Sequence record: MW584180.1
Length of the DNA stretch: 64,000 nucleotides
From: Mycobacterium phage prophiGD15-1
Reading direction: 5' to 3' (one strand)
Part shown: positions 1-64,000 of the stretch, in pieces
Layout: every line of letters starts with the position of its first letter
Numbering within the stretch: position 1 is the stretch's first letter
Position numbers and translations under genes: made by a program
The notes under the pieces: generated by a model
What the model saw: only the letters and a program-made list of their open reading frames with translations
Databases searched by the model: none
Told to the model about the DNA's origin: nothing

Positions 1-44
1 GGGGCGGTAGCTCAGTTGGTTAGAGCCGTGGACTCATAATCCGT
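1..44 (+). tRNA. Partial tRNA-Met-like gene (anticodon CAT): acceptor 5' strand, D-arm and anticodon arm only. No T-arm or 3' acceptor strand follows, so it is probably the tRNA-derived side of the prophage attachment junction.
   Basis: GGGGCGG-TA-GCTC-AGTTGGTTA-GAGC-C-GTGGA-CTCATAA-TCCGT closely matches the 5' 44 nt of bacterial elongator tRNA-Met (E. coli metT begins GGCUACGUAGCUCAGUUGGUUAGAGC...CUCAUAA). The downstream sequence TGGATGGGGTAGAATG cannot form a T-arm. Confidence 0.5.
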
Positions 45-137
45 TGGATGGGGTAGAATGAAGTGCAGATACTTGTCAAATCGCCTGGCAGAAGCCATAT
101 TGACGAAGTGTGCTAGGCCATGATGGGCCCTACGTAG

Positions 138-161
138 GCTACAGTGTAGGCTACAGTGGCG
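138..161 (+). repeat. Tandem direct repeat GGCTACAGTG-TA-GGCTACAGTG immediately upstream of int. Candidate integrase arm-type binding sites in the P' arm.
   Basis: Exact 10-bp direct repeat separated by 2 bp, located between the tRNA fragment and the int RBS (GAAGGAG at 163-169). Confidence 0.35.
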
Positions 162-178
162 GACGAAGGAGTTTGCTG

Positions 179-1429
179 ATGGAGCAAACGGAGCGAGTAA
201 AGAAGCGCCCCGCCTGTAAGTGCAAGCACGTCTACTTCGCACACCCCAATGAGGGCCCATGCAATCAATGCGGCGACTGCCCGAAGTATCGCGAACGTGA
301 GCGGCGTGAGCGCGGCGAGGGCGGCCTCTTCCAACGTGCCGACGGGATGTGGGTCGGGTCGGTGGAAGTCCCCTCCGAAGATGGATTGCGCCGCCGCCAG
401 ACTGTATCCGCGAAAGACAAGGGTGTGGCGCTGGACAAACTGCGAGACCTGCGGAGCGCCATCCGATCCGGTAAATCCCCAACCTCATCGAAGGTTCACC
501 TCGAACAGTGGCTTAACCACTGGCTCGAAACCATCCAGAAGCCCCGCGTCCGGCCAACGACCTATAAGTACTACGAGACCACTGTTCGGCTGTACATTCT
601 CCCATTCATTGATGGACGCACACAGCTAGGCAAGCTCACCCCAGCGCAAGTGCGCAAGATGATCGCCAAGAACGGAACACGTAACGCACAGAAGGCCCAC
701 CAAACCCTCGTCAAAGCATTGGGTGATGCGATGGACGAAGGCATGCTGGACAAGAACGTTGCCGCAGTTGTCGACAAACCCAAGCATGTCGCCATCGAGC
801 GCCAGCCATTCACGTTCGATGAGGCCCGCCAGATCATCGCCACCGCGATCAAACGCAACGACCCATGGGCCACGATGTGGGCGGCCATGTTCTTCACCGG
901 GGCCCGCCAAGGCGAGATCATCGGCATGGAATGGGACCGCTGCGACCTTGAGAAAGGACTGTTCGACTTCTCCTGGCAGCTCCAACAACTCCCGCCCGAA
1001 CTCCCCAGAGGATTCAAGCACCGCCCCTGCCATCTCTCCCTGGCGTGGACGAAGCCGAAGACGAAAGCCGGTGCCCGCGTGGCCCCCATGACTAAACCGC
1101 TACAGGCGATCATGGAGGCGTACGCCAAAACGGACACGGGTCCGAATCCACATGGGCTTGTGTGGCGCCACCCGGACGGACACCCGATCTCACCGACAGA
1201 TGCATCCGATGCGTGGCGCGCGCTAGTGAAAGCCGCCGACGTCCCATACCGATCGATGCACTCAGCGCGGCATACAACCGCCACTCTGCTCAACAATGCT
1301 GGCGTCAGCCAGGAGACCCGCATGAAGGTAGTCGGCCATTCATCGGCGGTGGCCCAGCAGATCTACGTACACGTCGACCACGAACCTGCCAGGGCAGCGC
1401 TTTCTAACCTCAACGAGCTGCTGAGCTAA
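179..1429 (+). CDS. int: Tyrosine integrase (phage integrase family). The ORF track offers an alternative start at 110.
   Basis: C-terminal catalytic block RSMHSARHTTATLL...VGHSS...YVHV supplies the R/H-x-x-R/Y tyrosine recombinase residues. The N-terminus has a Cys cluster and an arm-type DNA-binding-like segment (LFQRADGMWVGSVEV). The ATG at 179 follows a good SD. Confidence 0.9.
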   Translation: MEQTERVKKRPACKCKHVYFAHPNEGPCNQCGDCPKYRERERRERGEGGLFQRADGMWVGSVEVPSEDGLRRRQTVSAKDKGVALDKLRDLRSAIRSGKSPTSSKVHLEQWLNHWLETIQKPRVRPTTYKYYETTVRLYILPFIDGRTQLGKLTPAQVRKMIAKNGTRNAQKAHQTLVKALGDAMDEGMLDKNVAAVVDKPKHVAIERQPFTFDEARQIIATAIKRNDPWATMWAAMFFTGARQGEIIGMEWDRCDLEKGLFDFSWQLQQLPPELPRGFKHRPCHLSLAWTKPKTKAGARVAPMTKPLQAIMEAYAKTDTGPNPHGLVWRHPDGHPISPTDASDAWRALVKAADVPYRSMHSARHTTATLLNNAGVSQETRMKVVGHSSAVAQQIYVHVDHEPARAALSNLNELLS

Positions 1430-2217
1430 GGGCAGTTCGGGTAGATGGACATTGCGGTGCGTACGAACTCCACAGCCTGATCCAGAGGAGTATTCGTCTC
1501 CGCGCTGAGGGACTGCTGTACGAACTGCACGGTGTTGCCCTGAGTGAGTAGTGAGCATGATTGCCGTGCGTTGTGGGTCATCCCGTCCGCATCGGTGATA
1601 GTCCAGCCCAGTGCCCGCATCTTGCTCAAGAACTTCTGGTCGTAGACGGCGGGCTGCACGGCGGCGGGTTTTGGGCAGTAGTGCTCGAGTGCCGCGGTCA
1701 CGATGATCCGGGCTTTGTCGTACGGGTAGGCGGTCCGTTTTTCGGCGATAGTCATAGCCAGATCGACTATCTGCATGGACGGGTTGTCGCGGTGGGTGAC
1801 GCAGGTGGCTTGCCCCATCTGAATAAGTGCCCCGCGGTTTACGTCCGAGACCGGGATTCCTTGGCTGAAGACATCCGCTAGGTATGCGTCATCGACGGGT
1901 GATTTCGGATCTGCCGCAACAACCTTCGGTGACTCGGCAACGACAGTGGTCGGCGGCGCAGTGGGTTTTGGGCTTTGGCCGAAGAAGACGTATGCGCCAC
2001 CGGCAACCAATCCCGCGACCGCTGCTGTAGCGGCAAAGATGACTCCGCTGATCAACCAGTTGCGTCGGCGGGGATCGTCGTACGGTTCAGGCTCTTCAAG
2101 CTCTTCCGTCTCGGACCAGGCCGTGGGTGCGGTCTCTACAATACCGGTCTCAGCCAGTGCGGCAGGTGACACCATTGTCGGCTCTTGCTCTTCCATGAGC
2201 CCTCCCTTGACCTGCAC
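1426..2217 (-). CDS. Membrane-anchored protein with two tandem DUF732-like domains (mycobacterial secreted/envelope family).
   Basis: Central TM segment (LISGVIFAATAAVAGLVAGGAYVFF) and a Pro-rich linker. Two repeats fit the DUF732 pattern (…GQATC…, …EHYCP… and …QSCSLL…YPNCP). Confidence 0.55.
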   Translation of the reverse strand: MQVKGGLMEEQEPTMVSPAALAETGIVETAPTAWSETEELEEPEPYDDPRRRNWLISGVIFAATAAVAGLVAGGAYVFFGQSPKPTAPPTTVVAESPKVVAADPKSPVDDAYLADVFSQGIPVSDVNRGALIQMGQATCVTHRDNPSMQIVDLAMTIAEKRTAYPYDKARIIVTAALEHYCPKPAAVQPAVYDQKFLSKMRALGWTITDADGMTHNARQSCSLLTQGNTVQFVQQSLSAETNTPLDQAVEFVRTAMSIYPNCP

Positions 2218-2291
2218 ATTCTACGACTTGGGCAGTATTCTGCGTGCCCATCTGAGAATCGGCCAGGACCATTCATATCTGCATACTTCAA

Positions 2292-2564
2292 CTATCCCGC
2301 CGACTTCGCCTGAGCCTCTAAGTAGTAGGTCAGGATGGCGCGTAGGTCAGCTGAATTACCTCCTGCCGCTGCGCGGGCAATTGCCGCACGCTGCGGTTCT
2401 GCGCACCAGTTCGCGTATTCCATAGCCATCTTCCATGTCGGGAAGATGGACCCGCCGGTAATGCAACCCACTTTGGGCAAGTAATGTTTCACGACCCAAG
2501 GGAATCTGGGATGGGGCTTGTGAGATACCGTCCATCGCTCTGTGTCGCCGTAGCAATCAGTCAT
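2292..2564 (-). CDS. Hypothetical 90-aa protein. Its start is fused to junction repeat F.
   Basis: ORF with GAGG SD inside the conserved junction element. No recognisable domain. Confidence 0.45.
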   Translation of the reverse strand: MTDCYGDTERWTVSHKPHPRFPWVVKHYLPKVGCITGGSIFPTWKMAMEYANWCAEPQRAAIARAAAGGNSADLRAILTYYLEAQAKSAG

Positions 2565-2605
2565 CCCTCAATTATCCGCCGTTTCAACCGAAGTCGCGGT
2601 GTCTA
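2562..2605 (-). repeat. Gene-junction repeat, copy F (minus strand): TAGACACCGCGA-N17-GATAATTGAGG-g-ATG. It links the acyltransferase stop codon to the start of the 90-aa gene.
   Basis: The reverse complement of 2562-2605 reads ctagacaccgcgacttcggttgaaacggcggataattgagggatg. It matches the five plus-strand copies at 19014, 23616, 24224, 24771 and 25083. Confidence 0.8.
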
Positions 2606-3724
2606 GACGGCCACCACTTGCTTCCGTTTCTTCAACGCCAGAGTGCGTTTCTCAACAATGAACCAGCTCATTGCCGCCAGCGGCAGGGTTAGCAAGGTCG
2701 CCAAAACGAAGAAGGGGAACACCCCGAGTGTTCCGAGGCCGATGATGACGAGTAGCTGTTGGATGGGGAAGGCGTAGATGTACACCCCGTAGGAGAGGTC
2801 GTTGCGCAGGTTCGGGCGTTTGAGCATAGCGCCGGACGCTATGACGAGGTACGCCAAAGGGATTGCTGCCAACACCCGATAATTCGGTAGCAGCCCGGAG
2901 ATAAGCACCACTCCTGCCGCTAGTGCGATGAGCGACCAGCGGGCGGGAATCTTGTCCTGGTACTGGTAGATCAACGCCCCAGCCGCGAACATCACCGCGA
3001 ACCGGGTAACCATCTGGGGGATGGTCTGCATCGCGAACGCCGGATACCCGAACACCGCCGTCCCACACAGGGCGAGGACGAAAGCTACAGGGATAGTCGA
3101 GCGGTATTTCAGTAGTCCCGTGACACCGAGGATGGCGACGAAGATGTAGCAGCCCATCTCAAAGGTGAGGGTCCACAAAGACCCATTCCACACCCCTGGC
3201 CACGGCACATCCTGAGGTGTCCCACCAATACCGGGATAGAACGGGTTCAGCAGGCCGCCGTTGATGATGTAGGCGACCGCCGACATGGGGCTGGGCATCG
3301 TCCCATGCTTGATCCACACACTTACCGGTGCGATCACAAACGCGGTGATCAGTAGGCACACCCACAACCCGGGAAAGATCCGCAGGCAGCGGGCGGTGAA
3401 GTACGTCTTCGGATTGGGGTGCCGCATCCAACTGGACGTGATCAGAAACCCCGATACCGCGAAGAACCCATCCACCCCCACTTGCGAGAGCAATTGCGTG
3501 ATCGGCCTGGCGGGGATCTCATGGCCAGTCAGTGGCCAGGTGTGCCACAGGATCACAGAGGTGGCCAGGATTAGTCGCCATGCGTTGAGCGCGTTGTTGC
3601 GTGGGTCGAATACGCGTCCGAGCACTTCCCCTCCAGGGCTTGGTGATTGGACGATACGCCGCTTCAAGATCGCACGCAGGAGATTCCCAGCTTCGGGCAT
3701 GATTACTACGTTTGTAGTGATCAT
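2603..3724 (-). CDS. Acyltransferase family 3 (OafA/OatA-like integral membrane O-acyltransferase).
   Basis: 373 aa with ~10 predicted TM helices. The N-terminal motif NALNAWRLILATSVILWHTWPL is typical of acyltransferase_3 proteins. Confidence 0.75.
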   Translation of the reverse strand: MITTNVVIMPEAGNLLRAILKRRIVQSPSPGGEVLGRVFDPRNNALNAWRLILATSVILWHTWPLTGHEIPARPITQLLSQVGVDGFFAVSGFLITSSWMRHPNPKTYFTARCLRIFPGLWVCLLITAFVIAPVSVWIKHGTMPSPMSAVAYIINGGLLNPFYPGIGGTPQDVPWPGVWNGSLWTLTFEMGCYIFVAILGVTGLLKYRSTIPVAFVLALCGTAVFGYPAFAMQTIPQMVTRFAVMFAAGALIYQYQDKIPARWSLIALAAGVVLISGLLPNYRVLAAIPLAYLVIASGAMLKRPNLRNDLSYGVYIYAFPIQQLLVIIGLGTLGVFPFFVLATLLTLPLAAMSWFIVEKRTLALKKRKQVVAV

Positions 3725-3843
3725 GCGGATTCATCTGTCCGTAATGCCAACGACCCCTTCCATTCAACTAGCAGTCCGGTGTAACCTACGTCACACCACC
3801 TCGGGGGTGGCTCAAATCCCATATCGCACAAAGGCTTTCGGCG

Positions 3844-4572
3844 ATGCATGCTGCCCTCATCATCTTCACTATCACCACCATCGCATGGTCGCTGTGGGTA
3901 CGAAGACTCACGTGGCAATGCAAAATGGAAGTTGCCGCAAGCATTAACCTCGTTTTGCAGGCCGGGGCCGTGGTCTTAATGAGCCCGTGGGCATCCGAGG
4001 TGGTCGGCCTACGCCTGTACAGCCTGACGGGCCAGCACAACCTAGAGGACTTACTGGGCCACGACTTATATGTGATCGCTGCGAGCTCGGTGGTTTACCA
4101 CCTCATTTTGAGGCTCGATCAGCGCCAGATGGCTATCCGGTTTAAGACTCATGTCGAGCTGCCTGCGACGATATGCCTGCCCTTGATGTACGCCACGTTC
4201 ACCGCTGGCGCCGGTACTGAAATCTATCGGCGTGACTTTTTCCGGGTGCCGTGCGACTTCTGGCTGGCGTCCTACTGGTTCATCATGTGCGGCACCACCG
4301 CCTACCTGCTCGTCTACAGCGTTCTAGCACTGGTGCCCATGCTGCAAGCGCACGCCCGTCTCGCCCGCCTGTACCTCGTCGCCAGTGGGGCTGGAATAGG
4401 GGCTTGCGCGGCCCGGCTAGTCACCGCAGTGCTGCCCGATCACCTTCAGGACACGTTCACGGCTTCGATCATCGTGTGGTTTCTAGCCTGCTCATGTGGG
4501 GCGGCCTTCGCCCTCATCTCTGGCTATTCCTGGCTTCAGCGGCAGCGGGCCCTCATAGGGGCGGCCCCTTAG
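3844..4572 (+). CDS. Integral membrane protein of unknown function, ~6 TM helices.
   Basis: Hydrophobic segments run throughout the ORF. It is transcribed divergently from the acyltransferase operon and converges on the repressor gene. Confidence 0.55.
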   Translation: MHAALIIFTITTIAWSLWVRRLTWQCKMEVAASINLVLQAGAVVLMSPWASEVVGLRLYSLTGQHNLEDLLGHDLYVIAASSVVYHLILRLDQRQMAIRFKTHVELPATICLPLMYATFTAGAGTEIYRRDFFRVPCDFWLASYWFIMCGTTAYLLVYSVLALVPMLQAHARLARLYLVASGAGIGACAARLVTAVLPDHLQDTFTASIIVWFLACSCGAAFALISGYSWLQRQRALIGAAP

Positions 4573-4993
4573 GGTCATAGGCGTCACGATGAGGGAAAGA
4601 ACCGCCACCCATTCGCCGCTGGACCTCCGCGAGCAGTTCCATGTCGCTCGCATCACGGATGGACCCCGCTGTGCCGATTGGAGTGGGGGAACCGCCCGTG
4701 AGGATGTCGATAGCCGAACCTGGTTCCCATCGCAGTGCCGCGTCGAGCATGCGGAGAGTGGAGCCACGGGGGCGAGGCTTAGTCCCGTCGTTGTTTTCAA
4801 TGCGGGACTGAATCACATCCGACGGGCCGCCCGCCTCCTGCACCTCCGCCTGGCTCAACTTCAGTTCCTCACGCCGGGCACGAACCATTCGCCCGAGCCT
4901 CCCCCACTGCTCGCCTGTGGCCTTCGTCGCCTCCGTCATGCCCATAATCATCCGGAAAATATTCGGCAAACACAACCCGCGTTGGGCTAACAA
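4553..4993 (-). CDS. Putative immunity repressor (HTH XRE-family). The true start is probably an internal Met near 4939-4951.
   Basis: HTH segment RARREELKLSQAEVQEAGGPSDVIQSRIENN. Leftward gene, divergent from a cro-like HTH gene across a ~100-bp intergenic region. Confidence 0.55.
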   Translation of the reverse strand: MLAQRGLCLPNIFRMIMGMTEATKATGEQWGRLGRMVRARREELKLSQAEVQEAGGPSDVIQSRIENNDGTKPRPRGSTLRMLDAALRWEPGSAIDILTGGSPTPIGTAGSIRDASDMELLAEVQRRMGGGSFPHRDAYDPKGPPL

Positions 4994-5093
4994 CCGGCAT
5001 GTAATTCACGGCTTCACCTGCCAGAACCGGACTATTCGCACTGGTCTACAACATTTCCCGAACAAAGCCTTGTAATGCCCAGATATTTGCCGT
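4994..5093. promoter_or_regulatory. Divergent promoter/operator region of the immunity switch (repressor leftward, cro-like rightward).
   Basis: Non-coding gap between divergent HTH genes. It contains the partial palindrome cgtatgTTGGgacacatgCCAAcgg. Confidence 0.35.
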
Positions 5094-5426
5094 ATGTTGG
5101 GACACATGCCAACGGGTGCCAAACTCTCACAAGCCAGGGGTGATGACCGCCCGCTGCGGACCCCACCCCACGTGCCCATCGGCGCTCTACGTCTGGTCGC
5201 AGATATCACCCTCGATGAGCTCGCGGTAGGGATCGCCGAGATCTTGACCGTGAAGCAAGGGCGCGAGGCGACACCCCCGAGTCGAGGAACACTGTCCGCC
5301 ATTGAGTCCGGGCGGCGCGGCGCATCGGCAGAGCTCCTGTCTGCCATCGAGGAGTTCTTCCAACTGCCCGCCGGAACGATCACAACTACTTACCGCCCGC
5401 GCCCCAAGGCGCGATTCGCCGCTTAA
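5094..5426 (+). CDS. Cro-like HTH XRE-family regulator.
   Basis: HTH segment ITLDELAVGIAEILTVKQGREATPPSRGTLSAIESGRR. First rightward gene after the switch region. Confidence 0.5.
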   Translation: MLGHMPTGAKLSQARGDDRPLRTPPHVPIGALRLVADITLDELAVGIAEILTVKQGREATPPSRGTLSAIESGRRGASAELLSAIEEFFQLPAGTITTTYRPRPKARFAA

Positions 5427-5484
5427 CGAAAAGGCCCCCACCCGGTCCAGGGGTGAGGGCGCCGACAACCGAAAGAGGATCGGA

Positions 5485-6291
5485 ATGTCAGACATCCAGA
5501 ATATCAACACTGAGCTGGTCTTCATGGGAGACAACGGCGAGCCGTTCACAACGTCGATGGTGGTTGCCGCCGAAACCGAGAATGAGCATGCGTCGGTCAT
5601 AAAGACCGTGCGCAAGCACCTATCTGATCTAAATGAGGTCGGAAGGGTGCGATTTGAAATCCAACCCTTCGAAACTGCGGGTGGGACACAGCGCCGCGAG
5701 GTTGCCCAACTTGACGAGCCTGCCGCCGCACTGCTGATCACCAACCTCAAGGGCAGTCCGGTCGTGTGGGACTTCCGCAAGCGGCTGGTCGCTGGGTTCT
5801 ATGCCATGCGGCAAAAGCTCGCCGAGCGTTCCGCCGCGCACCCACTGCAGGGACCGGAACTACTAGCCGCAGCAGTACTCGAATCGCAGAAGATGATCGA
5901 GCAGCGCGACGCCCGCATTCACCAGCTGGAGCAGAAGGCGATCGAGGCGGCGCCGAAGGTGTCCTATGTAGACACCTATGTCACGGACGCCGACCTGCTG
6001 TCCGTCTCCACGGTTGCGTCCACGAATAGCGTCACTGAGAAGTGGCTACGAGAACTCCTGATCGCCAAGGACTGGATCTACAGCCAGCAGGACTCCAGAT
6101 GGTCAGAGAAGAAGCAACAGAAGGTCATCCGCAACCGGTACTCAGAGAAGGCCGACAAAAAGCGCTACTTCCGCCGCGTTGAGGTGCATGAGGCCCCCCG
6201 GTTCCGCGGCTCCGAGGTTATGCACACATTAAAGATCACGCCGCAGGGTGCCGAGGCCATCGCCCGGTTGATCGCGCGAGAGGCGGCATAG
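5485..6291 (+). CDS. Antirepressor-like protein (Rha/phage regulatory protein N-terminal domain).
   Basis: N-terminal ELVFMGDNGEPFTTSMVVAAETENEHASVIKTVRKHL resembles Phage_pRha. The ATG at 5485 has an AGAGGA SD. The ORF-track start at 5302 overlaps the cro-like gene. Confidence 0.55.
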   Translation: MSDIQNINTELVFMGDNGEPFTTSMVVAAETENEHASVIKTVRKHLSDLNEVGRVRFEIQPFETAGGTQRREVAQLDEPAAALLITNLKGSPVVWDFRKRLVAGFYAMRQKLAERSAAHPLQGPELLAAAVLESQKMIEQRDARIHQLEQKAIEAAPKVSYVDTYVTDADLLSVSTVASTNSVTEKWLRELLIAKDWIYSQQDSRWSEKKQQKVIRNRYSEKADKKRYFRRVEVHEAPRFRGSEVMHTLKITPQGAEAIARLIAREAA

Positions 6292-6626
6292 TGTCCGGGC
6301 CACCGGGCATCGCCCGGATATCAGCCCTCGGATGTAGTACCGGATCTGAGGATCGGATCGACAAGGTGATCCGCGCGGCGCACAAGGCGCTTGCCGAATC
6401 GGGCGTGTCGATGTCGCCACGCAAGGTCAGCAAGATCGTTCGAAGGTTCGGCATGAACGCCCGAAAGCGCGGCGTCAGCTTCCATGAGTACTTGTCAGCA
6501 GAGGCGAATCTATCACCGGCACAACAGCGTTACCTGGCGGCCAACCCTGACCTACAGATAGTCATCGCGTACGCCGATCCCACCGGAGAGACCGCAGTAA
6601 ACAACGTTATGCGAGGGAGAGGGTAG
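6291..6626 (+). CDS. Hypothetical protein.
   Basis: ORF in the rightward early operon. Its start overlaps the upstream stop. Confidence 0.4.
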   Translation: MSGPPGIARISALGCSTGSEDRIDKVIRAAHKALAESGVSMSPRKVSKIVRRFGMNARKRGVSFHEYLSAEANLSPAQQRYLAANPDLQIVIAYADPTGETAVNNVMRGRG

Positions 6627-7018
6627 TGAAGGGTCACGTGAAGCGCACACTGGAAGTGCTGGAGGCGCTGGGGTTCACGCGCGAAGACGACATGTTCGGG
6701 CGGCGCAAGTGGACTTTCCATCATTCATTCGCCCCCGACGAACAGCTGAAAGTATGGGAGGGCCAATCCGAGGCGGCATGCATAGCCGTGCAACAGAAGG
6801 CGCATGCCATTTCCGAAACCGGATCTTCCGGCCCATCCATGCCGAAAACCGTTGGGCGGCGCAAGCATCGCGTCAAAGCGGCGTCATCGGGGCCGACCAT
6901 CATGGAACTTGCTCGACAGGACCGTGAAGCCGCGCGCAAGGAACGGGACGCTGCACGGATCGAGGCGCGCCACGATCGCGAGATCAAGTCGCTAATGCAA
7001 CCCGGTTGGGGGAGGTGA
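6626..7018 (+). CDS. Hypothetical protein.
   Basis: ORF. GTG/ATG start overlaps the upstream stop. Confidence 0.4.
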   Translation: MKGHVKRTLEVLEALGFTREDDMFGRRKWTFHHSFAPDEQLKVWEGQSEAACIAVQQKAHAISETGSSGPSMPKTVGRRKHRVKAASSGPTIMELARQDREAARKERDAARIEARHDREIKSLMQPGWGR

Positions 7019-7022
7019 CGGC

Positions 7023-7265
7023 ATGAGCATCTCTGAATCCCGCCTACGGGAGATTGTTCGACAAGAGATAGAGCGGTCAGCCGGCGGTGCGCTACCCGCA
7101 GATGAGGCAGCCAAGTATTGCGGCATCTCGAGGTCAACACTCGATAGGCATCGGCAGGCTGGACACGTGCTGCCGCGTCACCCCGGAAGCCGACCCGTCT
7201 ACCTCATCTCTGAGCTCAACCGATTTCTTGAAGACCTGCCGTCAGAACCCAAGGGGGCGGCATGA
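7023..7265 (+). CDS. Excisionase-like / MerR-type HTH DNA-binding protein.
   Basis: AAKYCGISRSTLDRHRQAG is an Xis/AlpA-type helix-turn-helix. 80 aa. Confidence 0.45.
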   Translation: MSISESRLREIVRQEIERSAGGALPADEAAKYCGISRSTLDRHRQAGHVLPRHPGSRPVYLISELNRFLEDLPSEPKGAA

Positions 7266-7951
7266 CGACAAAGGGTGTGCCGACACCATTGGGTGTTCGC
7301 GTCCGCACGCTACGTAAACAGCGTGGGTGGAGTGCGCAGAAGTTGTCCGATGAGACTGGCGGCTCGGTAACCCGTTGCGTGATTGCGGATTTGGAACTAG
7401 GCCGTAAAAAAGATCTATCACTAACCGCGGGAGCGGCTATCGCCTCCGCGTTTGGGATGAGCGTAGATCAGCTGATCTACTACGCCGTACCTGCGGGGGC
7501 GTATGCGGCCGCGCGGGAAATCGTGGATACAAAGCTCCGACTGGAATCAATTCTCGCCCTCAAGGCTGTTGCTGTTTGGCCGAAAGAGCCGTGGCCGCCA
7601 CCCGATCCAGCTTCATCAGCATCAATAGCCGACGGCCTAGCCGAGTACGGACGCAGTGAAAGTGTGTCTAGTGACTGGCTTGCGGTTCCAGAAGCGCCCC
7701 TGAGGCGTATCAAGGCTCTCCTACAGCGCAGCGTTCGCGCACTGAATGAGGCAACCAGCGACGGCTCCACGGTGGGTAGGAACTACTGGAAGGGCGCGCA
7801 TGACAGCCTGCGACAAGTGCTACTTGGTCTCGGTCTATCACACATAGACATCGCCGCAGTGGAAGAAGATTCTTACCCCGCACGTCAGGCACAGCGACGC
7901 GCGTTCGATGAGTTGCGAGAACTAGACGAAGAGATCGGCCTGGAGCCATGA
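7262..7951 (+). CDS. HTH XRE-domain protein with a C-terminal domain of unknown function.
   Basis: VRVRTLRKQRGWSAQKLSDETGGSVTRCVIADLELGRKKDLSLTAGAAIASAFGMSVDQL. Confidence 0.5.
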   Translation: MTTKGVPTPLGVRVRTLRKQRGWSAQKLSDETGGSVTRCVIADLELGRKKDLSLTAGAAIASAFGMSVDQLIYYAVPAGAYAAAREIVDTKLRLESILALKAVAVWPKEPWPPPDPASSASIADGLAEYGRSESVSSDWLAVPEAPLRRIKALLQRSVRALNEATSDGSTVGRNYWKGAHDSLRQVLLGLGLSHIDIAAVEEDSYPARQAQRRAFDELRELDEEIGLEP

Positions 7952-8130
7952 AGGAATTTTCTGTGGATGATCAGGTTCGGCAGATGATCGAGCGCCTGAC
8001 ACGCGAGGCGGACCGCCTTGATGCGGACAGCTCTGCGCGGATAGCAGCGTTTCATCGCGACGAAACACGCCAGGCCAAGAAACGTAGAGAAGCCCATCTC
8101 ATTGCCGCCGGCCGACGAATACACAACTGA
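7948..8130 (+). CDS. Hypothetical small protein.
   Basis: 60-aa ORF coupled to the upstream gene. Confidence 0.3.
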   Translation: MKEFSVDDQVRQMIERLTREADRLDADSSARIAAFHRDETRQAKKRREAHLIAAGRRIHN

Positions 8131-8140
8131 ATAACCCCCG

Positions 8141-8183
8141 AACGCTGGGGCGGGACATCTTGGCGGAAGACCGCCCCAGCGCC
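8141..8183 (+). terminator. Stem-loop (CGCTGGGGCGG...CCGCCCCAGCG) downstream of the 7948-8130 gene. Possible terminator or attenuator.
   Basis: 11-bp perfect inverted repeat with a 19-nt loop. No clear U-tract, as is common in mycobacteria. Confidence 0.35.
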
Positions 8184-8211
8184 ACTGCAACCAACACCTT
8201 GGAGGTGTGGC

Positions 8212-8520
8212 GTGTTCAAGCATAGATCCATCACGGCGGTAGCCGTAACAGTCCTAGCGGTTTCATGTGCTCCACCAGCCCACGCGGACTCGGCTCAAGA
8301 CCTAGCCGAAAAGTACGGCATCTCGGTGTGCCGCAGTCTGGACGCTGATCCCACGATCGATGGGGTTCTCAACACCGGGATATCACTCACCAAAAAAGCG
8401 AACATCGACCCGTATGTAGCGGGACAAGTGTTGGCATACAGCGCCATCTGGTTTTGCCCCACGCACATCACTCTCTTGAAGCGGTTCGCCGACTACTACA
8501 AGGGAGGGCGAGAAGCATGA
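8212..8520 (+). CDS. Secreted DUF732-like protein with a signal peptide.
   Basis: N-terminal MFKHRSITAVAVTVLAVSCAPPAHA, then a two-Cys DUF732 pattern (…ISVC…FCP…). Confidence 0.5.
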   Translation: MFKHRSITAVAVTVLAVSCAPPAHADSAQDLAEKYGISVCRSLDADPTIDGVLNTGISLTKKANIDPYVAGQVLAYSAIWFCPTHITLLKRFADYYKGGREA

Positions 8521-8864
8521 ACCCCAGTGGTTTCCATCTTCATTGTGATGGTGCATATCCGTTGCCGCCGTTGAAGATTTACGGGCCTAGAGCTGCTGGA
8601 ACTCGCAACGTTCTTGACTGCATCGCAGAGATGGATTTGGAGGACATCGAGGAGATGTTGGCCTCTGTCCGTAGCCAACTACCCAACCCGGAGTCGGTGT
8701 TGTGGCGGTACGACAAGTGCGAGTTGGAGACCTACACGGCGCTAAGCGCTGAACTCAAGGTCAACCCACGGGCATTGAATGCCGAACTCAAGCACGGATG
8801 CGAATTCAACTGGGACTCAGATGGCCCCGAGTATTCCGAAGATGAAGAAGGGGAGGCGGCGTGA
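8517..8864 (+). CDS. Hypothetical protein.
   Basis: ORF. ATG overlaps the upstream TGA (ATGA). Confidence 0.4.
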   Translation: MNPSGFHLHCDGAYPLPPLKIYGPRAAGTRNVLDCIAEMDLEDIEEMLASVRSQLPNPESVLWRYDKCELETYTALSAELKVNPRALNAELKHGCEFNWDSDGPEYSEDEEGEAA

Positions 8865-9015
8865 TGTTCGCCCTACTCATAGCTGTATGCGCGATCGTCT
8901 TCCTTGCAGTCATTCTCGGCGGGCTTGGGCTTGGCGGGTGGGCGATGTGGGAGTGCTGGAAAACCGCACACCGTCCTGGCTATCAGTCCCCGCTAGTGCA
9001 CGGTTGGGAGGACTG

Positions 9016-9192
9016 ATGCGCGAGCTATTCACGTTCCCAATCTGCCACGCACACCAAGTGTTCCACCCATGTAGGCCGTGCGAGAGGGAGCAGGCCCGTA
9101 ACCAGGTCAAGAACTGGACCGCTATCGGGTGGCTGCTCACGTTCTCGGTGTTTTTCATGGTCGTTCTATGGTACTCGGCAGGTGGGCGATGA
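9016..9192 (+). CDS. Small membrane protein.
   Basis: C-terminal TM WTAIGWLLTFSVFFMVVLW. Confidence 0.3.
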   Translation: MRELFTFPICHAHQVFHPCRPCEREQARNQVKNWTAIGWLLTFSVFFMVVLWYSAGGR

Positions 9193-9419
9193 ACATCCGA
9201 GAACTAGGCGCCGTGGACCAGCTGTTCGCGGCAGCCAACGACCACCTTTCCGAAGCGGTGATCACCGTGAAGGAAATGGTTGATGCACATGGACCAGAAG
9301 AGGTGTGGGACAGATTCATCCGTGTGCTGACCGAACGTATTGAAGCAGGCGATTCGGATATCAAGACCATCGTCCATATTCACGCTACAGCGTTGATCCG
9401 GTTAGCGAGGCAGTCATGA
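9189..9419 (+). CDS. Hypothetical protein.
   Basis: ORF with an ATGA overlap start. Confidence 0.35.
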   Translation: MNIRELGAVDQLFAAANDHLSEAVITVKEMVDAHGPEEVWDRFIRVLTERIEAGDSDIKTIVHIHATALIRLARQS

Positions 9420-9561
9420 GCCTGTATGAATTCCACTGGCGCAATGGTGTATCCGAAGAGCTGTATGGCGATAGTGCTGCCGACGCTCTCGTCCGTGCTG
9501 GTTATGGAAGTGGCGCACTAGCCGCGCTCGACTACTACGAAGAGAAGCGGGGGGCGTCACA

Positions 9562-9759
9562 GTGAGGGATCAAATCATTGCCGTCATGGTTGTAGCTGTC
9601 CTCGCCCTGATGATCGCATGGCAGACATCCGATACTCGGGAGTGGCGTAAGGAAAACAAGGCCCTGCGCCGTGAAATCGCCCGCCTGTCAAAGCATCCCT
9701 CTACCTATGAGCCTGAACCACTCCCGTATATGCAGAGGTTGTATGCGGACGATGAGTAG
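9562..9759 (+). CDS. Small membrane protein.
   Basis: N-terminal TM IIAVMVVAVLALMIAW. Confidence 0.35.
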   Translation: MRDQIIAVMVVAVLALMIAWQTSDTREWRKENKALRREIARLSKHPSTYEPEPLPYMQRLYADDE

Positions 9760-9949
9760 GTACACGATCAATCATGACGAGGCCGATGCGCGGGTGTTGT
9801 TGATGTGCGCGGAAATGCTCAAGCACCTTGACCTAGCCGGCCGTGGCGGTGTTGATGTGTCCGCTTCTATTGCCGAGGTTATGGCCAGGCGTGATGAAGT
9901 GTTGCGTTCCAGGGGTATTGAGCCGAACGGGCAGGGGACATGCAAATGA
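9752..9949 (+). CDS. Hypothetical small protein.
   Basis: ORF overlapping the upstream stop. Confidence 0.3.
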   Translation: MSRYTINHDEADARVLLMCAEMLKHLDLAGRGGVDVSASIAEVMARRDEVLRSRGIEPNGQGTCK

Positions 9950-10216
9950 GTGGGTTGAGTGATGCGCAGCGCGGGGCGCTCAAGAGTTGCTTGGAAGAGA
10001 TCTATTTCGGGTACGGCGAGAAGGATTGGGAACGCCTCGCTGGTGAAGCTACTGATCGGATCGCGTCTGCGGTGAGGACGGCGTCATGAGCGACTACATC
10101 AAGGATGTTCTTAAAGACGCTATCGAGGAAGAGCTTTCGTTGGGTGGTGATGCGGGGACTGTGATGGCCCGTATCGGTGAGGTGTTGTCAGAAGAGGGCT
10201 ACAGGGTGGTGGCGTT

Positions 10217-11419
10217 GTGAAGCTGGAACCGACCGAAGCGCAGCGGAAAGCCATGAGGCACATAGCGGGGATTCGGCTCGATGCAGCCGCGCACCACCGC
10301 TTTAAGCCTGATCCTGAAGAGTTCCTTACTGAGCTAATCGCTGCCGCTAACAGCATCCCTGAGGGGCCACCTGTTGGCACCATCGCACGACGACCAGACG
10401 GGGAGTGGATTGCATGGCGCACCGAAGACGGTTGGGGGTACCGGTTCATCGGGGATGAGGAACCGAACGAATGGCCTCCCGGTAGTAGCATCGCCGACTT
10501 TTGGCCGCAGATCCGCCCCGACGAGTGGCCCGAACAAGTAGGGTTGGATTGGTTCCCACCTGGCGAAGAGCCGATTGTGCCTCGGCCCGACCCAACAGCA
10601 CAACAGGAACCGGGGGCGTTCAACCGCTTTCCGGGAATTGAGAATCCCACCACCTCCGACTACATCGGGGCGGCTGTTGCCGATGAGCAGCTGAAGTTGG
10701 TGTTCGCTCTCCGCGATGTGCGTAAAGAGCGGGGTCTGGAAATAGCGGAAGTGGCAGAGGCCGCAGACGTGCCCGCCTCTGAGATCTCCATGTTTGAGAG
10801 CGGTTCGAGTAATCCGACTTTGTCGTTGGTTCGCCGTTACGCCAAGGCGGTGGGGGCGGTTTTCACGGTTGATGTGCGTAAGTGGGAAGACACTCAGCCA
10901 CAACGGGAACCGGCGCTACGCGAACGGTTTCCCGAGCAGGCATCGGCTTACGTGGCCGACCCCGAGTTAGCCGAGGTTGACGATGAACCACTCCCATCCG
11001 GGTCACTGATCACCCCCAAGCCCCGTACACCCCGTGTCGTTGACCGTCTAGGGGTAGACGAGCAGGGATCACGGTGGCGGGATGAGAACGGATTAATCCA
11101 CTCGTTCACGGAGGGTGCAGACGGTGGGCGATGGAAGACGCAGATTGGTGGGTCCTGGTACCCGTGGGCGAAGGGTGTAGTGCCGCATGGCGGCGAGTAC
11201 ACCGAAATCCTTGAGCCCCGTGTACTAGCCAGCCTGGCCTATAACGAGGCGCGCGAGGGCGCGGTGTGGAGCATCGTCACCAAAGCGGGGGTTAGGCGCC
11301 TGTTTCAGTGTCAATCCGACAGGTGGCACACGCGACTCGACCTTCCTGGTACGCACTGGACACTATGCGAGAACTTCGGTGACGGCCCCTACACCGAAGT
11401 TCTCGGTGATCCCTCATGA
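10217..11419 (+). CDS. 400-aa protein with a central HTH XRE-like segment.
   Basis: LKLVFALRDVRKERGLEIAEVAEAADVPASEISMFESGSSNPTLSLVRRYAKAVG. Confidence 0.45.
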   Translation: MKLEPTEAQRKAMRHIAGIRLDAAAHHRFKPDPEEFLTELIAAANSIPEGPPVGTIARRPDGEWIAWRTEDGWGYRFIGDEEPNEWPPGSSIADFWPQIRPDEWPEQVGLDWFPPGEEPIVPRPDPTAQQEPGAFNRFPGIENPTTSDYIGAAVADEQLKLVFALRDVRKERGLEIAEVAEAADVPASEISMFESGSSNPTLSLVRRYAKAVGAVFTVDVRKWEDTQPQREPALRERFPEQASAYVADPELAEVDDEPLPSGSLITPKPRTPRVVDRLGVDEQGSRWRDENGLIHSFTEGADGGRWKTQIGGSWYPWAKGVVPHGGEYTEILEPRVLASLAYNEAREGAVWSIVTKAGVRRLFQCQSDRWHTRLDLPGTHWTLCENFGDGPYTEVLGDPS

Positions 11420-11540
11420 CTCGTGGTGTCCGTATGTCCGATTGGCTCGCAACCGATTACCGGCGTCTGTCTGATCCTGGTCCTGCTGTTCCTGACTGGT
11501 TTTGGGTTGATGACGAGTACGACGAGAAGGGGAACCCGCG

Positions 11541-12038
11541 GTGAGTGAGACGGCTAGAGCGGCGGTTGCTTATCTTGCCGCACTGAACGTGTTGGGCAAG
11601 GCCGCGCCGGCCGCGAAAGAAGCAGTGAAGGCTGAGCTTGTCCAGGGCGACGGACTGGCCGGGTTTATTGACGGACACAAGGTCGGCACCGCCACATGGG
11701 TCACCTCGAACCGTGTCGCCACAGTCGCCGACGAAGCGGGATTTGTGCAGTGGGTCAAAGACCACTGCGGCGAAACCGAAATCGTTGAGGTTGTGCGCGA
11801 AGCGTTCCGCAAGCACCTGTTAGTCAATGCCCTTGAGCAGGACGGCCAAGTGTGGCTGCGCGGCGAGGTATGCCCTTATGTGGTGTTCGAACAACTCAAA
11901 GAGCCCTACGTGAAGATCACCCCCACTAAGGATGCCGCCGAGATCGTGTCAAACGCACTCGCCAGTGGGCGGCTATCGCTTGACGGAACCGTGAAAGCCC
12001 TGGAATCCAACATTATTGATGCGGAGGTTGAATCATGA
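11541..12038 (+). CDS. Hypothetical protein immediately upstream of the ERF gene. Possibly Gam-like/Gp157-like.
   Basis: 165 aa. Weak pattern similarity to Mu Gam (…WVTSNRVATV…FVQWVKDH…). Synteny with the annealing protein. Confidence 0.3.
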   Translation: MSETARAAVAYLAALNVLGKAAPAAKEAVKAELVQGDGLAGFIDGHKVGTATWVTSNRVATVADEAGFVQWVKDHCGETEIVEVVREAFRKHLLVNALEQDGQVWLRGEVCPYVVFEQLKEPYVKITPTKDAAEIVSNALASGRLSLDGTVKALESNIIDAEVES

Positions 12039-12673
12039 CCACCATCTACCAAGCGCTATCCGAGGTGATGAAGGATGTCGGAGCCGTCCGCAAGGGTGAG
12101 CGGAACCAGCAGCAAGGCTTCTCATTCCGCGGGATCGATGCAGTCACATCGGCGGTGTATCCAGCTCTCACGAAGCACGGCGTGATCGTTGTACCGAAGG
12201 TCTTGGACTACGAGTACGGGACTGTTGAGGTGGGCCGCAACCGCACCCTCATGGGGCATGCACGGCTGACAGTAGAGTTCACCTGGTATGGACCAGATGG
12301 TGACTCGATCACCTCTGTCGCCGCAGCAGAGTCAATGGATGCCGGCGACAAAGCTACCGCTAAAGCGCACTCAGTGGCTTTCCGTACTGCAATGCTACAA
12401 ACCCTCTGCCTACCAACGGATGAGCCGGACCCAGACTCACAGGTGTATGAGAGGTCATCGGCACCCCCAGAGCGCACCGACGTAGACGACGCACTCGACG
12501 AGCTCGCCGCGGCCTGCACCGAGAACGGGTGGGACCAACGTGAGACCGCAGGGAAGTTCTTCTCTGAGCATGGCAAGCCCCCGCGGCAGTGCACCGCAGA
12601 TGTGATCCGCAAGTTCATTGGCGATTTGATCAAGCCTCACCCCGCGGAGCGAGCGGAGGCCGCTAGTGCCTAG
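12035..12673 (+). CDS. ERF-family single-strand annealing protein (phage recombinase).
   Basis: N-terminal IYQALSEVMKDVGAVRKGERNQQQGFSFRGIDAVTSAVYPALTKHGVIV matches the ERF signature (ALxxxQxE…K…N…Y.Y..L..V…L..HG). Confidence 0.55.
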   Translation: MTTIYQALSEVMKDVGAVRKGERNQQQGFSFRGIDAVTSAVYPALTKHGVIVVPKVLDYEYGTVEVGRNRTLMGHARLTVEFTWYGPDGDSITSVAAAESMDAGDKATAKAHSVAFRTAMLQTLCLPTDEPDPDSQVYERSSAPPERTDVDDALDELAAACTENGWDQRETAGKFFSEHGKPPRQCTADVIRKFIGDLIKPHPAERAEAASA

Positions 12674-13091
12674 GCCGGATATCGGGGATGTGCGCGCCGG
12701 CCTGCTAACAGTGAAGCAGGCGGCCAGGATCCGAGGATGTAAACCCAAATATCTTGAGCAGTTGGTATGGCAGGCGGTAAAGGCGGATGTCCTGGAACGG
12801 GATGGGGCCTGTGTTATCTGCTCCCGCCCGGACGGGGTGTTGGACGTTCACCACCGCATGGCCCGCGGGAGCGGCGGAACTTCCGTGGCCCATATCGCTT
12901 TCGGTATGGCCAATCTGATCACTTTATGCAGAGAGCACCACATGTGGGTGGAGGGTAACCCCGACGAGGCTCGCGAGCATGGCTGGAAGTTAGACCATGG
13001 CGACACCCTGCCGGCGGATCTTGAGGTTCTGAGGTTCGGCGCAACAGTCCGTCTCTTTGACGACGGCTCTTTCTTGGCGGTGGTGGCGTGA
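12666..13091 (+). CDS. HNH endonuclease.
   Basis: CVICSRPDG…DVHHRM…LITLCREHHMWVE: Cys pairs flanking the HNH His residues. Confidence 0.7.
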   Translation: MPRPDIGDVRAGLLTVKQAARIRGCKPKYLEQLVWQAVKADVLERDGACVICSRPDGVLDVHHRMARGSGGTSVAHIAFGMANLITLCREHHMWVEGNPDEAREHGWKLDHGDTLPADLEVLRFGATVRLFDDGSFLAVVA

Positions 13092-13504
13092 TGGCAACGT
13101 TTGATCCGCTGAATGTGGAGGCCGCTCTTCAGGGATATCCGGTGTCGTTGTCAAAACCGGATCGTGTGGTGGCGGCGAAAGCCCTAACCGCTCAAGGGTT
13201 GTCCGGGACAGAGGTGGCGCGCCGACTGAATGTTACCGACCGCCAGATCGAGCGGTATAAGGCTGAGCCGATGCCTGAACCTGAAGGCCCTCCAGAGGTG
13301 GATTACGAGTTCTGCGGCAACGAAAACGTTTTGGTTCGTAAAGCCACCGAGTTGATCCGGTCTCTGCGAACCAAGGATCACTTGGAGGTGTTGGGGGATT
13401 GTGTGGACTTCTGTGCCTGGCATCCGGGTGTAGCGGCACAGGTTATGTGTGCGTTGGCGTTGTGGGCTGATTCGGGGGAGTGGGCGTTGGGGAGGTCGGC
13501 GTGA
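13088..13504 (+). CDS. HTH DNA-binding protein.
   Basis: LTAQGLSGTEVARRLNVTDRQIERY. Confidence 0.4.
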   Translation: MMATFDPLNVEAALQGYPVSLSKPDRVVAAKALTAQGLSGTEVARRLNVTDRQIERYKAEPMPEPEGPPEVDYEFCGNENVLVRKATELIRSLRTKDHLEVLGDCVDFCAWHPGVAAQVMCALALWADSGEWALGRSA

Positions 13505-13643
13505 CTGTTTGGCCTACCTACCACTTCTGCCGTTGTGGTCATCAGAGATACCAGCATAACGGTCAATCAGCTGAGTGTTACGGGGCTTTGGATGACGGTG
13601 TGACCCTTTGTGATTGCGGAGGGTTTGTTGAAGACAAGAAGGA

Positions 13644-13910
13644 ATGCGCATGAGCGAGCCTAAGAACGCCAATGAGATCATCACGCAAGCCGCGATCAGA
13701 TGGTACGGCCCCGCCTTCACCCTTGGCAGCGCCGGATTTGGTGGCTTCATCCTTGAAGAACTGAAGGCCAACGGATACGCAGTAGTAGAACTACCGAGAT
13801 CCCTGCCGGTAACACCGGAGGTGCAATCCGGGTGTGAGCACACATGCCTTATTGGGTCTGATCTTCTCGCCGCTGCTGCTGCGGCTGCACGTGATTCGGA
13901 GGAGCGATGA
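13644..13910 (+). CDS. Hypothetical protein.
   Basis: ORF. Confidence 0.35.
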   Translation: MRMSEPKNANEIITQAAIRWYGPAFTLGSAGFGGFILEELKANGYAVVELPRSLPVTPEVQSGCEHTCLIGSDLLAAAAAAARDSEER

Positions 13911-15010
13911 GCGACCTGCGGGAAGGGCTACTTTTTCCCAACCTCCTAACCCGTTCTGAACGTCGTGAATTGGATCGCGAACCAGAGCCCAGATTCCTGT
14001 ATCAGAGCATGGGCGCGGGGTGGCAGTCGACGGCTATAGCGCTCTTAGCGGCGCAGGGGGTCATTGAGAAGCCCCGGTTTGCGGTATTCGCCGATACCGG
14101 CTGGGAGCCACCGGAGGTATACGCGCATCTCGCTCGTCTAGATGAGGAGGTGTTGGCGCCGGCTGGGATAGCCCTGGTGCGCGTTCGGGCAGGGAGTATC
14201 TACGACGAGGCTTTGGACCCCCACTTTCCAAGATCCCTGCCGTTGTACACGAGGGACCCAAAGACTGGCGAGCCAGGCGGTATTACCAGCCGGGCCTGCA
14301 CAACCAACTTCAAGATGATCGCCATCTATCGGTGGTTGCGTGAGCAGTTGGGAGCCAAGGTAAGCGAGGGGTCCTGCACTTTCTGTAGCGGCGAGGGGCA
14401 GCGCAATGCCCCCTGGTTGGTGAAGTATGGACACGAAAAACCCTGGGGTATCTGCTCGGTCTGCCGGGGGACTGGCACTGTCCGGAAGGTTGGCGCGCCA
14501 CCACAAGGGGTGTGGGCGCGCAGCTACGTGGGCTTCTCTGCTGATGAGATGGGCCGGATATCGCCGTCGCGCGTGTCCTACGCCTTCGACACTTTCCCTT
14601 TGGTTGGCAGGGATCAAAACGGCGAGGTTGTGCCGCCTGATCTTTCAATGTCTCGGCACGACTGCGGTGAGTACAACACGCGTCACGGATTCCCTGAGGT
14701 GATGAAGTCGGCGTGTATCGGCTGTCCGTGGCATTCGGACGCTGAGTGGATCCGCATCAAACAAGATGAGCGGCAGTGGCAGCAGGTTGTTGATCTGGAC
14801 CGCAGTATCCGAAACACCCCCGGTTTAGACAACGAAGCCTTTCTCCATAAGAGCCGCATTCCTATTGAGGATGTGACTTTCGAGTCGGCGGATGACGTTG
14901 AGCGTCCCAGCTGCTCTCCGTACGGATGCCGTAGCGGGCTGGATACCGATTCCGTGGCACCGCCCTCGCTTTTCGATGACGACTGGATCGATCTAGAGGA
15001 GACCGCATGA
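13907..15010 (+). CDS. PAPS-reductase-like (PP-loop ATP pyrophosphatase superfamily) protein with a Cys-rich C-terminal half.
   Basis: PP-loop-like YQSMGAGWQSTAIALLAAQG near the N-terminus. Several CxxC pairs follow (CTFCSGEG, CSVCRGTG, CIGCPWH). PAPS reductase-like genes are common in mycobacteriophages. Confidence 0.45.
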   Translation: MSDLREGLLFPNLLTRSERRELDREPEPRFLYQSMGAGWQSTAIALLAAQGVIEKPRFAVFADTGWEPPEVYAHLARLDEEVLAPAGIALVRVRAGSIYDEALDPHFPRSLPLYTRDPKTGEPGGITSRACTTNFKMIAIYRWLREQLGAKVSEGSCTFCSGEGQRNAPWLVKYGHEKPWGICSVCRGTGTVRKVGAPPQGVWARSYVGFSADEMGRISPSRVSYAFDTFPLVGRDQNGEVVPPDLSMSRHDCGEYNTRHGFPEVMKSACIGCPWHSDAEWIRIKQDERQWQQVVDLDRSIRNTPGLDNEAFLHKSRIPIEDVTFESADDVERPSCSPYGCRSGLDTDSVAPPSLFDDDWIDLEETA

Positions 15011-15295
15011 CCGACCTTTGTTCCTGCGGCCACGATCTCGATGAGCATCAACGTCACTACGGCACTTGTAAAGCCACTATCCCTGGTTCTTTTGAGCCTC
15101 TTTACCGGTACTGCCCTTGTGGGGGATTTGATAGGAGTGACGATGAGTGACGAGCGTCTGGATTCCTTGGCGAAAGAACTCTGCGAGAAGCGTTCTGTGT
15201 CCGCGCCGCTGCGATGGGATTCGCTCACATCTGACCAGAAAGACACATGGCGGCGGATGGCTGCGCAGCGCCTCAACGACCAGGAGGCGGTGTAG

Positions 15296-16231
15296 ATGGG
15301 CTGGATACGCGTCTCTGATGACTTCTACGACAACGACAAGTTCAGTGAAGTCGGACCACTGGGGGTGGCGCTGCACTTCGCGGCGATGGGTTTCTGTAAC
15401 CGGAACCTAACGGACGGATTCTTCAAAAAGAACAAGGCTCGACTTTTCCTTGACTTCGACGGCATCGGTATCACCACTAGTCAATCGGATTGCTTCGGTG
15501 TTGGCGTCGACGGTGATGACGCGGTGAAGTTGGTCATCGAATGGATGATGGCATCAGAGCTTTGGCACGAGTGTGGCCATGGGTGCGAGGAATGTCATTC
15601 CCGCGAAGACGGCGGCGAACCTGGCGGCGATGAGTACCTGATCCACGACTACCTGAAGTTCCAGTTTTCGCGTCAGGAAATCGAGGAGAAGGCCGAGAAA
15701 GCTAGGGCGCGCAAGGAGGCCTGGAAGGCTAGGCAGGCGGTAGAACGTAGTTCGGAACAGCGTTCGGAACGGGGGAAGAACGGCGTTCGGAACGCTGCAG
15801 GAACGCTGGCGGAACACGACAACCCAACCCCAACCCCAACCCCAACCCCAACCCCAACGAAAGATTCATTCTTCGTTCCTCAGAATGAATCTTTAGGGGG
15901 GTCACCAAAACCGGGAACCTCACCAGAGCCCGAGTCGGCGTCAGCCCCGCGCTGCGCGCGCCACCCCTACGGAAATCCCGAAGACGAAAACTGCCGGGGC
16001 TGCAAGCGAGTCAAAGACGCCGAGAAGGCACAGGAACTCCAGGCCGAAATCGCAGAGAAGGCGGCACGCACAGCAGCAGCCGAGCGGCGACGCAACTGCA
16101 AGCTCTGCGGCGGCAGCGGATGGATCGACCTCCCTGACGATTCCGGCGTCATCGACTGCGAATGCAAGACGCCCATCCCAAATCTCCAGCTTGTCCATGA
16201 CGCCACAAACCAAAGGAGGTCGGCATCGTGA
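15296..16231 (+). CDS. Hypothetical protein with an internal (TP)6 linker and a C-terminal Cys-rich segment.
   Basis: 311 aa containing TPTPTPTPTPTK. CARHPYG…CRGCK and CKLCGGSGWIDLPDDSGVIDCECK. Confidence 0.5.
   Translation: MGWIRVSDDFYDNDKFSEVGPLGVALHFAAMGFCNRNLTDGFFKKNKARLFLDFDGIGITTSQSDCFGVGVDGDDAVKLVIEWMMASELWHECGHGCEECHSREDGGEPGGDEYLIHDYLKFQFSRQEIEEKAEKARARKEAWKARQAVERSSEQRSERGKNGVRNAAGTLAEHDNPTPTPTPTPTPTKDSFFVPQNESLGGSPKPGTSPEPESASAPRCARHPYGNPEDENCRGCKRVKDAEKAQELQAEIAEKAARTAAAERRRNCKLCGGSGWIDLPDDSGVIDCECKTPIPNLQLVHDATNQRRSAS
15823..15858 (+). repeat. Hexanucleotide microsatellite (CCCCAA)x~6 encoding (Thr-Pro)n.
   Basis: cccaaccccaaccccaaccccaaccccaaccccaac. Confidence 0.9.
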
Positions 16232-16515
16232 CTACCCAAGCCATAACAGACATCAAAGAACTCGTAGGAGAAATGCCAGCGAGGGGATGTGAGTGGCCCA
16301 GCCACGCGTGTGATTCGCAGGCGCACTGGATCGCTCGCTGTCATTGCATGCGCGGATGGGTCTGCGTGTCGCTCGTGCTGGAGTTATGCGACCGCCACAA
16401 AGATGAAGCCCTGTCTATTGCGACGGAGGCCGTCACCGAACGTCGTTTCTGCTACAGCTGCGGCGTCGCGGCATTGAGCTCGTCTGACGTGGTCGGTCCG
16501 GTGATGCCGCTATGA
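16228..16515 (+). CDS. Hypothetical Cys-rich small protein.
   Basis: ORF with translationally coupled start. Confidence 0.35.
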   Translation: MTTQAITDIKELVGEMPARGCEWPSHACDSQAHWIARCHCMRGWVCVSLVLELCDRHKDEALSIATEAVTERRFCYSCGVAALSSSDVVGPVMPL

Positions 16516-16856
16516 CCGCCTGGTTTAAACGCACACAGCCCAAACCCCAACCAGTGGTGTCACTACAACCCCGAACCGGTGAAGAGACCCCTACGGCGTT
16601 CCTAGCCCGATTAAAGATCGAATGCACACCCCCATGCGAAGACTGCTACAGGCCCGCGGACTTCATGGTCACCATCCACCTCGTAGACCACTGCGACAGA
16701 CCAGCCGTTGAAGTGTTCATCTGTGCTGCGCATGTATCCACGATCGGGAACTGGGTACAAGCCTCGATAGAGACAAGACGCAGAGGACGCTGCACCTGCT
16801 GCGGGCATGAAGTAACAGCACCACACGACCTCATAGAAGACGTGGTGAAGCTATGA
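16512..16856 (+). CDS. Hypothetical Cys-rich protein.
   Basis: ORF. CEDCY…CAAH…CTCCGH. Confidence 0.35.
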   Translation: MTAWFKRTQPKPQPVVSLQPRTGEETPTAFLARLKIECTPPCEDCYRPADFMVTIHLVDHCDRPAVEVFICAAHVSTIGNWVQASIETRRRGRCTCCGHEVTAPHDLIEDVVKL

Positions 16857-17035
16857 GCGATCACGTCGGGCGCGGTGGTGGCGGCCGGAACAAGTGGTGG
16901 AAGATTCGGAAGCTGGGAACCGGGTGGGAAATATGGCAATTCGAGACTGGAACATCCCGAATTCTCATGATATGCCAAGGGATCTACCCCTCTGGTGCTG
17001 AGGCTATAGCAGCATTCGCGGCAGGTGGAAGATGA
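16853..17035 (+). CDS. Hypothetical small protein.
   Basis: ORF. Confidence 0.3.
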   Translation: MSDHVGRGGGGRNKWWKIRKLGTGWEIWQFETGTSRILMICQGIYPSGAEAIAAFAAGGR

Positions 17036-17167
17036 GCGACCCATCCGAATCCGCAGTGATAAAGCTCATGGGGTACGCCCACGGCTTCATGAACCCCGAG
17101 TACATCCACCTGACGAGGGAAGAGGCGCAGGTGATTTTGCAGGCGCTGGAAAGGTTGGCTGATCTAA

Positions 17168-17473
17168 GTGTCTGATCCTGCAATCGAAGCCGCACGCAAG
17201 GTATTCACCGAGTACTGGCCGGATCAAGGCGACTTTGAGTTCAACTACAGCAACGAGGGCCGCTTCGGTATCGAGGTCGCCCGTGAGATGGCTAAGTCGG
17301 TACAGGAACAACTGGCCGTCATCCGTGAACGCTACGAATTGGTACGTACGTGGATGCTCGCAGCTGAGACATCAGCGGAACTATCCCGGCACTCAAGCGA
17401 AATGGCTGGTCTCAAGTACGCATACGACCTGATAGCACCCACGGTTTACCCAAGTGAGGAACTAGAGCGATGA
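17168..17473 (+). CDS. Hypothetical protein.
   Basis: ORF. Confidence 0.35.
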   Translation: MSDPAIEAARKVFTEYWPDQGDFEFNYSNEGRFGIEVAREMAKSVQEQLAVIRERYELVRTWMLAAETSAELSRHSSEMAGLKYAYDLIAPTVYPSEELER

Positions 17474-17766
17474 GTGAGCTTGTAGACCGCGCTAAAGCAT
17501 CCCTAGAAGGCGTAACCGGAGGACCGTGGGAGACCCGTCCTGGTGCTACCGGTGATCCGACGACGACAAGTGCATCGGTACATTCCGGCCACCGTTCAAT
17601 TCTCGTGTCTAGTGACGGCTACCACTACGGATATGCCGACAAGGCGGATGCCCGATTCATCGCCGCTGCAAGGCAGTTGGTTCCTGAACTCATCGCGGAA
17701 GTAGAGCGGCTGGAGGAACGTATCGCTGAGCAGGACCAAGAGCTTAGGTACTGGAGTAACCGATGA
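17470..17766 (+). CDS. Hypothetical protein.
   Basis: ORF. Confidence 0.35.
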   Translation: MSELVDRAKASLEGVTGGPWETRPGATGDPTTTSASVHSGHRSILVSSDGYHYGYADKADARFIAAARQLVPELIAEVERLEERIAEQDQELRYWSNR

Positions 17767-18080
17767 GTGACGAACCTTCGGACGCACAGAAGCTCATAGC
17801 GGAAGTGATAGCCACGCACCGCGCTTTATTCGATGGAGAGGCTTGCGACGCCTGCGACTGGAAGTTCACCAATGAGTATTACGGGCACGACGAACACGTT
17901 GCCGTAGAGGTGGATAAAGCCCTTGGAGGACTCACGCGGAAGCGGCGGATTGACTATCAATGGCGCGAGACGGGCGAGGTGCATCACGACCGATTCTTTG
18001 AAGGGAAGCCCGTCCCCAAGACGCGGCTGCACTATGTGCAGCAGTCCCGTTGGGCGTCTGGCTGGACGGTGACCGAATGA
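17763..18080 (+). CDS. Hypothetical protein.
   Basis: ORF. Confidence 0.35.
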   Translation: MSDEPSDAQKLIAEVIATHRALFDGEACDACDWKFTNEYYGHDEHVAVEVDKALGGLTRKRRIDYQWRETGEVHHDRFFEGKPVPKTRLHYVQQSRWASGWTVTE

Positions 18081-18194
18081 GCTACATCGACATGTTCGGA
18101 ATCGAGTATGGCGGCTGCGGTGACTGTGATTGTGATCATGGTTGTCAGGGCGTTGGCTCCGACGATGAGGCCAAGTTCTACCCCGAGGCTTCCG

Positions 18195-18383
18195 ATGACT
18201 GACTACCAAGACACCGGTAGCCGACGGAAACCTACGGCATACACCGAAACGGGGGCCGCTGAGCGGGTGTGCCCGGACTGTAGTGCCCCAGAAGGACATC
18301 CCTGTAGATGGATAGCCATGGATGGGCAGGGGGATTTAGGGAAACCAAGGCATTGGCCGCATGAGACACGTTGGAGGAAATGA
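18195..18383 (+). CDS. Small zinc-ribbon-like protein.
   Basis: CPDCSAPEGHPC. Confidence 0.3.
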   Translation: MTDYQDTGSRRKPTAYTETGAAERVCPDCSAPEGHPCRWIAMDGQGDLGKPRHWPHETRWRK

Positions 18384-18384
18384 A

Positions 18385-18702
18385 ATGCGTGACGATATTC
18401 ACCCTGGACCGCGCATCATCTCCGGTAAAGCGGAACTACCCTGCCTGAAACCGGAGCCCTGGATGATCCAGGCGTCCTGCGCCACCGCAGACCCGGACGC
18501 GTTTTTCCCCCATAAGCGTGGCGACGGTGATAGCGAGTCGATCACCGTGCAGTACCAATACGCCAAGAAGATATGCCGCTCATGCCCAGTCAGGGTTGAG
18601 TGTTTGACCTACGCGATCGTCAACGACGAACGCGACGGGATCTACGGCGGCTTAGGCCCTCGTGAGCGCGCGAAGATCATGCGTAACAGGGAGGCAAGCT
18701 GA
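18385..18702 (+). CDS. whiB: WhiB-family transcription regulator.
   Basis: Four conserved Cys (C…C..C…..C: CATADPDAFFP…CRSCPVRVECL) and a G(I/V)(W/Y)GG turn (GIYGG). Confidence 0.75.
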   Translation: MRDDIHPGPRIISGKAELPCLKPEPWMIQASCATADPDAFFPHKRGDGDSESITVQYQYAKKICRSCPVRVECLTYAIVNDERDGIYGGLGPRERAKIMRNREAS

Positions 18703-19016
18703 TGCCGCACTCAAGCCCTACCGACTGGATAGCCGGTGGAAGTGTCGCCGCAGACATCGTTGGATGCCTCACCGGTCTGGTCGCGGACCTGTCCTGGCAG
18801 GATAAAGCGGCGTGCCGTGGACTCCCTACGGAGTGGTGGTTCCCGGACCAAGGCGGCAGCCGGGAATGTAAGCGGGCCAAGGAAATCTGCCACGGCTGCC
18901 CAGTCAAACTCCAATGCCTCCAATTCGCGATAGAGGTACACGACCAGCACGGAATTTACGGGGAGCTGTCATTGAAGGACAGGCGCAGGTGGAACCAGGA
19001 AAGGAAAGCGGGCTAG
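18702..19016 (+). CDS. whiB: Second WhiB-family regulator, a paralog in tandem.
   Basis: CRGLPTEWWFP…CKRAKEICHGCPVKLQCL…GIYGE. Confidence 0.7.
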   Translation: MPHSSPTDWIAGGSVAADIVGCLTGLVADLSWQDKAACRGLPTEWWFPDQGGSRECKRAKEICHGCPVKLQCLQFAIEVHDQHGIYGELSLKDRRRWNQERKAG

Positions 19017-19057
19017 ACACCGCGAATGTCAGTGTATCGGAGGATAATTGAGGTATG
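19014..19057 (+). repeat. Gene-junction repeat, copy A.
   Basis: TAGACACCGCGAatgtcagtgtatcggagGATAATTGAGGTATG. Confidence 0.8.
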
Positions 19058-19486
19058 GGAATGACTGATTTACAGAACGTCCACGAGCGCATTGCGGGCA
19101 AGCGTATAGCCTCCGTCGAGGCCGACGGTACGAGGCTGGTGCTAAACGATGGCACTGTGCTGCATCTCTACATGTCAGACAGTGACTGTTGTGCTTCCGC
19201 CGATGGGAAGTGGGTAATCCAGCCGGACGCGCTGGAGGCGATTATTACCGGCGTTCAGGTTACACCAGACGCGGATCGGAGCGGTTATGACGGTGACGGA
19301 AATACCAACTACGCCACCATCTCAATTCTGCACAACCAGAACCCCATTGCCCTTGCAGACTGCTATGCCAATGACGGTAATGGGGGCTACTACTTCTCCG
19401 TGCTATCCCTCCGTGTTGTCATGCCCGGTGACGAAGATGACGTCAAGGTGGAAGTCCTGAACTCTGACTCCTCGTCCAGCGATTGA
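19055..19486 (+). CDS. Hypothetical protein.
   Basis: Start is embedded in the junction repeat. Confidence 0.45.
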   Translation: MGMTDLQNVHERIAGKRIASVEADGTRLVLNDGTVLHLYMSDSDCCASADGKWVIQPDALEAIITGVQVTPDADRSGYDGDGNTNYATISILHNQNPIALADCYANDGNGGYYFSVLSLRVVMPGDEDDVKVEVLNSDSSSSD

Positions 19487-19500
19487 GGAGGTAGTGAGAG

Positions 19501-19794
19501 TTGAGTGCTGAACCGCTGCAATGGGACCACAACCCAGATATTCGCGTCCCAAAGAATGGGTGCCGCGCCGAAGTTGACGGCGGTGCTTACATTCTGTTCA
19601 AGTACGGCGCTAGTTCGTGGCAGGTGCTTTTCAGCACTGGGTGGCATATACCCGATGAGGTCTATCTCGGCGACAGCGAATCAGACGCACTAGCCGCAGC
19701 AGAAGCTCACCATATCGCCATTAGGCAGAGAACGATCTACCGTCGAACGGGCAGGAGTGACGATGCCGCAGCGGATTCAGCGGAAGCGCACTAG
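19501..19794 (+). CDS. Hypothetical protein.
   Basis: ORF with a TTG/GTG-type start. Confidence 0.35.
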   Translation: MSAEPLQWDHNPDIRVPKNGCRAEVDGGAYILFKYGASSWQVLFSTGWHIPDEVYLGDSESDALAAAEAHHIAIRQRTIYRRTGRSDDAAADSAEAH

Positions 19795-20131
19795 GGGTTG
19801 GCGAATGCCCGAGGGTGCTATCTACGTCGGGCGACCGAGCCAATGGGGCAACCCGTTTCGACCTGTTCTCGTCGGTGGCGAGTGGCTCATAGAGGATGAC
19901 AACGGCGTCCAGTACGACGGGTTCGGGAGCAAGGTAAGCGCTATCGGTCGGTGCGTTGCGCTCTACCGGTCGCTCGATATGACGTTCATGACAGACGCAG
20001 ACCTAGACGAGTTCGTCGCGCCGCTACGGGGCCACGATCTCGCCTGCTGGTGCTCTCTCGATTCCCCTTGTCATGCAGACGTGCTGCTTGAACTCGCTAA
20101 CGATCCACCGTCGAACGGAGAAGCTTTGTGA
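19757..20131 (+). CDS. DUF4326-family protein.
   Basis: RKRTRGWRMPEGAIYVGRPSQWGNPF…GHDLACWC…CHADVLLE is characteristic of DUF4326, common in mycobacteriophages. Confidence 0.55.
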   Translation: MTMPQRIQRKRTRGWRMPEGAIYVGRPSQWGNPFRPVLVGGEWLIEDDNGVQYDGFGSKVSAIGRCVALYRSLDMTFMTDADLDEFVAPLRGHDLACWCSLDSPCHADVLLELANDPPSNGEAL

Positions 20132-20270
20132 GCGAACTACGTAGAGCACTGTTGGTAGCCAAAGCGGAAGCGGCACTTATCCCCACCGGCCGACGGGCTG
20201 AGCTCGACCGCAGATTCACTGCGGCCCAGAAGGCGGCACAGGCTCACGCCACGTACAGGAGGTCCGCTTA

Positions 20271-20948
20271 GTGTCCGTCTCCGACAGCTTCTTTCTCGAT
20301 AAAGGCTCCCAACACAAGCTCCGTGAAGAGTTGGCCAGCATCCCCCGCATGATCGGGGAGCTGTCCGTCACCCTCACCCGCCAGGCTCGCATCCAGAGGC
20401 CAGGGTTGAGTATGTCCCGAAGGCCCAAGCCTGAGTCTCAGGTCCCCATCCATATCGGGGCACACAACGCCGCTGACGTACTGCACAACTGCCTAGGTAC
20501 GTGGGTGAGGCTGGTATGCGAACAACGAGCGATCGTGTGGGATAAGGGCAACGACATCATCACGCTGGCCAAGTGGCTGCGAGTCAACATGATCGCCCTA
20601 GCCCTCACTGAAGGTTCAGAAGAAGCGTACGAGGACATCAAAGCCGCTATCGATGACTGCTGGCGACAGATAGACATCCCCGCCGACGATGACATTGTGA
20701 TCGACCGAGGACGAGTACATGAAGCGAACAAACACATCGTCACCGCCGACACCATCGAACCTATCGCCCGCCGGATAGGGGAGATGGGAAAGAAGCTGAA
20801 TGCGCAGCGGGTGCACTCGCTTACCCGTGGTGGGCATCTGCGTCCAGTCTCTAGCGACCCGGACACGGGTAAGAAGTTCTACCGACTGGGGGATGTGCTG
20901 CACGCGCACAACAACTGCGAGAAACGAGACCGAAAGAAGGGCGCATGA
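20271..20948 (+). CDS. Hypothetical protein.
   Basis: 225-aa ORF. Confidence 0.4.
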   Translation: MSVSDSFFLDKGSQHKLREELASIPRMIGELSVTLTRQARIQRPGLSMSRRPKPESQVPIHIGAHNAADVLHNCLGTWVRLVCEQRAIVWDKGNDIITLAKWLRVNMIALALTEGSEEAYEDIKAAIDDCWRQIDIPADDDIVIDRGRVHEANKHIVTADTIEPIARRIGEMGKKLNAQRVHSLTRGGHLRPVSSDPDTGKKFYRLGDVLHAHNNCEKRDRKKGA

Positions 20949-21145
20949 GCGACGGACGCGGCATGTACATGAAGTACCGAGTTGAGCGGATGGACGGCAA
21001 GGATATGGGGCCATGTTTCATCCTTGAATACAAGAAGGATCGCCACGCGCGGGTGGCACTTGCGGCGTATGCCGACGCGTGCGCCGAGGACAATCCTGGA
21101 CTAGCCCAAGACCTGCGGTGGACGCTAGAGGAGCTGGAGCGGTGA
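20945..21145 (+). CDS. Hypothetical small protein.
   Basis: ORF. Confidence 0.35.
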   Translation: MSDGRGMYMKYRVERMDGKDMGPCFILEYKKDRHARVALAAYADACAEDNPGLAQDLRWTLEELER

Positions 21146-21291
21146 GGGTCGGGACCTGTCCGAAGTGTAAGCACTTGGAAGGTCGACACATCCAGTCCAC
21201 GTACTTCGATGAAGAGACGTGGACTGGCCGATTCGTGTACGCCAGGTGCGATTGTGGCTGCACCCACTACGTCGTAGTGGAGCCGGTCTAG
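21142..21291 (+). CDS. Small Cys-rich (zinc-ribbon-like) protein.
   Basis: CPKCKH…CDCGC. Confidence 0.3.
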   Translation: MRVGTCPKCKHLEGRHIQSTYFDEETWTGRFVYARCDCGCTHYVVVEPV

Positions 21292-21440
21292 TGTCGGCCC
21301 TCGACTGTGAGGGGAGTGACCTAGATCCTGGTTGGTGCTGCACCCATAGATGCGATTTCAGGGACCCTAGGCATCCGCACTGCTGGCAGAACTGTGACGA
21401 AGAAGATTGCGCCGCCCCTGAGTGTGATTGGGTTGAGTAG
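21291..21440 (+). CDS. Small Cys-rich protein.
   Basis: CEGSD…WCCTHRCDF…CWQNCDEEDC. Confidence 0.3.
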   Translation: MSALDCEGSDLDPGWCCTHRCDFRDPRHPHCWQNCDEEDCAAPECDWVE

Positions 21441-21639
21441 TTCACGCTGGTCGCACATACTGCGCAGGCCAAGGTATCTCACGCATCTTCCACGCCTGCG
21501 TAGGGTTGGCCGCAGTGACCCAAACGATAGGCATATCGCGTCCGGGAACTACCCGAGTGGTAGTTAGACACTCAACTTCACCACCGGTTGCGGTGGTTAC
21601 GTAGACACGCATTCTAGCTTCAATACCCATACGTCTAGC

Positions 21640-21721
21640 GTCGGTCTTGCCAAAAGATCTGTAAAGAAAAATCTATGCGACACCGCGTTATGGCAGTGCC
21701 TTATGGCAAGCCGCAAAGGGA
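21640..21721 (+). promoter_or_regulatory. AT-richest non-coding stretch in the window, carrying direct repeats TTATGGCA-N5-TTATGGCA. Candidate internal promoter/operator for the downstream genes.
   Basis: ttgccaaaagatctgtaaagaaaaatctatgcgacaccgcgTTATGGCAgtgccTTATGGCAagccgc sits just upstream of the 21722 start. It is the only ~290-bp gene-free gap in the early region. Confidence 0.3.
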
Positions 21722-21982
21722 GTGAAACTGATGAACGTATGGATAGTCTCTGCGCATCGGTCCTGGGGCGACAGGATTGAATACCACGGACACAGGGGGG
21801 ATACCCACCGCTGGATGGGCTGGACGCGACCCATACCCAAGGTGGGGGAAGTTATTGAAACTGAATTGAAGTCCGGACGGGCGGCCCGCTTTCGGATAGT
21901 TGAGGTTGAGCGCGGGTACGGCACGGATGATATGTGGTGGGCCACAACCTCGGACGCGCCCATTTATGGAGCGACGACGTAA
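21722..21982 (+). CDS. Hypothetical protein.
   Basis: ORF with GGGAG SD. Confidence 0.4.
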   Translation: MKLMNVWIVSAHRSWGDRIEYHGHRGDTHRWMGWTRPIPKVGEVIETELKSGRAARFRIVEVERGYGTDDMWWATTSDAPIYGATT

Positions 21983-22028
21983 CTGCCTCCACCTTGCATA
22001 AGTATATCGGTTCTGATATATTAATGAG

Positions 22029-22361
22029 GTGACCGACGAAAAGCCTCTCCGCTGGATAGGTACCTCACTTGAGGACCTACGGGACTTCCCCGAAGCGGCA
22101 CGGCAGGACGCCGGTTACCAACTGGATAGGGTTCAGCACGGCCTAGAGCCCCACGACTGGAAGCCAATGCCAACAGTCGGCAAGGGCTGCCGCGAGATAC
22201 GCGTACGCACCGAAGACGGCGCGTACCGTGTGTTCTACGTAGCCACCCTTGGGGATGTGGTGTTCGTACTGCACAGCTTCGTCAAGAAGTCACAGAAGAC
22301 TTCCCAGCAAGACATCAACACCGGTAAGGCTCGATACAAGAAAGCGCAGGAGGAACTATGA
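22029..22361 (+). CDS. RelE/ParE-superfamily toxin of the HigB / phage Gp49-like (DUF891) type.
   Basis: LEDLRDFPEAARQDAGYQLDRVQHG…GKGCREIRVRTEDGAYRVFYVATLGDVVFVLHSFVKKSQKTSQQDINTGKARYK matches the Gp49-like/HigB pattern. Confidence 0.6.
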   Translation: MTDEKPLRWIGTSLEDLRDFPEAARQDAGYQLDRVQHGLEPHDWKPMPTVGKGCREIRVRTEDGAYRVFYVATLGDVVFVLHSFVKKSQKTSQQDINTGKARYKKAQEEL

Positions 22362-22609
22362 GCGTATGGGACGACATCGCCGACACCCCGCGCGAAGCGG
22401 AGAACCTTCGCGTGCGGTCTGAGCTGATGATGGCAATCGAAAAGAAGATCAACGAGCGCGAATGGACCCAGGTCCAGGCCGCCGAAGCACTCGGACTGAC
22501 CCAGCCTCGGGTGTCGGATCTGCTGCGCGGCAAGATCTCCAAGTTCTCCTTGGATGCTCTCGTGGACATCGCTTCCGGGTTGGATGTGCACGTGAAGGTG
22601 TGCGTCTGA
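22358..22609 (+). CDS. HTH XRE-family antitoxin (HigA-like), downstream of and overlapping the toxin gene.
   Basis: WTQVQAAEALGLTQPRVSDLLRGKISKFSLDALVDIA. The toxin-then-antitoxin order is typical of higBA. Confidence 0.6.
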   Translation: MSVWDDIADTPREAENLRVRSELMMAIEKKINEREWTQVQAAEALGLTQPRVSDLLRGKISKFSLDALVDIASGLDVHVKVCV

Positions 22610-22694
22610 TTGCGACACGCCGACCAGGGGATATACCCCTTAACCGCTGTCAAGTAGTAAACTGCGCATAGGCGCGACTTACACCCATTCTTTT

Positions 22695-22730
22695 AAACCC
22701 CCATCGACATTTGTTCGGTGGGGGTTTTTC
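22695..22730 (+). terminator. Rho-independent terminator (AAACCCCCA-loop-TGGGGGTTT followed by TTTCT). It may function in both directions.
   Basis: 9-bp perfect stem, 15-nt loop and a T-tract, immediately after the TA pair. Confidence 0.6.
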
Positions 22731-22880
22731 TATGCCCAAACGGAGGTTCCCTTATGCCTCTGTCTCGTGTCCGCTGCTGCATCCCCTGTGGCCGTATCCG
22801 CTACGCCCCCTGCTCTGCAGGGTGTCGAGTAGATCCCGAGAACGACCCAACAAGCTGGACAGAACAGGTGCCGCCGAGCG

Positions 22881-23105
22881 ATGAAGCTGAGTAAGGAAGC
22901 GCGCAATACCGTCGCCGACTGCATCAGTAAGGGCATCCACCTGACGCTGGACGTTCAGTGCGATGGCGAGCCGATGGGCGGCTGGTGCGATAAGTGCGAG
23001 AAACCGTCGATGGTCGAAGTGCAACTGCGTGGCATCTCCACTGACGCCGTGTACGACCTCGGACCCGCCGTCGTATGTGCAAACCATGAGGCTGGCGATG
23101 ATTGA
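22881..23105 (+). CDS. Hypothetical small protein.
   Basis: ORF. Confidence 0.35.
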   Translation: MKLSKEARNTVADCISKGIHLTLDVQCDGEPMGGWCDKCEKPSMVEVQLRGISTDAVYDLGPAVVCANHEAGDD

Positions 23106-23349
23106 ATGTCTTGGTTGCGGCTCGACGGTGGGGCAAGACGGCGATTGCCCGCGCCCCGAACACTGCGGAAACTGCCCACCTTGGGACTGTGACGAATGCG
23201 GCCAGCAGTGCTCGATCAACACCCCTTGCGGGTGCTGGATTTTCCTTGAAGGCATGAACCTCGCCGACATCAAGGCGGTACTCGCCGCAGCCGATCTGAG
23301 TGTCAATGTGGAGGTGCCGCCATGCTCGACAGATTCTTCGCGGCACTAG
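23098..23349 (+). CDS. Cys-rich small protein.
   Basis: CLGCGSTVGQDGDCPRPEHCGNCPPWDCDECGQQC. Confidence 0.35.
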   Translation: MIECLGCGSTVGQDGDCPRPEHCGNCPPWDCDECGQQCSINTPCGCWIFLEGMNLADIKAVLAAADLSVNVEVPPCSTDSSRH

Positions 23350-23618
23350 CCGGCGCCATGGCCCCTCCACTCGTGGCCATGTGTGAGCGCATCGCGGATA
23401 AGAAGATCCCTGACGACACCGTGCCGAAGTTCATGGACGGCCTGCTGGATATCGCCCGCGACGGCGTTGACCGCGCCGTGAGTGTGGTGCAGACGTCCGC
23501 TGACGGTATTGCCGGTAGCGCGGAAGCTGAACTAGGTCAGCTCGGCTCGGAGATTAGGGGAGTGGTCAAAGCGGCCAACCCCATAGATATTCTCGGCAGC
23601 CTGTTCGGGCGACGCTAG
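23322..23618 (+). CDS. Hypothetical protein.
   Basis: ORF. Its stop codon is the TAG of junction repeat B. Confidence 0.4.
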   Translation: MLDRFFAALAGAMAPPLVAMCERIADKKIPDDTVPKFMDGLLDIARDGVDRAVSVVQTSADGIAGSAEAELGQLGSEIRGVVKAANPIDILGSLFGRR

Positions 23619-23659
23619 ACACCGCTGATGTCGCTGCACCGCAGTAAAATTGAGGTATG
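23616..23659 (+). repeat. Gene-junction repeat, copy B.
   Basis: TAGACACCGCTGAtgtcgctgcaccgcagTAAAATTGAGGTATG. Confidence 0.8.
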
Positions 23660-23833
23660 AGCATTGAGACCGAGCGGCAGTTGAATCGCCGCTGCATTGA
23701 GCTGCAAGACGAGATAATCCGCTGGGGCGAGAAGGCGCAGTGGGCGCTTGAGCAAGATGACACCGGATGGTGGGGCGATGTCCTCGGTGGCATCGTCAAG
23801 CGCGGCAAGCTGATGGCAGAGAAGGGCACCTAA
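23657..23833 (+). CDS. Hypothetical 58-aa protein.
   Basis: Start lies in the junction repeat. Confidence 0.4.
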   Translation: MSIETERQLNRRCIELQDEIIRWGEKAQWALEQDDTGWWGDVLGGIVKRGKLMAEKGT

Positions 23834-23980
23834 CGATGTGCCCTCCACGCTGTCAGAACTGCATCCATCCGCAGCATGACCACGAAGGCTGGTTTGGTCG
23901 CTGCACCCGCGACGACTGCGAATGTAAGGCAATGCAGGACTGACTTGCCCCTACAGCCTCTCCGTTCTACTATCGAACAC

Positions 23981-24226
23981 ATGTTCGACAAGGTGTCATA
24001 CCGTATCGAAGGTGATGGACCCGTCACAGCGGTACTCACTTACCAAAACCGGGAGTACCGGCACACCTCCCGAACCATGTGGCTCGGACACGAAGACGGC
24101 ATGCCCCAAGGCTCCATCCAACTCGACGAGCATGTGTGGGCGCGGCTACAGCGCATCAACGGAACCATAGAAGCCACCATCACCGACTCTAAGACTGGTG
24201 AAAGCTACACCCTCACACCTGAATAG
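23981..24226 (+). CDS. Hypothetical protein. The ORF track's longer form starts at 23876.
   Basis: Its stop is the TAG of junction repeat C. A 35-aa Cys-rich ORF (23836-23943) may also be a gene. Confidence 0.3.
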   Translation: MFDKVSYRIEGDGPVTAVLTYQNREYRHTSRTMWLGHEDGMPQGSIQLDEHVWARLQRINGTIEATITDSKTGESYTLTPE

Positions 24227-24267
24227 ACACCGCGACTTACGCTGTAGCTCGGTAAAATTGAGGTATG
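24224..24267 (+). repeat. Gene-junction repeat, copy C.
   Basis: TAGACACCGCGActtacgctgtagctcggTAAAATTGAGGTATG. Confidence 0.8.
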
Positions 24268-24501
24268 GATGATCCCGAGATTGAAGTCGCTGAGGCGGTG
24301 TGTAAACGGCACAACTGGGACGGCATGATGTTTTGCGCTTGCACTGCCGCTGCTCGTGAAGCTTTGAAGCGAGTGGGCGCCGATCTGCAATCCGTCGATG
24401 GCGTCTTAGGTCTGCTTCATCATCGAGGGCTTGTTGACTCCGAGCGCAATAGAGCTGATGTGAAAGCTGCCCTCGAAATCGTACAGAGGTACACCCGATG
24501 A
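24265..24501 (+). CDS. Hypothetical protein.
   Basis: Start lies in the junction repeat. Confidence 0.4.
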   Translation: MDDPEIEVAEAVCKRHNWDGMMFCACTAAAREALKRVGADLQSVDGVLGLLHHRGLVDSERNRADVKAALEIVQRYTR

Positions 24502-24773
24502 CTGAACCATCTCAAGCCCATATAGACCGGGCACGTGAACTCGGCCTCTCTTTCGATCCTTCTGATACATCGGATGAAGAGTTAAGCCGTGCTATCGCAA
24601 CGTATGAGCGGGTTTACATCGAGGCGATGACCGAGAATGCTGGTAGGGACACTGATACTCCTACTGAGCGCCGCAAGATGCTGGGCGTATGGACTCAGCG
24701 CGATGAAGAAGAGGCCAAGGAAGCCGCTGAACGGCGGCGGATGTTCGGCTCCCGACGAATCCCACCCGCCTAG
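24498..24773 (+). CDS. Hypothetical protein.
   Basis: Stop is the TAG of repeat D. Confidence 0.4.
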   Translation: MTEPSQAHIDRARELGLSFDPSDTSDEELSRAIATYERVYIEAMTENAGRDTDTPTERRKMLGVWTQRDEEEAKEAAERRRMFGSRRIPPA

Positions 24774-24815
24774 ACACCGCTGATTCCTCTGAAACGTCGG
24801 ATAATTGAAGGTATG
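24771..24815 (+). repeat. Gene-junction repeat, copy D.
   Basis: TAGACACCGCTGAttcctctgaaacgtcgGATAATTGAAGGTATG. Confidence 0.8.
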
Positions 24816-25085
24816 GACATCACCGAGAAGCCATTGACCAACCTGGCTGACACAATACATACAGCCCTGATCGGACACAGGCCGGACGACTACGCCTGCT
24901 ACTACAAGCAGCTTTTCAATGTGTTTGGAGCGCCCGGCATCCCGAACACCTACGAGGCGGTACTCAAGCGTTACGGCAGGGTAATCCATCGAGAGACATT
25001 CTGGCGGCGCAAGAGCGCAGAGAAGCAATGCATCGCATGGAAGCGCTTGTATGACGCCGTCGTACTACCACCTCCACAGTCCTAG
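24813..25085 (+). CDS. Hypothetical protein.
   Basis: Flanked by repeats D and E. Confidence 0.4.
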   Translation: MDITEKPLTNLADTIHTALIGHRPDDYACYYKQLFNVFGAPGIPNTYEAVLKRYGRVIHRETFWRRKSAEKQCIAWKRLYDAVVLPPPQS

Positions 25086-25126
25086 ACACCGCTGATCCCG
25101 TTGAAACGCGGGATAATTGAGGTATG
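25083..25126 (+). repeat. Gene-junction repeat, copy E.
   Basis: TAGACACCGCTGAtcccgttgaaacgcggGATAATTGAGGTATG. Confidence 0.8.
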
Positions 25127-25291
25127 AACGACGAATTGAGCTTCCTGCTTGAGGCGTCGCCGGAAGAGTGGGATACCTTCATTGGATGCCCACATACAGG
25201 CAAGTCCTACACGGAAGTGGGACGGCTAACCGGCGAGGTGTTCACGCGCTGCTGCGACTGTCACACGGCTTTGCCTAATCTCCCGTCCTAG
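25124..25291 (+). CDS. Hypothetical 55-aa Cys/His-containing protein.
   Basis: Start lies in repeat E. Confidence 0.35.
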   Translation: MNDELSFLLEASPEEWDTFIGCPHTGKSYTEVGRLTGEVFTRCCDCHTALPNLPS

Positions 25292-25565
25292 CTGAATCCC
25301 TTTGGGAGGTAATCATGCTTGATGGTCAACCGTTGGGCGAGTACCCGGAACTGGGGCCGACGCACACCGCCGAGTATTTCGAGCTCCTAACACTGGCCTA
25401 CTTAGCCAGGCTCATGGGTTACCACATCTAGTGCCATGCCCCTCACTGCTAACCAGCTCCGCATCCTAGAGGCGTTGCAGCGGTTACGTATAGCCCGTAC
25501 TGAGGGCGATGTTGACGCCGAGCTCGTGGCCTACAGCCGCATGGATGAGCTACTGGATCGTGAAC

Positions 25566-25847
25566 CTAGGGGCATAGGTTCCGTTTCGCCGATCGCGCCA
25601 TAGCCAACAGATTGGCTGGTGTCGCGTTCGGATAGTTGGAGTGCGAGGCGACCTGCTCGGGGGTTTCCCCGTTGCGCAAGTCATTGCACATGCCGTTCCC
25701 GGCGGCCAGTAGGAACGGCCGGGACTGCCACATCACTTGAAAACCCTGCCCGGACAGTTCGTCCAGGTAGGCGTCATCGTCCGCGTACGCCGCGGGCGCG
25801 AAAACAATGCTGGCCGCTACGGCGGCTGCAGCTGCGATCTTGATCAT
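25566..25847 (-). CDS. Secreted DUF732-like protein (signal peptide), on the opposite strand to its neighbours.
   Basis: MIKIAAAAAVAASIVFAPAAYA, then DDAYLDEL…GMCNDLRNGETPEQVA…LCP. Leftward gene in a rightward operon, typical of a moron. Confidence 0.5.
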   Translation of the reverse strand: MIKIAAAAAVAASIVFAPAAYADDDAYLDELSGQGFQVMWQSRPFLLAAGNGMCNDLRNGETPEQVASHSNYPNATPANLLAMARSAKRNLCP

Positions 25848-25976
25848 TGGCGGATCGTAGACCTCCACCCCGACGGGTACAGGCGAAACGGGAGATCAGA
25901 TGGCCGTGCAGCACTGCGAGTACTGCGGCCGCCGCCTCCGGTACGACTGCTGCCCGCACTGTGAAGAGGGTGAGTA

Positions 25977-27239
25977 GTGCTCGGGGTAGCGATCACCACC
26001 CACAACCGCCGAGATGTCCTCCTCAACGCGTTAACGCACTGGATCGAGCACACCTCGGCTGATGTGCCAATTGTCGTTGTGGACGACGGCAGCGACGAGC
26101 CCCTATGCCTTGAAGGCTGGCGCGGTATCCCGGTGCATCGAGTTCCTAGCGTGAGCGTTGTTCGCCATCCACAACCTATGGGGATAGCGGTGGCGAAAAA
26201 CCGTTGCATCGCCGAGCTCATGGACTTGGGGTGCGACCACCTGTTTCTCGCTGACGACGATGTGTGGCCCACCGTAGACGAGTGGTGGAAGCCTTACGTT
26301 GAGTCGCCGGAACCGCATCTGTCGTTCCAGTGGCCCAGCGGCGGCCGACACAGCGTCACCCACCAAGACGAGCAGCATTTCGCCATCGGATTCCCCCGCG
26401 GAGTTCTCCTATACGCCGAACGCCGAGTGATCGACACGGTGGGCGGCATGGACACCGGATATGGGGCGCACGGCGGCGAACACGTCGACTGGTCACAGAG
26501 AATCCACGACGCAGGGTTGACGCGATGGCCGTTCGCCGATGTCCGAGGATCACACAACTTGATCTACTCCCGCGACAAAGCCGAAGGAAACCGAACAGGT
26601 TCTTCCCGGTTTGAGCTTCCCGAGCGTGCCCGGATGTGTGAGGCCAATGGAAACCGTTGGGGCCACAAGCACCCAACATGGCCGTACTTTCCATTCCGGG
26701 GAGGCGAGGGCGTCCAGGACTACCAGTTAGGCCCGTACTTCCCGCCCGCGGAGCATTATTCGCTGCTGCGGCATGTGGTCGGTTTGAGACCTTCCGGTGT
26801 GGCTTTGGAGTTTGGGGTGGGTAAAGGCGAATCGACCCGCATCATTGCCGAGCACATGCCGGTGATCGGATTCGACAGCTTCACCGGACTGCCTGAGGAT
26901 TGGCGCGACGGATTCCCTAAGGGGTCGTTCGCGCATAAACCACCAGCCATCAACAACACTCGCCTAGTGATAGGTCGGTATGCCGACACCCTGCCAGGGT
27001 TCACGTTCCCTGAGTGTGGTTTGGTGCATATCGACTGCGACCTGTACTCGTCCACGGCAACAGCTCTGGAATATCTACAGCTCAAGCCTGGAACTTATGT
27101 CGTTTTTGATGAGTGGCACAGCTACGACGGCTGCGAAGACCACGAGATGAAAGCCTGGCGCGAATATGCCGACCGCACCGGCATCAACTGGTGTGTGGTT
27201 GGGCATTCGCATGAGGCTTGGGCGATTCGGATCACCTAG
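25977..27239 (+). CDS. Bifunctional glycosyltransferase family 2 (N-terminal) / TylF-MycF-type SAM-dependent O-methyltransferase (C-terminal).
   Basis: N-terminal GVAITTHNRRDVLLNAL…VVDDGSDEP is GT2. C-terminal LEFGVGKGESTRIIAEHMP…LVHIDCDLYSSTATALEYL…VVFDEW is macrocin-O-methyltransferase-like. Confidence 0.65.
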   Translation: MLGVAITTHNRRDVLLNALTHWIEHTSADVPIVVVDDGSDEPLCLEGWRGIPVHRVPSVSVVRHPQPMGIAVAKNRCIAELMDLGCDHLFLADDDVWPTVDEWWKPYVESPEPHLSFQWPSGGRHSVTHQDEQHFAIGFPRGVLLYAERRVIDTVGGMDTGYGAHGGEHVDWSQRIHDAGLTRWPFADVRGSHNLIYSRDKAEGNRTGSSRFELPERARMCEANGNRWGHKHPTWPYFPFRGGEGVQDYQLGPYFPPAEHYSLLRHVVGLRPSGVALEFGVGKGESTRIIAEHMPVIGFDSFTGLPEDWRDGFPKGSFAHKPPAINNTRLVIGRYADTLPGFTFPECGLVHIDCDLYSSTATALEYLQLKPGTYVVFDEWHSYDGCEDHEMKAWREYADRTGINWCVVGHSHEAWAIRIT

Positions 27240-27245
27240 GGAGTT

Positions 27246-28067
27246 GTGTTGCGAGTCATCCTCTTTGTGTTCGCGGGCCGTAAAGCCAATATGCAACTCC
27301 AGGTACCGTACATCAAACGCATCCTGGCTGAGCATCCGAATGTTGAATACGACATCTGGAACCTCGCCCGCGACCCCAAGGACGCGGAGTATCTGCAAAC
27401 CATCACGGGCGAGCGGATCACCGTCCGTAACGACTTCCATGGCGGATGCCATTGGACCGGTTTCAACAAGGTGTGGTGGTACTACGCCCAACCCGAGTAT
27501 CGGGACTGTTTGTTCGTCAAGGTCGATGACGATGACGTGTTCTTCGAGACCGCACGCTTCGGTGAATACCTTGAGGCGATAGACAACAACCGCGGCAGCG
27601 TTGTCTCCGCGCTGACCGTGAACAACGGCGCCTCAACATGGTTGGAGCCGCTGATTTGGCGCGGCTTCGAGAACCTGAACATCCCTTTGTTGGATGTGCA
27701 CATGTCCGGCGACTACGCCCACATGTCACACGAGCATTTCCTGACCAATTGGCGGGATGTGACTGGTCAACCCAACCAGGTCATCCCGACGACGGACTGG
27801 TTGTCGATCAACTGCATCGGACTCGACCACCCCACCCTGAAACGCATCGCAGACCTACTGGACACCCCTTCGCCTGCCCATATCGCAGGCAGGGATTGGC
27901 CGCACGGCTTCAAGATCGGTGACGAAGGTGCAGCCAATATGCAGCCCCGAGTCATCCATAGAGGGTTTGTGGTGTCGCACCTATCGTTTGGACCTCAAGA
28001 ACTCCCCGATGAGACGTGGGACCAGCTGCGCGCTGGTTATGCGAAGGTCGCAGGGGAGTACCTGTGA
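27246..28067 (+). CDS. Probable glycosyltransferase (GT-A-like with DxD).
   Basis: Acidic motif VKVDDDDVFF. Located within the glycosylation cluster. Confidence 0.35.
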   Translation: MLRVILFVFAGRKANMQLQVPYIKRILAEHPNVEYDIWNLARDPKDAEYLQTITGERITVRNDFHGGCHWTGFNKVWWYYAQPEYRDCLFVKVDDDDVFFETARFGEYLEAIDNNRGSVVSALTVNNGASTWLEPLIWRGFENLNIPLLDVHMSGDYAHMSHEHFLTNWRDVTGQPNQVIPTTDWLSINCIGLDHPTLKRIADLLDTPSPAHIAGRDWPHGFKIGDEGAANMQPRVIHRGFVVSHLSFGPQELPDETWDQLRAGYAKVAGEYL

Positions 28068-28759
28068 ACGTCGCCGTGATCATCCCGTTCCGGGACCGCG
28101 GTAAGGACCCTCTAAGGCCCGCGAATCTGCGACGCGTCCTGATGGGCATGGAGGGGCTGTACCGCATCCATGTTGTTGATGACGGCCGCTCAGGCTATGA
28201 GTCGTTCAATCGATCCGCCGCATATAACCGCGGTGCCGACATGGTTGACGCCGATGTACTTATCTACTGCGAATCAGATCTGCTGGTCGACCCTATCCAG
28301 ATTCGGGAAGCGGTCGCGCTGGCTTCGTTGACACCAGGTTTAGTCGTTCCGTTCTCACGCTTCATGGCCATTGCCCCCGAGGACTCGGTTCGCGTCCGAG
28401 ACCTTGAGTTAGAGCCCGAAGAAGCTGTATCGCATCAGGTCCGAGGCGACCGTCAGTCGATCGGTGCCGTCAATGTCGTCTCCCGGGAATCACTCTCACT
28501 GATCGGTCAATACGACGAGTCGTTTGAGGGTGCTTGGTATGACGATGACGCGATGTGCCGAGCGTTTGAGGTGTGCTGCGGCCCAACCCGCTTCATAGAC
28601 GGCCCCGGATATCACCTGTACCACCTACCCGGCGCCAGCGGCGATCATTTGACCGACGCTGATCGTGCCGCCACTGAACGCAACAAGGCCCGCTACCAGC
28701 TGTACCGGCAGGCAACAACACCGGAACGTATCCGCGAACTCACCGCAGGGGGTGTGTGA
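28064..28759 (+). CDS. Galactosyltransferase-like glycosyltransferase (GT-A).
   Basis: VAVIIPFRDR matches the beta-1,4-galactosyltransferase-family N-terminal motif, and VVDDGRSG follows. Confidence 0.5.
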   Translation: MNVAVIIPFRDRGKDPLRPANLRRVLMGMEGLYRIHVVDDGRSGYESFNRSAAYNRGADMVDADVLIYCESDLLVDPIQIREAVALASLTPGLVVPFSRFMAIAPEDSVRVRDLELEPEEAVSHQVRGDRQSIGAVNVVSRESLSLIGQYDESFEGAWYDDDAMCRAFEVCCGPTRFIDGPGYHLYHLPGASGDHLTDADRAATERNKARYQLYRQATTPERIRELTAGGV

Positions 28760-29004
28760 TGGCCGACCATCTCATCACCGGCCCTGACGGCATCCAGTAC
28801 ACCTTGGCGGAGTGGGTGAACTCCCACATCGTTGGAACTTTCGAGCAGATGCTCCCCGGCGGGAAGACCCGCAAGGGCGGTGCCTGCTCGTGTGGGTGGC
28901 GCACCCCGCCTTTCGATCCTGTCGGTGATCGCGCTAAAGCGATGGCCGATGAACATAAGCGTCTAGAAGACCTCGCTGATGAGATGCGAAGGGAGAATGG
29001 TTAA
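28756..29004 (+). CDS. Hypothetical protein.
   Basis: ORF. Confidence 0.35.
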   Translation: MMADHLITGPDGIQYTLAEWVNSHIVGTFEQMLPGGKTRKGGACSCGWRTPPFDPVGDRAKAMADEHKRLEDLADEMRRENG

Positions 29005-29420
29005 TGGCAGCCTTCGTGTACTTCACTGTGGCCGACACCTATCAGGCCATCGTCTCTGATGGGTCTGATGAGGGTAGCGAGCCGGATCTGAAGATGATTT
29101 CCGGCACGGTCACTTTCACTCCGTCGGTGAAGGAAGTGCTGGCCACCATCTCCGATATCCCCACCACGGTGCGTTTGGAGCCGATCATTGGCCGCATCGA
29201 GGAAGACGGTGTGCTGAAGACTCTCGATTCCACACCAGGTGTGAAGCTGCTCGCCAACACCGAAGCAATCGGGCCACTGCCTGAGCTGACGTATCGGGTG
29301 GACTTCACGAACGTGGTCTACAACCGCAAGACCAACCAGCGCATCGAACCGTTCCGGTTCGCCGCTGCCACAAGCGCCACCACGCTGCGCTTGTCTTCGG
29401 TTGAGCGCCTGCCGCTTTAG
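29004..29420 (+). CDS. Hypothetical protein.
   Basis: ORF. TAATG overlap with the upstream stop. Confidence 0.4.
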   Translation: MAAFVYFTVADTYQAIVSDGSDEGSEPDLKMISGTVTFTPSVKEVLATISDIPTTVRLEPIIGRIEEDGVLKTLDSTPGVKLLANTEAIGPLPELTYRVDFTNVVYNRKTNQRIEPFRFAAATSATTLRLSSVERLPL

Positions 29421-29494
29421 GCACACGTACTAGGCGCCCCTACCCGTCCAAAGGTAGGACCAGTTAAGTCAAGTCGAGAATTGAGGGAACAACT

Positions 29495-29863
29495 ATGTCT
29501 GTCGACGTGATCCATGTGCCAGGCGGTATCGGTGGCCGCTACGAGGATTACTACTTTCCTGTCCAAGCGGCGCAGGTCCGAAACCTGCTAGGCAAGATCC
29601 TGACCCATATCGAGGCCATGAACCTTCCACCGCGCGTTGAGAAGGCCAACAAAGACCTGGTCCGCCAATCCATCTGGGACTGGTGGTCCGACGCCATGGA
29701 GAACTCCACCACCTCAGCGGGCGGATGCATTGGGCCGATCGAGAACATTCGGGAAGCCCGCACATCTGACGACAAGCCAAACCGATATGTGTGGCACACG
29801 ACGGTTGGAGAGCTGGCGCCCAAGGCGCCGAAGATGTTCGTCACATACAGAGACAAGCGCTGA
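29495..29863 (+). CDS. Hypothetical protein.
   Basis: ORF with GAGGGAA SD. Confidence 0.4.
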   Translation: MSVDVIHVPGGIGGRYEDYYFPVQAAQVRNLLGKILTHIEAMNLPPRVEKANKDLVRQSIWDWWSDAMENSTTSAGGCIGPIENIREARTSDDKPNRYVWHTTVGELAPKAPKMFVTYRDKR

Positions 29864-30081
29864 TGAGCGACGAGCAGTACTTCGGCCCCTTCTGGGTCGG
29901 CATCAAGACTCGAGATTTCTGCGGTAAGCGCCTACCGAAGCGAGATCATAAGCCGTGGATCGACGACGGCGTCTATGGGGAGATCTACTGGGGCGATAGC
30001 GCGGGGGCCCGCGAGCTCGCGCAACATCTACTCGACGCAGCGGACGCCTATGACGCACTCGCTTCGGAGTTCAACTCATGA
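29863..30081 (+). CDS. Hypothetical small protein.
   Basis: ORF. Confidence 0.3.
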   Translation: MSDEQYFGPFWVGIKTRDFCGKRLPKRDHKPWIDDGVYGEIYWGDSAGARELAQHLLDAADAYDALASEFNS

Positions 30082-30281
30082 GACCCGACGAACGCATGAA
30101 CCAGCTCCAGCGAAGAGTGGTTAACCATGCCCTGGCGGATCGGATGCTGAAAGTATCGCGGGGCGAGCCGATATCCGTTATGCGGGGATGGGCCAAGGAT
30201 GGAAAGACCTTTCACTTCCTTGAGCCAGACCTATCTGGCGTGGATTGGCACCATGAGATGCAGAGGCTTTGGTGGGCTTGA
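30078..30281 (+). CDS. Hypothetical small protein.
   Basis: ORF. Confidence 0.3.
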   Translation: MRPDERMNQLQRRVVNHALADRMLKVSRGEPISVMRGWAKDGKTFHFLEPDLSGVDWHHEMQRLWWA

Positions 30282-30910
30282 CCTACCGCATCGGCATAGT
30301 TGGCCATAACAAGCGGGCCGCCGCGGCCCATAACCTGATGGAAGCTACTGGTGCAGCGTTCCTGTCGTTAGACAACGGATCTAAGGGCTGCAACGGCAAC
30401 CACCGCCATGTACTCGAGTGGCTATCCACCAGCCCTACTGAGTGGGTAGTTGTCCTTGAGGATGACGCCCAACCCATAGACGACTTCCGCACACAGCTCG
30501 ATAAAGCGCTCACCGCGGCCCCTTGTGACATTGTGTCCCTGTATTTGGGGACCAACTATCCGCGTCTATGGCAGCGCGGCATACAACGCGCCACAACCCA
30601 AGCCGACCAAACTGATTCGCCCTGGCTGGTATCCGAGCATCTACTACACGCAGTGGGGTATTGCATCCGCACCACCCTGGTACCTGATCTTCTCGACGCC
30701 CTACCTGAGATGCCCATTGACGACGCCATCACCACATGGGCCAGAGACCAAGAGCACCGCATCGCCTACACATGGCCAAGCCTCGTAGACCACGAGGATG
30801 CGGACACCTTGATCTCCAAGCGCCCCACACGTAACGCCCCACGCAAGGCCCACCGCACAGGCACACGCACCCAATGGGCTGGCCCCACCGTAGAACTGGA
30901 GTACTGCTGA
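30269..30910 (+). CDS. Possible additional glycosyltransferase (GT25-like).
   Basis: VVVLEDDAQP resembles the GT25 (LPS glycosyltransferase) motif. Weak. Confidence 0.25.
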   Translation: MVGLTYRIGIVGHNKRAAAAHNLMEATGAAFLSLDNGSKGCNGNHRHVLEWLSTSPTEWVVVLEDDAQPIDDFRTQLDKALTAAPCDIVSLYLGTNYPRLWQRGIQRATTQADQTDSPWLVSEHLLHAVGYCIRTTLVPDLLDALPEMPIDDAITTWARDQEHRIAYTWPSLVDHEDADTLISKRPTRNAPRKAHRTGTRTQWAGPTVELEYC

Positions 30911-31051
30911 TGCCCGAAGAGATGACTACGGCCGCCTTTCATGTCGATGCGGGCACGTCCCGTACGGAGCGCACCACAGTAAGTGCAACGTTCGAAGTCG
31001 TGGGTTGCGAAGCCGTGATTGATCTAGGTACCTCCTAAGGGGGATTCACTA

Positions 31052-31336
31052 ATGCCCGTCCTAGTCTGCTCACGAGGCAAGGAATACGTACACCCATCAG
31101 GCACGCACTACCTGTCCAGTCCCACCAATGTGCTGCACATCTTCAATGGTGAAACCAACGTCGCGTCCTACCGCGAATGGGACTATGCCTGGATACCCAA
31201 CGGAGAACCCGGCACAGGCCAACACGTCGACAACTCGATCAACTTCAACAGGCCAGTCGGTGTCACCACCGTGGAGGAGCAGCAGAAGCGCGCGCGTCTG
31301 CAGTTGTCCCGAGATGGCCATGCCCCGCGCACCTAG
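31052..31336 (+). CDS. Hypothetical protein.
   Basis: ORF after the putative cos region. Confidence 0.35.
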   Translation: MPVLVCSRGKEYVHPSGTHYLSSPTNVLHIFNGETNVASYREWDYAWIPNGEPGTGQHVDNSINFNRPVGVTTVEEQQKRARLQLSRDGHAPRT

Positions 31337-31667
31337 AGTCTGCGCACACCCTGACTGCACAGAGCTGGTGCATGGCGCTAGGCGCTGCCCCCAGCATCAG
31401 GTAAGCGGCTGGTCCTCTAGTCCACGCACCGCATCCGCAGGACGCACAGGAACCAGCGCATGGAGACGCACCAGAGCCTACGTCCTACACCGCGACAACC
31501 ACACATGCCAGATACGCGGACCACGATGCACCACCCACGCCACCGAAGTCGACCACATCAAACCAGTCAGCCTCGGCGGCACAGACTTCGCAATCAACTG
31601 CCAAGCAACCTGCCACACCTGCCACGCCTGGAAAACCGCACAGGAAGCCAACACGGCCCGGCAATGA
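31314..31667 (+). CDS. HNH endonuclease, terminase-associated.
   Basis: CAHPDC…CPQH…HTCQIRGPRCTTHATEVDHIKPVSLGG…NCQATCHTCHAWKT. Immediately upstream of the small terminase. Confidence 0.65.
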   Translation: MAMPRAPRVCAHPDCTELVHGARRCPQHQVSGWSSSPRTASAGRTGTSAWRRTRAYVLHRDNHTCQIRGPRCTTHATEVDHIKPVSLGGTDFAINCQATCHTCHAWKTAQEANTARQ

Positions 31668-31793
31668 CCCCCTGGGGACCACCCCCACCCCACCCCACGC
31701 CCCGACATCGGCCAGACGCCGTCTTTTCGGCCTGTACGGGTTCCCCAGCTTTTCCGGCCCCGAAACGGGGCGTCCAAGTCCCGAAACGGGAGG

Positions 31794-32255
31794 TTGATGA
31801 TGCCTGGACCCACCAAGAAAGATCCGAGTCTGGTTGCTCGGCGCAATAAGACGACGACCAGGGCTGTTTTGTCTGCCGATCACGACATTGAAGCGCCCGA
31901 GCTCCCTGCGGAGATCGCGTGGCATTCGATGACGAAGCGTTGGTGGGCTGATATTTGGTCGTCTCCGATGGCTCCCGAGTATGCGGAGTCGGACATCAAC
32001 GGTTTGTTGCGTGTGGCGATGTTGTACAACGACTTTTGGTTGGCGGAGACAGCGAAAGAGCGGGCTGAGATTCAGGTTCGGCTCGAGAAGGCCGATGTCG
32101 ACTACGGAACTAACCCGATGGCTCGGCGCCGGCTGGAATGGCAGATCGAGCAGTCGGAGGATTCGAAGGCAAAGGGACAGAAGCGCCGCGGCGTCCCCAA
32201 CCCCGCCCCGATGCCAGAACCCGACTCCGATCCGCGGCTCAAGCTAGTCCAATAG
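31794..32255 (+). CDS. terS: Terminase small subunit.
   Basis: Position directly upstream of the large terminase. ~150-aa charged protein. Confidence 0.5.
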   Translation: MMMPGPTKKDPSLVARRNKTTTRAVLSADHDIEAPELPAEIAWHSMTKRWWADIWSSPMAPEYAESDINGLLRVAMLYNDFWLAETAKERAEIQVRLEKADVDYGTNPMARRRLEWQIEQSEDSKAKGQKRRGVPNPAPMPEPDSDPRLKLVQ

Positions 32256-32262
32256 TCCCGCC

Positions 32263-33915
32263 ATGGCGGTTCTGATTGTTCCGCCGCTCGACCTGTCCTA
32301 CCCGACATTGGGGCCGCAGGTCTGCCAGTTCATCGAAGAGCGGATGGTGTTCGGCCCCGGATCCCTATCGGGGCAGCCGGCACGCCTCGATGACGAGAAG
32401 CGCGGCATCATCTACCGCCTCTACGAGATCTACCCGCAAGGGCACCGGCTTGCGGGGCGGCGCAGGTTTCAGCGTGGAGCCATTGAGGTCCGTAAGGGGC
32501 TGGCGAAAACCGAGCTCGCCGCTTGGATATCGGGTTGCGAGCTGCACCCCGAGGCTCCGGTTCGGTGCGACGGGTTCGACGCCAGCGGCAATCCGGTCGG
32601 CCGGCCCGTGGAGTCGCCCGTCATTCCGATGATGGCGGTCACCGAGGAGCAGGTGGAAGAGCTCGCGTACGGCGTGCTCAAGTATGTGCTCGAAAATGGG
32701 CCTGACGCGGAACTGTTCGTGATCACTAAAGAGAAGATCATCCGAAAGGGCTGGAACGGAACCGAAGACGGCTTTGTCGTCGCGGTATCCAACGCCCCCG
32801 GATCCCGAGACGGTGCACGAACCACCTTCCAGCACTTCGATGAACCACACCGATTGTTCATGCAGCGGATGCGGGACGCGCACGAAACGATGCTCCAGAA
32901 CATGCCGAAGCGGCCCCTCGAGGATCCGTGGACGCTGTACACCTCCACCGCGGGCCAGCCGGGGCAGAACAGCATCGAAGAGGATGTTCTCGCCGAAGCG
33001 GAAGCTATCGACAAAGGTGAGGTTGACGACCCCAGCCTGTTCTTCTTCCGCCGATGGGCCGGCGACGAGCACCGCGACCTATCCACTGTGGAGAACCGGA
33101 TCGCAGCCGTCGCAGACGCCACCGGCCCCGTAGGGGAGTGGGGCGTCGGCCAGTTTGAGCGGATCGCAAAGGACTACGACCGCAAGGGCATCGACAAAGC
33201 CTACTGGGAACGGGTGTGGCTGAATCGGTGGCGCAAATCTGGCTACCAAGCGTTCGACATGCTCAAAGTCGAATCCCTGCGCTTCGAGGACGAAGACAAA
33301 CCGTGGGGTCCGATACCGGACGCCGCGTTCGTCACCGCAGGGTTTGACGGCGCGAGGTTCCGTGACGCCACTGCACTCACCATCACGGATATCGAGACCG
33401 GACGGCAGATGCTTTTGGGCTGCTGGGAGCGCCCTGAAAACGCTGAGGACTGGGAAATCCCAGAGGATGAGGTCACGGACCTAGTCACGGACATGATGTC
33501 CCGGTATGAGGTGTGGCGCATGTACTGCGACCCGCCCCACTGGACAGAAACCGTTGCTTCATGGGCGGCCCGATTCCCCGATCAAGTTGTCGAGTGGTTC
33601 ACCCAACGCAAAACGCCTATGGCCGCCGCGGTTAGGGCGTATGTCGAGGCTATCGATTCCGGGATTGTCACTTATGGCGAAAACGCCTGGCAAGAGACGC
33701 TGATCAAGCATATGGGAAACGCTGGCAGACACGAGTTGAAGCTCCTTGACGACCAGGGAGCGCCGCTGTGGATCCTCCAGAAGCAAGACGGGCGCCTCGA
33801 GGACAAGTTCGACGCAGCAATGTCCGCGGTCCTGTCCTGGACAGCCTGTGTCGATGCTCGACGATCCGGGGCTAAGCCGCGGCCGAAATCTTATGTGCCG
33901 AGGCGCATCTACTAA
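32263..33915 (+). CDS. terL: Terminase large subunit.
   Basis: 550 aa with an ATPase N-terminal and nuclease C-terminal organisation, immediately upstream of portal. Confidence 0.75.
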   Translation: MAVLIVPPLDLSYPTLGPQVCQFIEERMVFGPGSLSGQPARLDDEKRGIIYRLYEIYPQGHRLAGRRRFQRGAIEVRKGLAKTELAAWISGCELHPEAPVRCDGFDASGNPVGRPVESPVIPMMAVTEEQVEELAYGVLKYVLENGPDAELFVITKEKIIRKGWNGTEDGFVVAVSNAPGSRDGARTTFQHFDEPHRLFMQRMRDAHETMLQNMPKRPLEDPWTLYTSTAGQPGQNSIEEDVLAEAEAIDKGEVDDPSLFFFRRWAGDEHRDLSTVENRIAAVADATGPVGEWGVGQFERIAKDYDRKGIDKAYWERVWLNRWRKSGYQAFDMLKVESLRFEDEDKPWGPIPDAAFVTAGFDGARFRDATALTITDIETGRQMLLGCWERPENAEDWEIPEDEVTDLVTDMMSRYEVWRMYCDPPHWTETVASWAARFPDQVVEWFTQRKTPMAAAVRAYVEAIDSGIVTYGENAWQETLIKHMGNAGRHELKLLDDQGAPLWILQKQDGRLEDKFDAAMSAVLSWTACVDARRSGAKPRPKSYVPRRIY

Positions 33916-35298
33916 ATGACAGAAGGGAGTCCCATGGCGTCTACACCAGAAGAATGGCTCCCCATCCTGACCAAGCGCATCGACGACAACATGCCGCGAG
34001 TCCGGCTCCTGGACCGGTATGTGTCCGGCGACGCACCGCTACCGGAGCAGTCGAAGAACACGAAAGCATCCTGGAAAGCGTTCCAGAAGATGTCCCGCAC
34101 CAACTGGGGCATGCTGATACGAGACTCAGTTTCTGATCGCATCGTGCCGAACGGAATCACAGTCGACGGGTCCGCGGACTCGGAGACTGCTAAGCAGGCG
34201 CAACGCATCTACCGCGACAACCGCATGGATGCCGTTGTGCGGCAGTGGCTCGACTACGGGCTGACCTTCCGCGATTCATACCTGACTTGCTGGCAGGGAA
34301 ATGACGGCCAGGCAATAATCACCGCCGATTCCCCCGAAACCATGTACGCCGCAGTAGATCCCCTGCAGCCTTGGCGAGTGCGTGCCGCGATCCGCTACTG
34401 GCGCGACATAGACGAAGAGAAAGACTTTGCGTTCGTTTGGGTGAACGGTGCGCGCCAGAAGTTCTCACGCCCCTGCTACGTGCAGAACATCAACTCCAAG
34501 CGCCTCATGACCAGAATCTCGGGCGGTTGGGAGCCTGAAACCGACCTGATCGAGACTGACGGCGCCCCACCTGTGGTTGTGTACACCAACCCGGGCGGTG
34601 CTGGGGTTTTCGAGACCCATATAGATCTCATCAACCGCATCAACTCCGGCGTTCTGCAGCGCTTGTCGACGATGGCGATGCAAGCGTTCCGTCAGCGCGC
34701 TCTAAAGAAGGAGGGAGACAAGCCCCTACCGGCGGTCGATGACAAAGGCAACGCCATCGACTATGCGGCCATCTTTGAACCAGCCCCCGGAGCGCTGTGG
34801 GATCTCCCACCAGGTGTTGACATTTGGGAATCTGCCACAACCGATGCAAGCCCCATGCTCGCCGCGTCGAAAGAAGACATCCGGCATCTCTCGGCGGCCA
34901 CGAAAACGCCCCTTCCCATGCTGATGCCCGATGGCGCAAATCAGACGGCGGAAGGCGCGATGAACACCGAGAAGGGCTTCATTTTCAAGTGTGAAGCATG
35001 CCTAGCGGTAGTGAAACTCGGCCTCGAAGCCATCATCGTTAAGGCGCTAGAGACCGAAGGTGTCGCAGACGTAGGCAATGTTGAGGTGTCATTCGAGGCG
35101 CCAGCCCGTGTGACACTCTCTGAGAAGTACTCTGCCGCAGCACAAGCGGCGGCAGCAGGGGAGCCGTGGGGCTCAATTGCGCGGAACATCCTCAAGTACT
35201 CACCCGACCAGATTGCACAAGTCGAAAAGGATCGGGCCAAGGAAGAGGCGATGGCGCCACAAGTAGCGCCACCTGCTCCACAAGACTTCCCCCAGTAG
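33916..35298 (+). CDS. Portal protein.
   Basis: 460 aa following terL. Typical mycobacteriophage portal N-terminus. Confidence 0.7.
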   Translation: MTEGSPMASTPEEWLPILTKRIDDNMPRVRLLDRYVSGDAPLPEQSKNTKASWKAFQKMSRTNWGMLIRDSVSDRIVPNGITVDGSADSETAKQAQRIYRDNRMDAVVRQWLDYGLTFRDSYLTCWQGNDGQAIITADSPETMYAAVDPLQPWRVRAAIRYWRDIDEEKDFAFVWVNGARQKFSRPCYVQNINSKRLMTRISGGWEPETDLIETDGAPPVVVYTNPGGAGVFETHIDLINRINSGVLQRLSTMAMQAFRQRALKKEGDKPLPAVDDKGNAIDYAAIFEPAPGALWDLPPGVDIWESATTDASPMLAASKEDIRHLSAATKTPLPMLMPDGANQTAEGAMNTEKGFIFKCEACLAVVKLGLEAIIVKALETEGVADVGNVEVSFEAPARVTLSEKYSAAAQAAAAGEPWGSIARNILKYSPDQIAQVEKDRAKEEAMAPQVAPPAPQDFPQ

Positions 35299-35348
35299 GG
35301 GGTTCGCCCGTACGGGCGCCACCAATGCGAAACGCAAAGGAATTTCAC

Positions 35349-35963
35349 ATGTCTGATGTGACCCCGAATGACATGCCGGGAGCCGTAACGGAACCGGGCG
35401 AACCAGAAGGAACCGTAGACGCCATCAAGGCGCCGAAATCCGAAGCCAAAACCGATGGTTTGACCGCTGAGGAACGGCAAGAGCTGGACAGACTTCGCGC
35501 CACCCGCGTTGAGGAACGACGCTGGGAAAAGCGCGCGAAGGAAAACTACGACGACGCCACCAAGTGGCGTGAGCTCATCGAGAAGAGCGGCGGAGACAAG
35601 AAAGAGTTCGACCCAAGGGCCGAAATCGACAAGATCCGAGCCGAACTGACCACCGAACGCACCGAACGGTTGCGATCAGAGGTCGCCAGAACCACCGGAG
35701 TTGACCCTGAGGACATCAAGGGCGGCACCGAAGAAGAGATGCGCGAATCCGCCGAACGGTGGAAGGTGCGTTTCAACGCTCGACTCGAAGAAGCGATCAA
35801 GTCGAAGTCCGCACCGGCCGCAGCGCCGGCAGCCGAGGTTACTTCAGACAAGAAAGTCACCGGTCCCAAGCAGTTGACCCGTGATGACCTCAAAAACATG
35901 TCCCCCAAGGCGATTCGAGAAGCCCGCGAGAGCGGGCAGCTCGACGAGCTGATGGGGAAGTAA
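35349..35963 (+). CDS. Scaffolding protein.
   Basis: Highly charged, Glu/Arg/Lys-rich, predicted coiled coil, between portal and capsid. The ORF-track start at 35166 overlaps the portal gene. Confidence 0.55.
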   Translation: MSDVTPNDMPGAVTEPGEPEGTVDAIKAPKSEAKTDGLTAEERQELDRLRATRVEERRWEKRAKENYDDATKWRELIEKSGGDKKEFDPRAEIDKIRAELTTERTERLRSEVARTTGVDPEDIKGGTEEEMRESAERWKVRFNARLEEAIKSKSAPAAAPAAEVTSDKKVTGPKQLTRDDLKNMSPKAIREARESGQLDELMGK

Positions 35964-35984
35964 GCATAGGAAGGAGCCAGTCAG

Positions 35985-36815
35985 ATGGCTGTTACCCATT
36001 TCATCCCCGAAATCTGGTCGTCCTACATTCTTGAGCGCTACATGGCCAAGAATGTGTTCGCCTCCCTCGTTGACCGCAAGTACGAAGGTGAAGCCCGCAA
36101 GGGCAACACCATCCACATCCCCGGTGTGGTCGCCCCGGCGGTCAAGGACTACAAGGCGGCTAGCCGCACCACGTCGGCAGACGCCATCAGCGACACCGGA
36201 ATCGACATCCTGATCGATCAGGAGAAGAACTTCGACTTCTACGTCGACGACATCGACAACGCGCAGTCGAACGAAAACCTGCTGCCGCTGTACACCGACG
36301 CCGCCGGTGACTCGCTGGCCACCGACGCCGACCAGTTCATCGCCAACCTGCTTGTCGCCAACGCCACCGGCATGCCATGGTCGTCCAACCCCACCACGGG
36401 AGATGGCGCGTTCAACGTCGTCAAGGACGCCCGCAAGCTGATGAACAAGGCCAACGTTCCTGACGACGATCTGCGTGTCGCGGTTGTGAACGCCGAGTTC
36501 GAAGCCTTGCTGGTCGGTGCTGATTCGAAGCTCACCAGCTTCGATTCGTCCGGCGACACCGCTGGTCTGCGCAACGCCACTGTTGGAAAGCTGCTCGGAT
36601 TCCGTGTGGTTACCTCGAACAACCTGCCTGAGTCTGACTCGCCGCAGGCCGTGTTCTTCCACCAGCGTGCCGCAGCGTTCGTGTCTCAGATTGACGAGGT
36701 CGAAGGCATGCGCGCACAGGACAAGTTCGCCGACCGCATCCGCGGCCTGCATGTGTACGGCGGCAAGGTCGTTCAGGCCCCCGGCGTGCTCGTCTTCAAC
36801 CGGGCCGGCAGCTAG
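35985..36815 (+). CDS. Major capsid protein.
   Basis: Position after the scaffold. 276 aa. Strong SD GGAAGGAG. Confidence 0.65.
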   Translation: MAVTHFIPEIWSSYILERYMAKNVFASLVDRKYEGEARKGNTIHIPGVVAPAVKDYKAASRTTSADAISDTGIDILIDQEKNFDFYVDDIDNAQSNENLLPLYTDAAGDSLATDADQFIANLLVANATGMPWSSNPTTGDGAFNVVKDARKLMNKANVPDDDLRVAVVNAEFEALLVGADSKLTSFDSSGDTAGLRNATVGKLLGFRVVTSNNLPESDSPQAVFFHQRAAAFVSQIDEVEGMRAQDKFADRIRGLHVYGGKVVQAPGVLVFNRAGS

Positions 36816-37387
36816 TGCTGGCATCTCCCGCTGACGTCGCCCACGCCCTAGGGCTGGAAGACGAGAACGAGCTCACCGCCTCCCAGCAGGCCCGTGTCGA
36901 GGGCCTGCTGGAGAGGGTGTCTCGAAGGTTTCAGCGGGAGGCCGGACGAACCCTGACCGCAGGGGCGGTGACCGTGCGTGCACTCACGGTGGAGGGCCGG
37001 GTACATCTACCGGACCCCCCGTCTGGAGACACTGTTACGGTCACCGACCTCTGTGGTAACACGCTCGAAGGTGTCATCGAGGGCGACTACGTTGATGTCA
37101 CCCGCAACGGGTGCCCTGTCGCCACGGGTGAAATCCTTGTCGTCGAATACACCCGAGATGAGCCGCCCCAGGCCGCAATAGATGCGGTAGCGGCGATGGT
37201 CGCGCGCCACCTCACGGTGGAACCCGGTTCACCCGAATCGAAGTCCACCGACCTCACCGCGGGCGCGGATTTTCGGCAGCGTCTTGCCGACTGGGTGTCT
37301 GACACATCCTTGTTCACCGACGAGGAACTAGCGGAGGCGAGAAGCTACCGCTACCCCGTCCCTAATGTGATCATCCACCGCCTGTGA
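36815..37387 (+). CDS. Head-to-tail adaptor/connector protein.
   Basis: Synteny. Confidence 0.45.
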   Translation: MLASPADVAHALGLEDENELTASQQARVEGLLERVSRRFQREAGRTLTAGAVTVRALTVEGRVHLPDPPSGDTVTVTDLCGNTLEGVIEGDYVDVTRNGCPVATGEILVVEYTRDEPPQAAIDAVAAMVARHLTVEPGSPESKSTDLTAGADFRQRLADWVSDTSLFTDEELAEARSYRYPVPNVIIHRL

Positions 37388-37719
37388 CCTTCGAATCACT
37401 GGCCAGGATCCCGGTCACGTACACCCCATACACGGGTGTCACTCAGGATTCCCTAGGGAACGATGTTCCCTCATTCGGCCCCACAGTGGACCTGAAGGCG
37501 TACTCGTATGCCCCGCACCGGACTGAAGACACGGACGGGCACACCTCACGCGATATCGCAGAAGTCGATCTAGCCATGCCCCCCATGACCGTTGATCTGA
37601 TGTCCCGATTCGGGATCAATGGGAAAACCTACGAGGTGGTGGGTGAACGCGACGAAACAGGCGGATTCCACGGCTGGAAGCCAGGAATCATCGTCGAGCT
37701 GAAAAGGGTGACCGGATAG
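37384..37719 (+). CDS. Head-tail connector protein.
   Basis: Synteny. Confidence 0.4.
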   Translation: MTFESLARIPVTYTPYTGVTQDSLGNDVPSFGPTVDLKAYSYAPHRTEDTDGHTSRDIAEVDLAMPPMTVDLMSRFGINGKTYEVVGERDETGGFHGWKPGIIVELKRVTG

Positions 37720-37985
37720 TGGCCAAGTTCAGGCTGAATCGTAAGGCGCAGAGCGAATTGACGAAGGAAATCGTCGAGAAGGTCTGCGTTCCCATGATGC
37801 AGCGGGTCGCTGACGCCTGCAACCAAGAAGCGGGACTGGAAGACGGTTTCCGCGTCTCGGTAGAAGGCGATGATCCTTTGGATAAGCGCGACTACCGGGC
37901 AACAGCTATCGCCGCAACGGCAGAGGCCATCCGGTACGACCACAAGCACGACGCACTGCTACACAACTTTGGCGAGGCTGGCTGA
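37719..37985 (+). CDS. Head-tail joining protein.
   Basis: Synteny. Confidence 0.35.
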   Translation: MAKFRLNRKAQSELTKEIVEKVCVPMMQRVADACNQEAGLEDGFRVSVEGDDPLDKRDYRATAIAATAEAIRYDHKHDALLHNFGEAG

Positions 37986-38362
37986 TGTTCGCCTACCACG
38001 CCCAAGTGGTCAGGGACTGGCTGGACGAAAACATGCCGGTTCGGGTGTCCACTGACGTGCCGAAAACGCGCCCAGCGCAGCTGATCACAATCGATTCAGC
38101 GCCAATCTCTAGCGGATACTCGGGAACCAAAGCCCGCGTACTCGCACGGCGCCGACTGATCATCTACTCATGGGGCGCCAACGAACTGGACGCATACAAC
38201 CTGATCGAGCAGACGCGTGAATGGCTCCTCAAACTCCCCGGCAAGGGCCGCGGAGTGCACGCTGTAGACATCGCAGGGGAACCTGCCCGCCGCGATGACA
38301 TCGAAAGCGAAACGCGACGGTTCGTGATGACCGTCGATGTATTAATGCGTTCAAATCCCTGA
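37985..38362 (+). CDS. Tail terminator-like protein.
   Basis: Synteny, upstream of the major tail gene. Confidence 0.35.
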   Translation: MFAYHAQVVRDWLDENMPVRVSTDVPKTRPAQLITIDSAPISSGYSGTKARVLARRRLIIYSWGANELDAYNLIEQTREWLLKLPGKGRGVHAVDIAGEPARRDDIESETRRFVMTVDVLMRSNP

Positions 38363-38428
38363 ATTTACAACTAAATACACCCTTTCAAAGGCTCGGCTGC
38401 ACCGATCTGCTTCTGAAAGGGGCACATC

Positions 38429-39016
38429 ATGGCTGAAGAAGTCGGCAACGTTTTCGCCGCAGAGCCGTCCGCCGCTGGGGCCGCGTTCGTCGCCCCGCTC
38501 GGAACTACCCTCCCAACCAGTGTCGACGGAGTGCTCGATGCCGCGTTCGTCGGTCTTGGGTATGTCGGCGAGGACGGTATCACTGAAACATCGGAGCGGT
38601 CCACCGATGAGAAGAAAGACATGGGTGGCCGCATCGTCAAGGTGCTGCAGACCGAGTACAACCACTCGTTCAAATTCGTCCTCCTGGAATCGCTGAATGC
38701 CGATGTCCTCAAGGCGATCTACGGTGCTTCAAACGTCACCGTCACCCCCGCTGACGGTACTCACGGCACCCAGGTGAAGGTCCGCAAGACCAGCAAGAAG
38801 CTGCCCCACCAGACGTGGGTGTTCGACACCATCGACTCGGAGCTGTCCGCGAAGTACCGCAACTGCGTCGCAGACGGGCAGGTCATCTCTGTTGGTGATG
38901 TGACCTTGGCTAGCAAGGACACCATCGAATACGAGGTGGAACTGAAGGTCTTCGAGTCGTCCACCGGTGAATACGTGACCACGTACACCGACGACGGGCG
39001 GATCGCGGGCTCCTAA
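38429..39016 (+). CDS. Major tail protein.
   Basis: 195 aa directly before the chaperone pair. Strong expression signals. Confidence 0.6.
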   Translation: MAEEVGNVFAAEPSAAGAAFVAPLGTTLPTSVDGVLDAAFVGLGYVGEDGITETSERSTDEKKDMGGRIVKVLQTEYNHSFKFVLLESLNADVLKAIYGASNVTVTPADGTHGTQVKVRKTSKKLPHQTWVFDTIDSELSAKYRNCVADGQVISVGDVTLASKDTIEYEVELKVFESSTGEYVTTYTDDGRIAGS

Positions 39017-39020
39017 TAGA

Positions 39021-39066
39021 CGCGGCGGGGCCGAATTCCCCTGCAGCCGAGCGCGGCCCCGCCGCT
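39021..39066 (+). terminator. GC-rich stem-loop (GCGGCGGGGCC…GGCCCCGCCGC) after the major tail gene. Possible attenuator.
   Basis: 11-bp perfect inverted repeat. No U-tract. Confidence 0.35.
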
Positions 39067-39110
39067 CTCCAAGCGCTACGGCTGCACACAAACCCCTTGA
39101 AAGGGCGCTC

Positions 39111-39377
39111 ATGGCTGCAAAAAACGCAACACCCTACGTCCACATCGTGGAAATCGAAGGCGTCGAAAAGAAGATCAACCTCAAACCCTTCGGGTCCGTT
39201 CCATCCGGTGTCATTCGGCGAAACCGCAAGAACCCCGAAGAGGGTATGTGGGAAATCTTTGAGTGGGGCGCGGTCTCGGAAGCCGATCTTGCTGTGTTCG
39301 ACGAGCTGCCCCTAACTGAGGTGGAAGACCTTTTCACCGCCTGGCAGGAGGCCGGACAGGTCACCGTGGGGGAATAG
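39111..39377 (+). CDS. Tail assembly chaperone (short form).
   Basis: 88-aa ORF between the major tail and tape measure genes. Confidence 0.55.
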   Translation: MAAKNATPYVHIVEIEGVEKKINLKPFGSVPSGVIRRNRKNPEEGMWEIFEWGAVSEADLAVFDELPLTEVEDLFTAWQEAGQVTVGE

Positions 39378-39805
39378 TCGCGCTTCTCGACCTCATCGAG
39401 AAGCATGGCACCGCACTAGAATACGACCTGATCAAAGACGGGCTACGCCTACGTGACTGCCCGTCTGACGAATTCAACTGGCGCGATCTGTGGGTGTATG
39501 TCAATCACCCGGAAGAGACAAGCGCGCTATGGAAGTCCAGGAACCCGAAGTATGCGGGCTGGACTCTGACTACCCGCCTTCTGGCGATTATCGCCAATGC
39601 GCTGCGCTGGCTGGTGTGGGCGAAAACCAAGGACGGACACCGTAACCGGAACCGTCCGGTGCCAATCGGCCCTGATATGGGCGATCAGCAGTCACGCCCC
39701 GGCCTGAAAGTCAAAGCCGCGCCCCTCTCGAAGGTCAAAGAGCTACTCGGCCTTTCAGGCGAAGAGCGGCGCGAGAAGAAACTGCGAAACCTGTTCGGAA
39801 ATTAG
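39111..39805 (+). CDS. Tail assembly chaperone, long form via programmed -1 translational frameshift near 39360-39377.
   Basis: A downstream ORF in the -1 frame (track 39494..39805, open from ~39380) ends just before the tape measure start. Possible slippery run GGGGGAA at 39369-39375. Confidence 0.45.
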
Positions 39806-39815
39806 GAGGTGACAC

Positions 39816-42800
39816 ATGGCTGTTGAACTTTCATCGGGATATGTGTCTGCCACCGTCAGGTTCGATGGGGTCAACAGGGGCATCAGCAAGCTCTTTGACA
39901 ACGTCCAGAAGCAGGCAGTCAGCGCGGGAAAGAGGACCGGCTCCGCATACGCTAAAGCCCTTGCCGACGAGGCGAAAACCGCTGCGGATCAAGTTAAAAA
40001 GATCTCCGAAACGGTCGCTAAGTCTCGCGACAAAGAAGCTGACGCCGCGGGCAAGCTCAAGGTGGCCCTTGAGAAGCTGAATGAGGCTCGCGAGGCGGGA
40101 ACCAAGGGCTCGAAGCTCACCGCTTTGTCGGAAGCGCATGCGTCGGCGATGCGTAAGCAGCAGGCCGCGGCGAGTGAACTCGCCAAGGACTTGGATGCGG
40201 TAGCACGCGCCCAGAAGCGTGCCTCCGACGCGCAGTCCGCGATCGACAAGTCGTCCAAGCCGATACGTAACCAGGTATCCAAGCTCCTCTCTGGCTCATC
40301 TGACGCCGCAGGACGTGAAGGCGGACTTGCGGGGCGCAGGTTTGGCGATTCATTCTCCAGTGCGCTACGCACAACCGGGATTGTTGCTGCGGGTACCGCG
40401 GTAGGGAACCTGGCTGCTAATGCGATGACTAAGGCTGCGAGCCTGGCCACGAGCGGTGTTTCAGCGGTTGTCACCAAGGGCTTGGACTTCGAGAAGACCA
40501 TGAACACCCTCTCGGGTGTCACAGGTGCTTCGGCAGACGTGATGCAGCGGTTCCGCGACACCGCCAAGGCCCTCGGTAACGACATGACGTTGTCGAATAC
40601 CTCGGCTGCTGATGCGGCGCAGGCCATGACGGAGCTTGCCAAAGCCGGTTTCTCGGTGGATGAGTCAATAACCGCGGCCAAGGGCACCCTGCAACTAGCC
40701 GCCGCCGCACAGGTGAGCGCCGGACAAGCTGCCGAGATCCAAGCCAACGCGCTACAGGCATTCGGATTGAAGGCCGACTACGCCTCTAAAGCTGCCGATG
40801 TGCTGTCCAATGCCGCCAATGCATCATCGGCAGAGATAACCGATGTCGCGTTCGCTCTTCAGGCTGGCGGTTCTGTCGCACGCCAGACGGGGGTGTCCCT
40901 CGAGGACACCGCGGCAAGTATCGCACTGTTGGCCAACAACGGAATTAAGGGTAGCGACGCTGGAACCCTGTTGAAGTCGGCGCTTTTGAAGCTCTCCGCC
41001 CCGAGTGATCAAGCCTCGGGGGCGCTGCAAGAACTGGGCGTGAGCGCTTTCGATGCGCAGGGCAACTTCGTTGGCATGGAAGCCCTGTTCGGGCAGCTGC
41101 AGGCCGCATCCAAGCGCATGACGCCCGAAATGTATGCGATGAACACCGCCCTCGCGTTCGGATCGGATGCCGCACGTCTGGCAGGTGTGGCGGCCAAGGA
41201 CGGCGCAGCAGGATTCGACAAGATGCGCGACGCCATGAACCAGGAAGGTTCAGCGTCGAAGCTGGCGGCAGCCCAAAATCAGGGCCTACCTGGCGTAATT
41301 GAGCGGCTGAAGAACGCTGCGGAAACCCTCGCCATCACGTTGTTCGAGAAGATCCAAGGCCCCCTGTCAAGCATCGGCGATGGACTGACCGGATTCACGA
41401 ACAAGATGCAGGACGCTTTCGAGAACCCTGCCGTGAGCCAAGCCGCGGGGAATATCGGTTCAGCTCTGTCGACCATCGGAACCGCCTTCGGAAACGTCCT
41501 GTCTGCGGTCGGTCCGTCGTTGGTGAGCGGACTATCCGATGCGGTCAACCTGATCGTCCGGTTCAAAGATTTCCTCATCCCACTAGTGGCCGGTTTGGCC
41601 GCCTACAAGACGGTGATGCTCGCCATCACTGTCGCCACTAAGGCGTGGGCTGCCGTGCAAGCACTGTTGAATATTGCACTCACAGCCAACCCGATCGGCC
41701 TGATAATCGCCGCAATCGCCGGTTTGGTCGCCGGAATTGTGGTGCTGTACAAGCGCAACGAGACATTCAGAAACATCGTCCAGGCCACGTGGACCGCCAT
41801 CAAGAACGTTATCGGGGCGGTGTGGGGCTGGCTATCCACCACCGTATTCCCGGCACTGAAAACCGCGTTCACCGCCATCGGCACAGGGGCGATGTGGCTG
41901 TGGAACAACGCCATTAAGCCAGCTTGGAACGGAATCAAGGAAGTTATCGGCCTCGCGTGGGAGGTCGCCTCCGATCTGTTCGCGAACTGGAAGCGCGCAA
42001 TGGACCTGCTGGGTCAGGGCGCATTGTGGCTGTGGAATAACGCGATTTCCCCGGCATGGGAAGGCATCAAGACCGCTATCAGTGCGGCCTGGAGATTCGT
42101 GTCACCAATCTTGGATAAGTTCTCCGAGGGGTGGGACGCGCTCAAGTCCGGCATCTCTGGCGCTTCAAGCGCGATTAAAGACGCTGTTACCTCGGCATTC
42201 TCGGGTCTCGCAGCGGTCATCAAGGCACCCCTGAAAGTCCTAGGAACGTTCCTCGCCGCAATCCCATCCGAGGTGTTCGGATTCCAGATTCCCGGCGCAG
42301 ACAAACTCAACTCGTGGGGTAAGTCGCTACAAGGCTTCGCTGCGGGTGGCATGGTCCGCGGCGCCGGCACGGGCACAAGCGACTCCATCTTGGCGTGGCT
42401 GTCTAACGGTGAGGGTGTTGTCACTGCCAAGGGGATGAAGAACGGCGGCGCGGGCATCGTCGCTGCCCTCAACTCAGGCTGGGTGCCATCTGCCGCATAT
42501 CTGCACGACATGATGCGTGCCCCCGGATACGCCCAGGGCCTCAACCCTGGCGCCGACTATCTGCGGTCACTGGTCATGAAGATGTGGCCCCAGATCAAAG
42601 ACATTGGCGGCCGACGGGCTGAAGATGGCTTCGGGGAGCACTCATCCGGCAACGCCATCGACATCATGATCCCCGGCTGGGACACGCCCCAAGGCAAGGC
42701 GCTGGGTGACGCGGTCGCGGCGTTCATCGCCAAGAACGCGTCAGCGCTGGGGCTTGACGGATTCATTTGGCGTCAGCAGAGCTACGGATATGGCGGCTCG

Positions 42801-43829
42801 CTCACCTCCGGTAAGCAGATGCCCGACCGGGGTAGCAGCACCCAGAACCACATGGATCACGTGCACGTGATGCTAGGCAAGGGCCGGGGTGCCGGCGCCG
42901 CGGCTGTGGGGCTCCCGACAAGCAGCATCTCCCTTCCCTCAGGTGGTGGTTCGGTATCCGCTTTGGGATTCGGGGGCTCATCGGGATCTGCGGGGTCCTC
43001 GGGTGCCAGCCCGAAGCAGGTGCGCGAAGCCGACGACCGTATCAATGATCTGTCCAACCGCCTGGACGTGACCGAGCAGGAGCTAGCCGACCTCGAGTCC
43101 AATCCTAAGGCGAAAGAAACGACCAAGCAGCGTAAACGCGACATGGTCGACAAGCTCAAGCGGGATCTTCAGCAGGCGAAAGACGACCGAAATGCCCTCG
43201 GTTCAAGCGGGTCTGGCGGTGGATTCGGGGGCGGCAACAACCCGTACGCCAAGATCGCCGAAGGACTAGCTGAAATCATGCCGGATGCCGGGGGCCTCGC
43301 TGACATCGGCATCGGCGGACTCAAAGAGTCCCTTCTGCCGCCAGGATTCTCCGACCCCACCCAATGGGGATTGGTACAAGCGGGCTCAACTCTGCTGAAG
43401 TTCTTTGGCGGGCTGCGCAATAACTCGGATGGAAAACCGCTACTAGGTGAGGGCGGGGCGCTGTTCGCCAATATCGCCGGATCTGCCATGACTGGATCTG
43501 GCAGCGGAATCGTCGACGCGATCAAGACAATCATTCCGGCCCCGTTCGGGAGCATGGATGCTGCGCAACTCCAAGGCGCCCCAGGGGACATCAACCCCGT
43601 CATTGCAGGTGCTCAAATCCCAGGCACCGGCTTCGGCGATATGGGCTCCGCTTTCTCCAGCGGCAGCGCCGGTCCCGCACAGGGCGGAAATGGCGCAAAC
43701 GTCGACCAGTCCATCAACTTCAACGCCCCCGTAGGAACCGGCGTCGATCAGGCGATGCAGAAGTCGCAATCCGCCCAAAACCAACAGTGGCGCCAGAACT
43801 TCGGAACACGAACCGGACCGGTGGGGTAG
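39816..43829 (+). CDS. Tape measure protein.
   Basis: 1337 aa, Ala/Gly-rich, with TM segments, after the chaperone pair. Confidence 0.8.
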   Translation: MAVELSSGYVSATVRFDGVNRGISKLFDNVQKQAVSAGKRTGSAYAKALADEAKTAADQVKKISETVAKSRDKEADAAGKLKVALEKLNEAREAGTKGSKLTALSEAHASAMRKQQAAASELAKDLDAVARAQKRASDAQSAIDKSSKPIRNQVSKLLSGSSDAAGREGGLAGRRFGDSFSSALRTTGIVAAGTAVGNLAANAMTKAASLATSGVSAVVTKGLDFEKTMNTLSGVTGASADVMQRFRDTAKALGNDMTLSNTSAADAAQAMTELAKAGFSVDESITAAKGTLQLAAAAQVSAGQAAEIQANALQAFGLKADYASKAADVLSNAANASSAEITDVAFALQAGGSVARQTGVSLEDTAASIALLANNGIKGSDAGTLLKSALLKLSAPSDQASGALQELGVSAFDAQGNFVGMEALFGQLQAASKRMTPEMYAMNTALAFGSDAARLAGVAAKDGAAGFDKMRDAMNQEGSASKLAAAQNQGLPGVIERLKNAAETLAITLFEKIQGPLSSIGDGLTGFTNKMQDAFENPAVSQAAGNIGSALSTIGTAFGNVLSAVGPSLVSGLSDAVNLIVRFKDFLIPLVAGLAAYKTVMLAITVATKAWAAVQALLNIALTANPIGLIIAAIAGLVAGIVVLYKRNETFRNIVQATWTAIKNVIGAVWGWLSTTVFPALKTAFTAIGTGAMWLWNNAIKPAWNGIKEVIGLAWEVASDLFANWKRAMDLLGQGALWLWNNAISPAWEGIKTAISAAWRFVSPILDKFSEGWDALKSGISGASSAIKDAVTSAFSGLAAVIKAPLKVLGTFLAAIPSEVFGFQIPGADKLNSWGKSLQGFAAGGMVRGAGTGTSDSILAWLSNGEGVVTAKGMKNGGAGIVAALNSGWVPSAAYLHDMMRAPGYAQGLNPGADYLRSLVMKMWPQIKDIGGRRAEDGFGEHSSGNAIDIMIPGWDTPQGKALGDAVAAFIAKNASALGLDGFIWRQQSYGYGGSLTSGKQMPDRGSSTQNHMDHVHVMLGKGRGAGAAAVGLPTSSISLPSGGGSVSALGFGGSSGSAGSSGASPKQVREADDRINDLSNRLDVTEQELADLESNPKAKETTKQRKRDMVDKLKRDLQQAKDDRNALGSSGSGGGFGGGNNPYAKIAEGLAEIMPDAGGLADIGIGGLKESLLPPGFSDPTQWGLVQAGSTLLKFFGGLRNNSDGKPLLGEGGALFANIAGSAMTGSGSGIVDAIKTIIPAPFGSMDAAQLQGAPGDINPVIAGAQIPGTGFGDMGSAFSSGSAGPAQGGNGANVDQSINFNAPVGTGVDQAMQKSQSAQNQQWRQNFGTRTGPVG

Positions 43830-43832
43830 TAG

Positions 43833-44942
43833 ATGGCTCTGTCTAACCCTTGGATCCACGGCCCGGAAACCGGCGAAGACTTCACACAGCTCCCGCCGCA
43901 CCTGCAAGGCGTGGAAACGAAGATCGTCTACATCGGCGTCGTGCATCCGATCCACAAGAAGCGGTTCACCTGGAACCTCTTGGGTTCACACAAGGGCCGC
44001 GAGGGCATTGTGATGGCGCCCGTCGCCACCGGGTTGTTCCACACCCCGTTCGAAACTCTCATGTCCGAGGGCCCGTACCAGATCGGTGCCGAACCAGAGC
44101 GCACCGACTGGAAGAAGCGCATGATTTCCATCGGCGTTCACGTGAATCCCGATATCGCCCCCTGGATAAGCGGCAGTAGTAGCAGGGTCATTGACACCCC
44201 GTTCCGGTATCGGATGATTGAGGAACGCTGGTGGGGTTCATGGTCGGCCACCGAAGACGGCTACCTGGGAGTGTTTACCCGCACCCATGGGTGGCGGTGG
44301 CTGCGGGTCAGGCTCGCTGAAGAGCCCAAAGACCCGTGGGAACTCGACCCGGTGGCATTCGGCAACAACTTCATGACCTGGAGCATGAACATCGTTGCCA
44401 CGCAGCCCTATTTCGCTAAGCGAACCGAGTTCAAGACGTGGCAGAACGATGTCGAAACCTCCACCCTGTGGGACAAGATTGAGGACCTGCTCAACGAGTT
44501 CATTCCCGGGCTGGATGTGGGTGAAGGCGCCATTCGTGTGCCGAACCGCGGAGACATCGCCGTCTACCCGAAGTTCTTGGTGTCCTCGCCAGGCAAATGC
44601 TGGATTCAAGAGGGTGACCGGTGGGTCCAGCTGCCGCTACTGAGCCCGCAAGACGGCTACGTGATGGTAGATACCGACCCGAACGCGCAAACACTCACCG
44701 CAACAACAGATCCAGTGGACCCGCTGTTCATGCGGATCCTGCGAAACTCTCAACTCCTAGATGTCCTTCTGCATGACCTGCTTTCCATCACCCTGCCGGT
44801 GTGGAGGCGTATGGAGGACCGATTCACCGAAGCATCCAAGATCCCGCCACGCACGCTCGCGGCGGTCAAGGTGCGCCACTCCAACGCTGACGGGCGGGTC
44901 ACCATGTTTGTTCCCCAACGCTATTCGAAGGGCTTCGCGTAG
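43833..44942 (+). CDS. Minor tail protein (distal tail-like).
   Basis: Synteny after the tape measure. Confidence 0.5.
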   Translation: MALSNPWIHGPETGEDFTQLPPHLQGVETKIVYIGVVHPIHKKRFTWNLLGSHKGREGIVMAPVATGLFHTPFETLMSEGPYQIGAEPERTDWKKRMISIGVHVNPDIAPWISGSSSRVIDTPFRYRMIEERWWGSWSATEDGYLGVFTRTHGWRWLRVRLAEEPKDPWELDPVAFGNNFMTWSMNIVATQPYFAKRTEFKTWQNDVETSTLWDKIEDLLNEFIPGLDVGEGAIRVPNRGDIAVYPKFLVSSPGKCWIQEGDRWVQLPLLSPQDGYVMVDTDPNAQTLTATTDPVDPLFMRILRNSQLLDVLLHDLLSITLPVWRRMEDRFTEASKIPPRTLAAVKVRHSNADGRVTMFVPQRYSKGFA

Positions 44943-44944
44943 CA

Positions 44945-46741
44945 GTGTCGGGTGATTGGTCGGTCGATCTGACCGACTTCACAAGCCTGCAAGGAATCCT
45001 GGACCGGCTGCTCCGCGAGACGCAGACCACCCCAGACCTTGGCGACCCCATGGTGGCGTACCGCTACCTCAATGCGCGCCGCAAGGCCATGCGGGACGCC
45101 TACAAGCAGCGACCTTTGCTGAGGATCTGGGACAAGCACCACCGCCCGATCGCCGACCTAGCGGGCGAGAAATCGGTTGTTGTAGAGGAAGTCATGGCGG
45201 ACTCAGGTACCGCCACGGTGGTCATCAGGCATTCGAACTGGCTGTCAAAGTTCCTTCTCTATGACCGCCGCGCTGAAGAAGATATCCAGTTCACGCTAGA
45301 TCCGAACCCTACTGATCGGTCTTGGAAAACCCGTTGGGGCGGAAAGATCGTGAACGTCAACGCAGTGCGCGACAAAGACGGGTTGCACACCGTTGAGCTC
45401 GAGATGATGCACAACCGGGAGCACGCCAAACACATCCTGGGTGGCGCGAATCCTCTGTTACCGCCTGAAATTCAGTTCCCGAAGATGTTCTTCCTTCCCT
45501 GGAACATGCGCACTGCCGGTTCGATCATCATGTTCTTGAACCTGGCTCGCCAGTTCTTTCCGCTATTGAGTATCCCCACGAACATTTTCAACCCTGGCGC
45601 CTGGCTAGGGGTTCGGGACATCATCGGCGGCCTGAACCCGTTGGCGTGGCCTATCCAGGTCCAATTCGTCAACCCACTGTTCGATCAGTCTCGTACCACG
45701 ATCCTGTCGTCCCGCTGGCAAGACCTGCACACCGTTTTGGCTGCACCGATGCAGGACGCCGGCTGCATGCTGCGCGCCTACACCTGGCTGACCGAAGATG
45801 ACACCTCGCCGCACCCAGAACTGGGGGCACTCGGGGATGCGCTGGCGCGCCCCACCCGCAACTGCGTGGTCTTCGCATTCGAAGACAAGTCCGGGGTTAC
45901 TGGACCCACGGGGACCTTAATTGACGGTCCTCTCCGCCTAATCGCTGAGACCGCCGACGATTTGATCACCAACGCCATCGTCCCGCCCGACATGTACGAC
46001 GAAGACGGCGACGGCAAAACCGATCCACTGATCAGGAAGTGGTTGGGATTCGCCCCCGCTAAGCCCAAGGTTGTTTTCCGCGAGGGTGAATACACCGGGA
46101 TCATCGACGCTAAACGGTCCATGAAGGGCTCAACAGCGAAGACCGTGATGACGGGCTCCCGGTCACCGGCCTGGCTGAATCAACTCCAAACATTCGGCAT
46201 CAAGTACGGGCTGTCCCAGCTATCCGCTGTCATTTCATACGGTTTGGGTGCTTACCAGCAGCCGGGAACCCCCGGTTTGGAGGAGCTGTACCAAGGGCAG
46301 CTGGATAACACGCTGTTCGCATGGCAACGATTCACCGATCCGCGCCGCGTACTTCTCATGGGCGATCTGGGGTATCTGGAGCATTTCGAACAAGGTCAAG
46401 GGACCGCCTACACGTCAGCGGGAATCCTGGATCTACGGAACGGGCATTGGAAGACAAGGGCGTTCGTCAGCTTCAAGACAAGCATCCGCAACGGGATGCC
46501 TTGGATAGCCGATGAGCATTTCACCCTCGGCGACAGGGTGGCCTTCCAGTTGGGAAGCGTCCTGCACGTCGACCAAGTGTCGGCGATCCGCCGCTCCTAC
46601 GATGCGGACTCGCCACTACTGGTTGAACTATCGCTCGGCCAGGACTTGGACGAAGAAGACCCAGTAGCCAAGTCGATGCGCACCCTCGCGGGCTTCTGGA
46701 ACCTCGCCGGAACCTTCTTCGGTTCCGACTCAATGTTCTGA
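44945..46741 (+). CDS. Minor tail protein (tail-associated/hub-like).
   Basis: 598 aa, by synteny. Confidence 0.5.
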   Translation: MSGDWSVDLTDFTSLQGILDRLLRETQTTPDLGDPMVAYRYLNARRKAMRDAYKQRPLLRIWDKHHRPIADLAGEKSVVVEEVMADSGTATVVIRHSNWLSKFLLYDRRAEEDIQFTLDPNPTDRSWKTRWGGKIVNVNAVRDKDGLHTVELEMMHNREHAKHILGGANPLLPPEIQFPKMFFLPWNMRTAGSIIMFLNLARQFFPLLSIPTNIFNPGAWLGVRDIIGGLNPLAWPIQVQFVNPLFDQSRTTILSSRWQDLHTVLAAPMQDAGCMLRAYTWLTEDDTSPHPELGALGDALARPTRNCVVFAFEDKSGVTGPTGTLIDGPLRLIAETADDLITNAIVPPDMYDEDGDGKTDPLIRKWLGFAPAKPKVVFREGEYTGIIDAKRSMKGSTAKTVMTGSRSPAWLNQLQTFGIKYGLSQLSAVISYGLGAYQQPGTPGLEELYQGQLDNTLFAWQRFTDPRRVLLMGDLGYLEHFEQGQGTAYTSAGILDLRNGHWKTRAFVSFKTSIRNGMPWIADEHFTLGDRVAFQLGSVLHVDQVSAIRRSYDADSPLLVELSLGQDLDEEDPVAKSMRTLAGFWNLAGTFFGSDSMF

Positions 46742-46755
46742 GTAAAGGAACGAAA

Positions 46756-47274
46756 TTGGCTGCAGATAAGTACGTTCCGCGTGCCTTACAAGCCTATGCG
46801 GAGAAGCAGAAGGCCCAGGACGCGCAGAAAGCGGAGATGGAAAGCGCCTATCAGGACTTTCTGACGGACTGCCACTACCCGCAGGACAAAGACGGAAACC
46901 GCATGGACTCGGCGCATTTCGTGTGGCTTGTGGGTTACCACATGATCAGGTGCGGGTGGCGGCGCTCGGCGCAACCCCTCATCAAACCGCGGGCCGTTGA
47001 AGCGCCCGGGGTAGTCGAAGGCGCAATCGAATGGGTTCCTATCGACGCACCCGACGACCCCTTAGAGGGCGTCGAGAACATGACGTTCGCACAGATCAAC
47101 GCCCTACCGGAGTGGCTGAAACGCAAAGCGATACAGCGACTCAACGGCAACCAAGACGCAGATGACGACCTACCCGAAATGGCCGAACCGGCATGGCGGG
47201 TGACTCCGAACATCGCCATCAAGGATGAGCGACCCATCGGGGATGACTTCGTGAAGGGAATCGAGAATGGCTGA
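46756..47274 (+). CDS. Hypothetical tail-region protein.
   Basis: ORF. Confidence 0.35.
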   Translation: MAADKYVPRALQAYAEKQKAQDAQKAEMESAYQDFLTDCHYPQDKDGNRMDSAHFVWLVGYHMIRCGWRRSAQPLIKPRAVEAPGVVEGAIEWVPIDAPDDPLEGVENMTFAQINALPEWLKRKAIQRLNGNQDADDDLPEMAEPAWRVTPNIAIKDERPIGDDFVKGIENG

Positions 47275-48352
47275 ACCGGGCGATACCCCCTACCTTGGGT
47301 CGATCCTTGCGCGCCTGCACTTCTGGGGTGTCGTCTCCGATATGGACGTACCTGGCGGCGTCACAGGCACATTCGAGCTCGCCGACCAAGACGGCGCAGT
47401 CACCATGGACGCCCTCGTAGGGCCTCCTGGTCCCGCTGGTGAGAATGCCCCCATCGTCAAGATGCAGTACCAGTCCAGCATCGACGACCCCGCCGATCTT
47501 CCCCAAAACCTCACCGACGATCCGATCGATATCGGAAAAGCCTGGTGGGTAGGCAACATCGTCTACCTGTGGGACGGCGAACACTACGTCCAGAAGCAGA
47601 TGGGCACACAAGGCCCCCCGGGACCGCTGCCGAACATCACTCCCACGGTCCAACTGCTGGACCCGGACAACCCCAGTTTGACCTCGGAGATCATCGTTTC
47701 GGGTACCTCCGCCAACCCGACATGGCTCCTGAAGCTCAAAGCACCGCGGGGTCCGCAGGGCGATAACGCCACCATCCGAGACGCAACCGACTATGACGAC
47801 TCGGTCGCGCCCGCCGCGGGACAGGTCATTGCCTGGAACGGTGTCGACTACGCGCCAGCCGACTTCAACCCCTTGGCGACAAGGTTCTACACCGTCCCCG
47901 AGTCTGCGTTCACCGACTTCACGGGTCTAGCCACGCGACAGACGATCGGCTCATTCATCATCCCGCCGATGCCGTTCGACTACGTACCCGTAGTGCACGG
48001 GCATTTCAAGGCCAACGGCATCGAACTCGACGCCGACCCATTCATCATCGGCTCCGAGGTCCGCATAGGGAATGCCACAAGCGGCCAGCTGATCGCCAAG
48101 GGCGCCGGCAACATGTCCTCCTGGTCCGCCCTGTTCCCGCACGCCTCATCCACGGGCTCCCCGAACACCGCTATCACCCCCGACAACGGGATAGGCATGA
48201 TCCCGGCATACAGCACCGGTACAACGTCAACTTTGTACGTGAACCTCGTCAACGAGGGCATGGCGGGCTTCTACTCCTTCAACAAAGCAGGCGCACAGCT
48301 CTCAATCCTCATCGTCCCCGTCTCTCCGTTGAAGCCTGAGGACGGCTCCTAG
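47267..48352 (+). CDS. Minor tail protein with a short collagen-like Gly-Pro segment.
   Basis: GPPGPAGE… and GPPGPLP. Confidence 0.45.
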   Translation: MAEPGDTPYLGSILARLHFWGVVSDMDVPGGVTGTFELADQDGAVTMDALVGPPGPAGENAPIVKMQYQSSIDDPADLPQNLTDDPIDIGKAWWVGNIVYLWDGEHYVQKQMGTQGPPGPLPNITPTVQLLDPDNPSLTSEIIVSGTSANPTWLLKLKAPRGPQGDNATIRDATDYDDSVAPAAGQVIAWNGVDYAPADFNPLATRFYTVPESAFTDFTGLATRQTIGSFIIPPMPFDYVPVVHGHFKANGIELDADPFIIGSEVRIGNATSGQLIAKGAGNMSSWSALFPHASSTGSPNTAITPDNGIGMIPAYSTGTTSTLYVNLVNEGMAGFYSFNKAGAQLSILIVPVSPLKPEDGS

Positions 48353-51300
48353 TGCCACGGTCTTTCGACCGAATCCCGCTGCCGTTCAACGACCCTAACC
48401 AGGGGCTCGAGTTCCATATCGGCACCGCTTTCCAGCAAGGGCTGGAAATGTGGAAGGCAATCATCGATGGAATCATCGAGTACGCCGAAAGCCTGATCAA
48501 GGAACTCATCCAGAAACTCCTGGGCTTGGATGTTGACCCGGAGCAGGCGCTCGAGGATCTGTGGAATCTACTCACCGGCTGGGTAGATGACATCCCGATC
48601 ATCGGCGACATCATCGAGATCATCAAGGACTTCCTGAACGGGAACCTGTTCGGGCGTGACGGATTCATTCTGTCGAACCTGATCCCGGCGTTGTCGTTCA
48701 GCTGGATCACTGATGAGCAGCCGAACCTGTTGGTGGCGGGCAATTTCCAGGACGGCTCCAGCATCGCCGACAACCCGTACTGGACCTGGGAATCCGGGGT
48801 TACGCATAGTGCGGACAGTTCCGGCAGTGTGAAAGTCACCGCGAATGGTGTCACGAAAGCGTTGCGGTCCAACGAGATCCTTGCCAATCCTGGCCAAACC
48901 ATGTCGCTGGAGATGTGGGTTAAGTGGTCCGGGTACGCGGGCACTAATTCGCCGATCAAGTTGCAGATGGTCGAGTTCTCCGGTCGCGGGGATAGCGCTG
49001 TACAGGTTGGGGTTGAGGACGTTGCGACGCTGAACCCGAACACGTCAACGGGGGATTGGCGTCAAATGGTCGGGAACTACACGGTTCCCGACGGTGTGCA
49101 TGCGGTGCGTGTGCGGATCCTGGTGACCAAGGACGCCACCTCGGGTGTTTTCAACTTTGATGACGGTGTTGGTAAGAAGACCAACAAGATTCAGCAGGGC
49201 TGGATCGACGGGTTGTCGAACACGTTCCAGGAAGTTCTGTCTCGGTGGCAGTTGATCATCGACACCGTAGTCAACGGGATCACGGGATCCAACAACGCGT
49301 TACACACCCTGGAAGATCTGTTCGACGCTGTCACTCATATCCCGTTGTTCAAGATCCTCGGCTTCGGTGGCCCGGGGGATGCGAACACAACTTTCGAGGA
49401 GTTCCTTTCACATCTTCTCGGGGGAATGTCGGGATCGACTGACCCGAACTCCAATGGCGGTTTCGCTGACCTGTTCAACGTTGCCAAGCTGCTACAGACC
49501 GCGGCGGCGATGGGGGAGAGCGCCTTCCAGATCCTCTCTATCCGCAACAACACCCCCGTCAACACCGGTTTGTTGCCGTCGGGTAGGTCGAACTACGGCC
49601 TGACCAGCGTCAACACCACCCTGTCTGCCACACAGAGTGCGTCACTGATCGCGACAATGCGCGTGGAGCAAGACATCGCTTTGGGCGTGGTGTCGTGGCT
49701 GGGCTGCGGCACCAGCGGCATCACAGCGTTCTACGTCAACATCTGGAAACTCGACGGGGTTTCCGGGGACTGGGCTTTGGTGCATCACTCCCCGAACATC
49801 CTGTCCGAGCTGACCGCCGGTACTACACCGAACTGGACGTTCTACCAGCTCGACACCCCAGTTGATCAGAAGGCGGGGGAAATCTACGCCTACGAACTCG
49901 TCCCCGTCGGCGGAACCCACAGTGTCCGCGGCATTTCCACCACGGACGATATTCCTGATCACCCGTTCGCGCAGGTCGTTGGCTTGGCCGCGACACGGGA
50001 TAACTCGTCGTCCCCGAACACACCTCCCTCGACCATCGCCAAGGCGAGCGTTGTTCGGTCCGGGAACATCCCGTGGATTGAAACAGCTATCGACACCGGA
50101 AACGGTGTGGGCTACTACGACCCCATCTCGGTGTATGCCGTTGACGATGGCACGATTCCGATCCCGTCGTGGTGCAACTTCGTTGATGTTGTAGCAGTAG
50201 GTGGTGCCGGTGGCGGCCAGATGGGGTTCACCGTCGGATTCCACGGAGAACCGGGATCTCCGGGTCTCTACAAGGCCGCAACGTGGCAACGGGGCGTGCA
50301 CTTCGCCGACGACACGGTTCTCACGTTCACCAAGGGTCCCGGCGGACTAGGTGGACGCCTCGGCCACGATGACGGCGAAGACGGCACGGCTACTAGTTGG
50401 TCAATTCCTGACTACAGCATCACGGCGGAACCCGGAATCGGCGGTACTGAACTACAGCTGGGCTACAACCCCATTGGTCGCGGTCCCGGGAATTTCGAGT
50501 ACAAGGGCGAGAACCATGTCGGTGGCGCGGACCAAAAGATACCCGGCCGCGACGGTGTATCCCCGGGCGGTGGCGGTAACGGCGGCAATGGGCTGACGTT
50601 CCAGAACGGCGGTAAGGGGGCCGACGGCGCAGGCTGGGTGAGATTCCGGCAGAACCCACTCGAGGGGGAAGAGGTCATCGGCGGCCCCGGCCAAGTCTTG
50701 GTCCCCAGCATCGAATCCACCGCATCGCTGGGCACACCGACCGTCTCGGGTGGGTTGTCGCTGCTTCCGCTGGAGGATCAGGCCGCTATCGACGCGATCG
50801 TGGCCGCGAACATGACCGCCCCGGGTGGGGTGTTGGCCATCCAGTCCCCAGACGGGTACTACACGAAGGCGTACGGCAAGGTCTCCACCGCCGCAGGGGC
50901 GCGGAACGTGATCCCGGAGGACCACTTCCGTATCGGTTCCTGCACCAAGTCGTTCACCGCAACCATGATCTTGCAGGCAGTTGATCGTGGCTTGTTGTCG
51001 TTGGACGATCCGCTGGAGAAGTTCCTTCCCGGCGTTCCGGGCGGCACCAAGATAACGGTCCGCCACATGATGTGTCTGCGGTCGGGTCTGTTCAACGAAC
51101 AAACCGACCTCGGCATGATGATGCGCTACTTCCTGATGCCGACCTCTGACTGGACGGACGAAGAAACACTCGCGATCGTCAAACAGCACGAACCGTCATT
51201 CGAACCCGGCCAAGGTTGGGCGTACGTCAACTCCAACTACTTCCTGCTGGGGATGATCGTTTCGATCGTCAACGGCCGCCCCACGAGAGACGTGCTACAG

Positions 51301-52476
51301 ACGGACATTCTGGATCCGCTGGGTTTGACGCAAACCAGCTGGCCCACCACCGCGAAGATGCCCGAACCGTATGCGAACGGACACGCCTGGGCCACCGGAA
51401 TTTTCGGTGGCGGGGCCTGGCAGGATGCCACCGAAACCGGGCCGGGATATGCGAGCGCCGCCGGTGTCATGATTTCCACCGCCCACGATCTGCTGCTGTG
51501 GGCCAAGGAATTACGCGACGGCACCCTATTGAGTCCTGAGCTGCATGAGCTGAGAACCAAATGCTACTGGCCTGTCCCGTGGGGCAATGATGACCAGCTG
51601 ACCTATTTCGGGTACGGGCACGGCATGTTCGAGCTTGGGCAGTGGCGCGGCCATGGCGGGTCGTGGCGCGGGTACGAAGTCTCGGTCTACTACCTGCCGA
51701 ACGGCACCTTGTTCGCGATGTGTGAGAACGCCCAGACACCGACCGTTGAGGTTGAGGTGTCGATGATGTTCAAAATCGGCAAGTACCTTTACCCGGATTC
51801 TCTGACGGTCCCTGATTATCAGGCGAATCGGGTGTTCGGTATCCCATCGAAAGCCTCGGTCGGTAAACCGATCGTCGGCAGTATTGATGTCAAGTTCGAC
51901 AACAAGAGCACCTTGGGTACAAGTCAGGCGACGATCCCGGAATTCACGCTGGACCCCGAAGCGAACATTGTGTTCGCCTATCTGGCAACGCAATCCGGCA
52001 TTGATCTGTCTGTAGTGACGGCGAAAATCGGCGGCGTCACCATGAACAGGCTACCGATTATGTCCAATGGGTCGAACCAACTGGTGGTGTGGTGGCTGCT
52101 CGATCCGCCCACAGGGGCTAGGTCGATCAACCTGCTCAATGCCCCGTATGGGTCGAACTATGCAACCGGTGCGGCGTCCTACAAACTCGCCGCACCTGCA
52201 GGGATTGAAACACCCGTGATCACTCAGGGCTACAGCGCGTCCCCATCGGTCAGTGCTACCACCAATAGCCACGGCAGGATCGTCAACGCCTTCCTGTATG
52301 GGGGACAGACCAGCGCCTACAACCAAACCGAGCGTGGACATTTGGATGCCGTCGCGTTCGGTGCCGGACTGATATTCGGCGACGCACCAGGCGGTTCGGT
52401 GACGTTCACCCAAACCCTCACAGCTGCCGCCCCATGGATCGGTATCGCGATCCCCATCGTCTCCAACGCGGAATAG
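48352..52476 (+). CDS. Large minor tail protein carrying a serine beta-lactamase / D-Ala-D-Ala carboxypeptidase-like domain.
   Basis: 1374 aa. Gly-rich region, then SCTKSFTATMILQAVDRGLLSLDDPLEKFLPG (SxxK motif) and a YANGHAW…GYASAAGVMISTAHDLLLW class C/DD-peptidase-like core. Confidence 0.65.
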   Translation: MPRSFDRIPLPFNDPNQGLEFHIGTAFQQGLEMWKAIIDGIIEYAESLIKELIQKLLGLDVDPEQALEDLWNLLTGWVDDIPIIGDIIEIIKDFLNGNLFGRDGFILSNLIPALSFSWITDEQPNLLVAGNFQDGSSIADNPYWTWESGVTHSADSSGSVKVTANGVTKALRSNEILANPGQTMSLEMWVKWSGYAGTNSPIKLQMVEFSGRGDSAVQVGVEDVATLNPNTSTGDWRQMVGNYTVPDGVHAVRVRILVTKDATSGVFNFDDGVGKKTNKIQQGWIDGLSNTFQEVLSRWQLIIDTVVNGITGSNNALHTLEDLFDAVTHIPLFKILGFGGPGDANTTFEEFLSHLLGGMSGSTDPNSNGGFADLFNVAKLLQTAAAMGESAFQILSIRNNTPVNTGLLPSGRSNYGLTSVNTTLSATQSASLIATMRVEQDIALGVVSWLGCGTSGITAFYVNIWKLDGVSGDWALVHHSPNILSELTAGTTPNWTFYQLDTPVDQKAGEIYAYELVPVGGTHSVRGISTTDDIPDHPFAQVVGLAATRDNSSSPNTPPSTIAKASVVRSGNIPWIETAIDTGNGVGYYDPISVYAVDDGTIPIPSWCNFVDVVAVGGAGGGQMGFTVGFHGEPGSPGLYKAATWQRGVHFADDTVLTFTKGPGGLGGRLGHDDGEDGTATSWSIPDYSITAEPGIGGTELQLGYNPIGRGPGNFEYKGENHVGGADQKIPGRDGVSPGGGGNGGNGLTFQNGGKGADGAGWVRFRQNPLEGEEVIGGPGQVLVPSIESTASLGTPTVSGGLSLLPLEDQAAIDAIVAANMTAPGGVLAIQSPDGYYTKAYGKVSTAAGARNVIPEDHFRIGSCTKSFTATMILQAVDRGLLSLDDPLEKFLPGVPGGTKITVRHMMCLRSGLFNEQTDLGMMMRYFLMPTSDWTDEETLAIVKQHEPSFEPGQGWAYVNSNYFLLGMIVSIVNGRPTRDVLQTDILDPLGLTQTSWPTTAKMPEPYANGHAWATGIFGGGAWQDATETGPGYASAAGVMISTAHDLLLWAKELRDGTLLSPELHELRTKCYWPVPWGNDDQLTYFGYGHGMFELGQWRGHGGSWRGYEVSVYYLPNGTLFAMCENAQTPTVEVEVSMMFKIGKYLYPDSLTVPDYQANRVFGIPSKASVGKPIVGSIDVKFDNKSTLGTSQATIPEFTLDPEANIVFAYLATQSGIDLSVVTAKIGGVTMNRLPIMSNGSNQLVVWWLLDPPTGARSINLLNAPYGSNYATGAASYKLAAPAGIETPVITQGYSASPSVSATTNSHGRIVNAFLYGGQTSAYNQTERGHLDAVAFGAGLIFGDAPGGSVTFTQTLTAAAPWIGIAIPIVSNAE

Positions 52477-52487
52477 GGAGAACCTTA

Positions 52488-52886
52488 ATGGTAAACGCTT
52501 TGTACGATCACGCCCGAGAAGCATTCCTTAAGGGCGACCTCGACTGGGAAGTGCACAACTTCAAAGTCTGCGGAGTGGACGCCACATACACACCCAATAT
52601 CGCAACCCACCAGTATCTTTCGCACATCACGGGAATTGTGTGCACATCCTCGAACCTGTCCGGTAAGTCATGGACCGCCGGTGTCGCAGATGCCGCTGAT
52701 GTCGTATTCCCGACAGTCACGGGTGCAACGATCGTGCGCTGGATCATCTACCAAGACACCGGCACCGCGGGCACATCGCAGCTTGTCGCGTTATACGACA
52801 CAGCATCCGGGCTGCCGGTGATCCCCGATGGCACCAATATAACGGTCACCTGGGACAACGGGGCTAGTCGGATCCTCCGCATCTAG
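52488..52886 (+). CDS. Hypothetical tail-region protein.
   Basis: ORF. Confidence 0.35.
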   Translation: MVNALYDHAREAFLKGDLDWEVHNFKVCGVDATYTPNIATHQYLSHITGIVCTSSNLSGKSWTAGVADAADVVFPTVTGATIVRWIIYQDTGTAGTSQLVALYDTASGLPVIPDGTNITVTWDNGASRILRI

Positions 52887-52888
52887 CT

Positions 52889-54286
52889 ATGGCTGGTGTA
52901 ACCGGCTGGTGGGCTGAAACATTCAGTGAACCGGCCCCTAAAGTGCTCGCCCTAGCCGGGGGCGTTCCTGGGGTTGCGGTGACGCACGACGTATACGCGT
53001 TCACGACCGGGGCAACCTTGACCCTGACGGGATCTGAGCCACCCGTCATTGGTCCACCACTGCGGCCGGGTTCGCCGGAACTCACCCTTACAGGCGGGGT
53101 CCCTGGCATTCGGGTCGGCAACGTTCTGTCGCCGGACGACGGCGAGATGGCATTGGCTGGCGATATCCCCACGATCGTTCAGTCCAACAACAACCTTGTA
53201 TTCCCCACGGCAGCTGCGGGTTCACTCACCGGGGGAACGCCGACGATCATCACCGGCCCAATCCTTATCCCGACCGCCGCCACACCGTCGCTTACCGGCG
53301 GAACTCCCGCGTTGGCGCATCGTTTGGTGCCCACCGCTGCCACACCGACACTCACTGGTGTACGCCCGCTGATCAACGTGACCTACCCGCCACCCACGGT
53401 GCAGCTCACCCTCACGGGCGGCACCCCACGGATTGCCATCACAGTCACCCCGACTGGCGCAGCCCCAACCGTCACGGGCGGTATACCGTCCATAGCCCTG
53501 TCACTGGCCCCCACAGCTTCGCTGACTATTACCGGTGGGACGCCGCGCATAGTGCAGACCCTCGCACCGCCAGCAGCAGCACCGACGCTTACCGGCGGGG
53601 CTCCGCTGATTGCCGCGAAGGTAGCACCCACAGGTGCGACCCCATCCTTGACTGGCGGCACACCGGTAGTCACCACCATCCACACAGTCTCTTTCGTTGC
53701 CGCCAACGGGAACGCGAGCAGTTCTGTCACCATCCCCACTCATCAAATCGGGGATCTGATCGTCCTGTTCGCGTACAACCCGTTCTCAACCTCCGCGCCC
53801 ACCAAGCCGTCGGCGGGCGGCACGGTCCCGGACTACACCTATATCGACAACGCCAACAGCGGAAGCGGATCAGGCTGCACCACCGCGTATTTCAAGGCGA
53901 CAGCTACTAACACGACATCGGGGACTTGGGGCAGTGCGTCCCACATGATCGCGGTCATTGTGCGTGACCAGAACACAAGCTCGCCGATCGGTGGTCATGG
54001 CCAAGCTGCGGGAACGAGCGCCTCGTCCACTGCGCCGTCGGTGACGTTGACCCACACCGACGGGTCCTCGGTACTGCTGCATTTCCACGGCCACTCCAGC
54101 TTGGGTGCGAGCGGATGGGATGCCGCGCCAGCCGGTTACACACGCCAAGCCTCATCGGGCGCGGCGTTCGGTTCAGCGACCGCCCTCAACACCAAGAACA
54201 TCACCACCACCGATGGATCTGTAGCCCAGACGGGCGGCCAGTCCGGCCAAAGCTACGCGGCAGCCACTGTCGAAATCATCAACTAA
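52889..54286 (+). CDS. Minor tail protein with ~9 tandem ~22-aa PTxAxPxLTGGTPxI repeats.
   Basis: Translation shows iterated …PTAATPSLTGGTPAL…PTGAAPTVTGGIPSI…PPAAAPTLTGGAPLI…. Confidence 0.55.
   Translation: MAGVTGWWAETFSEPAPKVLALAGGVPGVAVTHDVYAFTTGATLTLTGSEPPVIGPPLRPGSPELTLTGGVPGIRVGNVLSPDDGEMALAGDIPTIVQSNNNLVFPTAAAGSLTGGTPTIITGPILIPTAATPSLTGGTPALAHRLVPTAATPTLTGVRPLINVTYPPPTVQLTLTGGTPRIAITVTPTGAAPTVTGGIPSIALSLAPTASLTITGGTPRIVQTLAPPAAAPTLTGGAPLIAAKVAPTGATPSLTGGTPVVTTIHTVSFVAANGNASSSVTIPTHQIGDLIVLFAYNPFSTSAPTKPSAGGTVPDYTYIDNANSGSGSGCTTAYFKATATNTTSGTWGSASHMIAVIVRDQNTSSPIGGHGQAAGTSASSTAPSVTLTHTDGSSVLLHFHGHSSLGASGWDAAPAGYTRQASSGAAFGSATALNTKNITTTDGSVAQTGGQSGQSYAAATVEIIN
53020..53680 (+). repeat. 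In-frame tandem DNA repeats (~66 bp unit, imperfect) encoding the LTGGTP motif array.
   Basis: Recurring …accggcggaactcccg… / …acgggcggcaccccacg… / …actggcggcacaccgg… blocks. Confidence 0.6.
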
Positions 54287-54301
54287 CGAAAGGGCACTAC
54301 C

Positions 54302-54733
54302 TTGACCGCAGGCACATGGACGTTCCCCAATGGGGCACGCACCAATCTACTTAACGGAACGTTCGACATCGACTCCGACACCTGGCGGGTCGCCCTCGTC
54401 ACTTCGTCATCCAATATCGGTTCCTCCACCACCACTTGGGCTGGTGTCACCAATGAGGTTGCTCAGGCGAACGGCTACACCACGGGCGGTGTGGCTGTGA
54501 CCCTCACCCTTTCGGGCACCACGAGTGTTACGGCGTCGTTCTCCACGAACCCAACCTGGACCGCATCAGGCGGCAGCATCACCGCAAGGTGGGCCGTCCT
54601 TTACGAGCTCGGCGGAAACGTGCTGTGCTACGTGCTCCTGGACAACACCCCAGCCGATGTGACAACCACCAACGGCAACAGTTTGACGATTGACAGCGAT
54701 GGGGCACCGGCTCCCGTCTTCACCTTGTCGTAG
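54302..54733 (+). CDS. Minor tail protein.
   Basis: 143-aa ORF following the repeat protein. Confidence 0.4.
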   Translation: MTAGTWTFPNGARTNLLNGTFDIDSDTWRVALVTSSSNIGSSTTTWAGVTNEVAQANGYTTGGVAVTLTLSGTTSVTASFSTNPTWTASGGSITARWAVLYELGGNVLCYVLLDNTPADVTTTNGNSLTIDSDGAPAPVFTLS

Positions 54734-54796
54734 CACTCTCACCTCCTTGTGGGCCTCGCTAGTGCGGGGTCTTTTTTAATGCCCGAAAGAGGTCGC

Positions 54797-54937
54797 ATGT
54801 TCTCTCAACTGCTGCGTTACCCCGCCTACTACGCCGTTATCGGGTTGGCGGGGTTCGGGTTCGGAGTGTGGTTCCGGCGCTCCCGCTGGGTGACGGCGGG
54901 TCGACCAGGGCTCGATCCCCGGATCGGAGGCATCTAG
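54797..54937 (+). CDS. Small membrane protein upstream of lysin A. Possibly holin-like.
   Basis: TM YYAVIGLAGFGFGVWF. Confidence 0.3.
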   Translation: MFSQLLRYPAYYAVIGLAGFGFGVWFRRSRWVTAGRPGLDPRIGGI

Positions 54938-54995
54938 TGAATTGGTTGCGCCGCAAGATCAATGAGTGGCTGGCCGCGATCTGGTGGTCGTACTA

Positions 54996-56369
54996 ATGGC
55001 CGTCCTACGCGCGAATGTTGAGTTCGCGAAGCGGATTTTCCAGGACCGCGTCGGCAACGACTACGTGTACGGCGGCAACTGGAATCCGTTCAACCTCAAG
55101 GTCGGTACCGACTGCTCCGGTCTGGTCATTGACATCTGCGACGCTGTGCGCAACGGGACCGCGATGGCCTGGACCCGGCATGGGATGTCCACCGAGAGCT
55201 GGCGTCCGATCGAGGTAGGTCAGACCGGAACGATCTTCAACACCATATGCGTGGCGTCGCCGAATGACTTCCCGGCTGATGCTGCGGTGAAGATCGCCAT
55301 CCATCACGGCCCCGGCGGTGGGGCGAACAGTCACATGTGGTGTGAGGTTGAGGGAATCCGCATGGAGTCCAACGGCTCCGATGGGTGTGTGACCGGGAAC
55401 CAGGCGCGGTCCGTGTACGACACGAGCTATGCGAACGACTGGCACTACCTGCCCGGACCCATCACAGGCCAGGTAGGTGTCGATCCCGCAGGAGTGCTGG
55501 CACGTGCCACCGGGCTAAGTGTCGCGAGGGCTTCGCAGATCCTACCCGCGGTGTCGGACGGGCTCAAGGCTAGTCAGTGCACGAACGTCAATCGGATCGC
55601 GATGTGGCTGGCGCAGGTCGGCCACGAGTCAGCCGGCTTCAATGCCACCGAAGAGTATGCCTCCGGTGCCGCCTATGAAGGGCGTGCAGATCTGGGTAAC
55701 ACCCAACCCGGGGATGGGGTGCGGTTCAAGGGCCGCAGCTGGATTCAGATCACCGGCCGCAACAACTACGCAGCGTTCTCGCGGTGGTGTTCGGGTAAAG
55801 GACTCGTTCTGTCGCCAACGGAATTCGTTGATAACCCGAACCGACTGGCCGAACTGCGGTGGGCCGGTATAGGTGCGGCTTGGTACTGGACGGTCGCCCG
55901 CCCGGACATCAACGCCCTGTCGGATCGGCAGGACTTAGAGACCGTCACGCGCCGAATCAACGGCGGCACCAACGGCTTGGCTGATCGTCGCGACCGATAC
56001 AACCGCGCCCTACTCCAGGGCGATGCGCTTCTGCAACTACTCACTGAACCGCTGGACCCGATTGAGGAGCTACTGATGTCAGACCTTCAGGTCGAATCCC
56101 TATCCATCTACGCCACCCCAGGTGAGCCGTTGATCCCGATTGTTCGCATGGTGCAGGCCATCGACGCCGCGGAGCACCGCAAGCTCGTCGAGGACTGGGC
56201 GCGCACCGGGGATGCAGACGCACTATCCCGTATCGCCCGCACCGCGGCGGGGCAAGGGAAGTTCCGTGACGCCGCCACCATCGCACACGCCAAAGCCGTG
56301 CTCGCTGACATTGAAGCCACTAACCCTGCAGTCCTGCAGGAGTTCATCTCTCAGAAGGGACAATCATGA
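54996..56369 (+). CDS. lysA: Lysin A (endolysin): N-terminal Cys-peptidase-like domain plus GH19 glycoside hydrolase domain.
   Basis: DCSGLV Cys motif near the N-terminus. GH19 signature RFKGRSWIQITGRNNYAAFSRW and WLAQVGHESAGF. Confidence 0.8.
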   Translation: MAVLRANVEFAKRIFQDRVGNDYVYGGNWNPFNLKVGTDCSGLVIDICDAVRNGTAMAWTRHGMSTESWRPIEVGQTGTIFNTICVASPNDFPADAAVKIAIHHGPGGGANSHMWCEVEGIRMESNGSDGCVTGNQARSVYDTSYANDWHYLPGPITGQVGVDPAGVLARATGLSVARASQILPAVSDGLKASQCTNVNRIAMWLAQVGHESAGFNATEEYASGAAYEGRADLGNTQPGDGVRFKGRSWIQITGRNNYAAFSRWCSGKGLVLSPTEFVDNPNRLAELRWAGIGAAWYWTVARPDINALSDRQDLETVTRRINGGTNGLADRRDRYNRALLQGDALLQLLTEPLDPIEELLMSDLQVESLSIYATPGEPLIPIVRMVQAIDAAEHRKLVEDWARTGDADALSRIARTAAGQGKFRDAATIAHAKAVLADIEATNPAVLQEFISQKGQS

Positions 56370-56782
56370 CCGCCCAGATTCGCAAGTGGTACTACCTCAT
56401 CGGCGCACTGGTGACAGCGCTCGTGCCGATTCTGGTGACCTCCGGTGTCGTCAGTGACACCCAGGGCAATGCGTGGATCAACGCCGTTGTAGCTATCGGT
56501 GGCGTTCTGGGTGCTGCGGGTCTCGGCACTGCCGGTGTGGTCTTGGGCAAGCAGATCAAGGGAGCCCCCGGTGCCGCAGCGGACAAGGCCGTCACAAGCC
56601 TGCAGGACATCCAGGCTCAGCTGAACTCCACCGCGCAGGCCGCGCAGGACCAGCTTGCCGCCGCCACCCAGGTTGCCGTGGACAGCATCACCAAGATTCA
56701 GGCCACCGTAGGCAATGTCGTCGGCCCGCAGGTTTCCCTCGGCCCGCTGGCTGCCGAGGTCATCAAGAGCGTGACTGAGTGA
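56366..56782 (+). CDS. Holin-like membrane protein.
   Basis: Two TM helices at the N-terminus (YYLIGALVTALVPILVTSGVV, AVVAIGGVLGAAGLGTAGVVLG). Located between lysA and lysB. Confidence 0.55.
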   Translation: MTAQIRKWYYLIGALVTALVPILVTSGVVSDTQGNAWINAVVAIGGVLGAAGLGTAGVVLGKQIKGAPGAAADKAVTSLQDIQAQLNSTAQAAQDQLAAATQVAVDSITKIQATVGNVVGPQVSLGPLAAEVIKSVTE

Positions 56783-57747
56783 TCCTCACCCTCGGTTCTC
56801 ACGGGGAGGTAGTAGCGAGGTGGCAGCGGGTCATGTTGGCCCGCTTCGCCTCCTACGCCAAAGCCGCCGATGGGGGACCACTGAAGGTCGACTCGTATTT
56901 CGGGTACGACGACCAAGCCGTCCAGAAGGAATATCAGCGCCGCACGAACCAACCTCAGACGGGTGAGGTCTCGCAAGCGGATCTGGTGAAGCTGGGTTTG
57001 ACGCCGCTGTTCTTCACGGTCGAGGGACACCTGTCCGACATGTACCAGGGGCCTTGTGCTTTCGTGGCCTCTACTTTGGAGCGTGAAGGGCGGGCGGTGT
57101 GGCGGCCCACCGGCTATGACAACGTGCGGTTGCCGTTCAACAACCAGTCCGGTGTGGACGAACTCGTCAACCGTCTGGATACCAAGCTGTTCGACGACGG
57201 CACACCCTTCCCTGAAGGAACACCCTGGAATCTGGCGATCTTCAGCCAGGGCGCGATGGTCGGCTGCGAGGTCATGGAAAAGCACGTCCTACCGACTAAT
57301 GGCAGGTTGCATTACCGGCTCAAGGACTTCCGCAAGGGTATTGCATTTGGGAACCCCTACCGCCTGATCAACCAGTGCGCCCCTTGGGTTCCCGACCCGC
57401 CCCAGCCCAACACGCAGGGAATCATGGACTGGCACTTTGACTTCCTGAAATACCCCGAGCTGGCGGGGAAGTGGCAAGAGCATGCCCGCACCCGCGACTG
57501 GTACGCCGAGAACCGGTTGGACGAGGCAGGTCAGAACATGACCGCGATCGCAAAGATCATCACCCAATCCTCCTGGACCGGTGGGGCTTCCTCGATAGTT
57601 GCCCGAATCATGGACCTATTCATCAACCCATTCGACGGGTTGATCGACATCGTGTGGGCGATCGTCCGAACCTTCCAGGGCATCGCCCACTTGGAGGCCC
57701 ACGGCACGTACGACCTGAATCCAGTCCTTGACTGGTTCCGTGCTTAA
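56779..57747 (+). CDS. lysB: Lysin B (mycolylarabinogalactan esterase, cutinase-like), with an N-terminal peptidoglycan-binding domain.
   Basis: PG-binding-like N-terminus (GSHGEVVARWQRVML…). Serine esterase motif AIFSQGAMVG. Confidence 0.75.
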   Translation: MILTLGSHGEVVARWQRVMLARFASYAKAADGGPLKVDSYFGYDDQAVQKEYQRRTNQPQTGEVSQADLVKLGLTPLFFTVEGHLSDMYQGPCAFVASTLEREGRAVWRPTGYDNVRLPFNNQSGVDELVNRLDTKLFDDGTPFPEGTPWNLAIFSQGAMVGCEVMEKHVLPTNGRLHYRLKDFRKGIAFGNPYRLINQCAPWVPDPPQPNTQGIMDWHFDFLKYPELAGKWQEHARTRDWYAENRLDEAGQNMTAIAKIITQSSWTGGASSIVARIMDLFINPFDGLIDIVWAIVRTFQGIAHLEAHGTYDLNPVLDWFRA

Positions 57748-57795
57748 CAACTGAATAGAGCCCTCGAAGCGCCCCATGAAAGGCGGTTCAAACAA

Positions 57796-58017
57796 ATGTC
57801 CATCCGGGAACAACTGGCCGAGGCCGCCAAGCCGAAGCAGCGCTGCACATGCTGTGCATGGGTCGCTACGCAGAGTGCAGATGACCGTAAGGCTATTGAG
57901 GAATGGGTAGCCGAAGGGAAGTCGATTGAGGCGCTTGTCCGCGTGCTGCGGAATGAGGGTCTTCCGGTGGGGCCGGTGCAGTTCCGGCGTCACGTGCGAG
58001 AGTGTGTGCGCTCTTGA
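57796..58017 (+). CDS. Small Cys-containing protein.
   Basis: CTCCAW…ECVRS. Confidence 0.35.
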   Translation: MSIREQLAEAAKPKQRCTCCAWVATQSADDRKAIEEWVAEGKSIEALVRVLRNEGLPVGPVQFRRHVRECVRS

Positions 58018-59210
58018 GTATCCGTGACAGCCTCAATAGTCGCCGCCCCGTGCCGGAAGAGTCGGCACCAGAGCAGGCGAAAATGCGCGCGGAGTGGGAC
58101 GGCACCGCAGGTTTTATTCAGACGGGCAAGGTCTCAGATGACTTCGATGAGCAGGACTTCGAGGGCATCCTTCGCGAGTTCGCCGACGAACTGCACTACG
58201 ACCCAGCCAAGGTTGAGATTGCCGGTAACCCACAGGTCGTGGTGTGGGAGACGGGCTTCCGCAACAAGGAGGGGGAGTGGGAGAAGCATAAGCACCACTC
58301 CTGGCGGTATCACCTCGCCGTCCGGCGTTGGGCTATAGACCTACCCGCCTTGTATGCGGAGGTCCGCAAGACGAGGCCGGTGCAGCCGAAGAAACCCACA
58401 GGGGAGTCGACGGTTGTGGTGTGCTGGGCAGACATTCAAACCGGGAAGGTCGACCACCTCGGCGGCGTCAAAGAGTTATTACTGCGCCTTCAGGAAAAGC
58501 GGGAAAACCTGAACGCCTACCTGAAACGTTCAAGGTTTGATCGCATCATCATCGCGGACGTGGGCGACATTGTGGAGGGCTTCGACAACGTCACAGCCCA
58601 AACCCGCACCAACGGCCTATCTCTCATGGATCAGGTCGAGGTTGCCGCCACGGAGTTCTGGAAGACCATCACCCTGTGCGCCAAGCACGCCCCGGTGGAT
58701 GTGCTGTCCATCCCGTCCAATCACGGCCAGTGGCGCCGCGGGAAGGATCTAATCGGGAAGCCCACCGACGACTGGGGATTGGCTATCTCGAAACGTCTTG
58801 AATGGCACAACAACCCCGACAACCAAGGCCCGAACCTGCCGGTAGATTTCCACCGGCCGCCCGAGTGGTGCGAGACACTGCAGTTCGATGTACGCGGCAC
58901 CAGGTTGGGGTTGGCGCATGGCCACCAAGCCTCCGGCGCTGACCGGGTTAAGACGTGGTGGGAGAAGATGACCCACGGCGGCGTCATGGACTGCCACGTC
59001 CTCTTGACTGGACATTTCCACTACGCCAGCCTGCGCCCCCATGGGCGGGATCAAGTAACGGGTAAGGCGCGCTGGCACATCCAAGCCTCAACCCTGGACA
59101 ACGGCTCCGCATGGGTGATGAACAAGATGGGCGAAGACGGAGATCCGGCACTGACGGTGTTCCAGATCAACAACGACGGCTTCGACGTACAGAGCTTCGC
59201 CCTCCTATGA
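58002..59210 (+). CDS. Calcineurin-like metallophosphoesterase.
   Basis: DVGDIVEGFDN…SNHGQW…GLAHGHQASG…LLTGHFHYASL are phosphoesterase motifs (GDxxD/GNH(D/E)…GH…GHxH). Confidence 0.55.
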   Translation: MCALLSIRDSLNSRRPVPEESAPEQAKMRAEWDGTAGFIQTGKVSDDFDEQDFEGILREFADELHYDPAKVEIAGNPQVVVWETGFRNKEGEWEKHKHHSWRYHLAVRRWAIDLPALYAEVRKTRPVQPKKPTGESTVVVCWADIQTGKVDHLGGVKELLLRLQEKRENLNAYLKRSRFDRIIIADVGDIVEGFDNVTAQTRTNGLSLMDQVEVAATEFWKTITLCAKHAPVDVLSIPSNHGQWRRGKDLIGKPTDDWGLAISKRLEWHNNPDNQGPNLPVDFHRPPEWCETLQFDVRGTRLGLAHGHQASGADRVKTWWEKMTHGGVMDCHVLLTGHFHYASLRPHGRDQVTGKARWHIQASTLDNGSAWVMNKMGEDGDPALTVFQINNDGFDVQSFALL

Positions 59211-59335
59211 AACGTCACGATACGATTCAAGTAGGCGCCAACGCTGAAAAGCGCTGCCCGAGATGCGAAACCGTCAAGCCCGTCACGGCATTCTCGGTTG
59301 TCAGTTCTCAAATGACCTGTCGCATTCTCATCTAA
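59208..59335 (+). pseudogene. Small Zn-finger-like ORF (KRCPRCETVKPV…) whose 3' end runs into the transposon terminus. Probably a phage gene truncated by the Tn7-like insertion.
   Basis: The reading frame continues into the TGTCGCATTCTCAT terminal repeat and ends at a TAA inside it. Confidence 0.3.
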
Positions 59336-59388
59336 TCTGTCGCAACCGCGTGTCGTTCTCATTTGATCTGTCGTACGCCTCTTAACAT
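59318..59388 (+). repeat. Tn7-like transposon terminus (tnsA-proximal, Tn7-R equivalent): four TGTCG(C/T)-initiated putative TnsB-binding repeats.
   Basis: TGTCGCATTCTCATCTAATC / TGTCGCAACCGCG / TGTCGTTCTCATTTGATC / TGTCGTACGCCTC. The terminal 5'-TGT and reiterated TTCTCAT…ATC are Tn7-family hallmarks. Confidence 0.6.
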
Positions 59389-60147
59389 TTGGGTGTGCAA
59401 GCGTCTCGGGCGCTGGTTGCGCCGCAGATTGCTAGTGACGTTGACGTGGAGTTCGTCGCCGATGGTCAACGCCACAGAGTACCGCTGGTTGAGTGCGCGA
59501 TGCTCAGATTTGATTTGGATTGCTCACCTGCCCGCAACTTCCCGAATTTTAGAGGTCAAAGCAACTACCCAGGCCTGTGGTGGTTTGCTACGACTGGCCA
59601 GCATGTAGGTCATGAATCCTGGCTGGAACGTGATCATCTGATGCTGCTCGATGCTGATCCGCACGTTGTGGGTGTGGCGTCGCAGCCATTTCGGCTGCAT
59701 TGGCCTGGTGGCACTCACCATGTCCCGGACTACTTTGCTAGATATGCCGATGGCGGTGTGACGGTTCTTGACGTGCGCGATGACAAGCGCATCACTGAGG
59801 ATGATCAGCTCAAGTTTGATCTTTCGGAAATTGCTTGTCGCACAGTGGGTTGGGGTTACCGCCAGTTAGGTGTGCCTGATCAGGTGTTGGTGGCGAACAT
59901 TCGGTGGCTATCGGGGTATAGACACCCCCGAGTGTGCCGCGAGGATGTGGCGGAGTCGTTGCTCGCGGTGTTCGCCGAACCGGCGCGGCTATTGTCTGGC
60001 GCTCAAATCGTCGGTGATCGGCTGCATGTGTTGCCGGTGCTGTTTCATTTGTTGTGGCACAGGCAGTTGTCGACAGATTTGGCTGGCGCGTTGCTATCGG
60101 AGTCGGCGGTGGTCGGCCCTGCCGGATGGTGGGCGCATTCGTGTTGA
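59389..60147 (+). CDS. tnsA: TnsA-like transposition endonuclease (start codon uncertain).
   Basis: HESWLERDHLMLLDADPHVVGVASQPF…VPDYFARYADGGVTVLDVRDDK aligns with the Tn7 TnsA catalytic region (SDLELAVFLSLEWESSVLDIREQFP…DFLVDCKDG…VKP). Confidence 0.65.
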   Translation: MGVQASRALVAPQIASDVDVEFVADGQRHRVPLVECAMLRFDLDCSPARNFPNFRGQSNYPGLWWFATTGQHVGHESWLERDHLMLLDADPHVVGVASQPFRLHWPGGTHHVPDYFARYADGGVTVLDVRDDKRITEDDQLKFDLSEIACRTVGWGYRQLGVPDQVLVANIRWLSGYRHPRVCREDVAESLLAVFAEPARLLSGAQIVGDRLHVLPVLFHLLWHRQLSTDLAGALLSESAVVGPAGWWAHSC

Positions 60148-62216
60148 GGGCAGCTGCGGTACGCGTGGGTGATGAGATCCGTTTAGCTGGTGAACGTTTC
60201 ACGGTCTTATCGATCACCGATGGTGCGGCGCGATTAATCAGTGCTGTCGGCGAGCGCAGTTCGGTGCCACTGCCGGCGTTGTGCACGGACCCGTCGTTGG
60301 AATTGGTGGCAACGTCATGGCCGCCATTGTGCTCCGAAGAGGCTTTGACTGGCGTACCCCAAGAGGTGGTGGAACGGGCACGCTGGTGGGAACAGCATCT
60401 GCTTGACGTGATCACCGGCCGCTCCGGGACCGGCATGGACACTGACAGTGCTGATTTCGACCCCGCGGTGACGACGCTGCGCCGCCGGGAGATGGCCAAG
60501 CTCGCCGAACTTGCCGATGAAGGTCATGTTTTGACGTTGCGGACGCTGCAGCGCCAACGCAAGGCCTACCAGCGTGACGGGCTGCTGGGTGTGCTGGATG
60601 GGCGTTACCGGCCGAACCGGCCCGTGCATGGGCGAGTCGATCCGCGGGTGAGCGAGACGGTAGTTGGTCTTATCGAGGCCGAAACTGAGTTGTCGACGGG
60701 CACGGTGCGCCGCATGCAGCGCAAGACCGCACGGGCGTTGAAGGCTCAGTACGGCGATGAGGCACCGCAAATGCCCTCGAAGGCAACATTTTATCGTCTG
60801 GTGGGCCGATTATCTGCGGGCAAGCACACGTTCGGGTCAGCCCGCACGCGCAGGTCGTTGGCCAAGCAGCCAGACAAACCGTTCGGGACGTTGACAGTGG
60901 CCCGCCCCGGCGAGGTGGTGGAGGTCGATTCCACACCCCTGGATGTAGCGGTGCGCTTCGATGACGGCACCGTTGGCCGGGTCGAGTTGATTGGGATGGT
61001 CGACTGTGCCACCCGCACGATCGCCGCAGCGGTATTGCGGCCAACAACCACGGCGGTGGATGCGGCGCTGCTGTTGGCGCGATCGTTGACCCCGGAGCCG
61101 ATGCGCCCAGGCTGGTCTGATGCGGTGCGGATGACGGCCTCAGTGCTACCCCATCACAGTTTGACCACTCTGGATCAGCGGTTCGCGGCCGCCGCTGCCC
61201 GGCCCGTGATCGCCCCAGAAACCATTGTGATCGATCACGGCAAAGCGTATCTGTCGCAGACATTTTCGCAGGCCTGCTGCACGCTGGGGATCAATTTGCA
61301 GCCCGCGCACCCGGATGAGCCGACGGACAAACCGAAGATCGAACGCACTATCGAGTCGGTCGGCACGATGTTCGCCTCCGAGGTGGCCGGATATCTGGGG
61401 TCCTCGGTGGAGCGGCGCGGCAAGCACGCCGAAAAACGTGCCGTGTGGTCGATCGTGCAGTTGCAAGCGCTACTGGATGAATGGATTGTCACCGCCTGGC
61501 AGAACCGGCCCCACGACGGGCTGCGCGACCCCTTAACTCCGGGAAAGACGTTGACTCCCAATGAGAAATACGCAGCCCTGGTCGAGGTGGCCGGGTATGT
61601 GCCGGTGGCCTTGAGCGGTGATGACTACATCGAACTGCTGCCGACGCGGTGGCGCAAGATCAACTCCTACGGGGTGCGGATCAACAATCGCCACTACGAC
61701 GCCAAAGCCTTCAACCCCTACCGCGGCCAATCTTCGGGGGTCGGTAAGAAGAACAATAGGTGGGAAGTGCATTTCGACCCGTGCGATGTGTCCCGGGTTT
61801 GGGTGCGCAATCACCACGAATCGGGCTGGATCCAGGCCAACTGGACGCACCTGCGGACCGCGCCGGTGCCGTTCGGGGAAACGATCTGGAAGCAGAGCCA
61901 ACAGATCCTGGCCGAGCGCGGCCAGCGTGCCGCGACGCAAGCCGAGATCGCCGAAGCGGCCGAAGAATTGCTGACTCGGGCCGCTGCCGGGCCGCCAGAG
62001 CAGCTCGTGGACAAGAAGATCCGCCGGAAGCTGGTTCGCGCCCAGCACTCCACCGTGACACCGCTGTGGCCACGCCCAGCACCCGATTTACCCGCCGACG
62101 GCCCTGTGGTGGCCGATCGCGGCGATAGGGACAACGACGATGTGATTGATGTGGCGGCAGTGGTGCCGCTTCCGGTGTTCGATGCCCGCAAGGAGGCCAA
62201 ATTGTGGCGACTGTAA
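60126..62216 (+). CDS. tnsB: TnsB-like DDE transposase (Mu/retroviral integrase superfamily).
   Basis: ~700 aa. The motifs GEVVEVDSTPLD…, IVIDHGKAY and PDEPTDKPKIER supply the D, D, E catalytic triad. The ATG at 60126 overlaps the tnsA stop. Confidence 0.75.
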   Translation: MVGAFVLRAAAVRVGDEIRLAGERFTVLSITDGAARLISAVGERSSVPLPALCTDPSLELVATSWPPLCSEEALTGVPQEVVERARWWEQHLLDVITGRSGTGMDTDSADFDPAVTTLRRREMAKLAELADEGHVLTLRTLQRQRKAYQRDGLLGVLDGRYRPNRPVHGRVDPRVSETVVGLIEAETELSTGTVRRMQRKTARALKAQYGDEAPQMPSKATFYRLVGRLSAGKHTFGSARTRRSLAKQPDKPFGTLTVARPGEVVEVDSTPLDVAVRFDDGTVGRVELIGMVDCATRTIAAAVLRPTTTAVDAALLLARSLTPEPMRPGWSDAVRMTASVLPHHSLTTLDQRFAAAAARPVIAPETIVIDHGKAYLSQTFSQACCTLGINLQPAHPDEPTDKPKIERTIESVGTMFASEVAGYLGSSVERRGKHAEKRAVWSIVQLQALLDEWIVTAWQNRPHDGLRDPLTPGKTLTPNEKYAALVEVAGYVPVALSGDDYIELLPTRWRKINSYGVRINNRHYDAKAFNPYRGQSSGVGKKNNRWEVHFDPCDVSRVWVRNHHESGWIQANWTHLRTAPVPFGETIWKQSQQILAERGQRAATQAEIAEAAEELLTRAAAGPPEQLVDKKIRRKLVRAQHSTVTPLWPRPAPDLPADGPVVADRGDRDNDDVIDVAAVVPLPVFDARKEAKLWRL

Positions 62217-63253
62217 ATAGATTCGAGGCCGTCAACCCGCTCGATGATCGCCGCCAGCCCACCACCACCTTGGAGGGCTGGCGGCGTTTCGTTGAGGCCG
62301 ATCCACCCGAGTTCACGCTCCTGGACGATACGCAGTGGCGCAGTCTGGATGTGCGGGACCGGATGCTCTACGACGAGGCCCGAATCGCCCATCACTCCGA
62401 ACTGGTCGTGGTCACCACGTCGGCGATCGCCCGGATCAACAACGAAGGCCGGCTGCTGACCCTGCTCAATCAGTGCGAGATCGGAGCCCGCCGCGGTTTG
62501 ATCATTTCCGGGGATGCGGCCACCGGGAAGACCACGGCCATCAAACAGATGGGCCGCACCCATGAACTGCGGGTGCGGGGACGCCTGACCTACGACGCCA
62601 CGTACGACGCCGTCGCGGGCCGTATCCCGGTGGTATACGTGACGGCCCCGCCCAAGGGCTCACCACGCAAACTGGCGATGGAATTCGCCCGTTTCCTGGG
62701 GCTGCCGATGACTATGAACGCCCGTGCGAACGTCACCGACATCGCCGACGCGGTCTGCCAAGTCCTCATCGATGCCCGCACCGACATCGTGGTTGTCGAC
62801 GAGATCCACAACCTGAACCTGGAAACCCGCGCCGGAGAAGACCTCTCGGATCATCTCAAATATTTCACCGAACACCTGCCCGCTACGTTCATCTACGCCG
62901 GCATCGACGTCGAACGTTCCGGGGTATTCACAGGTACCCGCGGAAAACAACTCGCTGGACGCTGCGGAGTTATCCACACCCAGGCCTTCCCCTACAACGA
63001 GGAATGGATCTCGCTGGTGGCAGGGATGGAGAACACGTTGCGACTGCACCACCACGAACCCGGAACCCTTGTCGCCGACGCCAAATACTTGCATCGGCGC
63101 ACCAACGGCATGATCGGCTCGCTGGCGCACCTGATCCGCTCAGCAGCTATCCGTTCCATCATCGACGAGACCGAAGCCGTCACCCGGGCACTGATGGATG
63201 CCACCCTGCTCGACTACGCCGCGCAAAGCGCTGCGGCCCGAACCGCCAGCTGA
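62204..63253 (+). CDS. tnsC: TnsC-like AAA+ ATPase.
   Basis: Walker A GDAATGKTTAI and Walker B IVVVDEIHNL. Overlaps the tnsB stop. Confidence 0.75.
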   Translation: MATVNRFEAVNPLDDRRQPTTTLEGWRRFVEADPPEFTLLDDTQWRSLDVRDRMLYDEARIAHHSELVVVTTSAIARINNEGRLLTLLNQCEIGARRGLIISGDAATGKTTAIKQMGRTHELRVRGRLTYDATYDAVAGRIPVVYVTAPPKGSPRKLAMEFARFLGLPMTMNARANVTDIADAVCQVLIDARTDIVVVDEIHNLNLETRAGEDLSDHLKYFTEHLPATFIYAGIDVERSGVFTGTRGKQLAGRCGVIHTQAFPYNEEWISLVAGMENTLRLHHHEPGTLVADAKYLHRRTNGMIGSLAHLIRSAAIRSIIDETEAVTRALMDATLLDYAAQSAAARTAS

Positions 63254-64000
63254 TGAACACCGCCACCGCCGCAGGACGCGCCTGGCCGGCCGGGCCGCGT
63301 CAACGCTTACCACGTGTAGTGACCCCATTCCGCACCGAGACAGTGAGTTCGTATATCGACCGGCTAGCCCACGCCAACCACCTCACCCGAGGCCGGTTGC
63401 AGTACCACGTCGCCGCAGGCACCTACCAGACCCGCGCCGACTGGCTCGCCGTCGCCACCGGAATCGCCGAAAACATCCTGCGCGAACGGCTCATTGGGTT
63501 CGGAGCGGCCAACGGCACCAACGCCAAACAACAAGCCCGGGTACGGCCCGCCTGCCGGCTGTGCATGGCCCGTCGCGGTGTCTACGAGCCCGTCCACTGC
63601 TGGCTGCCCGCGTACGAAACTGTATGTTTTCGCCACTTACGCTGGATCGGCCCCGGCGCGGCCACCTGGGAAGACCAACACGACCTGAGCAATCACCCCG
63701 ATATCGTGGTCGCCGCCCGCCGCCACCGCCAGCTGATCCGAGCCCACCGCGACCTCGCCGGCAGCGCCTTGTCCGAGGCCCGCCACATCCTGACCTGGTG
63801 GTCCCGGGTCAACCAAGACAGCGGCGACGACCAGACAGACCCGACCACGTATCTGCAGGCCTACCCAGACCTGATCACGATCGCTACCGTGCTGGCCGAT
63901 CACCGCCACCAAGTCGCCGCCGGTCCCTGCACCAGGCATCCGATCTGGTCTGAGCACCTGCTGGGTTTGATCAACACACACGCAACCACCATCCGCGACG
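63254..64000 (+). CDS. tniQ: TniQ/TnsD-family target-selection protein (partial, continues past the window).
   Basis: Frame-2 translation from ATG 63254: MNTATAAGRAWPAGPRQRLPRVVTPFRTETVSSYIDRLAHANHLT…CRLCMARRGVYEPVHCWLPAYETVCFRHLRW (TniQ N-terminal zinc-finger fold). Start overlaps the tnsC stop (ATGA). Confidence 0.65.

Follow-up and report, generated by a model that had tools for sequence, protein, structure and literature searches.

The acyltransferase gene and its neighbours in the integrase–repressor interval of a Mycobacterium abscessus prophage

The closest described system is MAB_1725c of prophiATCC19977-1, an atf gene whose product was shown by deletion, complementation and MS/NMR to O-acetylate the 6-deoxytalose of glycopeptidolipid (GPL) (Illouz et al. 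2023, J Biol Chem; PMC10400925). In a quadruple mutant, mono- and di-O-acetylated GPL-3 were regained with MAB_1725c alone, in a complementation strain that retained the rest of the prophage, including its DUF732 gene, so that a helper role for the DUF732 protein, gp2, is possible. The host enzymes Atf1, Atf2 and MAB_3448 (65%, 53% and 79% identical to MAB_1725c) carry out the same chemistry, which accounts for the GPL profile of the MAB_1725c single deletion being like that of wild type. The enzymes differ in substrate: Atf1 uses only non-acetylated GPL, Atf2 only mono-acetylated GPL and MAB_1725c both. About half of MabA prophages, and no more, carry atf, and RNA-seq detected low-level expression of the prophiGD17-2 copy in the lysogen (all PMC10400925), in line with the lysogenic expression anticipated in an earlier note on this DNA.

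The window analysed here, the whole stretch of 64,000 nucleotides from Mycobacterium phage prophiGD15-1 (MW584180.1), is 100% identical at positions 1-8000 and 39001-59300 to prophiGD17-2, an M. abscessus prophage of cluster MabA1. The legend of Fig. S15 in PMC10400925 gives prophiATCC19977-1 as 100% identical to prophiGD17-2 across this ~7 kb segment, and the acyltransferase of the window is therefore MAB_1725c. The exact gp5 protein is also found in M. abscessus ATCC 19977 (UniProt B1MNB0). The interval is a lysogeny-side accessory region of a MabA1 prophage, and its preferred interpretation, at a probability of roughly 85%, is that it holds atf, encoding a GPL O-acetyltransferase redundant with those of the host, together with separate neighbour modules (Table 1). 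The acyltransferase is the published prophage enzyme, which leaves the anatomy of the original finding correct and its novelty nil; the genes adjoining it are real, functionally uncharacterised and separate modules, and atf is the sole gene of known function in the interval.

Table 1. Features of the integrase–repressor interval and its flanks (window positions)
Feature	Position	Strand	Basis
attL common core, left prophage junction, attB-5 / tRNA-Met site	1..59		Comparison with MabA1 prophages
Tyrosine integrase	179..1429	+	Pfam Phage_integrase (1.4e-17) and Phage_int_SAM_3; phrog_1 (3.6e-65)
gp2, type-II-anchored double-DUF732 envelope protein	1426..2196	-	Pfam, hydropathy, AF2
Conserved 52-nt element upstream of gp2, candidate gp2 promoter	2207..2258	-	Comparison of relatives
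gp3, 90-aa orphan ORF	2292..2564	-	ORF; fills variable slot
atf (= MAB_1725c), AT3-only membrane O-acetyltransferase of GPL	2603..3625	-	Pfam, PHROG, motifs, PMC10400925
Conserved non-coding atf leader or promoter region	3626..3690	-	Conservation, GC3
Inverted repeat GCATGATTACTAC-N4-GTAGTGATCATGC, atf/gp5 divergent intergenic region	3697..3726		Repeat scan
gp5, 7-transmembrane-helix protein, family phrog_950 ('GP55 protein')	3844..4572	+	PHROG, AF2
Immunity repressor (HTH), right boundary of interval	4553..4993	-	PHROG, annotation

Gene content and candidate regulatory elements

All four open reading frames described in the earlier note are present, flanked as proposed by an integrase, annotated as gene 1 in prophiGD17-2, and an HTH immunity repressor. 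The latter matched the transcriptional repressor family phrog_2838 (2.5e-30) and, under Pfam's cut-off, HTH_31 (1.7e-4), and its equivalent in prophiGD17-2 is annotated as immunity repressor. At the left end, positions 1-59 match at 95% the first 58 bp of many MabA1 prophage records and the internal attP of lytically grown phiGD phages, corresponding to the attB-5 site described in PMC8092301; ARAGORN detected no complete tRNA in the window.

The acyltransferase ORF (2603-3724, minus strand) matched Pfam Acyl_transf_3 (E 2.3e-29; score 102.9 bits, cut-off 31; 322 of the model's 326 positions covered) and the O-acetyltransferase family phrog_3333 (2.3e-35), confirming the family. The ten transmembrane segments first attributed to it were not resolved by the hydropathy scan, and that count derives from the family. 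The deposited annotation reaches ATG 3724, giving 373 aa in both the prophiGD17-2 and prophiGD15-1 records, yet the most likely start is GTG 3625, giving 340 aa: GGAGG lies 6 nt 5' of it, GC3 is 0.78 downstream of it versus 0.56 in the 33-codon extension, relatives differ by a 1-nt indel inside the extension, which is incompatible with coding, and VLGRVFDPRNN begins the protein in all homologues and in the PGAP call. The protein contains the motifs R17-X10-H28, FFAVSG and RCLR, whose conservation among 120 homologues is at least 98%. The Pfam match covers nearly all 340 aa, so the protein carries no extra SGNH domain. A chromosomal paralogue widespread in M. abscessus (346 aa, cluster P0009), with no DUF732 gene lying within 6 kb of it, is 78% identical to Atf; this identity agrees with the 79% published for MAB_3448.

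DUF732 was likewise matched by Pfam in gp2, in two stretches (ORF 1426-2217/2196, minus strand; E 1.6e-21), and its start is most likely ATG 2196, preceded by GGGAGGG and giving 256 aa. From an acidic N-terminal tail the protein runs through one transmembrane helix and a Pro-rich linker into two DUF732 domains that each contain a Cys pair, and it is predicted to face outward. The single hydrophobic anchor, LISGVIFAATAAVAGLVAG, was located by hydropathy and coincides with a helix at 47-72 in the AF2 model, in which the second DUF732 domain is a four-helix domain (pLDDT 94-98), as expected from its initial description as a membrane-anchored double-DUF732 protein. Sequence and fold searches with gp2 returned no PDB match. 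Its exact sequence occurs on 497 contigs, and it is 94-97% conserved, adjoining atf, in five other prophage records; it may thus be described as a membrane-anchored, extracytoplasmic protein that travels with atf, probably under its own promoter.

The conserved genes atf and gp2 are separated by a slot of ~300 bp (~2259-2560) bounded by sharp homology breakpoints, which in related prophages holds four unrelated alternatives to gp3. No match to gp3 was found in Pfam, PHROG, NCBIfam or PADLOC, a search of 5.8 billion proteins gave no homologue beyond its own 90% cluster, and its codon signal is weak (GC3 0.63); gp3 is a swappable orphan ORF. Across the interval no solved structure or RNA family was matched.

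The genes atf, gp3 and gp2 are co-oriented and spaced 38 and 95 bp apart, as the proposed leftward operon implies, but gp2 has its own conserved upstream element. This 52-nt element contains a TANNNT (-10-like) hexamer, TAGAAT, and a core, CGTA(G/A)(A/G)AT(G/T)TGCAGG, conserved in six prophages; homology on the gp2 side stops at 2225-2258 in all relatives, and in prophiGD27-1 these 52 nt stand ahead of an unrelated gene. To judge from these comparisons, the element is probably gp2's own promoter, and the single operon is therefore only putative. The atf leader, conserved in all five prophages with atf, carries a Shine-Dalgarno sequence (GGAGGGG) as well as a TANNNT hexamer, which reads TATCGT here and TACAGT in relatives; it may have a promoter role, and a scan for consensus sigma-70 promoters found none. 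The inverted repeat upstream has 13-nt arms that are 92% complementary, with a core, ACTAC-N4-GTAGT, kept in prophiGD102-1 and CCUG48898T-2; the repeat is the sole exact match to this core in the window, and a further site at 21548-21561 matches with one mismatch. RNA folding around the repeat was no better than in shuffles (z -0.03), and the repeat is possibly an operator.

gp5 and the immunity module

The divergent membrane protein gp5 belongs to the immunity-repressor module rather than to atf. It matched phrog_950 (1.2e-55), and its AF2 model contains seven long helices (pLDDT 91.7), replacing the six transmembrane segments of the earlier count. The gene is convergent with the repressor gene, overlapping it by 20 bp, and a convergent overlap of 14-23 bp with an HTH gene was present in seven of seven phages examined, from several clusters. 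With gp5 tied to the repressor, gp3 a swappable insert and gp2 provided with its own upstream element, the notion of one accessory island does not hold.

By analogy with Butters gp30/gp31 and Sbash gp30/gp31, gp5, and not atf, could be the defence gene of the interval, a membrane protein expressed from the prophage that acts in exclusion or abortive infection. This suggestion, which is unlikely though the best placed of the alternatives, draws on homologues in 228 phage records, mostly from M. smegmatis phages, on their integrase/repressor neighbourhood in all seven cases inspected, on the conserved overlap with diverse HTH genes and on invariant polar residues inside the helices (R20, N66, H73, D131); defence by membrane proteins near mycobacteriophage immunity genes is established (PMC7542560). 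Against it, gp5 had no match in PADLOC, Pfam or NCBIfam, and the fold search gave only generic 7TM similarity (E about 0.02). A defensive gp5 would be compatible with the preferred account of Atf and does not exclude it.

Atf function in the lysogen

Atf adds acetyl groups at the 3- and 4-hydroxyls of GPL 6-deoxytalose, using both non-acetylated and mono-acetylated GPL as acceptors. By extension from the AT3 family, for which OafA and Oac mutagenesis is available (PMC7448272), the conserved Arg/His of transmembrane helix 1 (R-X10-H), together with the RXXR arginines, would bind acetyl-CoA, from which acetyl would then be transferred to the acceptor sugar at the membrane. The conjecture that the enzyme modulates cell-wall glycolipids is borne out by the acetylation of GPL by MAB_1725c (PMC10400925). 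Because Atf duplicates Atf1, Atf2 and MAB_3448, its effect in a wild-type lysogen would be a back-up or dosage shift of GPL acetylation; such a shift would alter the GPL-2a/GPL-3 and methylation balance and create no new surface structure. The unchanged GPL of the single deletion means that the prophage does not 'convert' the wild-type surface, which argues against classical seroconversion.

The same result weighs against the suggestion that Atf, alone or with gp2, shifts GPL acetylation and blocks adsorption of the same or other phages in the manner of Sf6 Oac with O-antigen. Atf is genuinely homologous to Sf6 Oac, with 25.6% identity across 84% of the protein (E 6e-10), which upholds the kinship with seroconversion enzymes, and atf lies one gene away from int and attL and is expressed in the lysogen (PMC10400925); moreover, phage susceptibility of M. 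abscessus correlates strongly with GPL status, no smooth strains being efficiently killed, and phage I3 requires GPL in M. smegmatis (PMC8092298). Superinfection exclusion or receptor masking is nevertheless improbable, as 6-deoxytalose is already di-acetylated by the host's own enzymes, only about half of MabA prophages carry the gene, none of the four interval proteins matched a PADLOC defence model, and the therapeutic phages BPs and Muddy need trehalose polyphleates, not GPL (PMC10465359).

A two-component system, in which Atf moves acetyl across the membrane and gp2 presents the acceptor, possibly other than GPL, or makes the final transfer, thereby filling the SGNH role of OafA/OatA, could draw on the full-length gp2 homologues adjoining atf in five of five cases (50,697 phage records), the 94-99% conservation of both genes despite replacement of the intervening DNA, the predicted outward orientation of gp2, its paired cysteines and the open question of whether AT3-only proteins need partners (PMC9558356). 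It is the least probable of the alternatives, given the chromosomal paralogue without a DUF732 neighbour, the different ectodomain on the gp2 anchor beside atf in prophiGD91-2, a DUF732 fold with no catalytic signature and no match to SGNH or any enzyme, a co-occurrence among close relatives that may be shared descent, and gp2's apparent promoter.

Comparison with related acyltransferases and DUF732 proteins

MAB_1725c of prophiATCC19977-1 is the same gene, placed identically with respect to int and the repressor (PMC10400925), and no difference from the window atf was found beyond the annotated start (373 versus the favoured 340 aa). Atf1, Atf2, MAB_3448 and M. smegmatis Atf are likewise AT3-only and have 6-deoxytalose of GPL as acceptor; unlike these chromosomal enzymes, the window atf is prophage-borne, adjoining int and away from the gpl locus, and as MAB_1725c it is broader in specificity than Atf1 and Atf2 (PMC10400925).

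Sf6 Oac and other serotype-converting O-acetylases (OacB/C/D, PhiV10 and Burkholderia phage acetyltransferases) share with Atf the AT3-only architecture, the R/K-X10-H, FFxxSG and RXXR motifs, and a temperate phage gene adjoining the integrase and expressed from the prophage. Their acceptor is LPS O-antigen, whereas that of Atf is a mycobacterial outer-membrane glycolipid, and atf yields no new serotype because the host already makes the same modification. The AT3 domains of Salmonella OafA/OafB and Staphylococcus OatA are also comparable, and the TM1 and RXXR residues essential in OafA are present in Atf (PMC7448272), which lacks their fused SGNH domain and 11th helix. Gordonia phage Doggs gp30, called Atf-like in PMC10400925, is an actinobacteriophage AT3 protein with 31% identity to Atf over 96% of the protein, distant in sequence and from a different host.

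Mycobacterial exported DUF732 (PF05305) proteins share the family's conserved Cys pair with both gp2 domains, and two-domain forms some 200-230 aa long are frequent in a set of 121 representative relatives. In gp2, unlike in these exported proteins, an acidic cytoplasmic tail is joined to a transmembrane anchor, a combination also fused to other ectodomains in prophiGD91-2 and prophiGD43A-1.

Gene content and source of the int-repressor interval

All the ORFs that the earlier note described between the integrase and the immunity repressor are present in the ORF list of window 1-8000, including three leftward ORFs, and they are real genes rather than chance ORFs. Profile searches matched the integrase to Phage_integrase (1.4e-17) and the repressor gene to the PHROG 'transcriptional repressor' (2.5e-30), and a Rha/KilAC antirepressor is among their assignments.

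Genes of the int-repressor interval (ORF list of window 1-8000) with the deposited annotation, and convergent pairs of a seven-helix (7TM) gene and an HTH gene in the window and in comparison loci (L002, L004-L006, L008 and L009)
Feature	Coordinates	Strand	Deposited annotation
Integrase	ends 1429	+	integrase
Leftward ORF (gp2, double-DUF732 protein)	1426-2217	-	membrane protein
Leftward ORF (gp3)	2292-2564	-	hypothetical protein
Leftward ORF (atf, acyltransferase)	2603-3724	-	membrane protein + acetyltransferase domain
Rightward ORF (gp5)	3844-4572	+	membrane protein
HTH gene (repressor)	4553-4993	-	immunity repressor
Rightward HTH gene and antirepressor, following			
7TM/HTH pair, window	3844-4572 with 4553-4993		
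7TM/HTH pair, L002	4003-5098		
7TM/HTH pair, L005	3913-5002		
7TM/HTH pair, L004	5351-6533		
7TM/HTH pair, L006	4262-5459		
7TM/HTH pair, L009	3956-5153		
7TM/HTH pair, L008	3956-4922		

Two segments of the window, 1-8000 and 39001-59300, show 100% identity to Mycobacterium phage prophiGD17-2 (MW584161.1; host M. abscessus GD17), and the annotation of a 373-aa acyltransferase is common to prophiGD17-2 and prophiGD15-1. Beyond ~59.3 kb (59300-64000) the window diverges from prophiGD17-2 by an insertion with transposase, DNA-binding and RNA-binding genes, and this inserted DNA is 99.4% identical to prophiGD20-1. In M. abscessus ATCC 19977 the protein identical to gp5 is UniProt B1MNB0, and the exact sequences of gp2, gp3 and gp5 are carried by 447-518 contigs, which fits the residence of MabA prophages in the dominant clinical clade (PMC8092301).

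The attL core at window 1-59 shows a 95% match to many MabA1 prophages. According to the literature, MabA1 phages are unusual in rebuilding the tRNA-Met 5' end, and a phage promoter must therefore drive the tRNA after integration. A complete tRNA was not detectable anywhere in the window, and an Rfam search of window 1-8000 (E <= 0.1) gave no match. A consensus promoter scan of 1300-5200 found none; terminator-like matches in the same region were disregarded because their positions fall inside coding sequence.

The acyltransferase and its start codon

Atf matches Acyl_transf_3 (AT3, Pfam PF01757) over profile positions 1-322 of 326, above the Pfam cut-off (102.9 bits against 31, E 2.3e-29), and carries all three AT3 motifs, bearing out the acyltransferase_3 assignment of the earlier note. 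These are R17-X10-H28 (340-aa numbering), corresponding to the R/K-X10-H motif of TM helix 1; FFAVSG at 54-59, corresponding to the FFXISG-type motif of TM helix 2; and RCLR at 79-82, corresponding to RXXR (motif definitions and mutagenesis in PMC7448272). Across 120 homologues, conservation is at least 98% for H28 and at least 90% for R17, and the F, F, S and G of FFAVSG and both arginines of RCLR are at least 98% conserved. The TM-helix-1 histidine is invariant in characterised AT3 members and essential in OafA (PMC7448272). The protein ends 22 residues past the AT3 match and a Pfam search found no second domain, as in the AT3-only subclass, which has neither a fused SGNH domain nor an 11th helix. 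Ten TM helices are predicted from the near-full-length profile match; a Kyte-Doolittle scan at a threshold of 1.5 resolved only the more hydrophobic segments, not ten. A sequence search of solved structures returned no match for Atf, and NCBIfam none for gp3, Atf or gp5.

The start of atf is likely GTG 3625, giving 340 aa, in preference to the annotated 373-aa start, which was rejected as a probable 33-codon over-extension (window 3626-3724). GGAGG sits 6 nt 5' of this GTG, GC3 is 0.78 downstream of it and 0.56 within the extension, and a 1-nt indel among relatives falls inside the extension. All homologues span only ~90% of the 373-aa query, and PGAP and three sister prophage annotations give 340 aa with the N-terminus VLGRVFDPRNN.

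The best 120 of 4087 Atf homologues (E <= 1e-10) are all AT3 proteins with 57-96% identity, and every organism-named one among these 120 is from Mycobacterium or Mycobacteroides. Atf is 78% identical to P0009, a widespread 346-aa chromosomal cluster of M. abscessus, in agreement with the published 79% identity to MAB_3448; the identities to Atf1 and Atf2 are 65% and 53% (PMC10400925). A 194-aa Phage_integrase fragment lies ~2 kb downstream of the chromosomal MAB_3448-like atf (L007 9228-9812), hinting that the chromosomal copy, too, has a decayed mobile element nearby. A gene for an alpha/beta hydrolase, divergent from atf, takes the position of gp5 in prophiGD91-2 and prophiGD02-2 (L004 3594-4376, L006 2686-3288). 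Capture of an atf cassette from the MAB_3448 locus together with the neighbouring hydrolase was considered and rejected; the prophiGD91-2 hydrolase and the one beside the chromosomal paralogue are not significantly similar (best E 0.022 over 15 residues).

Comparative structure of the interval

Six other prophage records carry atf (prophiGD102-1, GD91-2, GD02-2, GD90-1, CCUG48898T-2 and prophiGD17-2). Across the atf prophages compared, atf (97-99% identical) and full-length gp2 (94-97%) are conserved together, while the slot of roughly 300 bp between them (window ~2259-2560) holds one or two small ORFs belonging to four unrelated sets in related prophages. The breakpoints are sharp, with gp2-side homology ending at window 2225-2258 and atf-side homology resuming at 2560-2562, so that the variable slot is essentially gp3. 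This putative gene has a weak codon-position signal and no homologue beyond its own cluster among 5.8 billion proteins.

Both conserved genes are preceded by conserved elements. A stretch of 52 nt at 2207-2258(-) lies 5' of the int-proximal gene in MabA prophages, including prophiGD27-1 (L003 2088-2139), where that gene is unrelated and atf and gp2 are both absent, and each of the six prophages compared has a TANNNT hexamer (TAGAAT, TAAAAT or TAGGAT) ~20 nt 5' of the start codon. This element is probably a separate candidate lysogenic promoter for the int-proximal gene, here gp2. The ~65 nt 5' of the atf start, with a Shine-Dalgarno sequence and a TANNNT hexamer, are conserved in all atf prophages, even where the adjoining gene differs; the predicted RNA fold of this leader is no better than that of shuffled sequences. 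The divergent intergenic region of atf and gp5 contains an inverted repeat, GCATGATTACTAC-N4-GTAGTGATCATGC, with 13-nt arms (window 3697-3726), whose core ACTAC-N4-GTAGT is retained in two diverged relatives. No second exact copy of the core occurs in the window, which has a single 1-mismatch site at 21548-21561. The repeat is a possible operator.

The gene paired with atf encodes a membrane-anchored double-DUF732 protein, as the earlier note had proposed: gp2 has two stretches matching DUF732 (Pfam PF05305; 76.9 bits against a cut-off of 22.4, E 1.6e-21) and a single TM helix. Its start is most likely ATG 2196, judged by the GGGAGGG upstream. An acidic tail of 45 residues is followed by RRRNW, the TM helix, a Pro-rich linker and the two domains, and the position of RRRNW before the helix would place the N-terminus inside and the C-terminus outside under the positive-inside rule. 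In the structure model each DUF732 domain has four helices and two cysteines, with a pLDDT of 94-98 for the second domain, and an alignment of 48 sequences shows little or no variation at C214 and C255. Comparison of the model with the PDB (Foldseek) gave nothing below E = 1, and a search of solved structures by sequence gave no match; the sole NCBIfam match was weak and sub-threshold (CU044_5270 family, 17.3 bits against a cut-off of 100). A profile-free search returned 121 gp2 relatives, many with the same two-domain layout. The N-terminal anchor is a module of its own, also fused to other ectodomains.

The divergent membrane protein gp5, previously described as 6-TM, has seven long helices in a confident structure model (pLDDT 91.7). 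The placement of Lys/Arg residues, following helix 1 and at the C-terminus, suggests that its N-terminus is out and its C-terminus in. Foldseek comparison with the PDB found only generic 7TM bundles (GPCRs and rhodopsins; E about 0.02, TM 0.5-0.6), and homology to these proteins was not accepted. The family to which gp5 belongs, phrog_950 ('GP55 protein'), occurs in 228 phage records, mostly of M. smegmatis phages, and its alignment contains the invariant polar residues R20, N66, H73 and D131, hinting at a specific activity or interaction. In seven of seven phages from several clusters, including MalagasyRose (gp43/gp44) and the cluster E phage Rakim (gp56/gp55), the gp5-family gene runs at its 3' end into a convergent HTH or repressor gene, with an overlap of 14-23 bp, and the HTH partners are diverse. 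The gp5 homologue of prophiGD91-2 and GD02-2 lies apart from atf, with an alpha/beta hydrolase gene and an HTH gene between the two. Judged by this gene arrangement, gp5 belongs with the repressor.

A single co-inherited island of four genes was rejected on these comparative grounds, since gp5 is tied to the repressor and the gp3 slot is swapped among prophages. From sequence comparison, the interval is best described as modular, not as one operon-island.

Glycopeptidolipid acetylation and the proposed roles in exclusion and seroconversion

Glycopeptidolipid (GPL) decides the smooth or rough morphotype of M. abscessus, its virulence traits and, apparently, its phage susceptibility. With a GPL acetyltransferase encoded by the prophage itself, surface chemistry can vary with prophage content, a point already made and tested for atf (PMC10400925). 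In a search for paralogues of the GPL acetyltransferases Atf1 and Atf2, Illouz et al. (J Biol Chem 2023; PMC10400925) found MAB_1725c in prophiATCC19977-1 and MAB_3448 in the chromosome. Single deletion of MAB_1725c left the wild-type GPL profile unchanged, owing to redundancy with three host enzymes; the atf1-atf2-MAB_1725c triple mutant builds up mono-O-acetylated GPL-3, acetylated GPL is absent from the quadruple mutant, and MAB_1725c alone restores mono- and di-O-acetylated GPL-3 to the latter (PMC10400925). Of the two extra enzymes MAB_1725c is the more active, its substrates are both non- and mono-acetylated GPL, and its acetylation of GPL 6-deoxytalose in vivo was demonstrated by multiple deletions, complementation with the single gene, TLC, MALDI-MS and NMR (PMC10400925). 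The same paper, the only one naming MAB_1725c in the literature search, explicitly names prophiGD17-2, reports from RNA-seq that its atf is lysogenically expressed at a low level, and gives prophiGD17-2 and prophiATCC19977-1 as 100% identical in the left ~7 kb (legend of Fig. S15; PMC10400925).

For this exact prophage the literature thus already covers the central gene, where it lies, its expression in lysogeny and its biochemical role, and the earlier suggestion of a modulator of cell-wall glycolipids is answered by the GPL acetylation reported for the identical gene MAB_1725c (PMC10400925). The shorter atf start, the variable slot with its breakpoints, the conserved upstream elements, the strict co-occurrence of atf and gp2, and the 7TM fold of gp5 with its coupling to repressor genes are new here, as refinements. 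By analogy with the AT3 family, the helix-1 Arg/His and the arginines of RXXR would engage acetyl-CoA, and acetyl transfer would take place at the membrane with no SGNH partner. A prophage copy of atf may add redundancy or dosage to GPL acetylation. Acetylation is linked to the GPL-2a/GPL-3 ratio and to hyper-methylation (PMC10400925); isolates could therefore differ in GPL composition according to their prophage content. Induction of the prophage region has been described for infection-like or co-culture conditions (bioRxiv 10.1101/2024.09.23.614414).

A broader reading, to which a probability of roughly one in ten is given, is that the atf/double-DUF732 pair would be functional and would, in lysogens, retune the acetylation of GPL or add acetyl groups to a second surface glycolipid, altering GPL-sensitive phage adsorption or host recognition; in parallel, the phrog_950 7TM protein would be a widespread, unrecognised exclusion protein of temperate mycobacteriophages. 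The follow-up questions are modest and do not concern a new kind of system. Superinfection exclusion by the prophage atf itself is neither supported nor refuted: the modification is already present in non-lysogens and loss of MAB_1725c alone is silent (PMC10400925), but in M. abscessus phage susceptibility correlates with GPL status, and phage I3 needs GPL in M. smegmatis (PMC8092298). Plating or adsorption data were not found in the literature, and no defence-system family in PADLOC-DB v2 was matched by gp2, gp3, Atf or gp5 at E <= 0.01.

The analogy drawn earlier with enterobacterial seroconversion modules has true homology beneath it, as a tblastn search with Atf matched Sf6 Oac with an E of 6e-10 and 25.6% identity across 84% of the protein; Gordonia phage Doggs (31% identity) and a group of acetyltransferases from Burkholderia phages were also matched. 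The system differs from the Sf6 Oac type in that published data argue against a modification that non-lysogens lack (PMC10400925). It resembles that type as an AT3 homologue near the int of a temperate phage, with one gene between atf and int, expressed from the prophage at a low level (RNA-seq; PMC10400925).

Follow-up and report, generated by a model that had tools for sequence, protein, structure and literature searches.

Conserved gene-junction repeats of a Mycobacterium abscessus MabA prophage as probable promoters of leaderless mRNAs

The DNA analysed here, a window of 64,000 nucleotides from Mycobacterium phage prophiGD15-1 (MW584180.1), carries six copies of a repeat of the form TAGACACCGC-N19-(G/T)A(T/A)AATTGA(A)GG(T/G)ATG, 44 bp long (45 nt in the copy at 24771), and each of these is very probably a compact, SigA-like, -10-only promoter giving a leaderless mRNA that starts at the A of the ATG. 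The mapped transcription starts, a step in RNA-seq coverage, ribosome footprints and detected peptides together identify the repeats as leaderless-mRNA promoters at work in the lysogen, in which the neighbouring upstream genes and the structural genes are near silent. The first-pass annotation had located the same six copies, all of which are present on the strands it gave, and had read them as boundary elements of exchangeable gene cassettes. The composite TAGACACCGC-N19-KAWAATTGA has six exact matches in the window against 0.01 expected from 100 dinucleotide-preserving shuffles, and the left and right halves are each enriched on their own count as well. In an alignment of the copies with 40-nt flanks, the similarity is confined to the segment from TAG to ATG, with sharp edges at both and no extension into the coding sequences. 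According to the GenBank annotation of MW584161, the TAG is in every copy the stop of the upstream gene (gp45, gp59, gp61, gp63, gp64 and gp4) and the ATG begins the downstream one (gp46, gp60, gp62, gp64, gp65 and gp3, respectively), as had been claimed. The flanking genes had also been called unrelated, and the downstream proteins indeed belong to differing PHROG families or to none. A seventh exact TAGACACCGC at 63575-63584 (-) lacks the right half and is probably a chance match.

The transcript evidence comes from M. abscessus ATCC 19977. Over the stretches compared (1-26000 and 44000-59300), the window is 100% identical to prophiGD17-2 (MW584161) of M. abscessus cluster MabA1, which has its length (61,797 bp), ORF count and attB site in common with prophiATCC19977-1 (1754373-1816169); the tie to ATCC 19977 is drawn from Table 1 and the promoter strings printed in the TSS table rather than from a genome alignment. 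The starts are published table values from Dataset S1 of PMC4974804, a dRNA-seq study of M. abscessus ATCC 19977 covering one strain under one growth condition. The positions of the six ATGs in the window had served to predict the TSSs beforehand, and all six predictions matched exactly in Dataset S1, whose printed -50..+2 promoter sequences include the repeat. The primary TSS is on the A of the ATG in 6/6 copies, the 5'UTR is 0 wherever that column is filled, and the authors' own sheet of 'Leaderless mRNA transcripts' lists these genes (PMC4974804).

At the integrase-proximal copy, 2562..2605 (-), the TAG (2605-2603) closes gp4, a GPL O-acetyltransferase (MAB_1725c); the -10 GATAAT lies at 2576-2571, and transcription starts at the A of the ATG at 2564 (genome 1756936(-), 497 reads) into gp3, the 90-aa MAB_4998c, which reaches 54 RPKM in RNA-seq and 52 RPKM in Ribo-seq. 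The copy at 19014..19057 (+), between the WhiB gene gp45 and gp46 (DUF7448), has its stop at 19014-19016, -10 GATAAT at 19043-19048 and start at 19055 (1773427, 165.5 reads, 5'UTR 0, MAB_1757), and RNA-seq rises across it from 2.1 RPKM in MAB_1756 to 13.9 RPKM in MAB_1757. Between gp59 and gp60, at 23616..23659 (+), a -10 of TAAAAT (23645-23650) precedes a start at 23657 (1778029, 1887.5 reads, 5'UTR 0, MAB_1766), with a rise from 0.9 RPKM in MAB_1765 to 46 RPKM in MAB_1766. The gp61/gp62 copy at 24224..24267 (+) likewise has TAAAAT (24253-24258) and starts at 24265 (1778637, 1808 reads, 5'UTR 0, MAB_1768; RNA-seq 75 RPKM, 4 peptides). The last two copies have GATAAT: gp63/gp64 at 24771..24815 (+), 45 nt long through one added A before GG (-10 at 24800-24805, start 24813; 1779185, 508 reads, 5'UTR 0, MAB_1770), and gp64/gp65 at 25083..25126 (+) (-10 at 25112-25117, start 25124; 1779496, 266 reads, 5'UTR 0, MAB_1771). 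A degenerate right-half copy, GATAGTTGAAGTATG at 2282..2296 (-), starts at 2284 and opens a 3-codon ORF (MQI*) upstream of gp2; it has a secondary TSS at 1756656(-) with 143.5 reads. Beyond the window, two more copies with leaderless TSSs lie at the right end of the prophage (MAB_1812c, 733.5 reads; MAB_1815, 736 reads). Promoter strength tracks the quality of the -10, the TAAAAT copies giving 1887.5, 1808 and 733.5 reads and the GATAAT copies 165.5-508.

RNA-seq steps at the repeats from ~1-2 RPKM upstream to 12-94 RPKM downstream, and at the two copies where it was measured the directly upstream gene is almost silent while the downstream gene is expressed. Ribosome footprints are recorded for all six downstream genes, Ribo-seq of the repeat-driven genes ranges from 2 to 52 RPKM, and peptides were detected for MAB_1767-1770. 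ATCC 19977 is capable of spontaneous prophage induction. The phage structural genes, at 0-0.4 RPKM in RNA-seq, argue against a lytic source of the TSS signal; the behaviour of the repeats during lytic growth we infer. The first-pass annotation had taken GAGG for a Shine-Dalgarno sequence preserving translational coupling, and this part of its reading has to be given up. As the TSS is on the A of the ATG, GAGG lies upstream of the transcript and outside the mRNA, and it stands 1 nt from the ATG, where 41 other phage genes most often have 6-8 nt; coupling is excluded by transcripts that begin at the ATG, by this spacing and by the silence of the upstream genes at two copies. Across ~69 distinct contexts in related prophages, an ORF of 35 codons or more nearly always begins at the ATG, whereas in ~19 of them the TAG closes merely a very short in-frame ORF (at most 26 codons), which ties the repeat to the start and not to the stop.

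The anatomy of the repeat agrees with this assignment. In five copies the -10 hexamer (G/T)A(T/A)AAT spans -12 to -7, and the 24771 copy has it one base farther upstream. The nAnnnT hexamer thus ends with its T at -7 (-8 in that copy), a geometry shared by 31/35 host leaderless promoters of the same dataset; the polymerase that uses it presumably carries SigA. Between the -10 and the start lies the discriminator, TGAGG(T/G), which is not a ribosome-binding site. TAGACACCGC forms a conserved upstream box at -41 to -32, always 19 nt from the -10. Within the spacer, T-28, TG at -22/-21, A-19, C-17 and G-13 are nearly invariant. A scan of the repeat copies found no canonical -35 at 16-18 nt upstream of the -10; a -35-like TAGACA is separated from the -10 by 23 nt that include a dyad. 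A -10-only promoter does not explain the near-invariance of TAGACACCGC and of these spacer positions at fixed distance. The repeat has stops in all three frames (TAG at 1-3; TAA at 32-34 or TGA at 11-13; TGA at 36-38).

A regulated promoter, in which a phage-encoded factor conserved across MabA, or a host factor, binds the box or the spacer dyad and coordinates an accessory-gene regulon, is possible but less likely than not. The box is invariant at its fixed 19-nt distance in ~100 copies while the spacer varies, it is restricted to prophage promoters within the TSS table up to 3.78 Mb, the family is confined to MabA, and TAGACA with the dyad loosely recalls overlong-spacer promoters that need a factor. 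However, 736 reads still come from a copy that has TAGACCCCGC and a diverged spacer, the right-half-only copy remains active, and the box is the same across subclusters although their immunity repressors are only 25% identical. Moreover, the differential-expression lists include only MAB_1766 and MAB_1770, which gives no sign of a coordinated response; the analysis turned up no candidate factor, and there is no conservation of the genes that follow the TAAAAT copies. The dissimilarity of the repressors also weighs against the idea that the left box is a stoperator-like site at which the immunity repressor blocks read-through from upstream, which we regard as highly improbable. Like the stoperators of cluster A and MabJ, the box is short and asymmetric, sits in short intergenic gaps and keeps a single orientation relative to transcription, and the measured upstream genes are silent in the lysogen. 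Nevertheless, there are merely 6-8 copies per genome, each fused to a -10 at a fixed distance where transcription starts rather than being blocked, on its own the box shows no enrichment outside the repeats (7 other near-matches vs 3.7 expected), and the repressor-cro intergenic region has no copy.

The cassette reading, in which short-homology recombination at the repeat swaps neighbours while stop, Shine-Dalgarno and start are kept for coupling, is rather unlikely, and its coupling part falls with the mapped starts. What it does capture is that the repeat is kept while flanking genes differ. The family was found in MabA (pro)phages only. In three other MabA prophages the WhiB upstream gene is 96/98/56% identical while the proteins after the repeat align at 25-28%, and the gene after the acetyltransferase copy likewise differs between relatives. 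Homology stops at repeat positions 10-15 or 38-54 in 161 pairs homologous in the left flank only, and begins at -6 to 0 in 13/14 pairs homologous in the right flank only; the variable middle reaches at least 90% identity in 227 pairs whose flanks are unrelated on both sides, all these counts coming from repeat-bearing junctions only and from pairs that are not phylogenetically independent. The phage also encodes an ERF-family annealing protein, gp27. Linkers or boundary sequences, short conserved stretches at joints where the adjoining modules differ between relatives, have reportedly been described for modular phage evolution (Botstein in 1980; Clark and colleagues in 2001 on HK620), but the MabA repeat has a demonstrated promoter function of its own, which alone suffices to explain its conservation. 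Since mosaic joints at gene borders are usual in phages, any conserved intergenic element would have breakpoints at its edges. The breakpoints stand as description, and the suggested recombination role is at most a side effect of the promoter.

An RNA-level role in long lytic transcripts, with the spacer hairpin as a terminator, a processing or stabilising site or the operator of a translational regulator, seems improbable. The small hairpin noted in the first pass is strong in only one copy of the window, that at 25083 (TCCCGT-TGAAAC-GCGGGA, -10.3 kcal/mol, z = -4.6), and weak or absent in the other five. Among 34 repeat variants, ~14 fold with z < -2. Pairing between the arms (14-19 with 26-31) holds in 72% of cells; the figure is 66% for shuffles and 60% or less for slid controls. 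The covariation score is 0.265 vs 0.172, and there are 25 sense-strand G-U pairs vs 7 A-C cells. Yet the hairpin precedes the mapped start and is therefore absent from lysogenic mRNAs, and most of the TAAAAT subfamily, including the two strongest promoters, lacks it. No T-run follows it, a terminator scan picks up none of the repeat copies, and Rfam gives no match for the repeat. Nor does RNA-seq drop over the internal copies (MAB_1767-1770 at 90, 75, 94 and 81 RPKM).

The closest known analogue of the promoter repeat is the ESAS motif of cluster K mycobacteriophages (Pope et al., 2011, PMC3203893; Adephagia study, 2024, PMC11373665), now read as a SigA-like promoter with some copies expressed in lysogens. 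Both are conserved intergenic motifs of ~45 bp that recur, 7-19 times in ESAS, in one orientation and only in the non-structural part of the genome; both contain an imperfect inverted repeat, belong to a single phage cluster and lie just before the ATG of genes from unrelated families. The sequence is different, however, and GGGATAGGAGCCC is absent from the window. The ESAS -35 and -10 hexamers are 17-18 bp apart whereas the MabA repeat has no canonical -35; ESAS is followed by a SAS with a normally spaced AGGAG whereas the MabA transcripts have no leader; and ESAS promoters are so far predicted whereas the MabA starts are experimentally mapped. Leaderless -10-only promoters of mycobacteria were reportedly described by Cortes and colleagues in 2013 and Shell and colleagues in 2015. 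The MabA repeats share with such promoters a TSS that coincides with the A of the start codon, a TANNNT-type hexamer whose last T is at -7/-8 and the lack of a Shine-Dalgarno sequence (for M. abscessus, PMC4974804), and translation is shown by ribosome footprints and peptides. Only the -10 is common to the host promoters, whereas the MabA repeats add ~25 conserved positions, including the 10-bp upstream box, and occur in one prophage cluster only.

The genes behind the repeats resemble the morons of temperate phages, reportedly described by Juhala, Hendrix and colleagues in 2000, in being autonomously transcribed accessory genes, on in the lysogen amid silent neighbours, whose content varies between related phages. 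Classical morons have individual promoters plus a terminator, whereas here many different genes draw on a single promoter family, several repeat-driven units stand head to tail, and no terminator was found in the scan. RNA polymerase begins at the ATG, and the mRNA, lacking a leader, is translated by the leaderless route common in mycobacteria. The repeat also ends the upstream ORF, giving its stop-to-start look, because AT-rich signals in a GC-rich genome carry stops in all three frames. Such promoters create lysogenically expressed, moron-like islands in the nominal early-lytic region (gp46 onward, gp60-gp65), with one more adjoining the integrase (gp3). In essence, the repeat is not a new kind of element and belongs to an already known kind, and its identity as a promoter is a useful annotation.

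Six copies of a repeat of about 44 bp, at 19014, 23616, 24224, 24771 and 25083 on the plus strand and at 2605-2562 on the minus strand, were recovered from the window with the composite pattern TAGACACCGC-N19-KAWAATTGA, which gave six zero-mismatch matches against 0.01 expected from shuffled sequences. When the copies were aligned with 40-nt flanks, similarity set in exactly at the TAG and ended at the ATG; in the GenBank annotation these two triplets are, in each copy, the stop codon of the upstream gene and the start codon of the downstream gene. Proteins encoded downstream of different copies show no kinship among one another and belong to different PHROGs. Both the six copies and the unrelatedness of their flanking genes, as proposed in the first-pass annotation, are thus borne out, and the repeat is therefore not made of the conserved ends of paralogous genes. 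A seventh occurrence of TAGACACCGC, at 63575 (-), is without the right half of the repeat.

Positions 1-26000 and 44000-59300 are 100% identical to prophiGD17-2 (MW584161; cluster MabA1), the genome whose gp numbers are used here, and prophiGD17-2 equals prophiATCC19977-1 (1754373-1816169 of M. abscessus ATCC 19977) in length (61,797 bp), ORF count and attB site. Past base 59300 the window has a transposon that is missing from the prophiGD17-2 record. This insertion (59301-64000) lies in the region of gp108 (HNH endonuclease), matches the transposase region of prophiGD20-1, and carries a Mu-type transposase (60054-62216; Mu-transpos_C and rve domains) and a TniB-like ATPase (62204-63253). Because of it, the copies upstream of gp110/MAB_1812c and gp113/MAB_1815 fall beyond the end of the window.

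There is good support for reading the repeats as promoters of accessory genes that are leaderless and expressed in the lysogen. The right half contains a -10-like (G/T)A(T/A)AAT that ends six bases ahead of the ATG, which is the geometry of mycobacterial leaderless promoters. The transcription start sites (TSSs) predicted beforehand from sequence, at 1756936 (-), 1773427, 1778029, 1778637, 1779185 and 1779496 of ATCC 19977, are all listed at the exact positions in the dRNA-seq start-site table of that strain (Dataset S1, Miranda-CasoLuengo et al., 2016; PMC4974804), with read depths, in the same order, of 497, 165.5, 1887.5, 1808, 508 and 266. In 6/6 copies the published TSS is the A of the ATG, giving a 5'UTR of length 0; the printed -50 to +2 promoter strings include the repeat, and the downstream genes are found in the leaderless-transcript sheet of the same study (PMC4974804). 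The last T of GATAAT or TAAAAT is at -7 (-8 in one copy), and it is likewise at -7 or -8 in 31 of the 35 host leaderless promoters of that table. Copies with TAAAAT yielded 734-1888 reads and those with GATAAT 166-508, in keeping with the hexamer being the -10 element. The two extra copies at the right end of prophiGD17-2 (MAB_1812c and MAB_1815), outside the window, also have leaderless TSSs. Judging from the -10 sequence only, transcription would be by the SigA holoenzyme. These start sites have been public since 2016, but in a supplementary table only (PMC4974804).

A leaderless promoter replaces the translational coupling that the first-pass annotation had envisaged, with GAGG as the Shine-Dalgarno sequence. 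The GAGG lies upstream of the TSS and 1 nt from the ATG, whereas the Shine-Dalgarno core in 41 other genes of this phage is mostly 6-8 nt from the start. An intrinsic terminator is also ruled out, as the hairpin has no T-run and is followed by ATAATTGAGG, and a terminator scan flagged none of the copies; positions 1-32000 of the window gave no Rfam 15 match at E-values up to 1. A copy of the right half alone, GATAGTTGAAGTATG (2273-2296 (-), the copy itself at 2282-2296), has a mapped secondary TSS at 2284, which is weaker (143.5 reads). This TSS opens a leaderless ORF of three codons (MQI*) 88 nt upstream of gp2, and it may represent a tiny leaderless upstream ORF or merely the start of a long leader for gp2.

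Expression of the downstream genes was evident at several levels. At 23616 the RNA-seq signal steps from 0.9 to 46 RPKM, and at 19014 it goes from 2.1 to 13.9 RPKM (data of PMC4974804). All six downstream genes have Ribo-seq footprints, the motif-driven genes lying at 2-52 RPKM, and peptides are recorded for MAB_1767-1770; translation takes place without a Shine-Dalgarno sequence. With the phage structural genes at 0-0.4 RPKM in RNA-seq, the source of the signal is lysogens, not induced cells. The units have their own promoters (mapped TSSs), are expressed in the prophage beside silent neighbours (RNA-seq steps), and are variable in presence (downstream genes swapped in relatives), and in this respect they behave functionally like morons. 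The terminator scan gave no terminator-like site at the unit ends; expression drops from 12 RPKM at MAB_1771 to 0.4 at MAB_1774, with the convergent gp68 in between. MAB_1766 (TSS 23657) and MAB_1770 (TSS 24813) are among the differentially expressed genes listed in PMC4974804, at logFC 3.5 and 1.3, probably for the artificial-sputum condition given their position in the file; MAB_1757, MAB_1768, MAB_1812c and MAB_1815 are absent from these lists.

The toxin gene gp54 has a GTG start at 22029 that is a leaderless TSS (978 reads) with an extended -10, TGATATATT (22014-22031); this is a different promoter, outside the repeat family, and the gene has the highest Ribo-seq value (1177 RPKM) among the prophage genes looked at. 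The immunity repressor gp6 (4553-4993 (-)) is annotated to start at 4993, but the leaderless TSS mapped for it (MAB_1727c) is at 4939, and the methionine at that position is also where the homologue in prophiGD102-1 begins; translation probably skips the first 18 annotated codons. For gp61 the annotated start is 23876, the start of MAB_1767 is at 23981, and the PHROG match spans only residues 36-116; the interval freed by the later start holds, right after gp60, an unannotated Cys-rich ORF of 35 codons (MCPPRCQNCIHPQHDHEGWFGRCTRDDCECKAMQD; 23836-23943). The minus-strand repeat directly follows the stop codon of gp4 (2603-3724 (-)), which is MAB_1725c, a functional glycopeptidolipid O-acetyltransferase expressed in lysogens (PMC10400925).

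The invariant upstream box, TAGACACCGC, spans -41 to -32 relative to the start. Conservation in the spacer is 88% or higher at T-28, TG at -22/-21, A-19, C-17 and G-13, and the other positions are variable. The repeat copies have no canonical -35 element: at 16-18 nt from the -10 no -35-like hexamer is present, and TAGACA, at 23 nt, is too distant. An overlong-spacer promoter of the MerR type was set aside on this 23-nt spacing, which exceeds any known to us, and on the lack of a Pfam HTH match for gp61 or gp62; gp62-like proteins are not conserved downstream of the TAAAAT copies, which rules them out as a conserved autoregulator. Nor is the box likely to be an operator or stoperator of the immunity repressor: MabA1 phages have the same box as MabA2/A3 phages, yet the repressors of the two groups are 25% identical, and no copy lies in the repressor-cro gap. 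Measured against cluster A-type stoperators (asymmetric repressor-bound sites in many copies, one over the early lytic promoter), the box alone shows no enrichment.

The spacer also contains an imperfect dyad (repeat positions 14-19 and 26-31), in which 72% of cells pair against 66% in shuffles, with compensatory CG/GC/UA changes at three pairs and 25 G-U versus 7 A-C cells. It is strong in only about 14 of the 34 variants, and most copies of the TAAAAT type lack it, the two strongest promoters among them. It is located upstream of the TSS and has no T-run after it; we treat it as facultative. One copy with TAGACCCCGC and a diverged spacer still gave 736 reads, and the upstream box may therefore be dispensable for basal activity. 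It is conceivable, though we consider it rather unlikely, that TAGACACCGC, 19 nt from the -10, and the spacer dyad form the site of a putative factor, common to MabA phages or supplied by the host, that switches the accessory-gene set on in the lysogen, with both boxes also serving as homology for gene swapping into expressed slots, a promoter-defined cassette system.

We then looked at the distribution of the element. Scanned with the pattern, IMG/VR yielded about 100 copies in which the spacing is exactly conserved, all in contigs derived from isolate genomes, and matches with other spacings were attributable to chance. Among 50,697 phage records only 16 have the element, and 16/16 are M. 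abscessus (pro)phages of MabA1, A2 or A3; among the start sites tabulated for ATCC 19977 up to 3.78 Mb, only prophage promoters have the box. In a scan of one genome per species, in which the M. abscessus representative may be masked, the exact motif was unseen in other species bar a chance match in a Pyrinomonadaceae MAG. In about 69 distinct contexts the ORF beginning at the ATG is nearly always 35 codons or longer, and in about 19 the TAG ends no more than a very short in-frame ORF; it is thus the start codon, not the stop codon, with which the element is associated. Rare variants have TGAACACCGC or TAGACACCGG. Two divergent copies in prophiGD91-2, at 19415-19458 (TGAACACCGC) and 30954-30998 (TGAACCCCGC), have TGA instead of TAG, a swap of two bases that keeps a stop codon; at the second of them the upstream gene extends past the box, ending with the TGA in AATTGA. 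A literature search found no match to the motif string in the mycobacterial papers covered, and the MabA prophage papers examined make no mention of the repeat.

The first-pass annotation had seen the repeats as cassette-boundary linkers for short-homology recombination. The observation behind it stands, as the repeat is kept in relatives while its neighbours change: the WhiB gene upstream of one copy is 96, 98 and 56% identical in three other MabA prophages with an unrelated gene after the repeat, and at the acetyltransferase junction the gene after the repeat is likewise replaced. Where a pair has just the left flank in common, homology ends at repeat positions 10-15 or 38-54; where it has just the right flank in common, homology begins at -6 to 0. 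In 227 pairs, unrelated flanks enclose a near-identical middle. The pairs in these counts are not independent of one another. Phage mosaic joints generally lie at gene borders. The breakpoint pattern fits exchange within the boxes and also this general rule; given also the non-independence of the pairs, recombination is kept as at most a possible side effect and not as the function, and the mosaic-boundary aspect is retained as a description.

The closest described analogue is the extended start-associated sequence (ESAS) of cluster K mycobacteriophages, a conserved intergenic motif of 46-47 bp upstream of unrelated genes that has an imperfect inverted repeat of 15-17 bp and a -35 hexamer separated by 17-18 bp from a -10 hexamer. 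It is nowadays interpreted as a SigA-like promoter, and lysogens show expression from some of its copies. The MabA repeat is also conserved, intergenic, 44 bp long and equipped with a -10, but it differs in sequence, has no canonical -35 (no -35-like hexamer at 16-18 nt, TAGACA being 23 nt away), and has neither a leader nor the start-associated sequence (SAS). Its dyad is of 6 bp, with modest overall support, and is missing in about half of the variants. The SAS itself, the 13-bp GGGATAGGAGCCC found 3-9 bp upstream of cluster K start codons, was ruled out for the window, where a single match with two mismatches lies inside the transposon against 1.9 expected by chance. As a testable lead, the MabA repeat, being anchored in experimental data, can be set beside the ESAS/SAS motifs of cluster K, which are unexplained.

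As a portable 44-bp leaderless promoter of naturally graded strength, the repeat could also serve as a tool. For annotation, it flags which small unknown genes are made in the lysogen, including those in a region usually assumed to be early-lytic. With about 100 copies before dozens of unrelated genes in public prophage contigs, the motif is a simple sequence rule for lysogenic expression, and the genes it drives are the natural ones to consider for phage defence or altered host physiology conferred by the prophage, which bears on phage therapy.

Follow-up and report, generated by a model that had tools for sequence, protein, structure and literature searches.

Between 23.6 and 25.3 kb of Mycobacterium phage prophiGD15-1 (MW584180.1), a run of very small genes is punctuated by a recurring junction sequence, which raises the question of what this junction does and how such a block of genes is put together. 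The stretch of DNA analysed here (the window) is 64,000 nucleotides long and is 100% identical, at the same coordinates, to prophiGD17-2 (= prophiATCC19977-1). The prophage is assigned to cluster MabA1, and MabA1 prophages are present in many catalogued clinical isolates (PMC8092301). Transcription start sites (TSSs) were taken from the dRNA-seq of strain ATCC 19977, in the part of Dataset S1 of PMC4974804 available to us, and expression values (RNA-seq, Ribo-seq and peptides) from Dataset S2 for the same strain; all these data derive from a single study of a single strain in log-phase culture. For genome comparison, at least 43 related contigs of cluster MabA were used.

A 44-nucleotide element joins stop and start codons

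A repeat search of the window returned a family of four copies (23607-23653, 24215-24261, 24762-24808 and 25074-25120). The 3' box of the repeat, TAAWATTGARGTATG, has four matches compared to 0.06 expected, and the 5' box, TAGACACCGC, searched with at most one mismatch, has 13 compared to 3.7 expected. A position-weight scan of the whole window identified exactly six full copies (48-62 bits), with the next-best site at -8.6 bits. The junction repeat is far beyond chance. Each copy consists of TAGACACCGC, exactly 19 variable nucleotides and the string (G/T)A(T/A)AAT-TGAGGT-ATG, and extends from the stop codon of the upstream gene to the start codon of the downstream gene (Table 1). E3 is 45 rather than 44 nt long due to one additional A, and the E4 spacer contains a 6-7 bp inverted repeat (ATCCCG..CGGGAT).

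In the preliminary description, five junction repeats, each enclosing a stop and a start codon, were placed between 23,616 and 25,300. The repeat is indeed present there, with four copies instead of five; two additional copies lie outside the array, at 19014 (+) and 2605 (-), the latter in the leftward-transcribed arm that adjoins attL and the integrase gene. The presumed fifth junction is probably either a different, single-copy island at 23942-23983 or an ordinary junction of the Shine-Dalgarno (SD) type at 25289-25317, neither of which scores as an element copy in the position-weight scan. The enclosed codons are confirmed for all six copies in the window, in each of which the annotated gene upstream ends with the TAG and the next gene downstream begins with the ATG (6/6); the ATG of E5 opens gene 46 (MAB_1757, DUF7448) and that of E6 opens gene 3 (90 aa, MAB_4998c).

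The geometry of the element is retained among the MabA relatives. The spacer measures exactly 19 nt in 188 of 189 instances in a scan that permitted 17-21, the TAG terminates an open frame of 40 or more codons in 129 of 173, and ATG or GTG occupies element position 42 or 43 in 182 of 188, all these counts including kin genomes that are not phylogenetically independent. In the 91 unique elements that have a start codon, hexamer and start are 6 nt apart in 76 and 7 nt apart in 15, and the start codon is ATG in 88. The hexamer is GATAAT in 61, TAAAAT in 26 and TAGAAT in 5 of 94 unique copies; the latter two fit the TANNNT pattern, and GATAAT has a G in the first position. The 5' 10-mer is near-invariant across 74 unique copies, a conservation that is partly imposed by the search pattern.

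Table 1. Features of the window. TSS entries are from the available part of Dataset S1 of PMC4974804 and give the ATCC 19977 genome position in the last column.
Feature	Position	Strand	Remarks
Tyrosine integrase, attP/tRNA-Met	179-1429		only integrase; 22 kb from the array
Half copy, 3' box only	2282..2296	-	GATAGT-TGAAGT-ATG; without 5' box; overlaps stop of gene 3
Half copy TSS	2284	-	1756656; secondary; A of ATG; depth 143.5
Element E6	2562..2605	-	60.1 bits; TAG ends acyltransferase gene 4
E6 TSS	2564	-	1756936; depth 497
E6 -10-like hexamer	2576-2571	-	GATAAT
Gene 27, ERF-family single-strand-annealing recombinase	12035..12673	+	Pfam PF04404, 78.8 bits
Element E5	19014..19057	+	48.2 bits; TAG ends WhiB gene 45
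E5 -10-like hexamer	19043-19048	+	GATAAT
E5 TSS	19055	+	1773427; 5'UTR 0; depth 165.5
Element E1	23616..23659	+	53.7 bits; TAG ends gene 59, ATG starts gene 60
E1 -10-like hexamer	23645-23650	+	TAAAAT, then TGAGGT, ATG
E1 TSS	23657	+	1778029; 5'UTR 0; read depth 1887.5
Mini-gene 60 (MAB_1766)	23657..23833	+	58 aa; opens E1 transcript; phrog_34558, unknown function
Cys-rich 35-codon ORF MCPPRCQNCIHPQHDHEGWFGRCTRDDCECKAMQD	23836..23943	+	unannotated, putative coding; begins 2 nt past gene 60 stop
Single-copy conserved junction, distinct from the element	23942..23983	+	TTGCCC, 17 nt, TACTAT, 7 nt, ATG (23981)
Mini-gene 61 (MAB_1767), corrected start	23981..24226	+	81 aa; phrog_37605 matches 1-81 of 81
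Element E2	24224..24267	+	61.6 bits; TAG ends gene 61, ATG starts gene 62
E2 -10-like hexamer	24253-24258	+	TAAAAT
E2 TSS	24265	+	1778637; 5'UTR 0; depth 1808
Mini-gene 62 (MAB_1768)	24265..24501	+	78 aa; opens E2 transcript
Mini-gene 63 (MAB_1769)	24498..24773	+	91 aa; ATGA overlap with gene 62; normal SD
Element E3	24771..24815	+	54.4 bits; TAG ends gene 63, ATG starts gene 64
E3 -10-like hexamer	24800-24805	+	GATAAT
E3 TSS	24813	+	1779185; 5'UTR 0; depth 508
Mini-gene 64 (MAB_1770)	24813..25085	+	90 aa; sole gene between E3 and E4
Element E4	25083..25126	+	62.3 bits; TAG ends gene 64, ATG starts gene 65
E4 -10-like hexamer	25112-25117	+	GATAAT
E4 TSS	25124	+	1779496; 5'UTR 0; depth 266
Mini-gene 65 (MAB_1771)	25124..25291	+	55 aa; opens E4 transcript

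Every element is a leaderless promoter active in the lysogen

In the available part of the dRNA-seq data, a TSS is located on the A of the ATG at all six copies, 6-7 nt beyond the -10-like hexamer, and four of the six TSSs are classed as primary with a 5'UTR length of 0 (PMC4974804). The promoter strings printed in Dataset S1 are the same as the window sequence. Across these natural variants the TSS read depth covers a roughly 10-fold range, with the greatest values at the two TAAAAT copies, E1 and E2. Relative to the mapped start, TAGACACCGC occupies positions -41 to -32, and GAGG lies upstream of the TSS, 1-2 nt from the ATG. A sigma-70 consensus scan of 22.5-26.1 kb found no promoter-like sites, and there is no canonical -35 at 16-18 nt from the -10 hexamers; TAGACA lies 23 nt away from them.

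In the lysogen, RNA-seq values are 46-94 RPKM for MAB_1766-1770, compared to 0.4-1.8 RPKM for the flanking genes (0.9 just upstream and 0.4 just downstream of the array), and the array mini-genes are covered by 20-47 RPKM of Ribo-seq as well as by peptides. RNA-seq rises from 2.1 to 13.9 RPKM across E5, and the new ORF behind E6 reaches 54 RPKM in RNA-seq and 52 RPKM in Ribo-seq. The lysogen expresses the mini-genes, and the lytic genes on either side remain silent. Because every copy has a TSS on its ATG and the genes behind the copies are expressed in this state, the repeat is to be seen as a promoter cassette from which leaderless mRNAs are made.

The mini-genes encode ORFans

The array contains ORFs of 58, 35 (unannotated), 81, 78, 91, 90 and 55 codons. 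The range of 55-116 codons initially given for them is accurate for the 55-codon ORF, and the 116-codon value reflects an over-extended GenBank start, the protein being 81 aa long according to RefSeq MAB_1767 (1778353-1778598) and PHROG 37605; the 35-codon ORF also falls below this range. In this phage group, several start codons annotated in GenBank do not appear to be correctly placed with respect to the element or the mapped TSS. The ORFs are mutually unrelated, as originally proposed: those with a PHROG match each hit a different family, the others hit none, and the four located directly after an element belong to four different blastp families. All matched PHROG families are of unknown function, and nothing significant was found for the mini-proteins in Pfam, NCBIfam, PADLOC or the PDB fold search. 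These proteins are ORFans that probably have accessory roles, acting on the host or on other phages.

Mini-gene 60 (46 RPKM in RNA-seq, 28 RPKM in Ribo-seq) has a homologue that sits after the WhiB slot in other genomes. It is followed by the Cys-rich 35-codon ORF, which matched no family in PHROG and protein-family searches and which ends where the conserved island at 23942-23983 begins. This island occurs in one copy per genome, is kept among relatives with unrelated upstream genes and is promoter-like without an SD; the available part of Dataset S1 lists no TSS for it. Downstream, mini-gene 61 is expressed at 90 RPKM (3 peptides) and mini-gene 62 at 75 RPKM (4 peptides). Only 7 homologues of the latter are present among 5.8 billion proteins, the only one with a named source being from Mycobacteroides abscessus, and its structure model, a three-helix hairpin (pLDDT 80), had no significant match in a PDB fold search. 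Mini-gene 63 (94 RPKM, 2 peptides) is translationally coupled to mini-gene 62. Mini-gene 64 yields 81 RPKM in RNA-seq, 47 RPKM in Ribo-seq and 1 peptide, with an unusable structure model (pLDDT 47), and mini-gene 65 is transcribed at 12 RPKM.

Genes are swapped at the element boundaries

Comparison of at least 43 related contigs shows a conserved element with swapped genes on both sides of it. Downstream genes belong to 60 families and upstream genes to 16, an individual anchor gene can have any of 10-11 different families behind it, and the downstream ORFs range from 17 to 170 aa (median 78). The same gene family can appear in different slots, up to three, each time fused at the ATG to the spacer that characterises the slot. 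Homology with four relatives stops at the TAG and at the ATG, and in five genomes the 44 nt of E2 form an island of conservation, the sequences on either side having been reassorted. Overall, 21% of homology endpoints fall within 8 nt of an element compared to 3% expected from its length, and breakpoints number ~22 per element versus ~10 per ordinary gene junction (~2x); they are also common at those other junctions, and one is located inside gene 63, at 24637.

The clearest single case is the pair L025 and L088, which differ by the presence or absence of a 406-bp unit of repeat plus cassette, with the same flanks and two identical copies of the repeat; a systematic search for clean indels among the relatives found only this one. 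In GD02-2, a chimeric element combines the flanks of E3 with the spacer of E4. Spacer subtypes are slot-specific across genomes, so homogenisation of spacers is rare. Judging from these sequence comparisons, the element appears to mark points of gene swapping between related phages. The variation among relatives at exactly the repeat boundaries, including the 406-bp difference of one unit, agrees with the cassette-like polymorphism anticipated in the preliminary description; the locus is not invariant. The alternative suggested there, a hotspot of moron acquisition, is supported, given that each unit has its own promoter and is transcribed in the lysogen far above the flanking genes.

A model of the array and the alternatives to it

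Taken as a whole, we consider it quite probable that the elements are leaderless promoter cassettes which drive moron-type units in the lysogen and which also provide short homologies for exchange. Under this model, host RNA polymerase would take (T/G)A(A/T)AAT as the -10 and initiate at the A of the ATG, 6-7 nt further on; transcription starts on the ATG, and therefore the small downstream ORF would be translated without a 5'UTR and without a Shine-Dalgarno sequence. The GAGG before the ATG would be promoter (discriminator) DNA rather than a ribosome-binding site, and the 5' box would probably substitute for the -35 by contacting RNA polymerase or an activator; TAGACACCGC also supplies the stop codon of the upstream gene. 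The array could then be described as four tandem moron-type transcription units within an otherwise silent early-lytic region, with two further units, one behind the WhiB gene and one in the arm close to attL. As these 44 nt border many unrelated genes in all phages of cluster MabA, they may also serve as short homologies at which, as the genome comparisons suggest, whole units of promoter plus ORF are inserted, deleted and exchanged. The ERF recombinase of the phage is a plausible enzyme for such exchange.

There is a smaller yet appreciable chance that a DNA-binding protein of phage or host recognises the asymmetric 10-mer TAGACACCGC as its operator, in the manner of a stoperator or of an activator site, and so controls all units together; this would come on top of the promoter function and not in its place. 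The near-invariance of the 10-mer in 74 unique copies and its fixed distance of 19 nt from the -10 are compatible with this, as is the centre of the box near -36. Class II activators bind near -36. The half copy that lacks the box has the lowest TSS depth in the available data, a single case (n=1); on the other hand, no similar sequence was found in the control region of the immunity repressor (4950-5130), the conservation of the 10-mer is in part a product of the search pattern, and there is no candidate binding protein. Somewhat less probable is that the element owes its conservation to promoter quality alone and is passive in exchange, with mosaic joints generated by illegitimate recombination and selection for intact genes. 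Random illegitimate recombination followed by selection is the usual model of mosaicism in actinobacteriophages, and the breakpoints at ordinary junctions and inside gene 63, the slot-specific spacer subtypes conserved across genomes and the recovery of a single clean indel all fit it. However, that indel is bounded by two identical 44-nt copies as homologous exchange predicts, one gene family recurs in three slots joined at the ATG to the spacer of each, the GD02-2 element is chimeric, and homology stops to the nucleotide at TAG and ATG in several genomes. A composite terminator-promoter, in which a spacer hairpin right behind the upstream stop codon ends or stabilises the upstream transcript and insulates the units as in the PeSL cassettes discussed below, seems improbable. 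A subset of copies does have a clean 6-9 bp stem (ATCCCG..CGGGAT; MFE about -10 kcal/mol, z down to -4.6), with some compensatory changes at pairs 17-28, 18-27 and 19-26, but 65% of cells pair compared to 58.5% in shuffles (mean z -0.97), RNAalifold gives no consensus structure, and the strongest promoters, E1 and E2, have weak stems. Furthermore, no T-run follows the stem, no T-run terminators are found behind the units, and the RNA-seq level stays at 46-94 RPKM throughout the array.

Two further explanations fare considerably worse. A junction acting in translation, either SAS-like or by termination-reinitiation, with GAGG as the ribosome-binding site in a polycistronic mRNA, would account for the stop-to-start unit, for the complementarity of GAGG(T) to the 16S 3' end and for a strong ATG bias like that in Cluster K SAS. 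Nevertheless, GAGG is too near the ATG for a Shine-Dalgarno sequence, the SAS consensus is absent, and the primary transcripts in the available TSS data begin on the ATG so that GAGG is not in the mRNA; these data already largely refute this explanation, which we regard as very unlikely, and the stop/start RBS junction was rejected as a candidate on the same two observations, the 1-2 nt distance and the transcript start. Still further from plausibility is an integron-like site-specific system with the repeats as tyrosine recombinase sites; the preliminary description had likened the array to an integron without an integrase, a mechanism rejected here. Direct repeats do delimit small unrelated ORFs and the prophage does encode a tyrosine integrase, but this enzyme is of the attP/tRNA-Met type and scores 18.8 bits with the integron-integrase model (TIGR02249; cut-off 265). 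In addition, there is no conserved hairpin of the attC type, the unit is a fixed, asymmetric 44 nt, every repeat is a mapped promoter so that each cassette has its own, and copies occur on both arms and in both orientations.

Implications

The leaderless promoter element accounts for the production, in lysogens, of a set of small ORFans encoded together by the M. abscessus type-strain prophage, and provides a simple sequence rule for finding such genes together with their true start codons. The mini-genes are leading candidates for a part in prophage-mediated defence or for influencing host physiology, with relevance to phage therapy of M. abscessus. Mosaicism of actinobacteriophages is, in the standard view, attributed to illegitimate recombination; the 44-nt linker at many joints, together with one indel between identical copies, makes homologous exchange at regulatory cassettes directly testable in a system amenable to experiment. 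As a compact, portable leaderless promoter, the element could also serve mycobacterial genetics.

Comparison with known systems

Integron attC arrays resemble the mini-gene array in that small unrelated ORFs are separated by a recurring sequence and the content varies among relatives. Integrons, however, have IntI, attC hairpins and promoterless cassettes expressed from a common Pc, none of which are found in the array, and their exchange is site-specific whereas that in the array, if any, would be homologous. The stoperators of cluster A phages, reportedly described by Brown et al. in 1997 as sites of L5 gp71 (cited in PMC3203893), are likewise conserved sites that are short and asymmetric, lie in narrow intergenic gaps, often at gene junctions, and keep one orientation relative to transcription. 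They match the immunity operator and silence transcription in the lysogen, whereas the element box is absent from 4950-5130 and its sites are active in the lysogen. The leaderless-mRNA promoters of mycobacteria, said to have been characterised by Cortes et al. in 2013 and Shell et al. in 2015, share with the element a TANNNT-type -10 located 6-7 nt before a TSS that coincides with the first base of ATG or GTG, the lack of an SD and the frequency of small proteins among their products; ordinary promoters of this class differ in having neither a repeated 44-nt unit nor an invariant upstream 10-mer at fixed spacing. The array units also resemble morons, a concept reportedly due to Juhala, Hendrix and others in 2000, in having their own promoter, lying between phage genes, being on in the repressed prophage and being variably present among relatives. 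Classical morons are individually different, whereas the array units share one standard promoter cassette in tandem; with regard to moron-type terminators, no T-run terminators were found after the units, and the hairpins are inconsistent among copies.

The closest analogues are the ESAS of Cluster K mycobacteriophages and the PeSL cassettes of T4-like phages. The SAS and ESAS (Pope et al. 2011, PMC3203893; Adephagia study, PMC11373665) are repeated, have one orientation relative to genes, precede some non-structural genes with an ATG bias and are kept across subclusters before different gene families, a resemblance that is functional only. A search of the window for the SAS consensus GGGATAGGAGCCC with at most two mismatches gave one match, at 62477, outside the prophage, compared to 1.9 expected by chance. 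The SAS sits 3-9 nt upstream of the start codon with a usable SD, whereas the TSS of the element is the start codon itself. The ESAS is now thought to contain a promoter, the function of which is putative, and imperfect inverted repeats (PMC3203893, PMC11373665); these form a pair of 17 bp each, whereas the element spacer is only 19 nt long with a stem of at most 6-9 bp in some copies, and the element TSSs are mapped.

The PeSLs (promoter-early stem-loops) are regulatory cassettes found in T4-like phages (Arbiol et al. 2010, PMC2839356; Comeau et al. 2014, PMC4122927). Like the element, they are short, repeated and intergenic, lead from an upstream stop codon through a promoter to a downstream start codon and precede small ORFans in the most variable regions, at points of indels or replacements between relatives; in some copies of the element, too, a stem-loop lies between the upstream box and the -10 or overlaps the latter. 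The PeSL stem-loop is stable and serves as terminator or attenuator; that of the element is inconsistent among copies. The two have no sequence relationship, and the element belongs to a temperate phage of an actinobacterial host, is active in the lysogen and not early in infection alone, and is leaderless without an SD, whereas PeSLs have a used SD at the 3' end. PeSLs also have a sigma-70 -35/-10 pair at normal spacing with AT-rich sequence upstream, unlike the element, with its invariant box (counted from TAGACA) 23 nt from the -10 and G+C-rich coding sequence upstream, and genomes carry ~50 PeSL copies compared to ~6 copies of the element. In the PeSL system, mini-circles arise from exchange between nearby copies (Arbiol et al. 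2010, PMC2839356; Comeau et al. 2014, PMC4122927). A corresponding integrase-free cassette system in the prophage, in which standardised units of leaderless promoter plus ORFan would be excised, circularised and reinserted at any further copy by the ERF recombinase and the 5' box read by a dedicated factor governing the whole set, is a tentative and rather doubtful extension of our model. If true, it would represent a PeSL-like mechanism in prophages of a human pathogen, and the three slots (attL arm, post-WhiB and array) would be exchangeable libraries of accessory, defence or counter-defence genes expressed in the lysogen.

The repeated element and its copies in the prophage

Over 23300-25700, prophiGD17-2 (MW584161) and ten further M. 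abscessus prophages and phages share 100% identity with the window at equal coordinates; given that the prophiGD17-2 record is 61,797 bp long, the window comprises the entire prophage and, in addition, about 2.2 kb of host sequence. The assignment to cluster MabA1 comes from the M. abscessus mobilome study, which gives prophiATCC19977-1 the same length of 61,797 bp and the genome coordinates 1754373-1816169 (PMC8092301). The genome coordinate thus equals the window position plus 1754372, an offset that agrees with the promoter strings in the PMC4974804 table. The array of mini-genes is located in the rightward early-lytic region.

The repeat at the junctions of these genes is genuine and non-random. 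A repeat search of 22-27 kb yielded a single family with four copies, which were aligned by hand and with MAFFT, and a pattern search added two full copies elsewhere in the prophage; a weight-matrix scan separates these six sites (48-62 bits) from all others (-8.6 bits or lower). Thus, of the five junction repeats that the preliminary description had placed between 23.6 and 25.3 kb, the repeat itself stands and the number does not: there are four copies in this interval and six across the window. The layout from TAG to ATG is TAGACACCGC, 19 variable nt, (G/T)A(T/A)AAT, TGAGGT and ATG, with TGAGGT replaced by TGAAGGT in one copy and by TGAGGG in another. In every copy, the TAG is the annotated upstream stop and the ATG the annotated downstream start, as described earlier. 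In the host DNA, the 10-mer recurs exactly at 63575, by chance and with no 3' box.

Copies of the element and neighboring features. TSS positions (genome = window, or window alone), depths and 5'UTR lengths of the copies and the half copy are from Dataset S1 of PMC4974804.
Feature	Position	Strand	Gene	TSS	Depth	5'UTR	Remarks
Element copy E1	23616-23659	+	MAB_1766	1778029 = 23657	1887.5	0	
Element copy E2	24224-24267	+	MAB_1768	1778637 = 24265	1808	0	
Element copy E3	24771-24815	+	MAB_1770	1779185 = 24813	508	0	
Element copy E4	25083-25126	+	MAB_1771	1779496 = 25124	266	0	
Element copy E5	19014-19057	+	MAB_1757	1773427 = 19055	165.5	0	WhiB gene 45 / gene 46 junction; pattern search
Element copy E6	2605-2562	-	MAB_4998c	1756936 = 2564	497		acyltransferase gene 4 / gene 3 junction; pattern search; new Ribo-seq-supported ORF
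Half copy	2296-2282	-		secondary TSS on ATG	143.5		3' box only, GATAGT-TGAAGT-ATG
Junction island	23942-23983	+	before gene 61				TTGCCC, 17 nt, TACTAT, 7 nt, ATG; no SD
Ordinary junction	25289-25317						SD-type; no copy of the element
Array left flank	22029-22609	+	54/55	22029 (G of GTG)	978		toxin-antitoxin pair; expressed in lysogeny
Array right flank							glycosyltransferase genes
Gene 68	25566-25868	-	MAB_1773c	25847			-10 TACGAT, 6 nt, ATG
Cys-rich ORF	23836-23943	+					unannotated; 35 codons (MCPPRCQNC...CECKAMQD); directly after gene 60
3'-box-like site	21895-21905	+					GATAGTTGAGG; upstream of toxin-antitoxin module
3'-box-like site	44213-44223	+					TTGACA-16 nt-GATGATTGAGG; structural region

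Leaderless transcription from the element

In mycobacterial leaderless promoters, the -10 hexamer is TANNNT and transcription starts at the first base of the start codon. The GAGG of the element lies only 1-2 nt from the ATG, and the hexamer TAAAAT/GATAAT ends 6-7 nt 5' of it, both of which argue against a junction built around a ribosome-binding site. The published differential RNA-seq map of ATCC 19977 in log phase (Dataset S1; Miranda-CasoLuengo et al., 2016; PMC4974804) places the TSS on the A of the ATG in all six copies, and its 52-nt promoter strings, ending in "..GGTAT" or "..GGGAT", are identical to the window sequence. The two strongest copies are those with a perfect TANNNT (TAAAAT). 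These published experimental data identify the repeat as a standardised promoter cassette for leaderless mRNA; a literature search found no paper text describing either the motif string or MAB_1766-1771. The half copy on the minus strand overlaps the stop of gene 3, and its ATG opens a mere 3-codon ORF. In Dataset S1, many multi-TSS minus-strand rows repeat one primary promoter string (TCGGGGCACCAACC...), which is evidently an artefact of the spreadsheet; E6 has its string in a secondary-TSS column, where it is correct.

The genes behind these promoters are expressed in the lysogen (Dataset S2 of PMC4974804). For MAB_1766-1771, in order, the RNA-seq values are 46, 90, 75, 94, 81 and 12 RPKM, the Ribo-seq values 28, 20, 21, 20, 47 and 2 RPKM, and the peptide coverage 0, 3, 4, 2, 1 and 0, on a scale where dnaA and dnaN reach 59 and 84 RPKM. 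The upstream neighbors MAB_1764 and MAB_1765 are at 1.8 and 0.9 RPKM, and MAB_1774 downstream is at 0.4 RPKM; across the copy at 19014, the signal steps from 2.1 to 13.9 RPKM. Spontaneous induction of the prophage as the source of the array transcripts is ruled out because the adjoining lytic genes are silent. With their own TSSs and their expression amid silent neighbors, the genes of the array form four tandem, independently promoted units that sit within an otherwise silent operon, as morons do by definition. The earlier proposal of a moron hotspot is therefore supported and can be sharpened: each unit carries its own promoter, which is on in the lysogen. That the element functions as a promoter and that its genes are expressed in lysogeny is, given published experiments in agreement with the sequence down to single nucleotides, highly probable.

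For MabA1, the mobilome study had noted lysogenic expression of the toxin-antitoxin pair only (PMC8092301). Genes 54/55 are leaderless as well, and their ribosome occupancy is very high (1177 and 1658 RPKM). Gene 68 also has a published leaderless TSS and is on in the lysogen (34 RPKM RNA, 90 RPKM Ribo-seq); the phage record starts it at GTG 25868, and the position of the TSS indicates that the true start is ATG 25847, giving a signal-peptide-like protein of 94 aa (MIKIAAAAAVAASIVFAPAAYADD...). Four genes of the interval 18.9-25.3 kb (MAB_1760, 1763, 1767 and 1769) have log2FC values of +1.2 to +2.7 in the PMC4974804 supplement on differential expression; judging by file position, the sheet is probably the one for artificial sputum.

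The junction before gene 61 is of a second type. This island is single-copy and hence not another copy of the element; it is kept in relatives that carry unrelated genes upstream of it, and the RNA-seq signal is 46 RPKM before it and 90 RPKM after it. From its sequence, it looks like a canonical leaderless promoter; the available part of Dataset S1 (PMC4974804) lists no TSS for it. The start of gene 61 at 23981 (81 aa) is backed by RefSeq MAB_1767 and PHROG 37605. The GenBank start at 23876 (116 aa) makes the gene overlap the 35-codon Cys-rich ORF.

Distribution and anatomy of the element

The element is confined to the MabA phage group. Of 50,697 phage records, the 16 MabA records alone contain it, and the six single matches in species-representative genomes come from unrelated MAGs, have the wrong spacing and are at chance level. 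An exact-pattern scan of IMG/VR with spacers of 18-21 nt allowed returned at least 97 stretches on at least 43 viral contigs (hand count over 85 rows); all contigs among the matches listed are mosaic relatives of this prophage. Re-scanning the collected loci with relaxed boxes gave 189 instances, with a spacer of exactly 19 nt in 188; these counts are lower bounds, as indicated by a diverged copy in slot 1 of GD102-1 (TAGACCCCGT, 19 nt, AATAAT, GGGTGA, ATG). The 74 unique 41-nt cores are conserved beyond the search boxes at T14, T20, G21, C25 and G29. Of the 94 unique 46-nt elements, 61 have GATAAT as their hexamer, 26 TAAAAT and 5 TAGAAT; the gap from hexamer to start among unique elements is 6 nt in 76 and 7 nt in 15, and the start is ATG in 88 of 91. 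In 129 of 173 instances, the TAG ends an open frame 40 or more codons long. Some annotated genes in relatives begin or end inside the element (gene 72 at 4639-4848 of locus L003, gene 67 at 4534-4650 of locus L002); one start is a TTG in the spacer, and one call, of 38 aa, has the TGA in ATTGAGG as its stop. Judging by the mapped TSS geometry, such calls are probably wrong.

Taking the TSS as element position 42, the 5' box lies at -41 to -32. It contains TAGACA, a -35-like hexamer, but the distance to the -10 is 23 nt, and scanning 22.5-26.1 kb for the consensus of canonical sigma-70 promoters found no promoter-like sites. The invariant spacing suggests that the 5' box is contacted jointly with the -10 and argues for it as a candidate contact for RNA polymerase itself or for an activator over the -35 region. 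An immunity operator would be another role for this box; the repressor/cro intergenic region holds no similar sequence, so the repressor is no obvious candidate for its reader.

A hairpin or attC-like fold was also considered as a defining feature. Some spacers can form a stem of 6-9 bp overlapping the -10, with a few compensatory changes, and overall spacer pairing is 65% vs 58.5% in shuffles, with a mean MFE z-score of -0.97; RNAalifold predicts no structure for the element spacers. By these covariation counts, RNAalifold results and z-scores, the stem belongs to a subset of copies only and was therefore dismissed as a hallmark of the element. A terminator role is possible for some copies and is no general feature; a scan for T-run terminators found terminator-like sites at chance level only.

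Swapped genes at the edges of the element

Variation among relatives is found at the repeat boundaries, where the preliminary description had proposed to look for it: genes are swapped at the edges of the element. When 22-27.3 kb was compared by blastn with GD102-1 (MabA1), GD02-2 (MabA2), GD91-2 (MabA3) and CCUG48898T-2, islands of homology started or stopped at 24224 (three times), 24267, 24815/24816, 25081/25082, 25126 and 23614-23625, and several matches consisted of the element alone. In the alignment of slot 2 (the position of E2), the 44-nt island is flanked by two unrelated alleles upstream and four downstream, likewise unrelated, in differing combinations, with identity ending exactly at the TAG and just past the ATG. 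The proteins encoded next to all instances fall into 60 families downstream vs 16 upstream; behind the gp59-like anchor, as behind the WhiB anchor, there are 10-11 different families, and nine families are found behind two or three different anchors. For example, the gp60-like gene follows gp59 here and WhiB in other genomes, and one family of 73-80 aa occupies the attL-arm slot, the WhiB slot and a place farther along an expanded WhiB array. In families found at several slots, the spacer subtype follows the slot, which places the joint in the 3' box.

Two relatives also differ by a single unit. Locus L088 of one relative reads WhiB-tail, element, gene X, and locus L025 of another reads WhiB-tail, element, gp60-like gene with another ORF, identical element, gene X. 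What separates these loci is an indel of exactly one unit, 406 bp long, between identical 44-nt direct repeats. A systematic search with strict flank criteria found no second clean case. GD02-2 contains an element that combines the flanks of E3 with the spacer of E4. Among HSPs of at least 120 nt, 21% of homology endpoints fall within 8 nt of an element vs 3% expected by length, and breakpoints per element are about twice those per ordinary gene junction, in counts that are non-independent. Recurrent breakpoints also occur at other junctions and at one intragenic site (24637). The prophage encodes an ERF-family annealing recombinase, and enzymes of this class are known to act on short and diverged homologies. 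The comparative evidence moderately favors the element as a linker for recombination. In MabA3, an HNH endonuclease gene (prophiGD91-2 gene 59; 2376-2867 of locus L005) lies directly upstream of the gp59-like anchor; a link to cassette turnover is pure speculation.

The mini-proteins

The mini-proteins are ORFans. The anti-defence functions for which the preliminary description had proposed a search did not emerge, with no meaningful match in Pfam, PADLOC or NCBIfam, and the PHROG matches are to families of unknown function only. For gp62, 7 homologues were found among 5.8 billion proteins, the sole source-named one being from Mycobacteroides abscessus. Its AF2 model (pLDDT 80) is a generic three-helix hairpin that has no match in the PDB with E < 1.9, which leaves the 'HTH' label of some GenBank records without support; the structure model of gp64 is unusable. 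These proteins are expressed in lysogeny and differ from strain to strain. Their most likely roles, to judge from other genes that mycobacteriophage prophages express, would be host modulation or defence/counter-defence.

Comparison with known systems

The array had been likened to integron cassettes without an integrase. This reading is rejected because each repeat carries its own mapped promoter, there is no conserved hairpin and no integron integrase is found; every defining feature of integrons (integrase, attC structure, promoterless cassettes) fails. Membership among stoperators likewise fails, the box being missing from the immunity region and the sites being active as promoters in the lysogen.

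The closest counterpart of the MabA element is the promoter-early stem-loop (PeSL) cassette of T4-like phages, which consists of an upstream stop codon, an early promoter, a stem-loop between or over the promoter boxes, and then an SD and the start codon of an ORFan (PMC2839356, PMC4122927). PeSL copies recombine to yield indels, replacements and mini-circles (PMC2839356, PMC4122927). The MabA element works alike in most respects; however, it is unrelated in sequence, lacks a consensus -35 and a consistent stem-loop, yields leaderless transcripts, resides in a temperate actinobacteriophage and is active in lysogeny. Among mycobacteriophages, the nearest counterparts are the ESAS/SAS of Cluster K, which are repeated before a subset of early genes, the ESAS now being thought to contain a promoter (PMC3203893, PMC11373665). 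The likeness lies in repeated elements before a subset of genes, whereas the geometry of the MabA element differs and the Cluster K SAS consensus, when searched for, was absent here. We rate the MabA element as a variant of the PeSL/ESAS-type regulatory cassettes.
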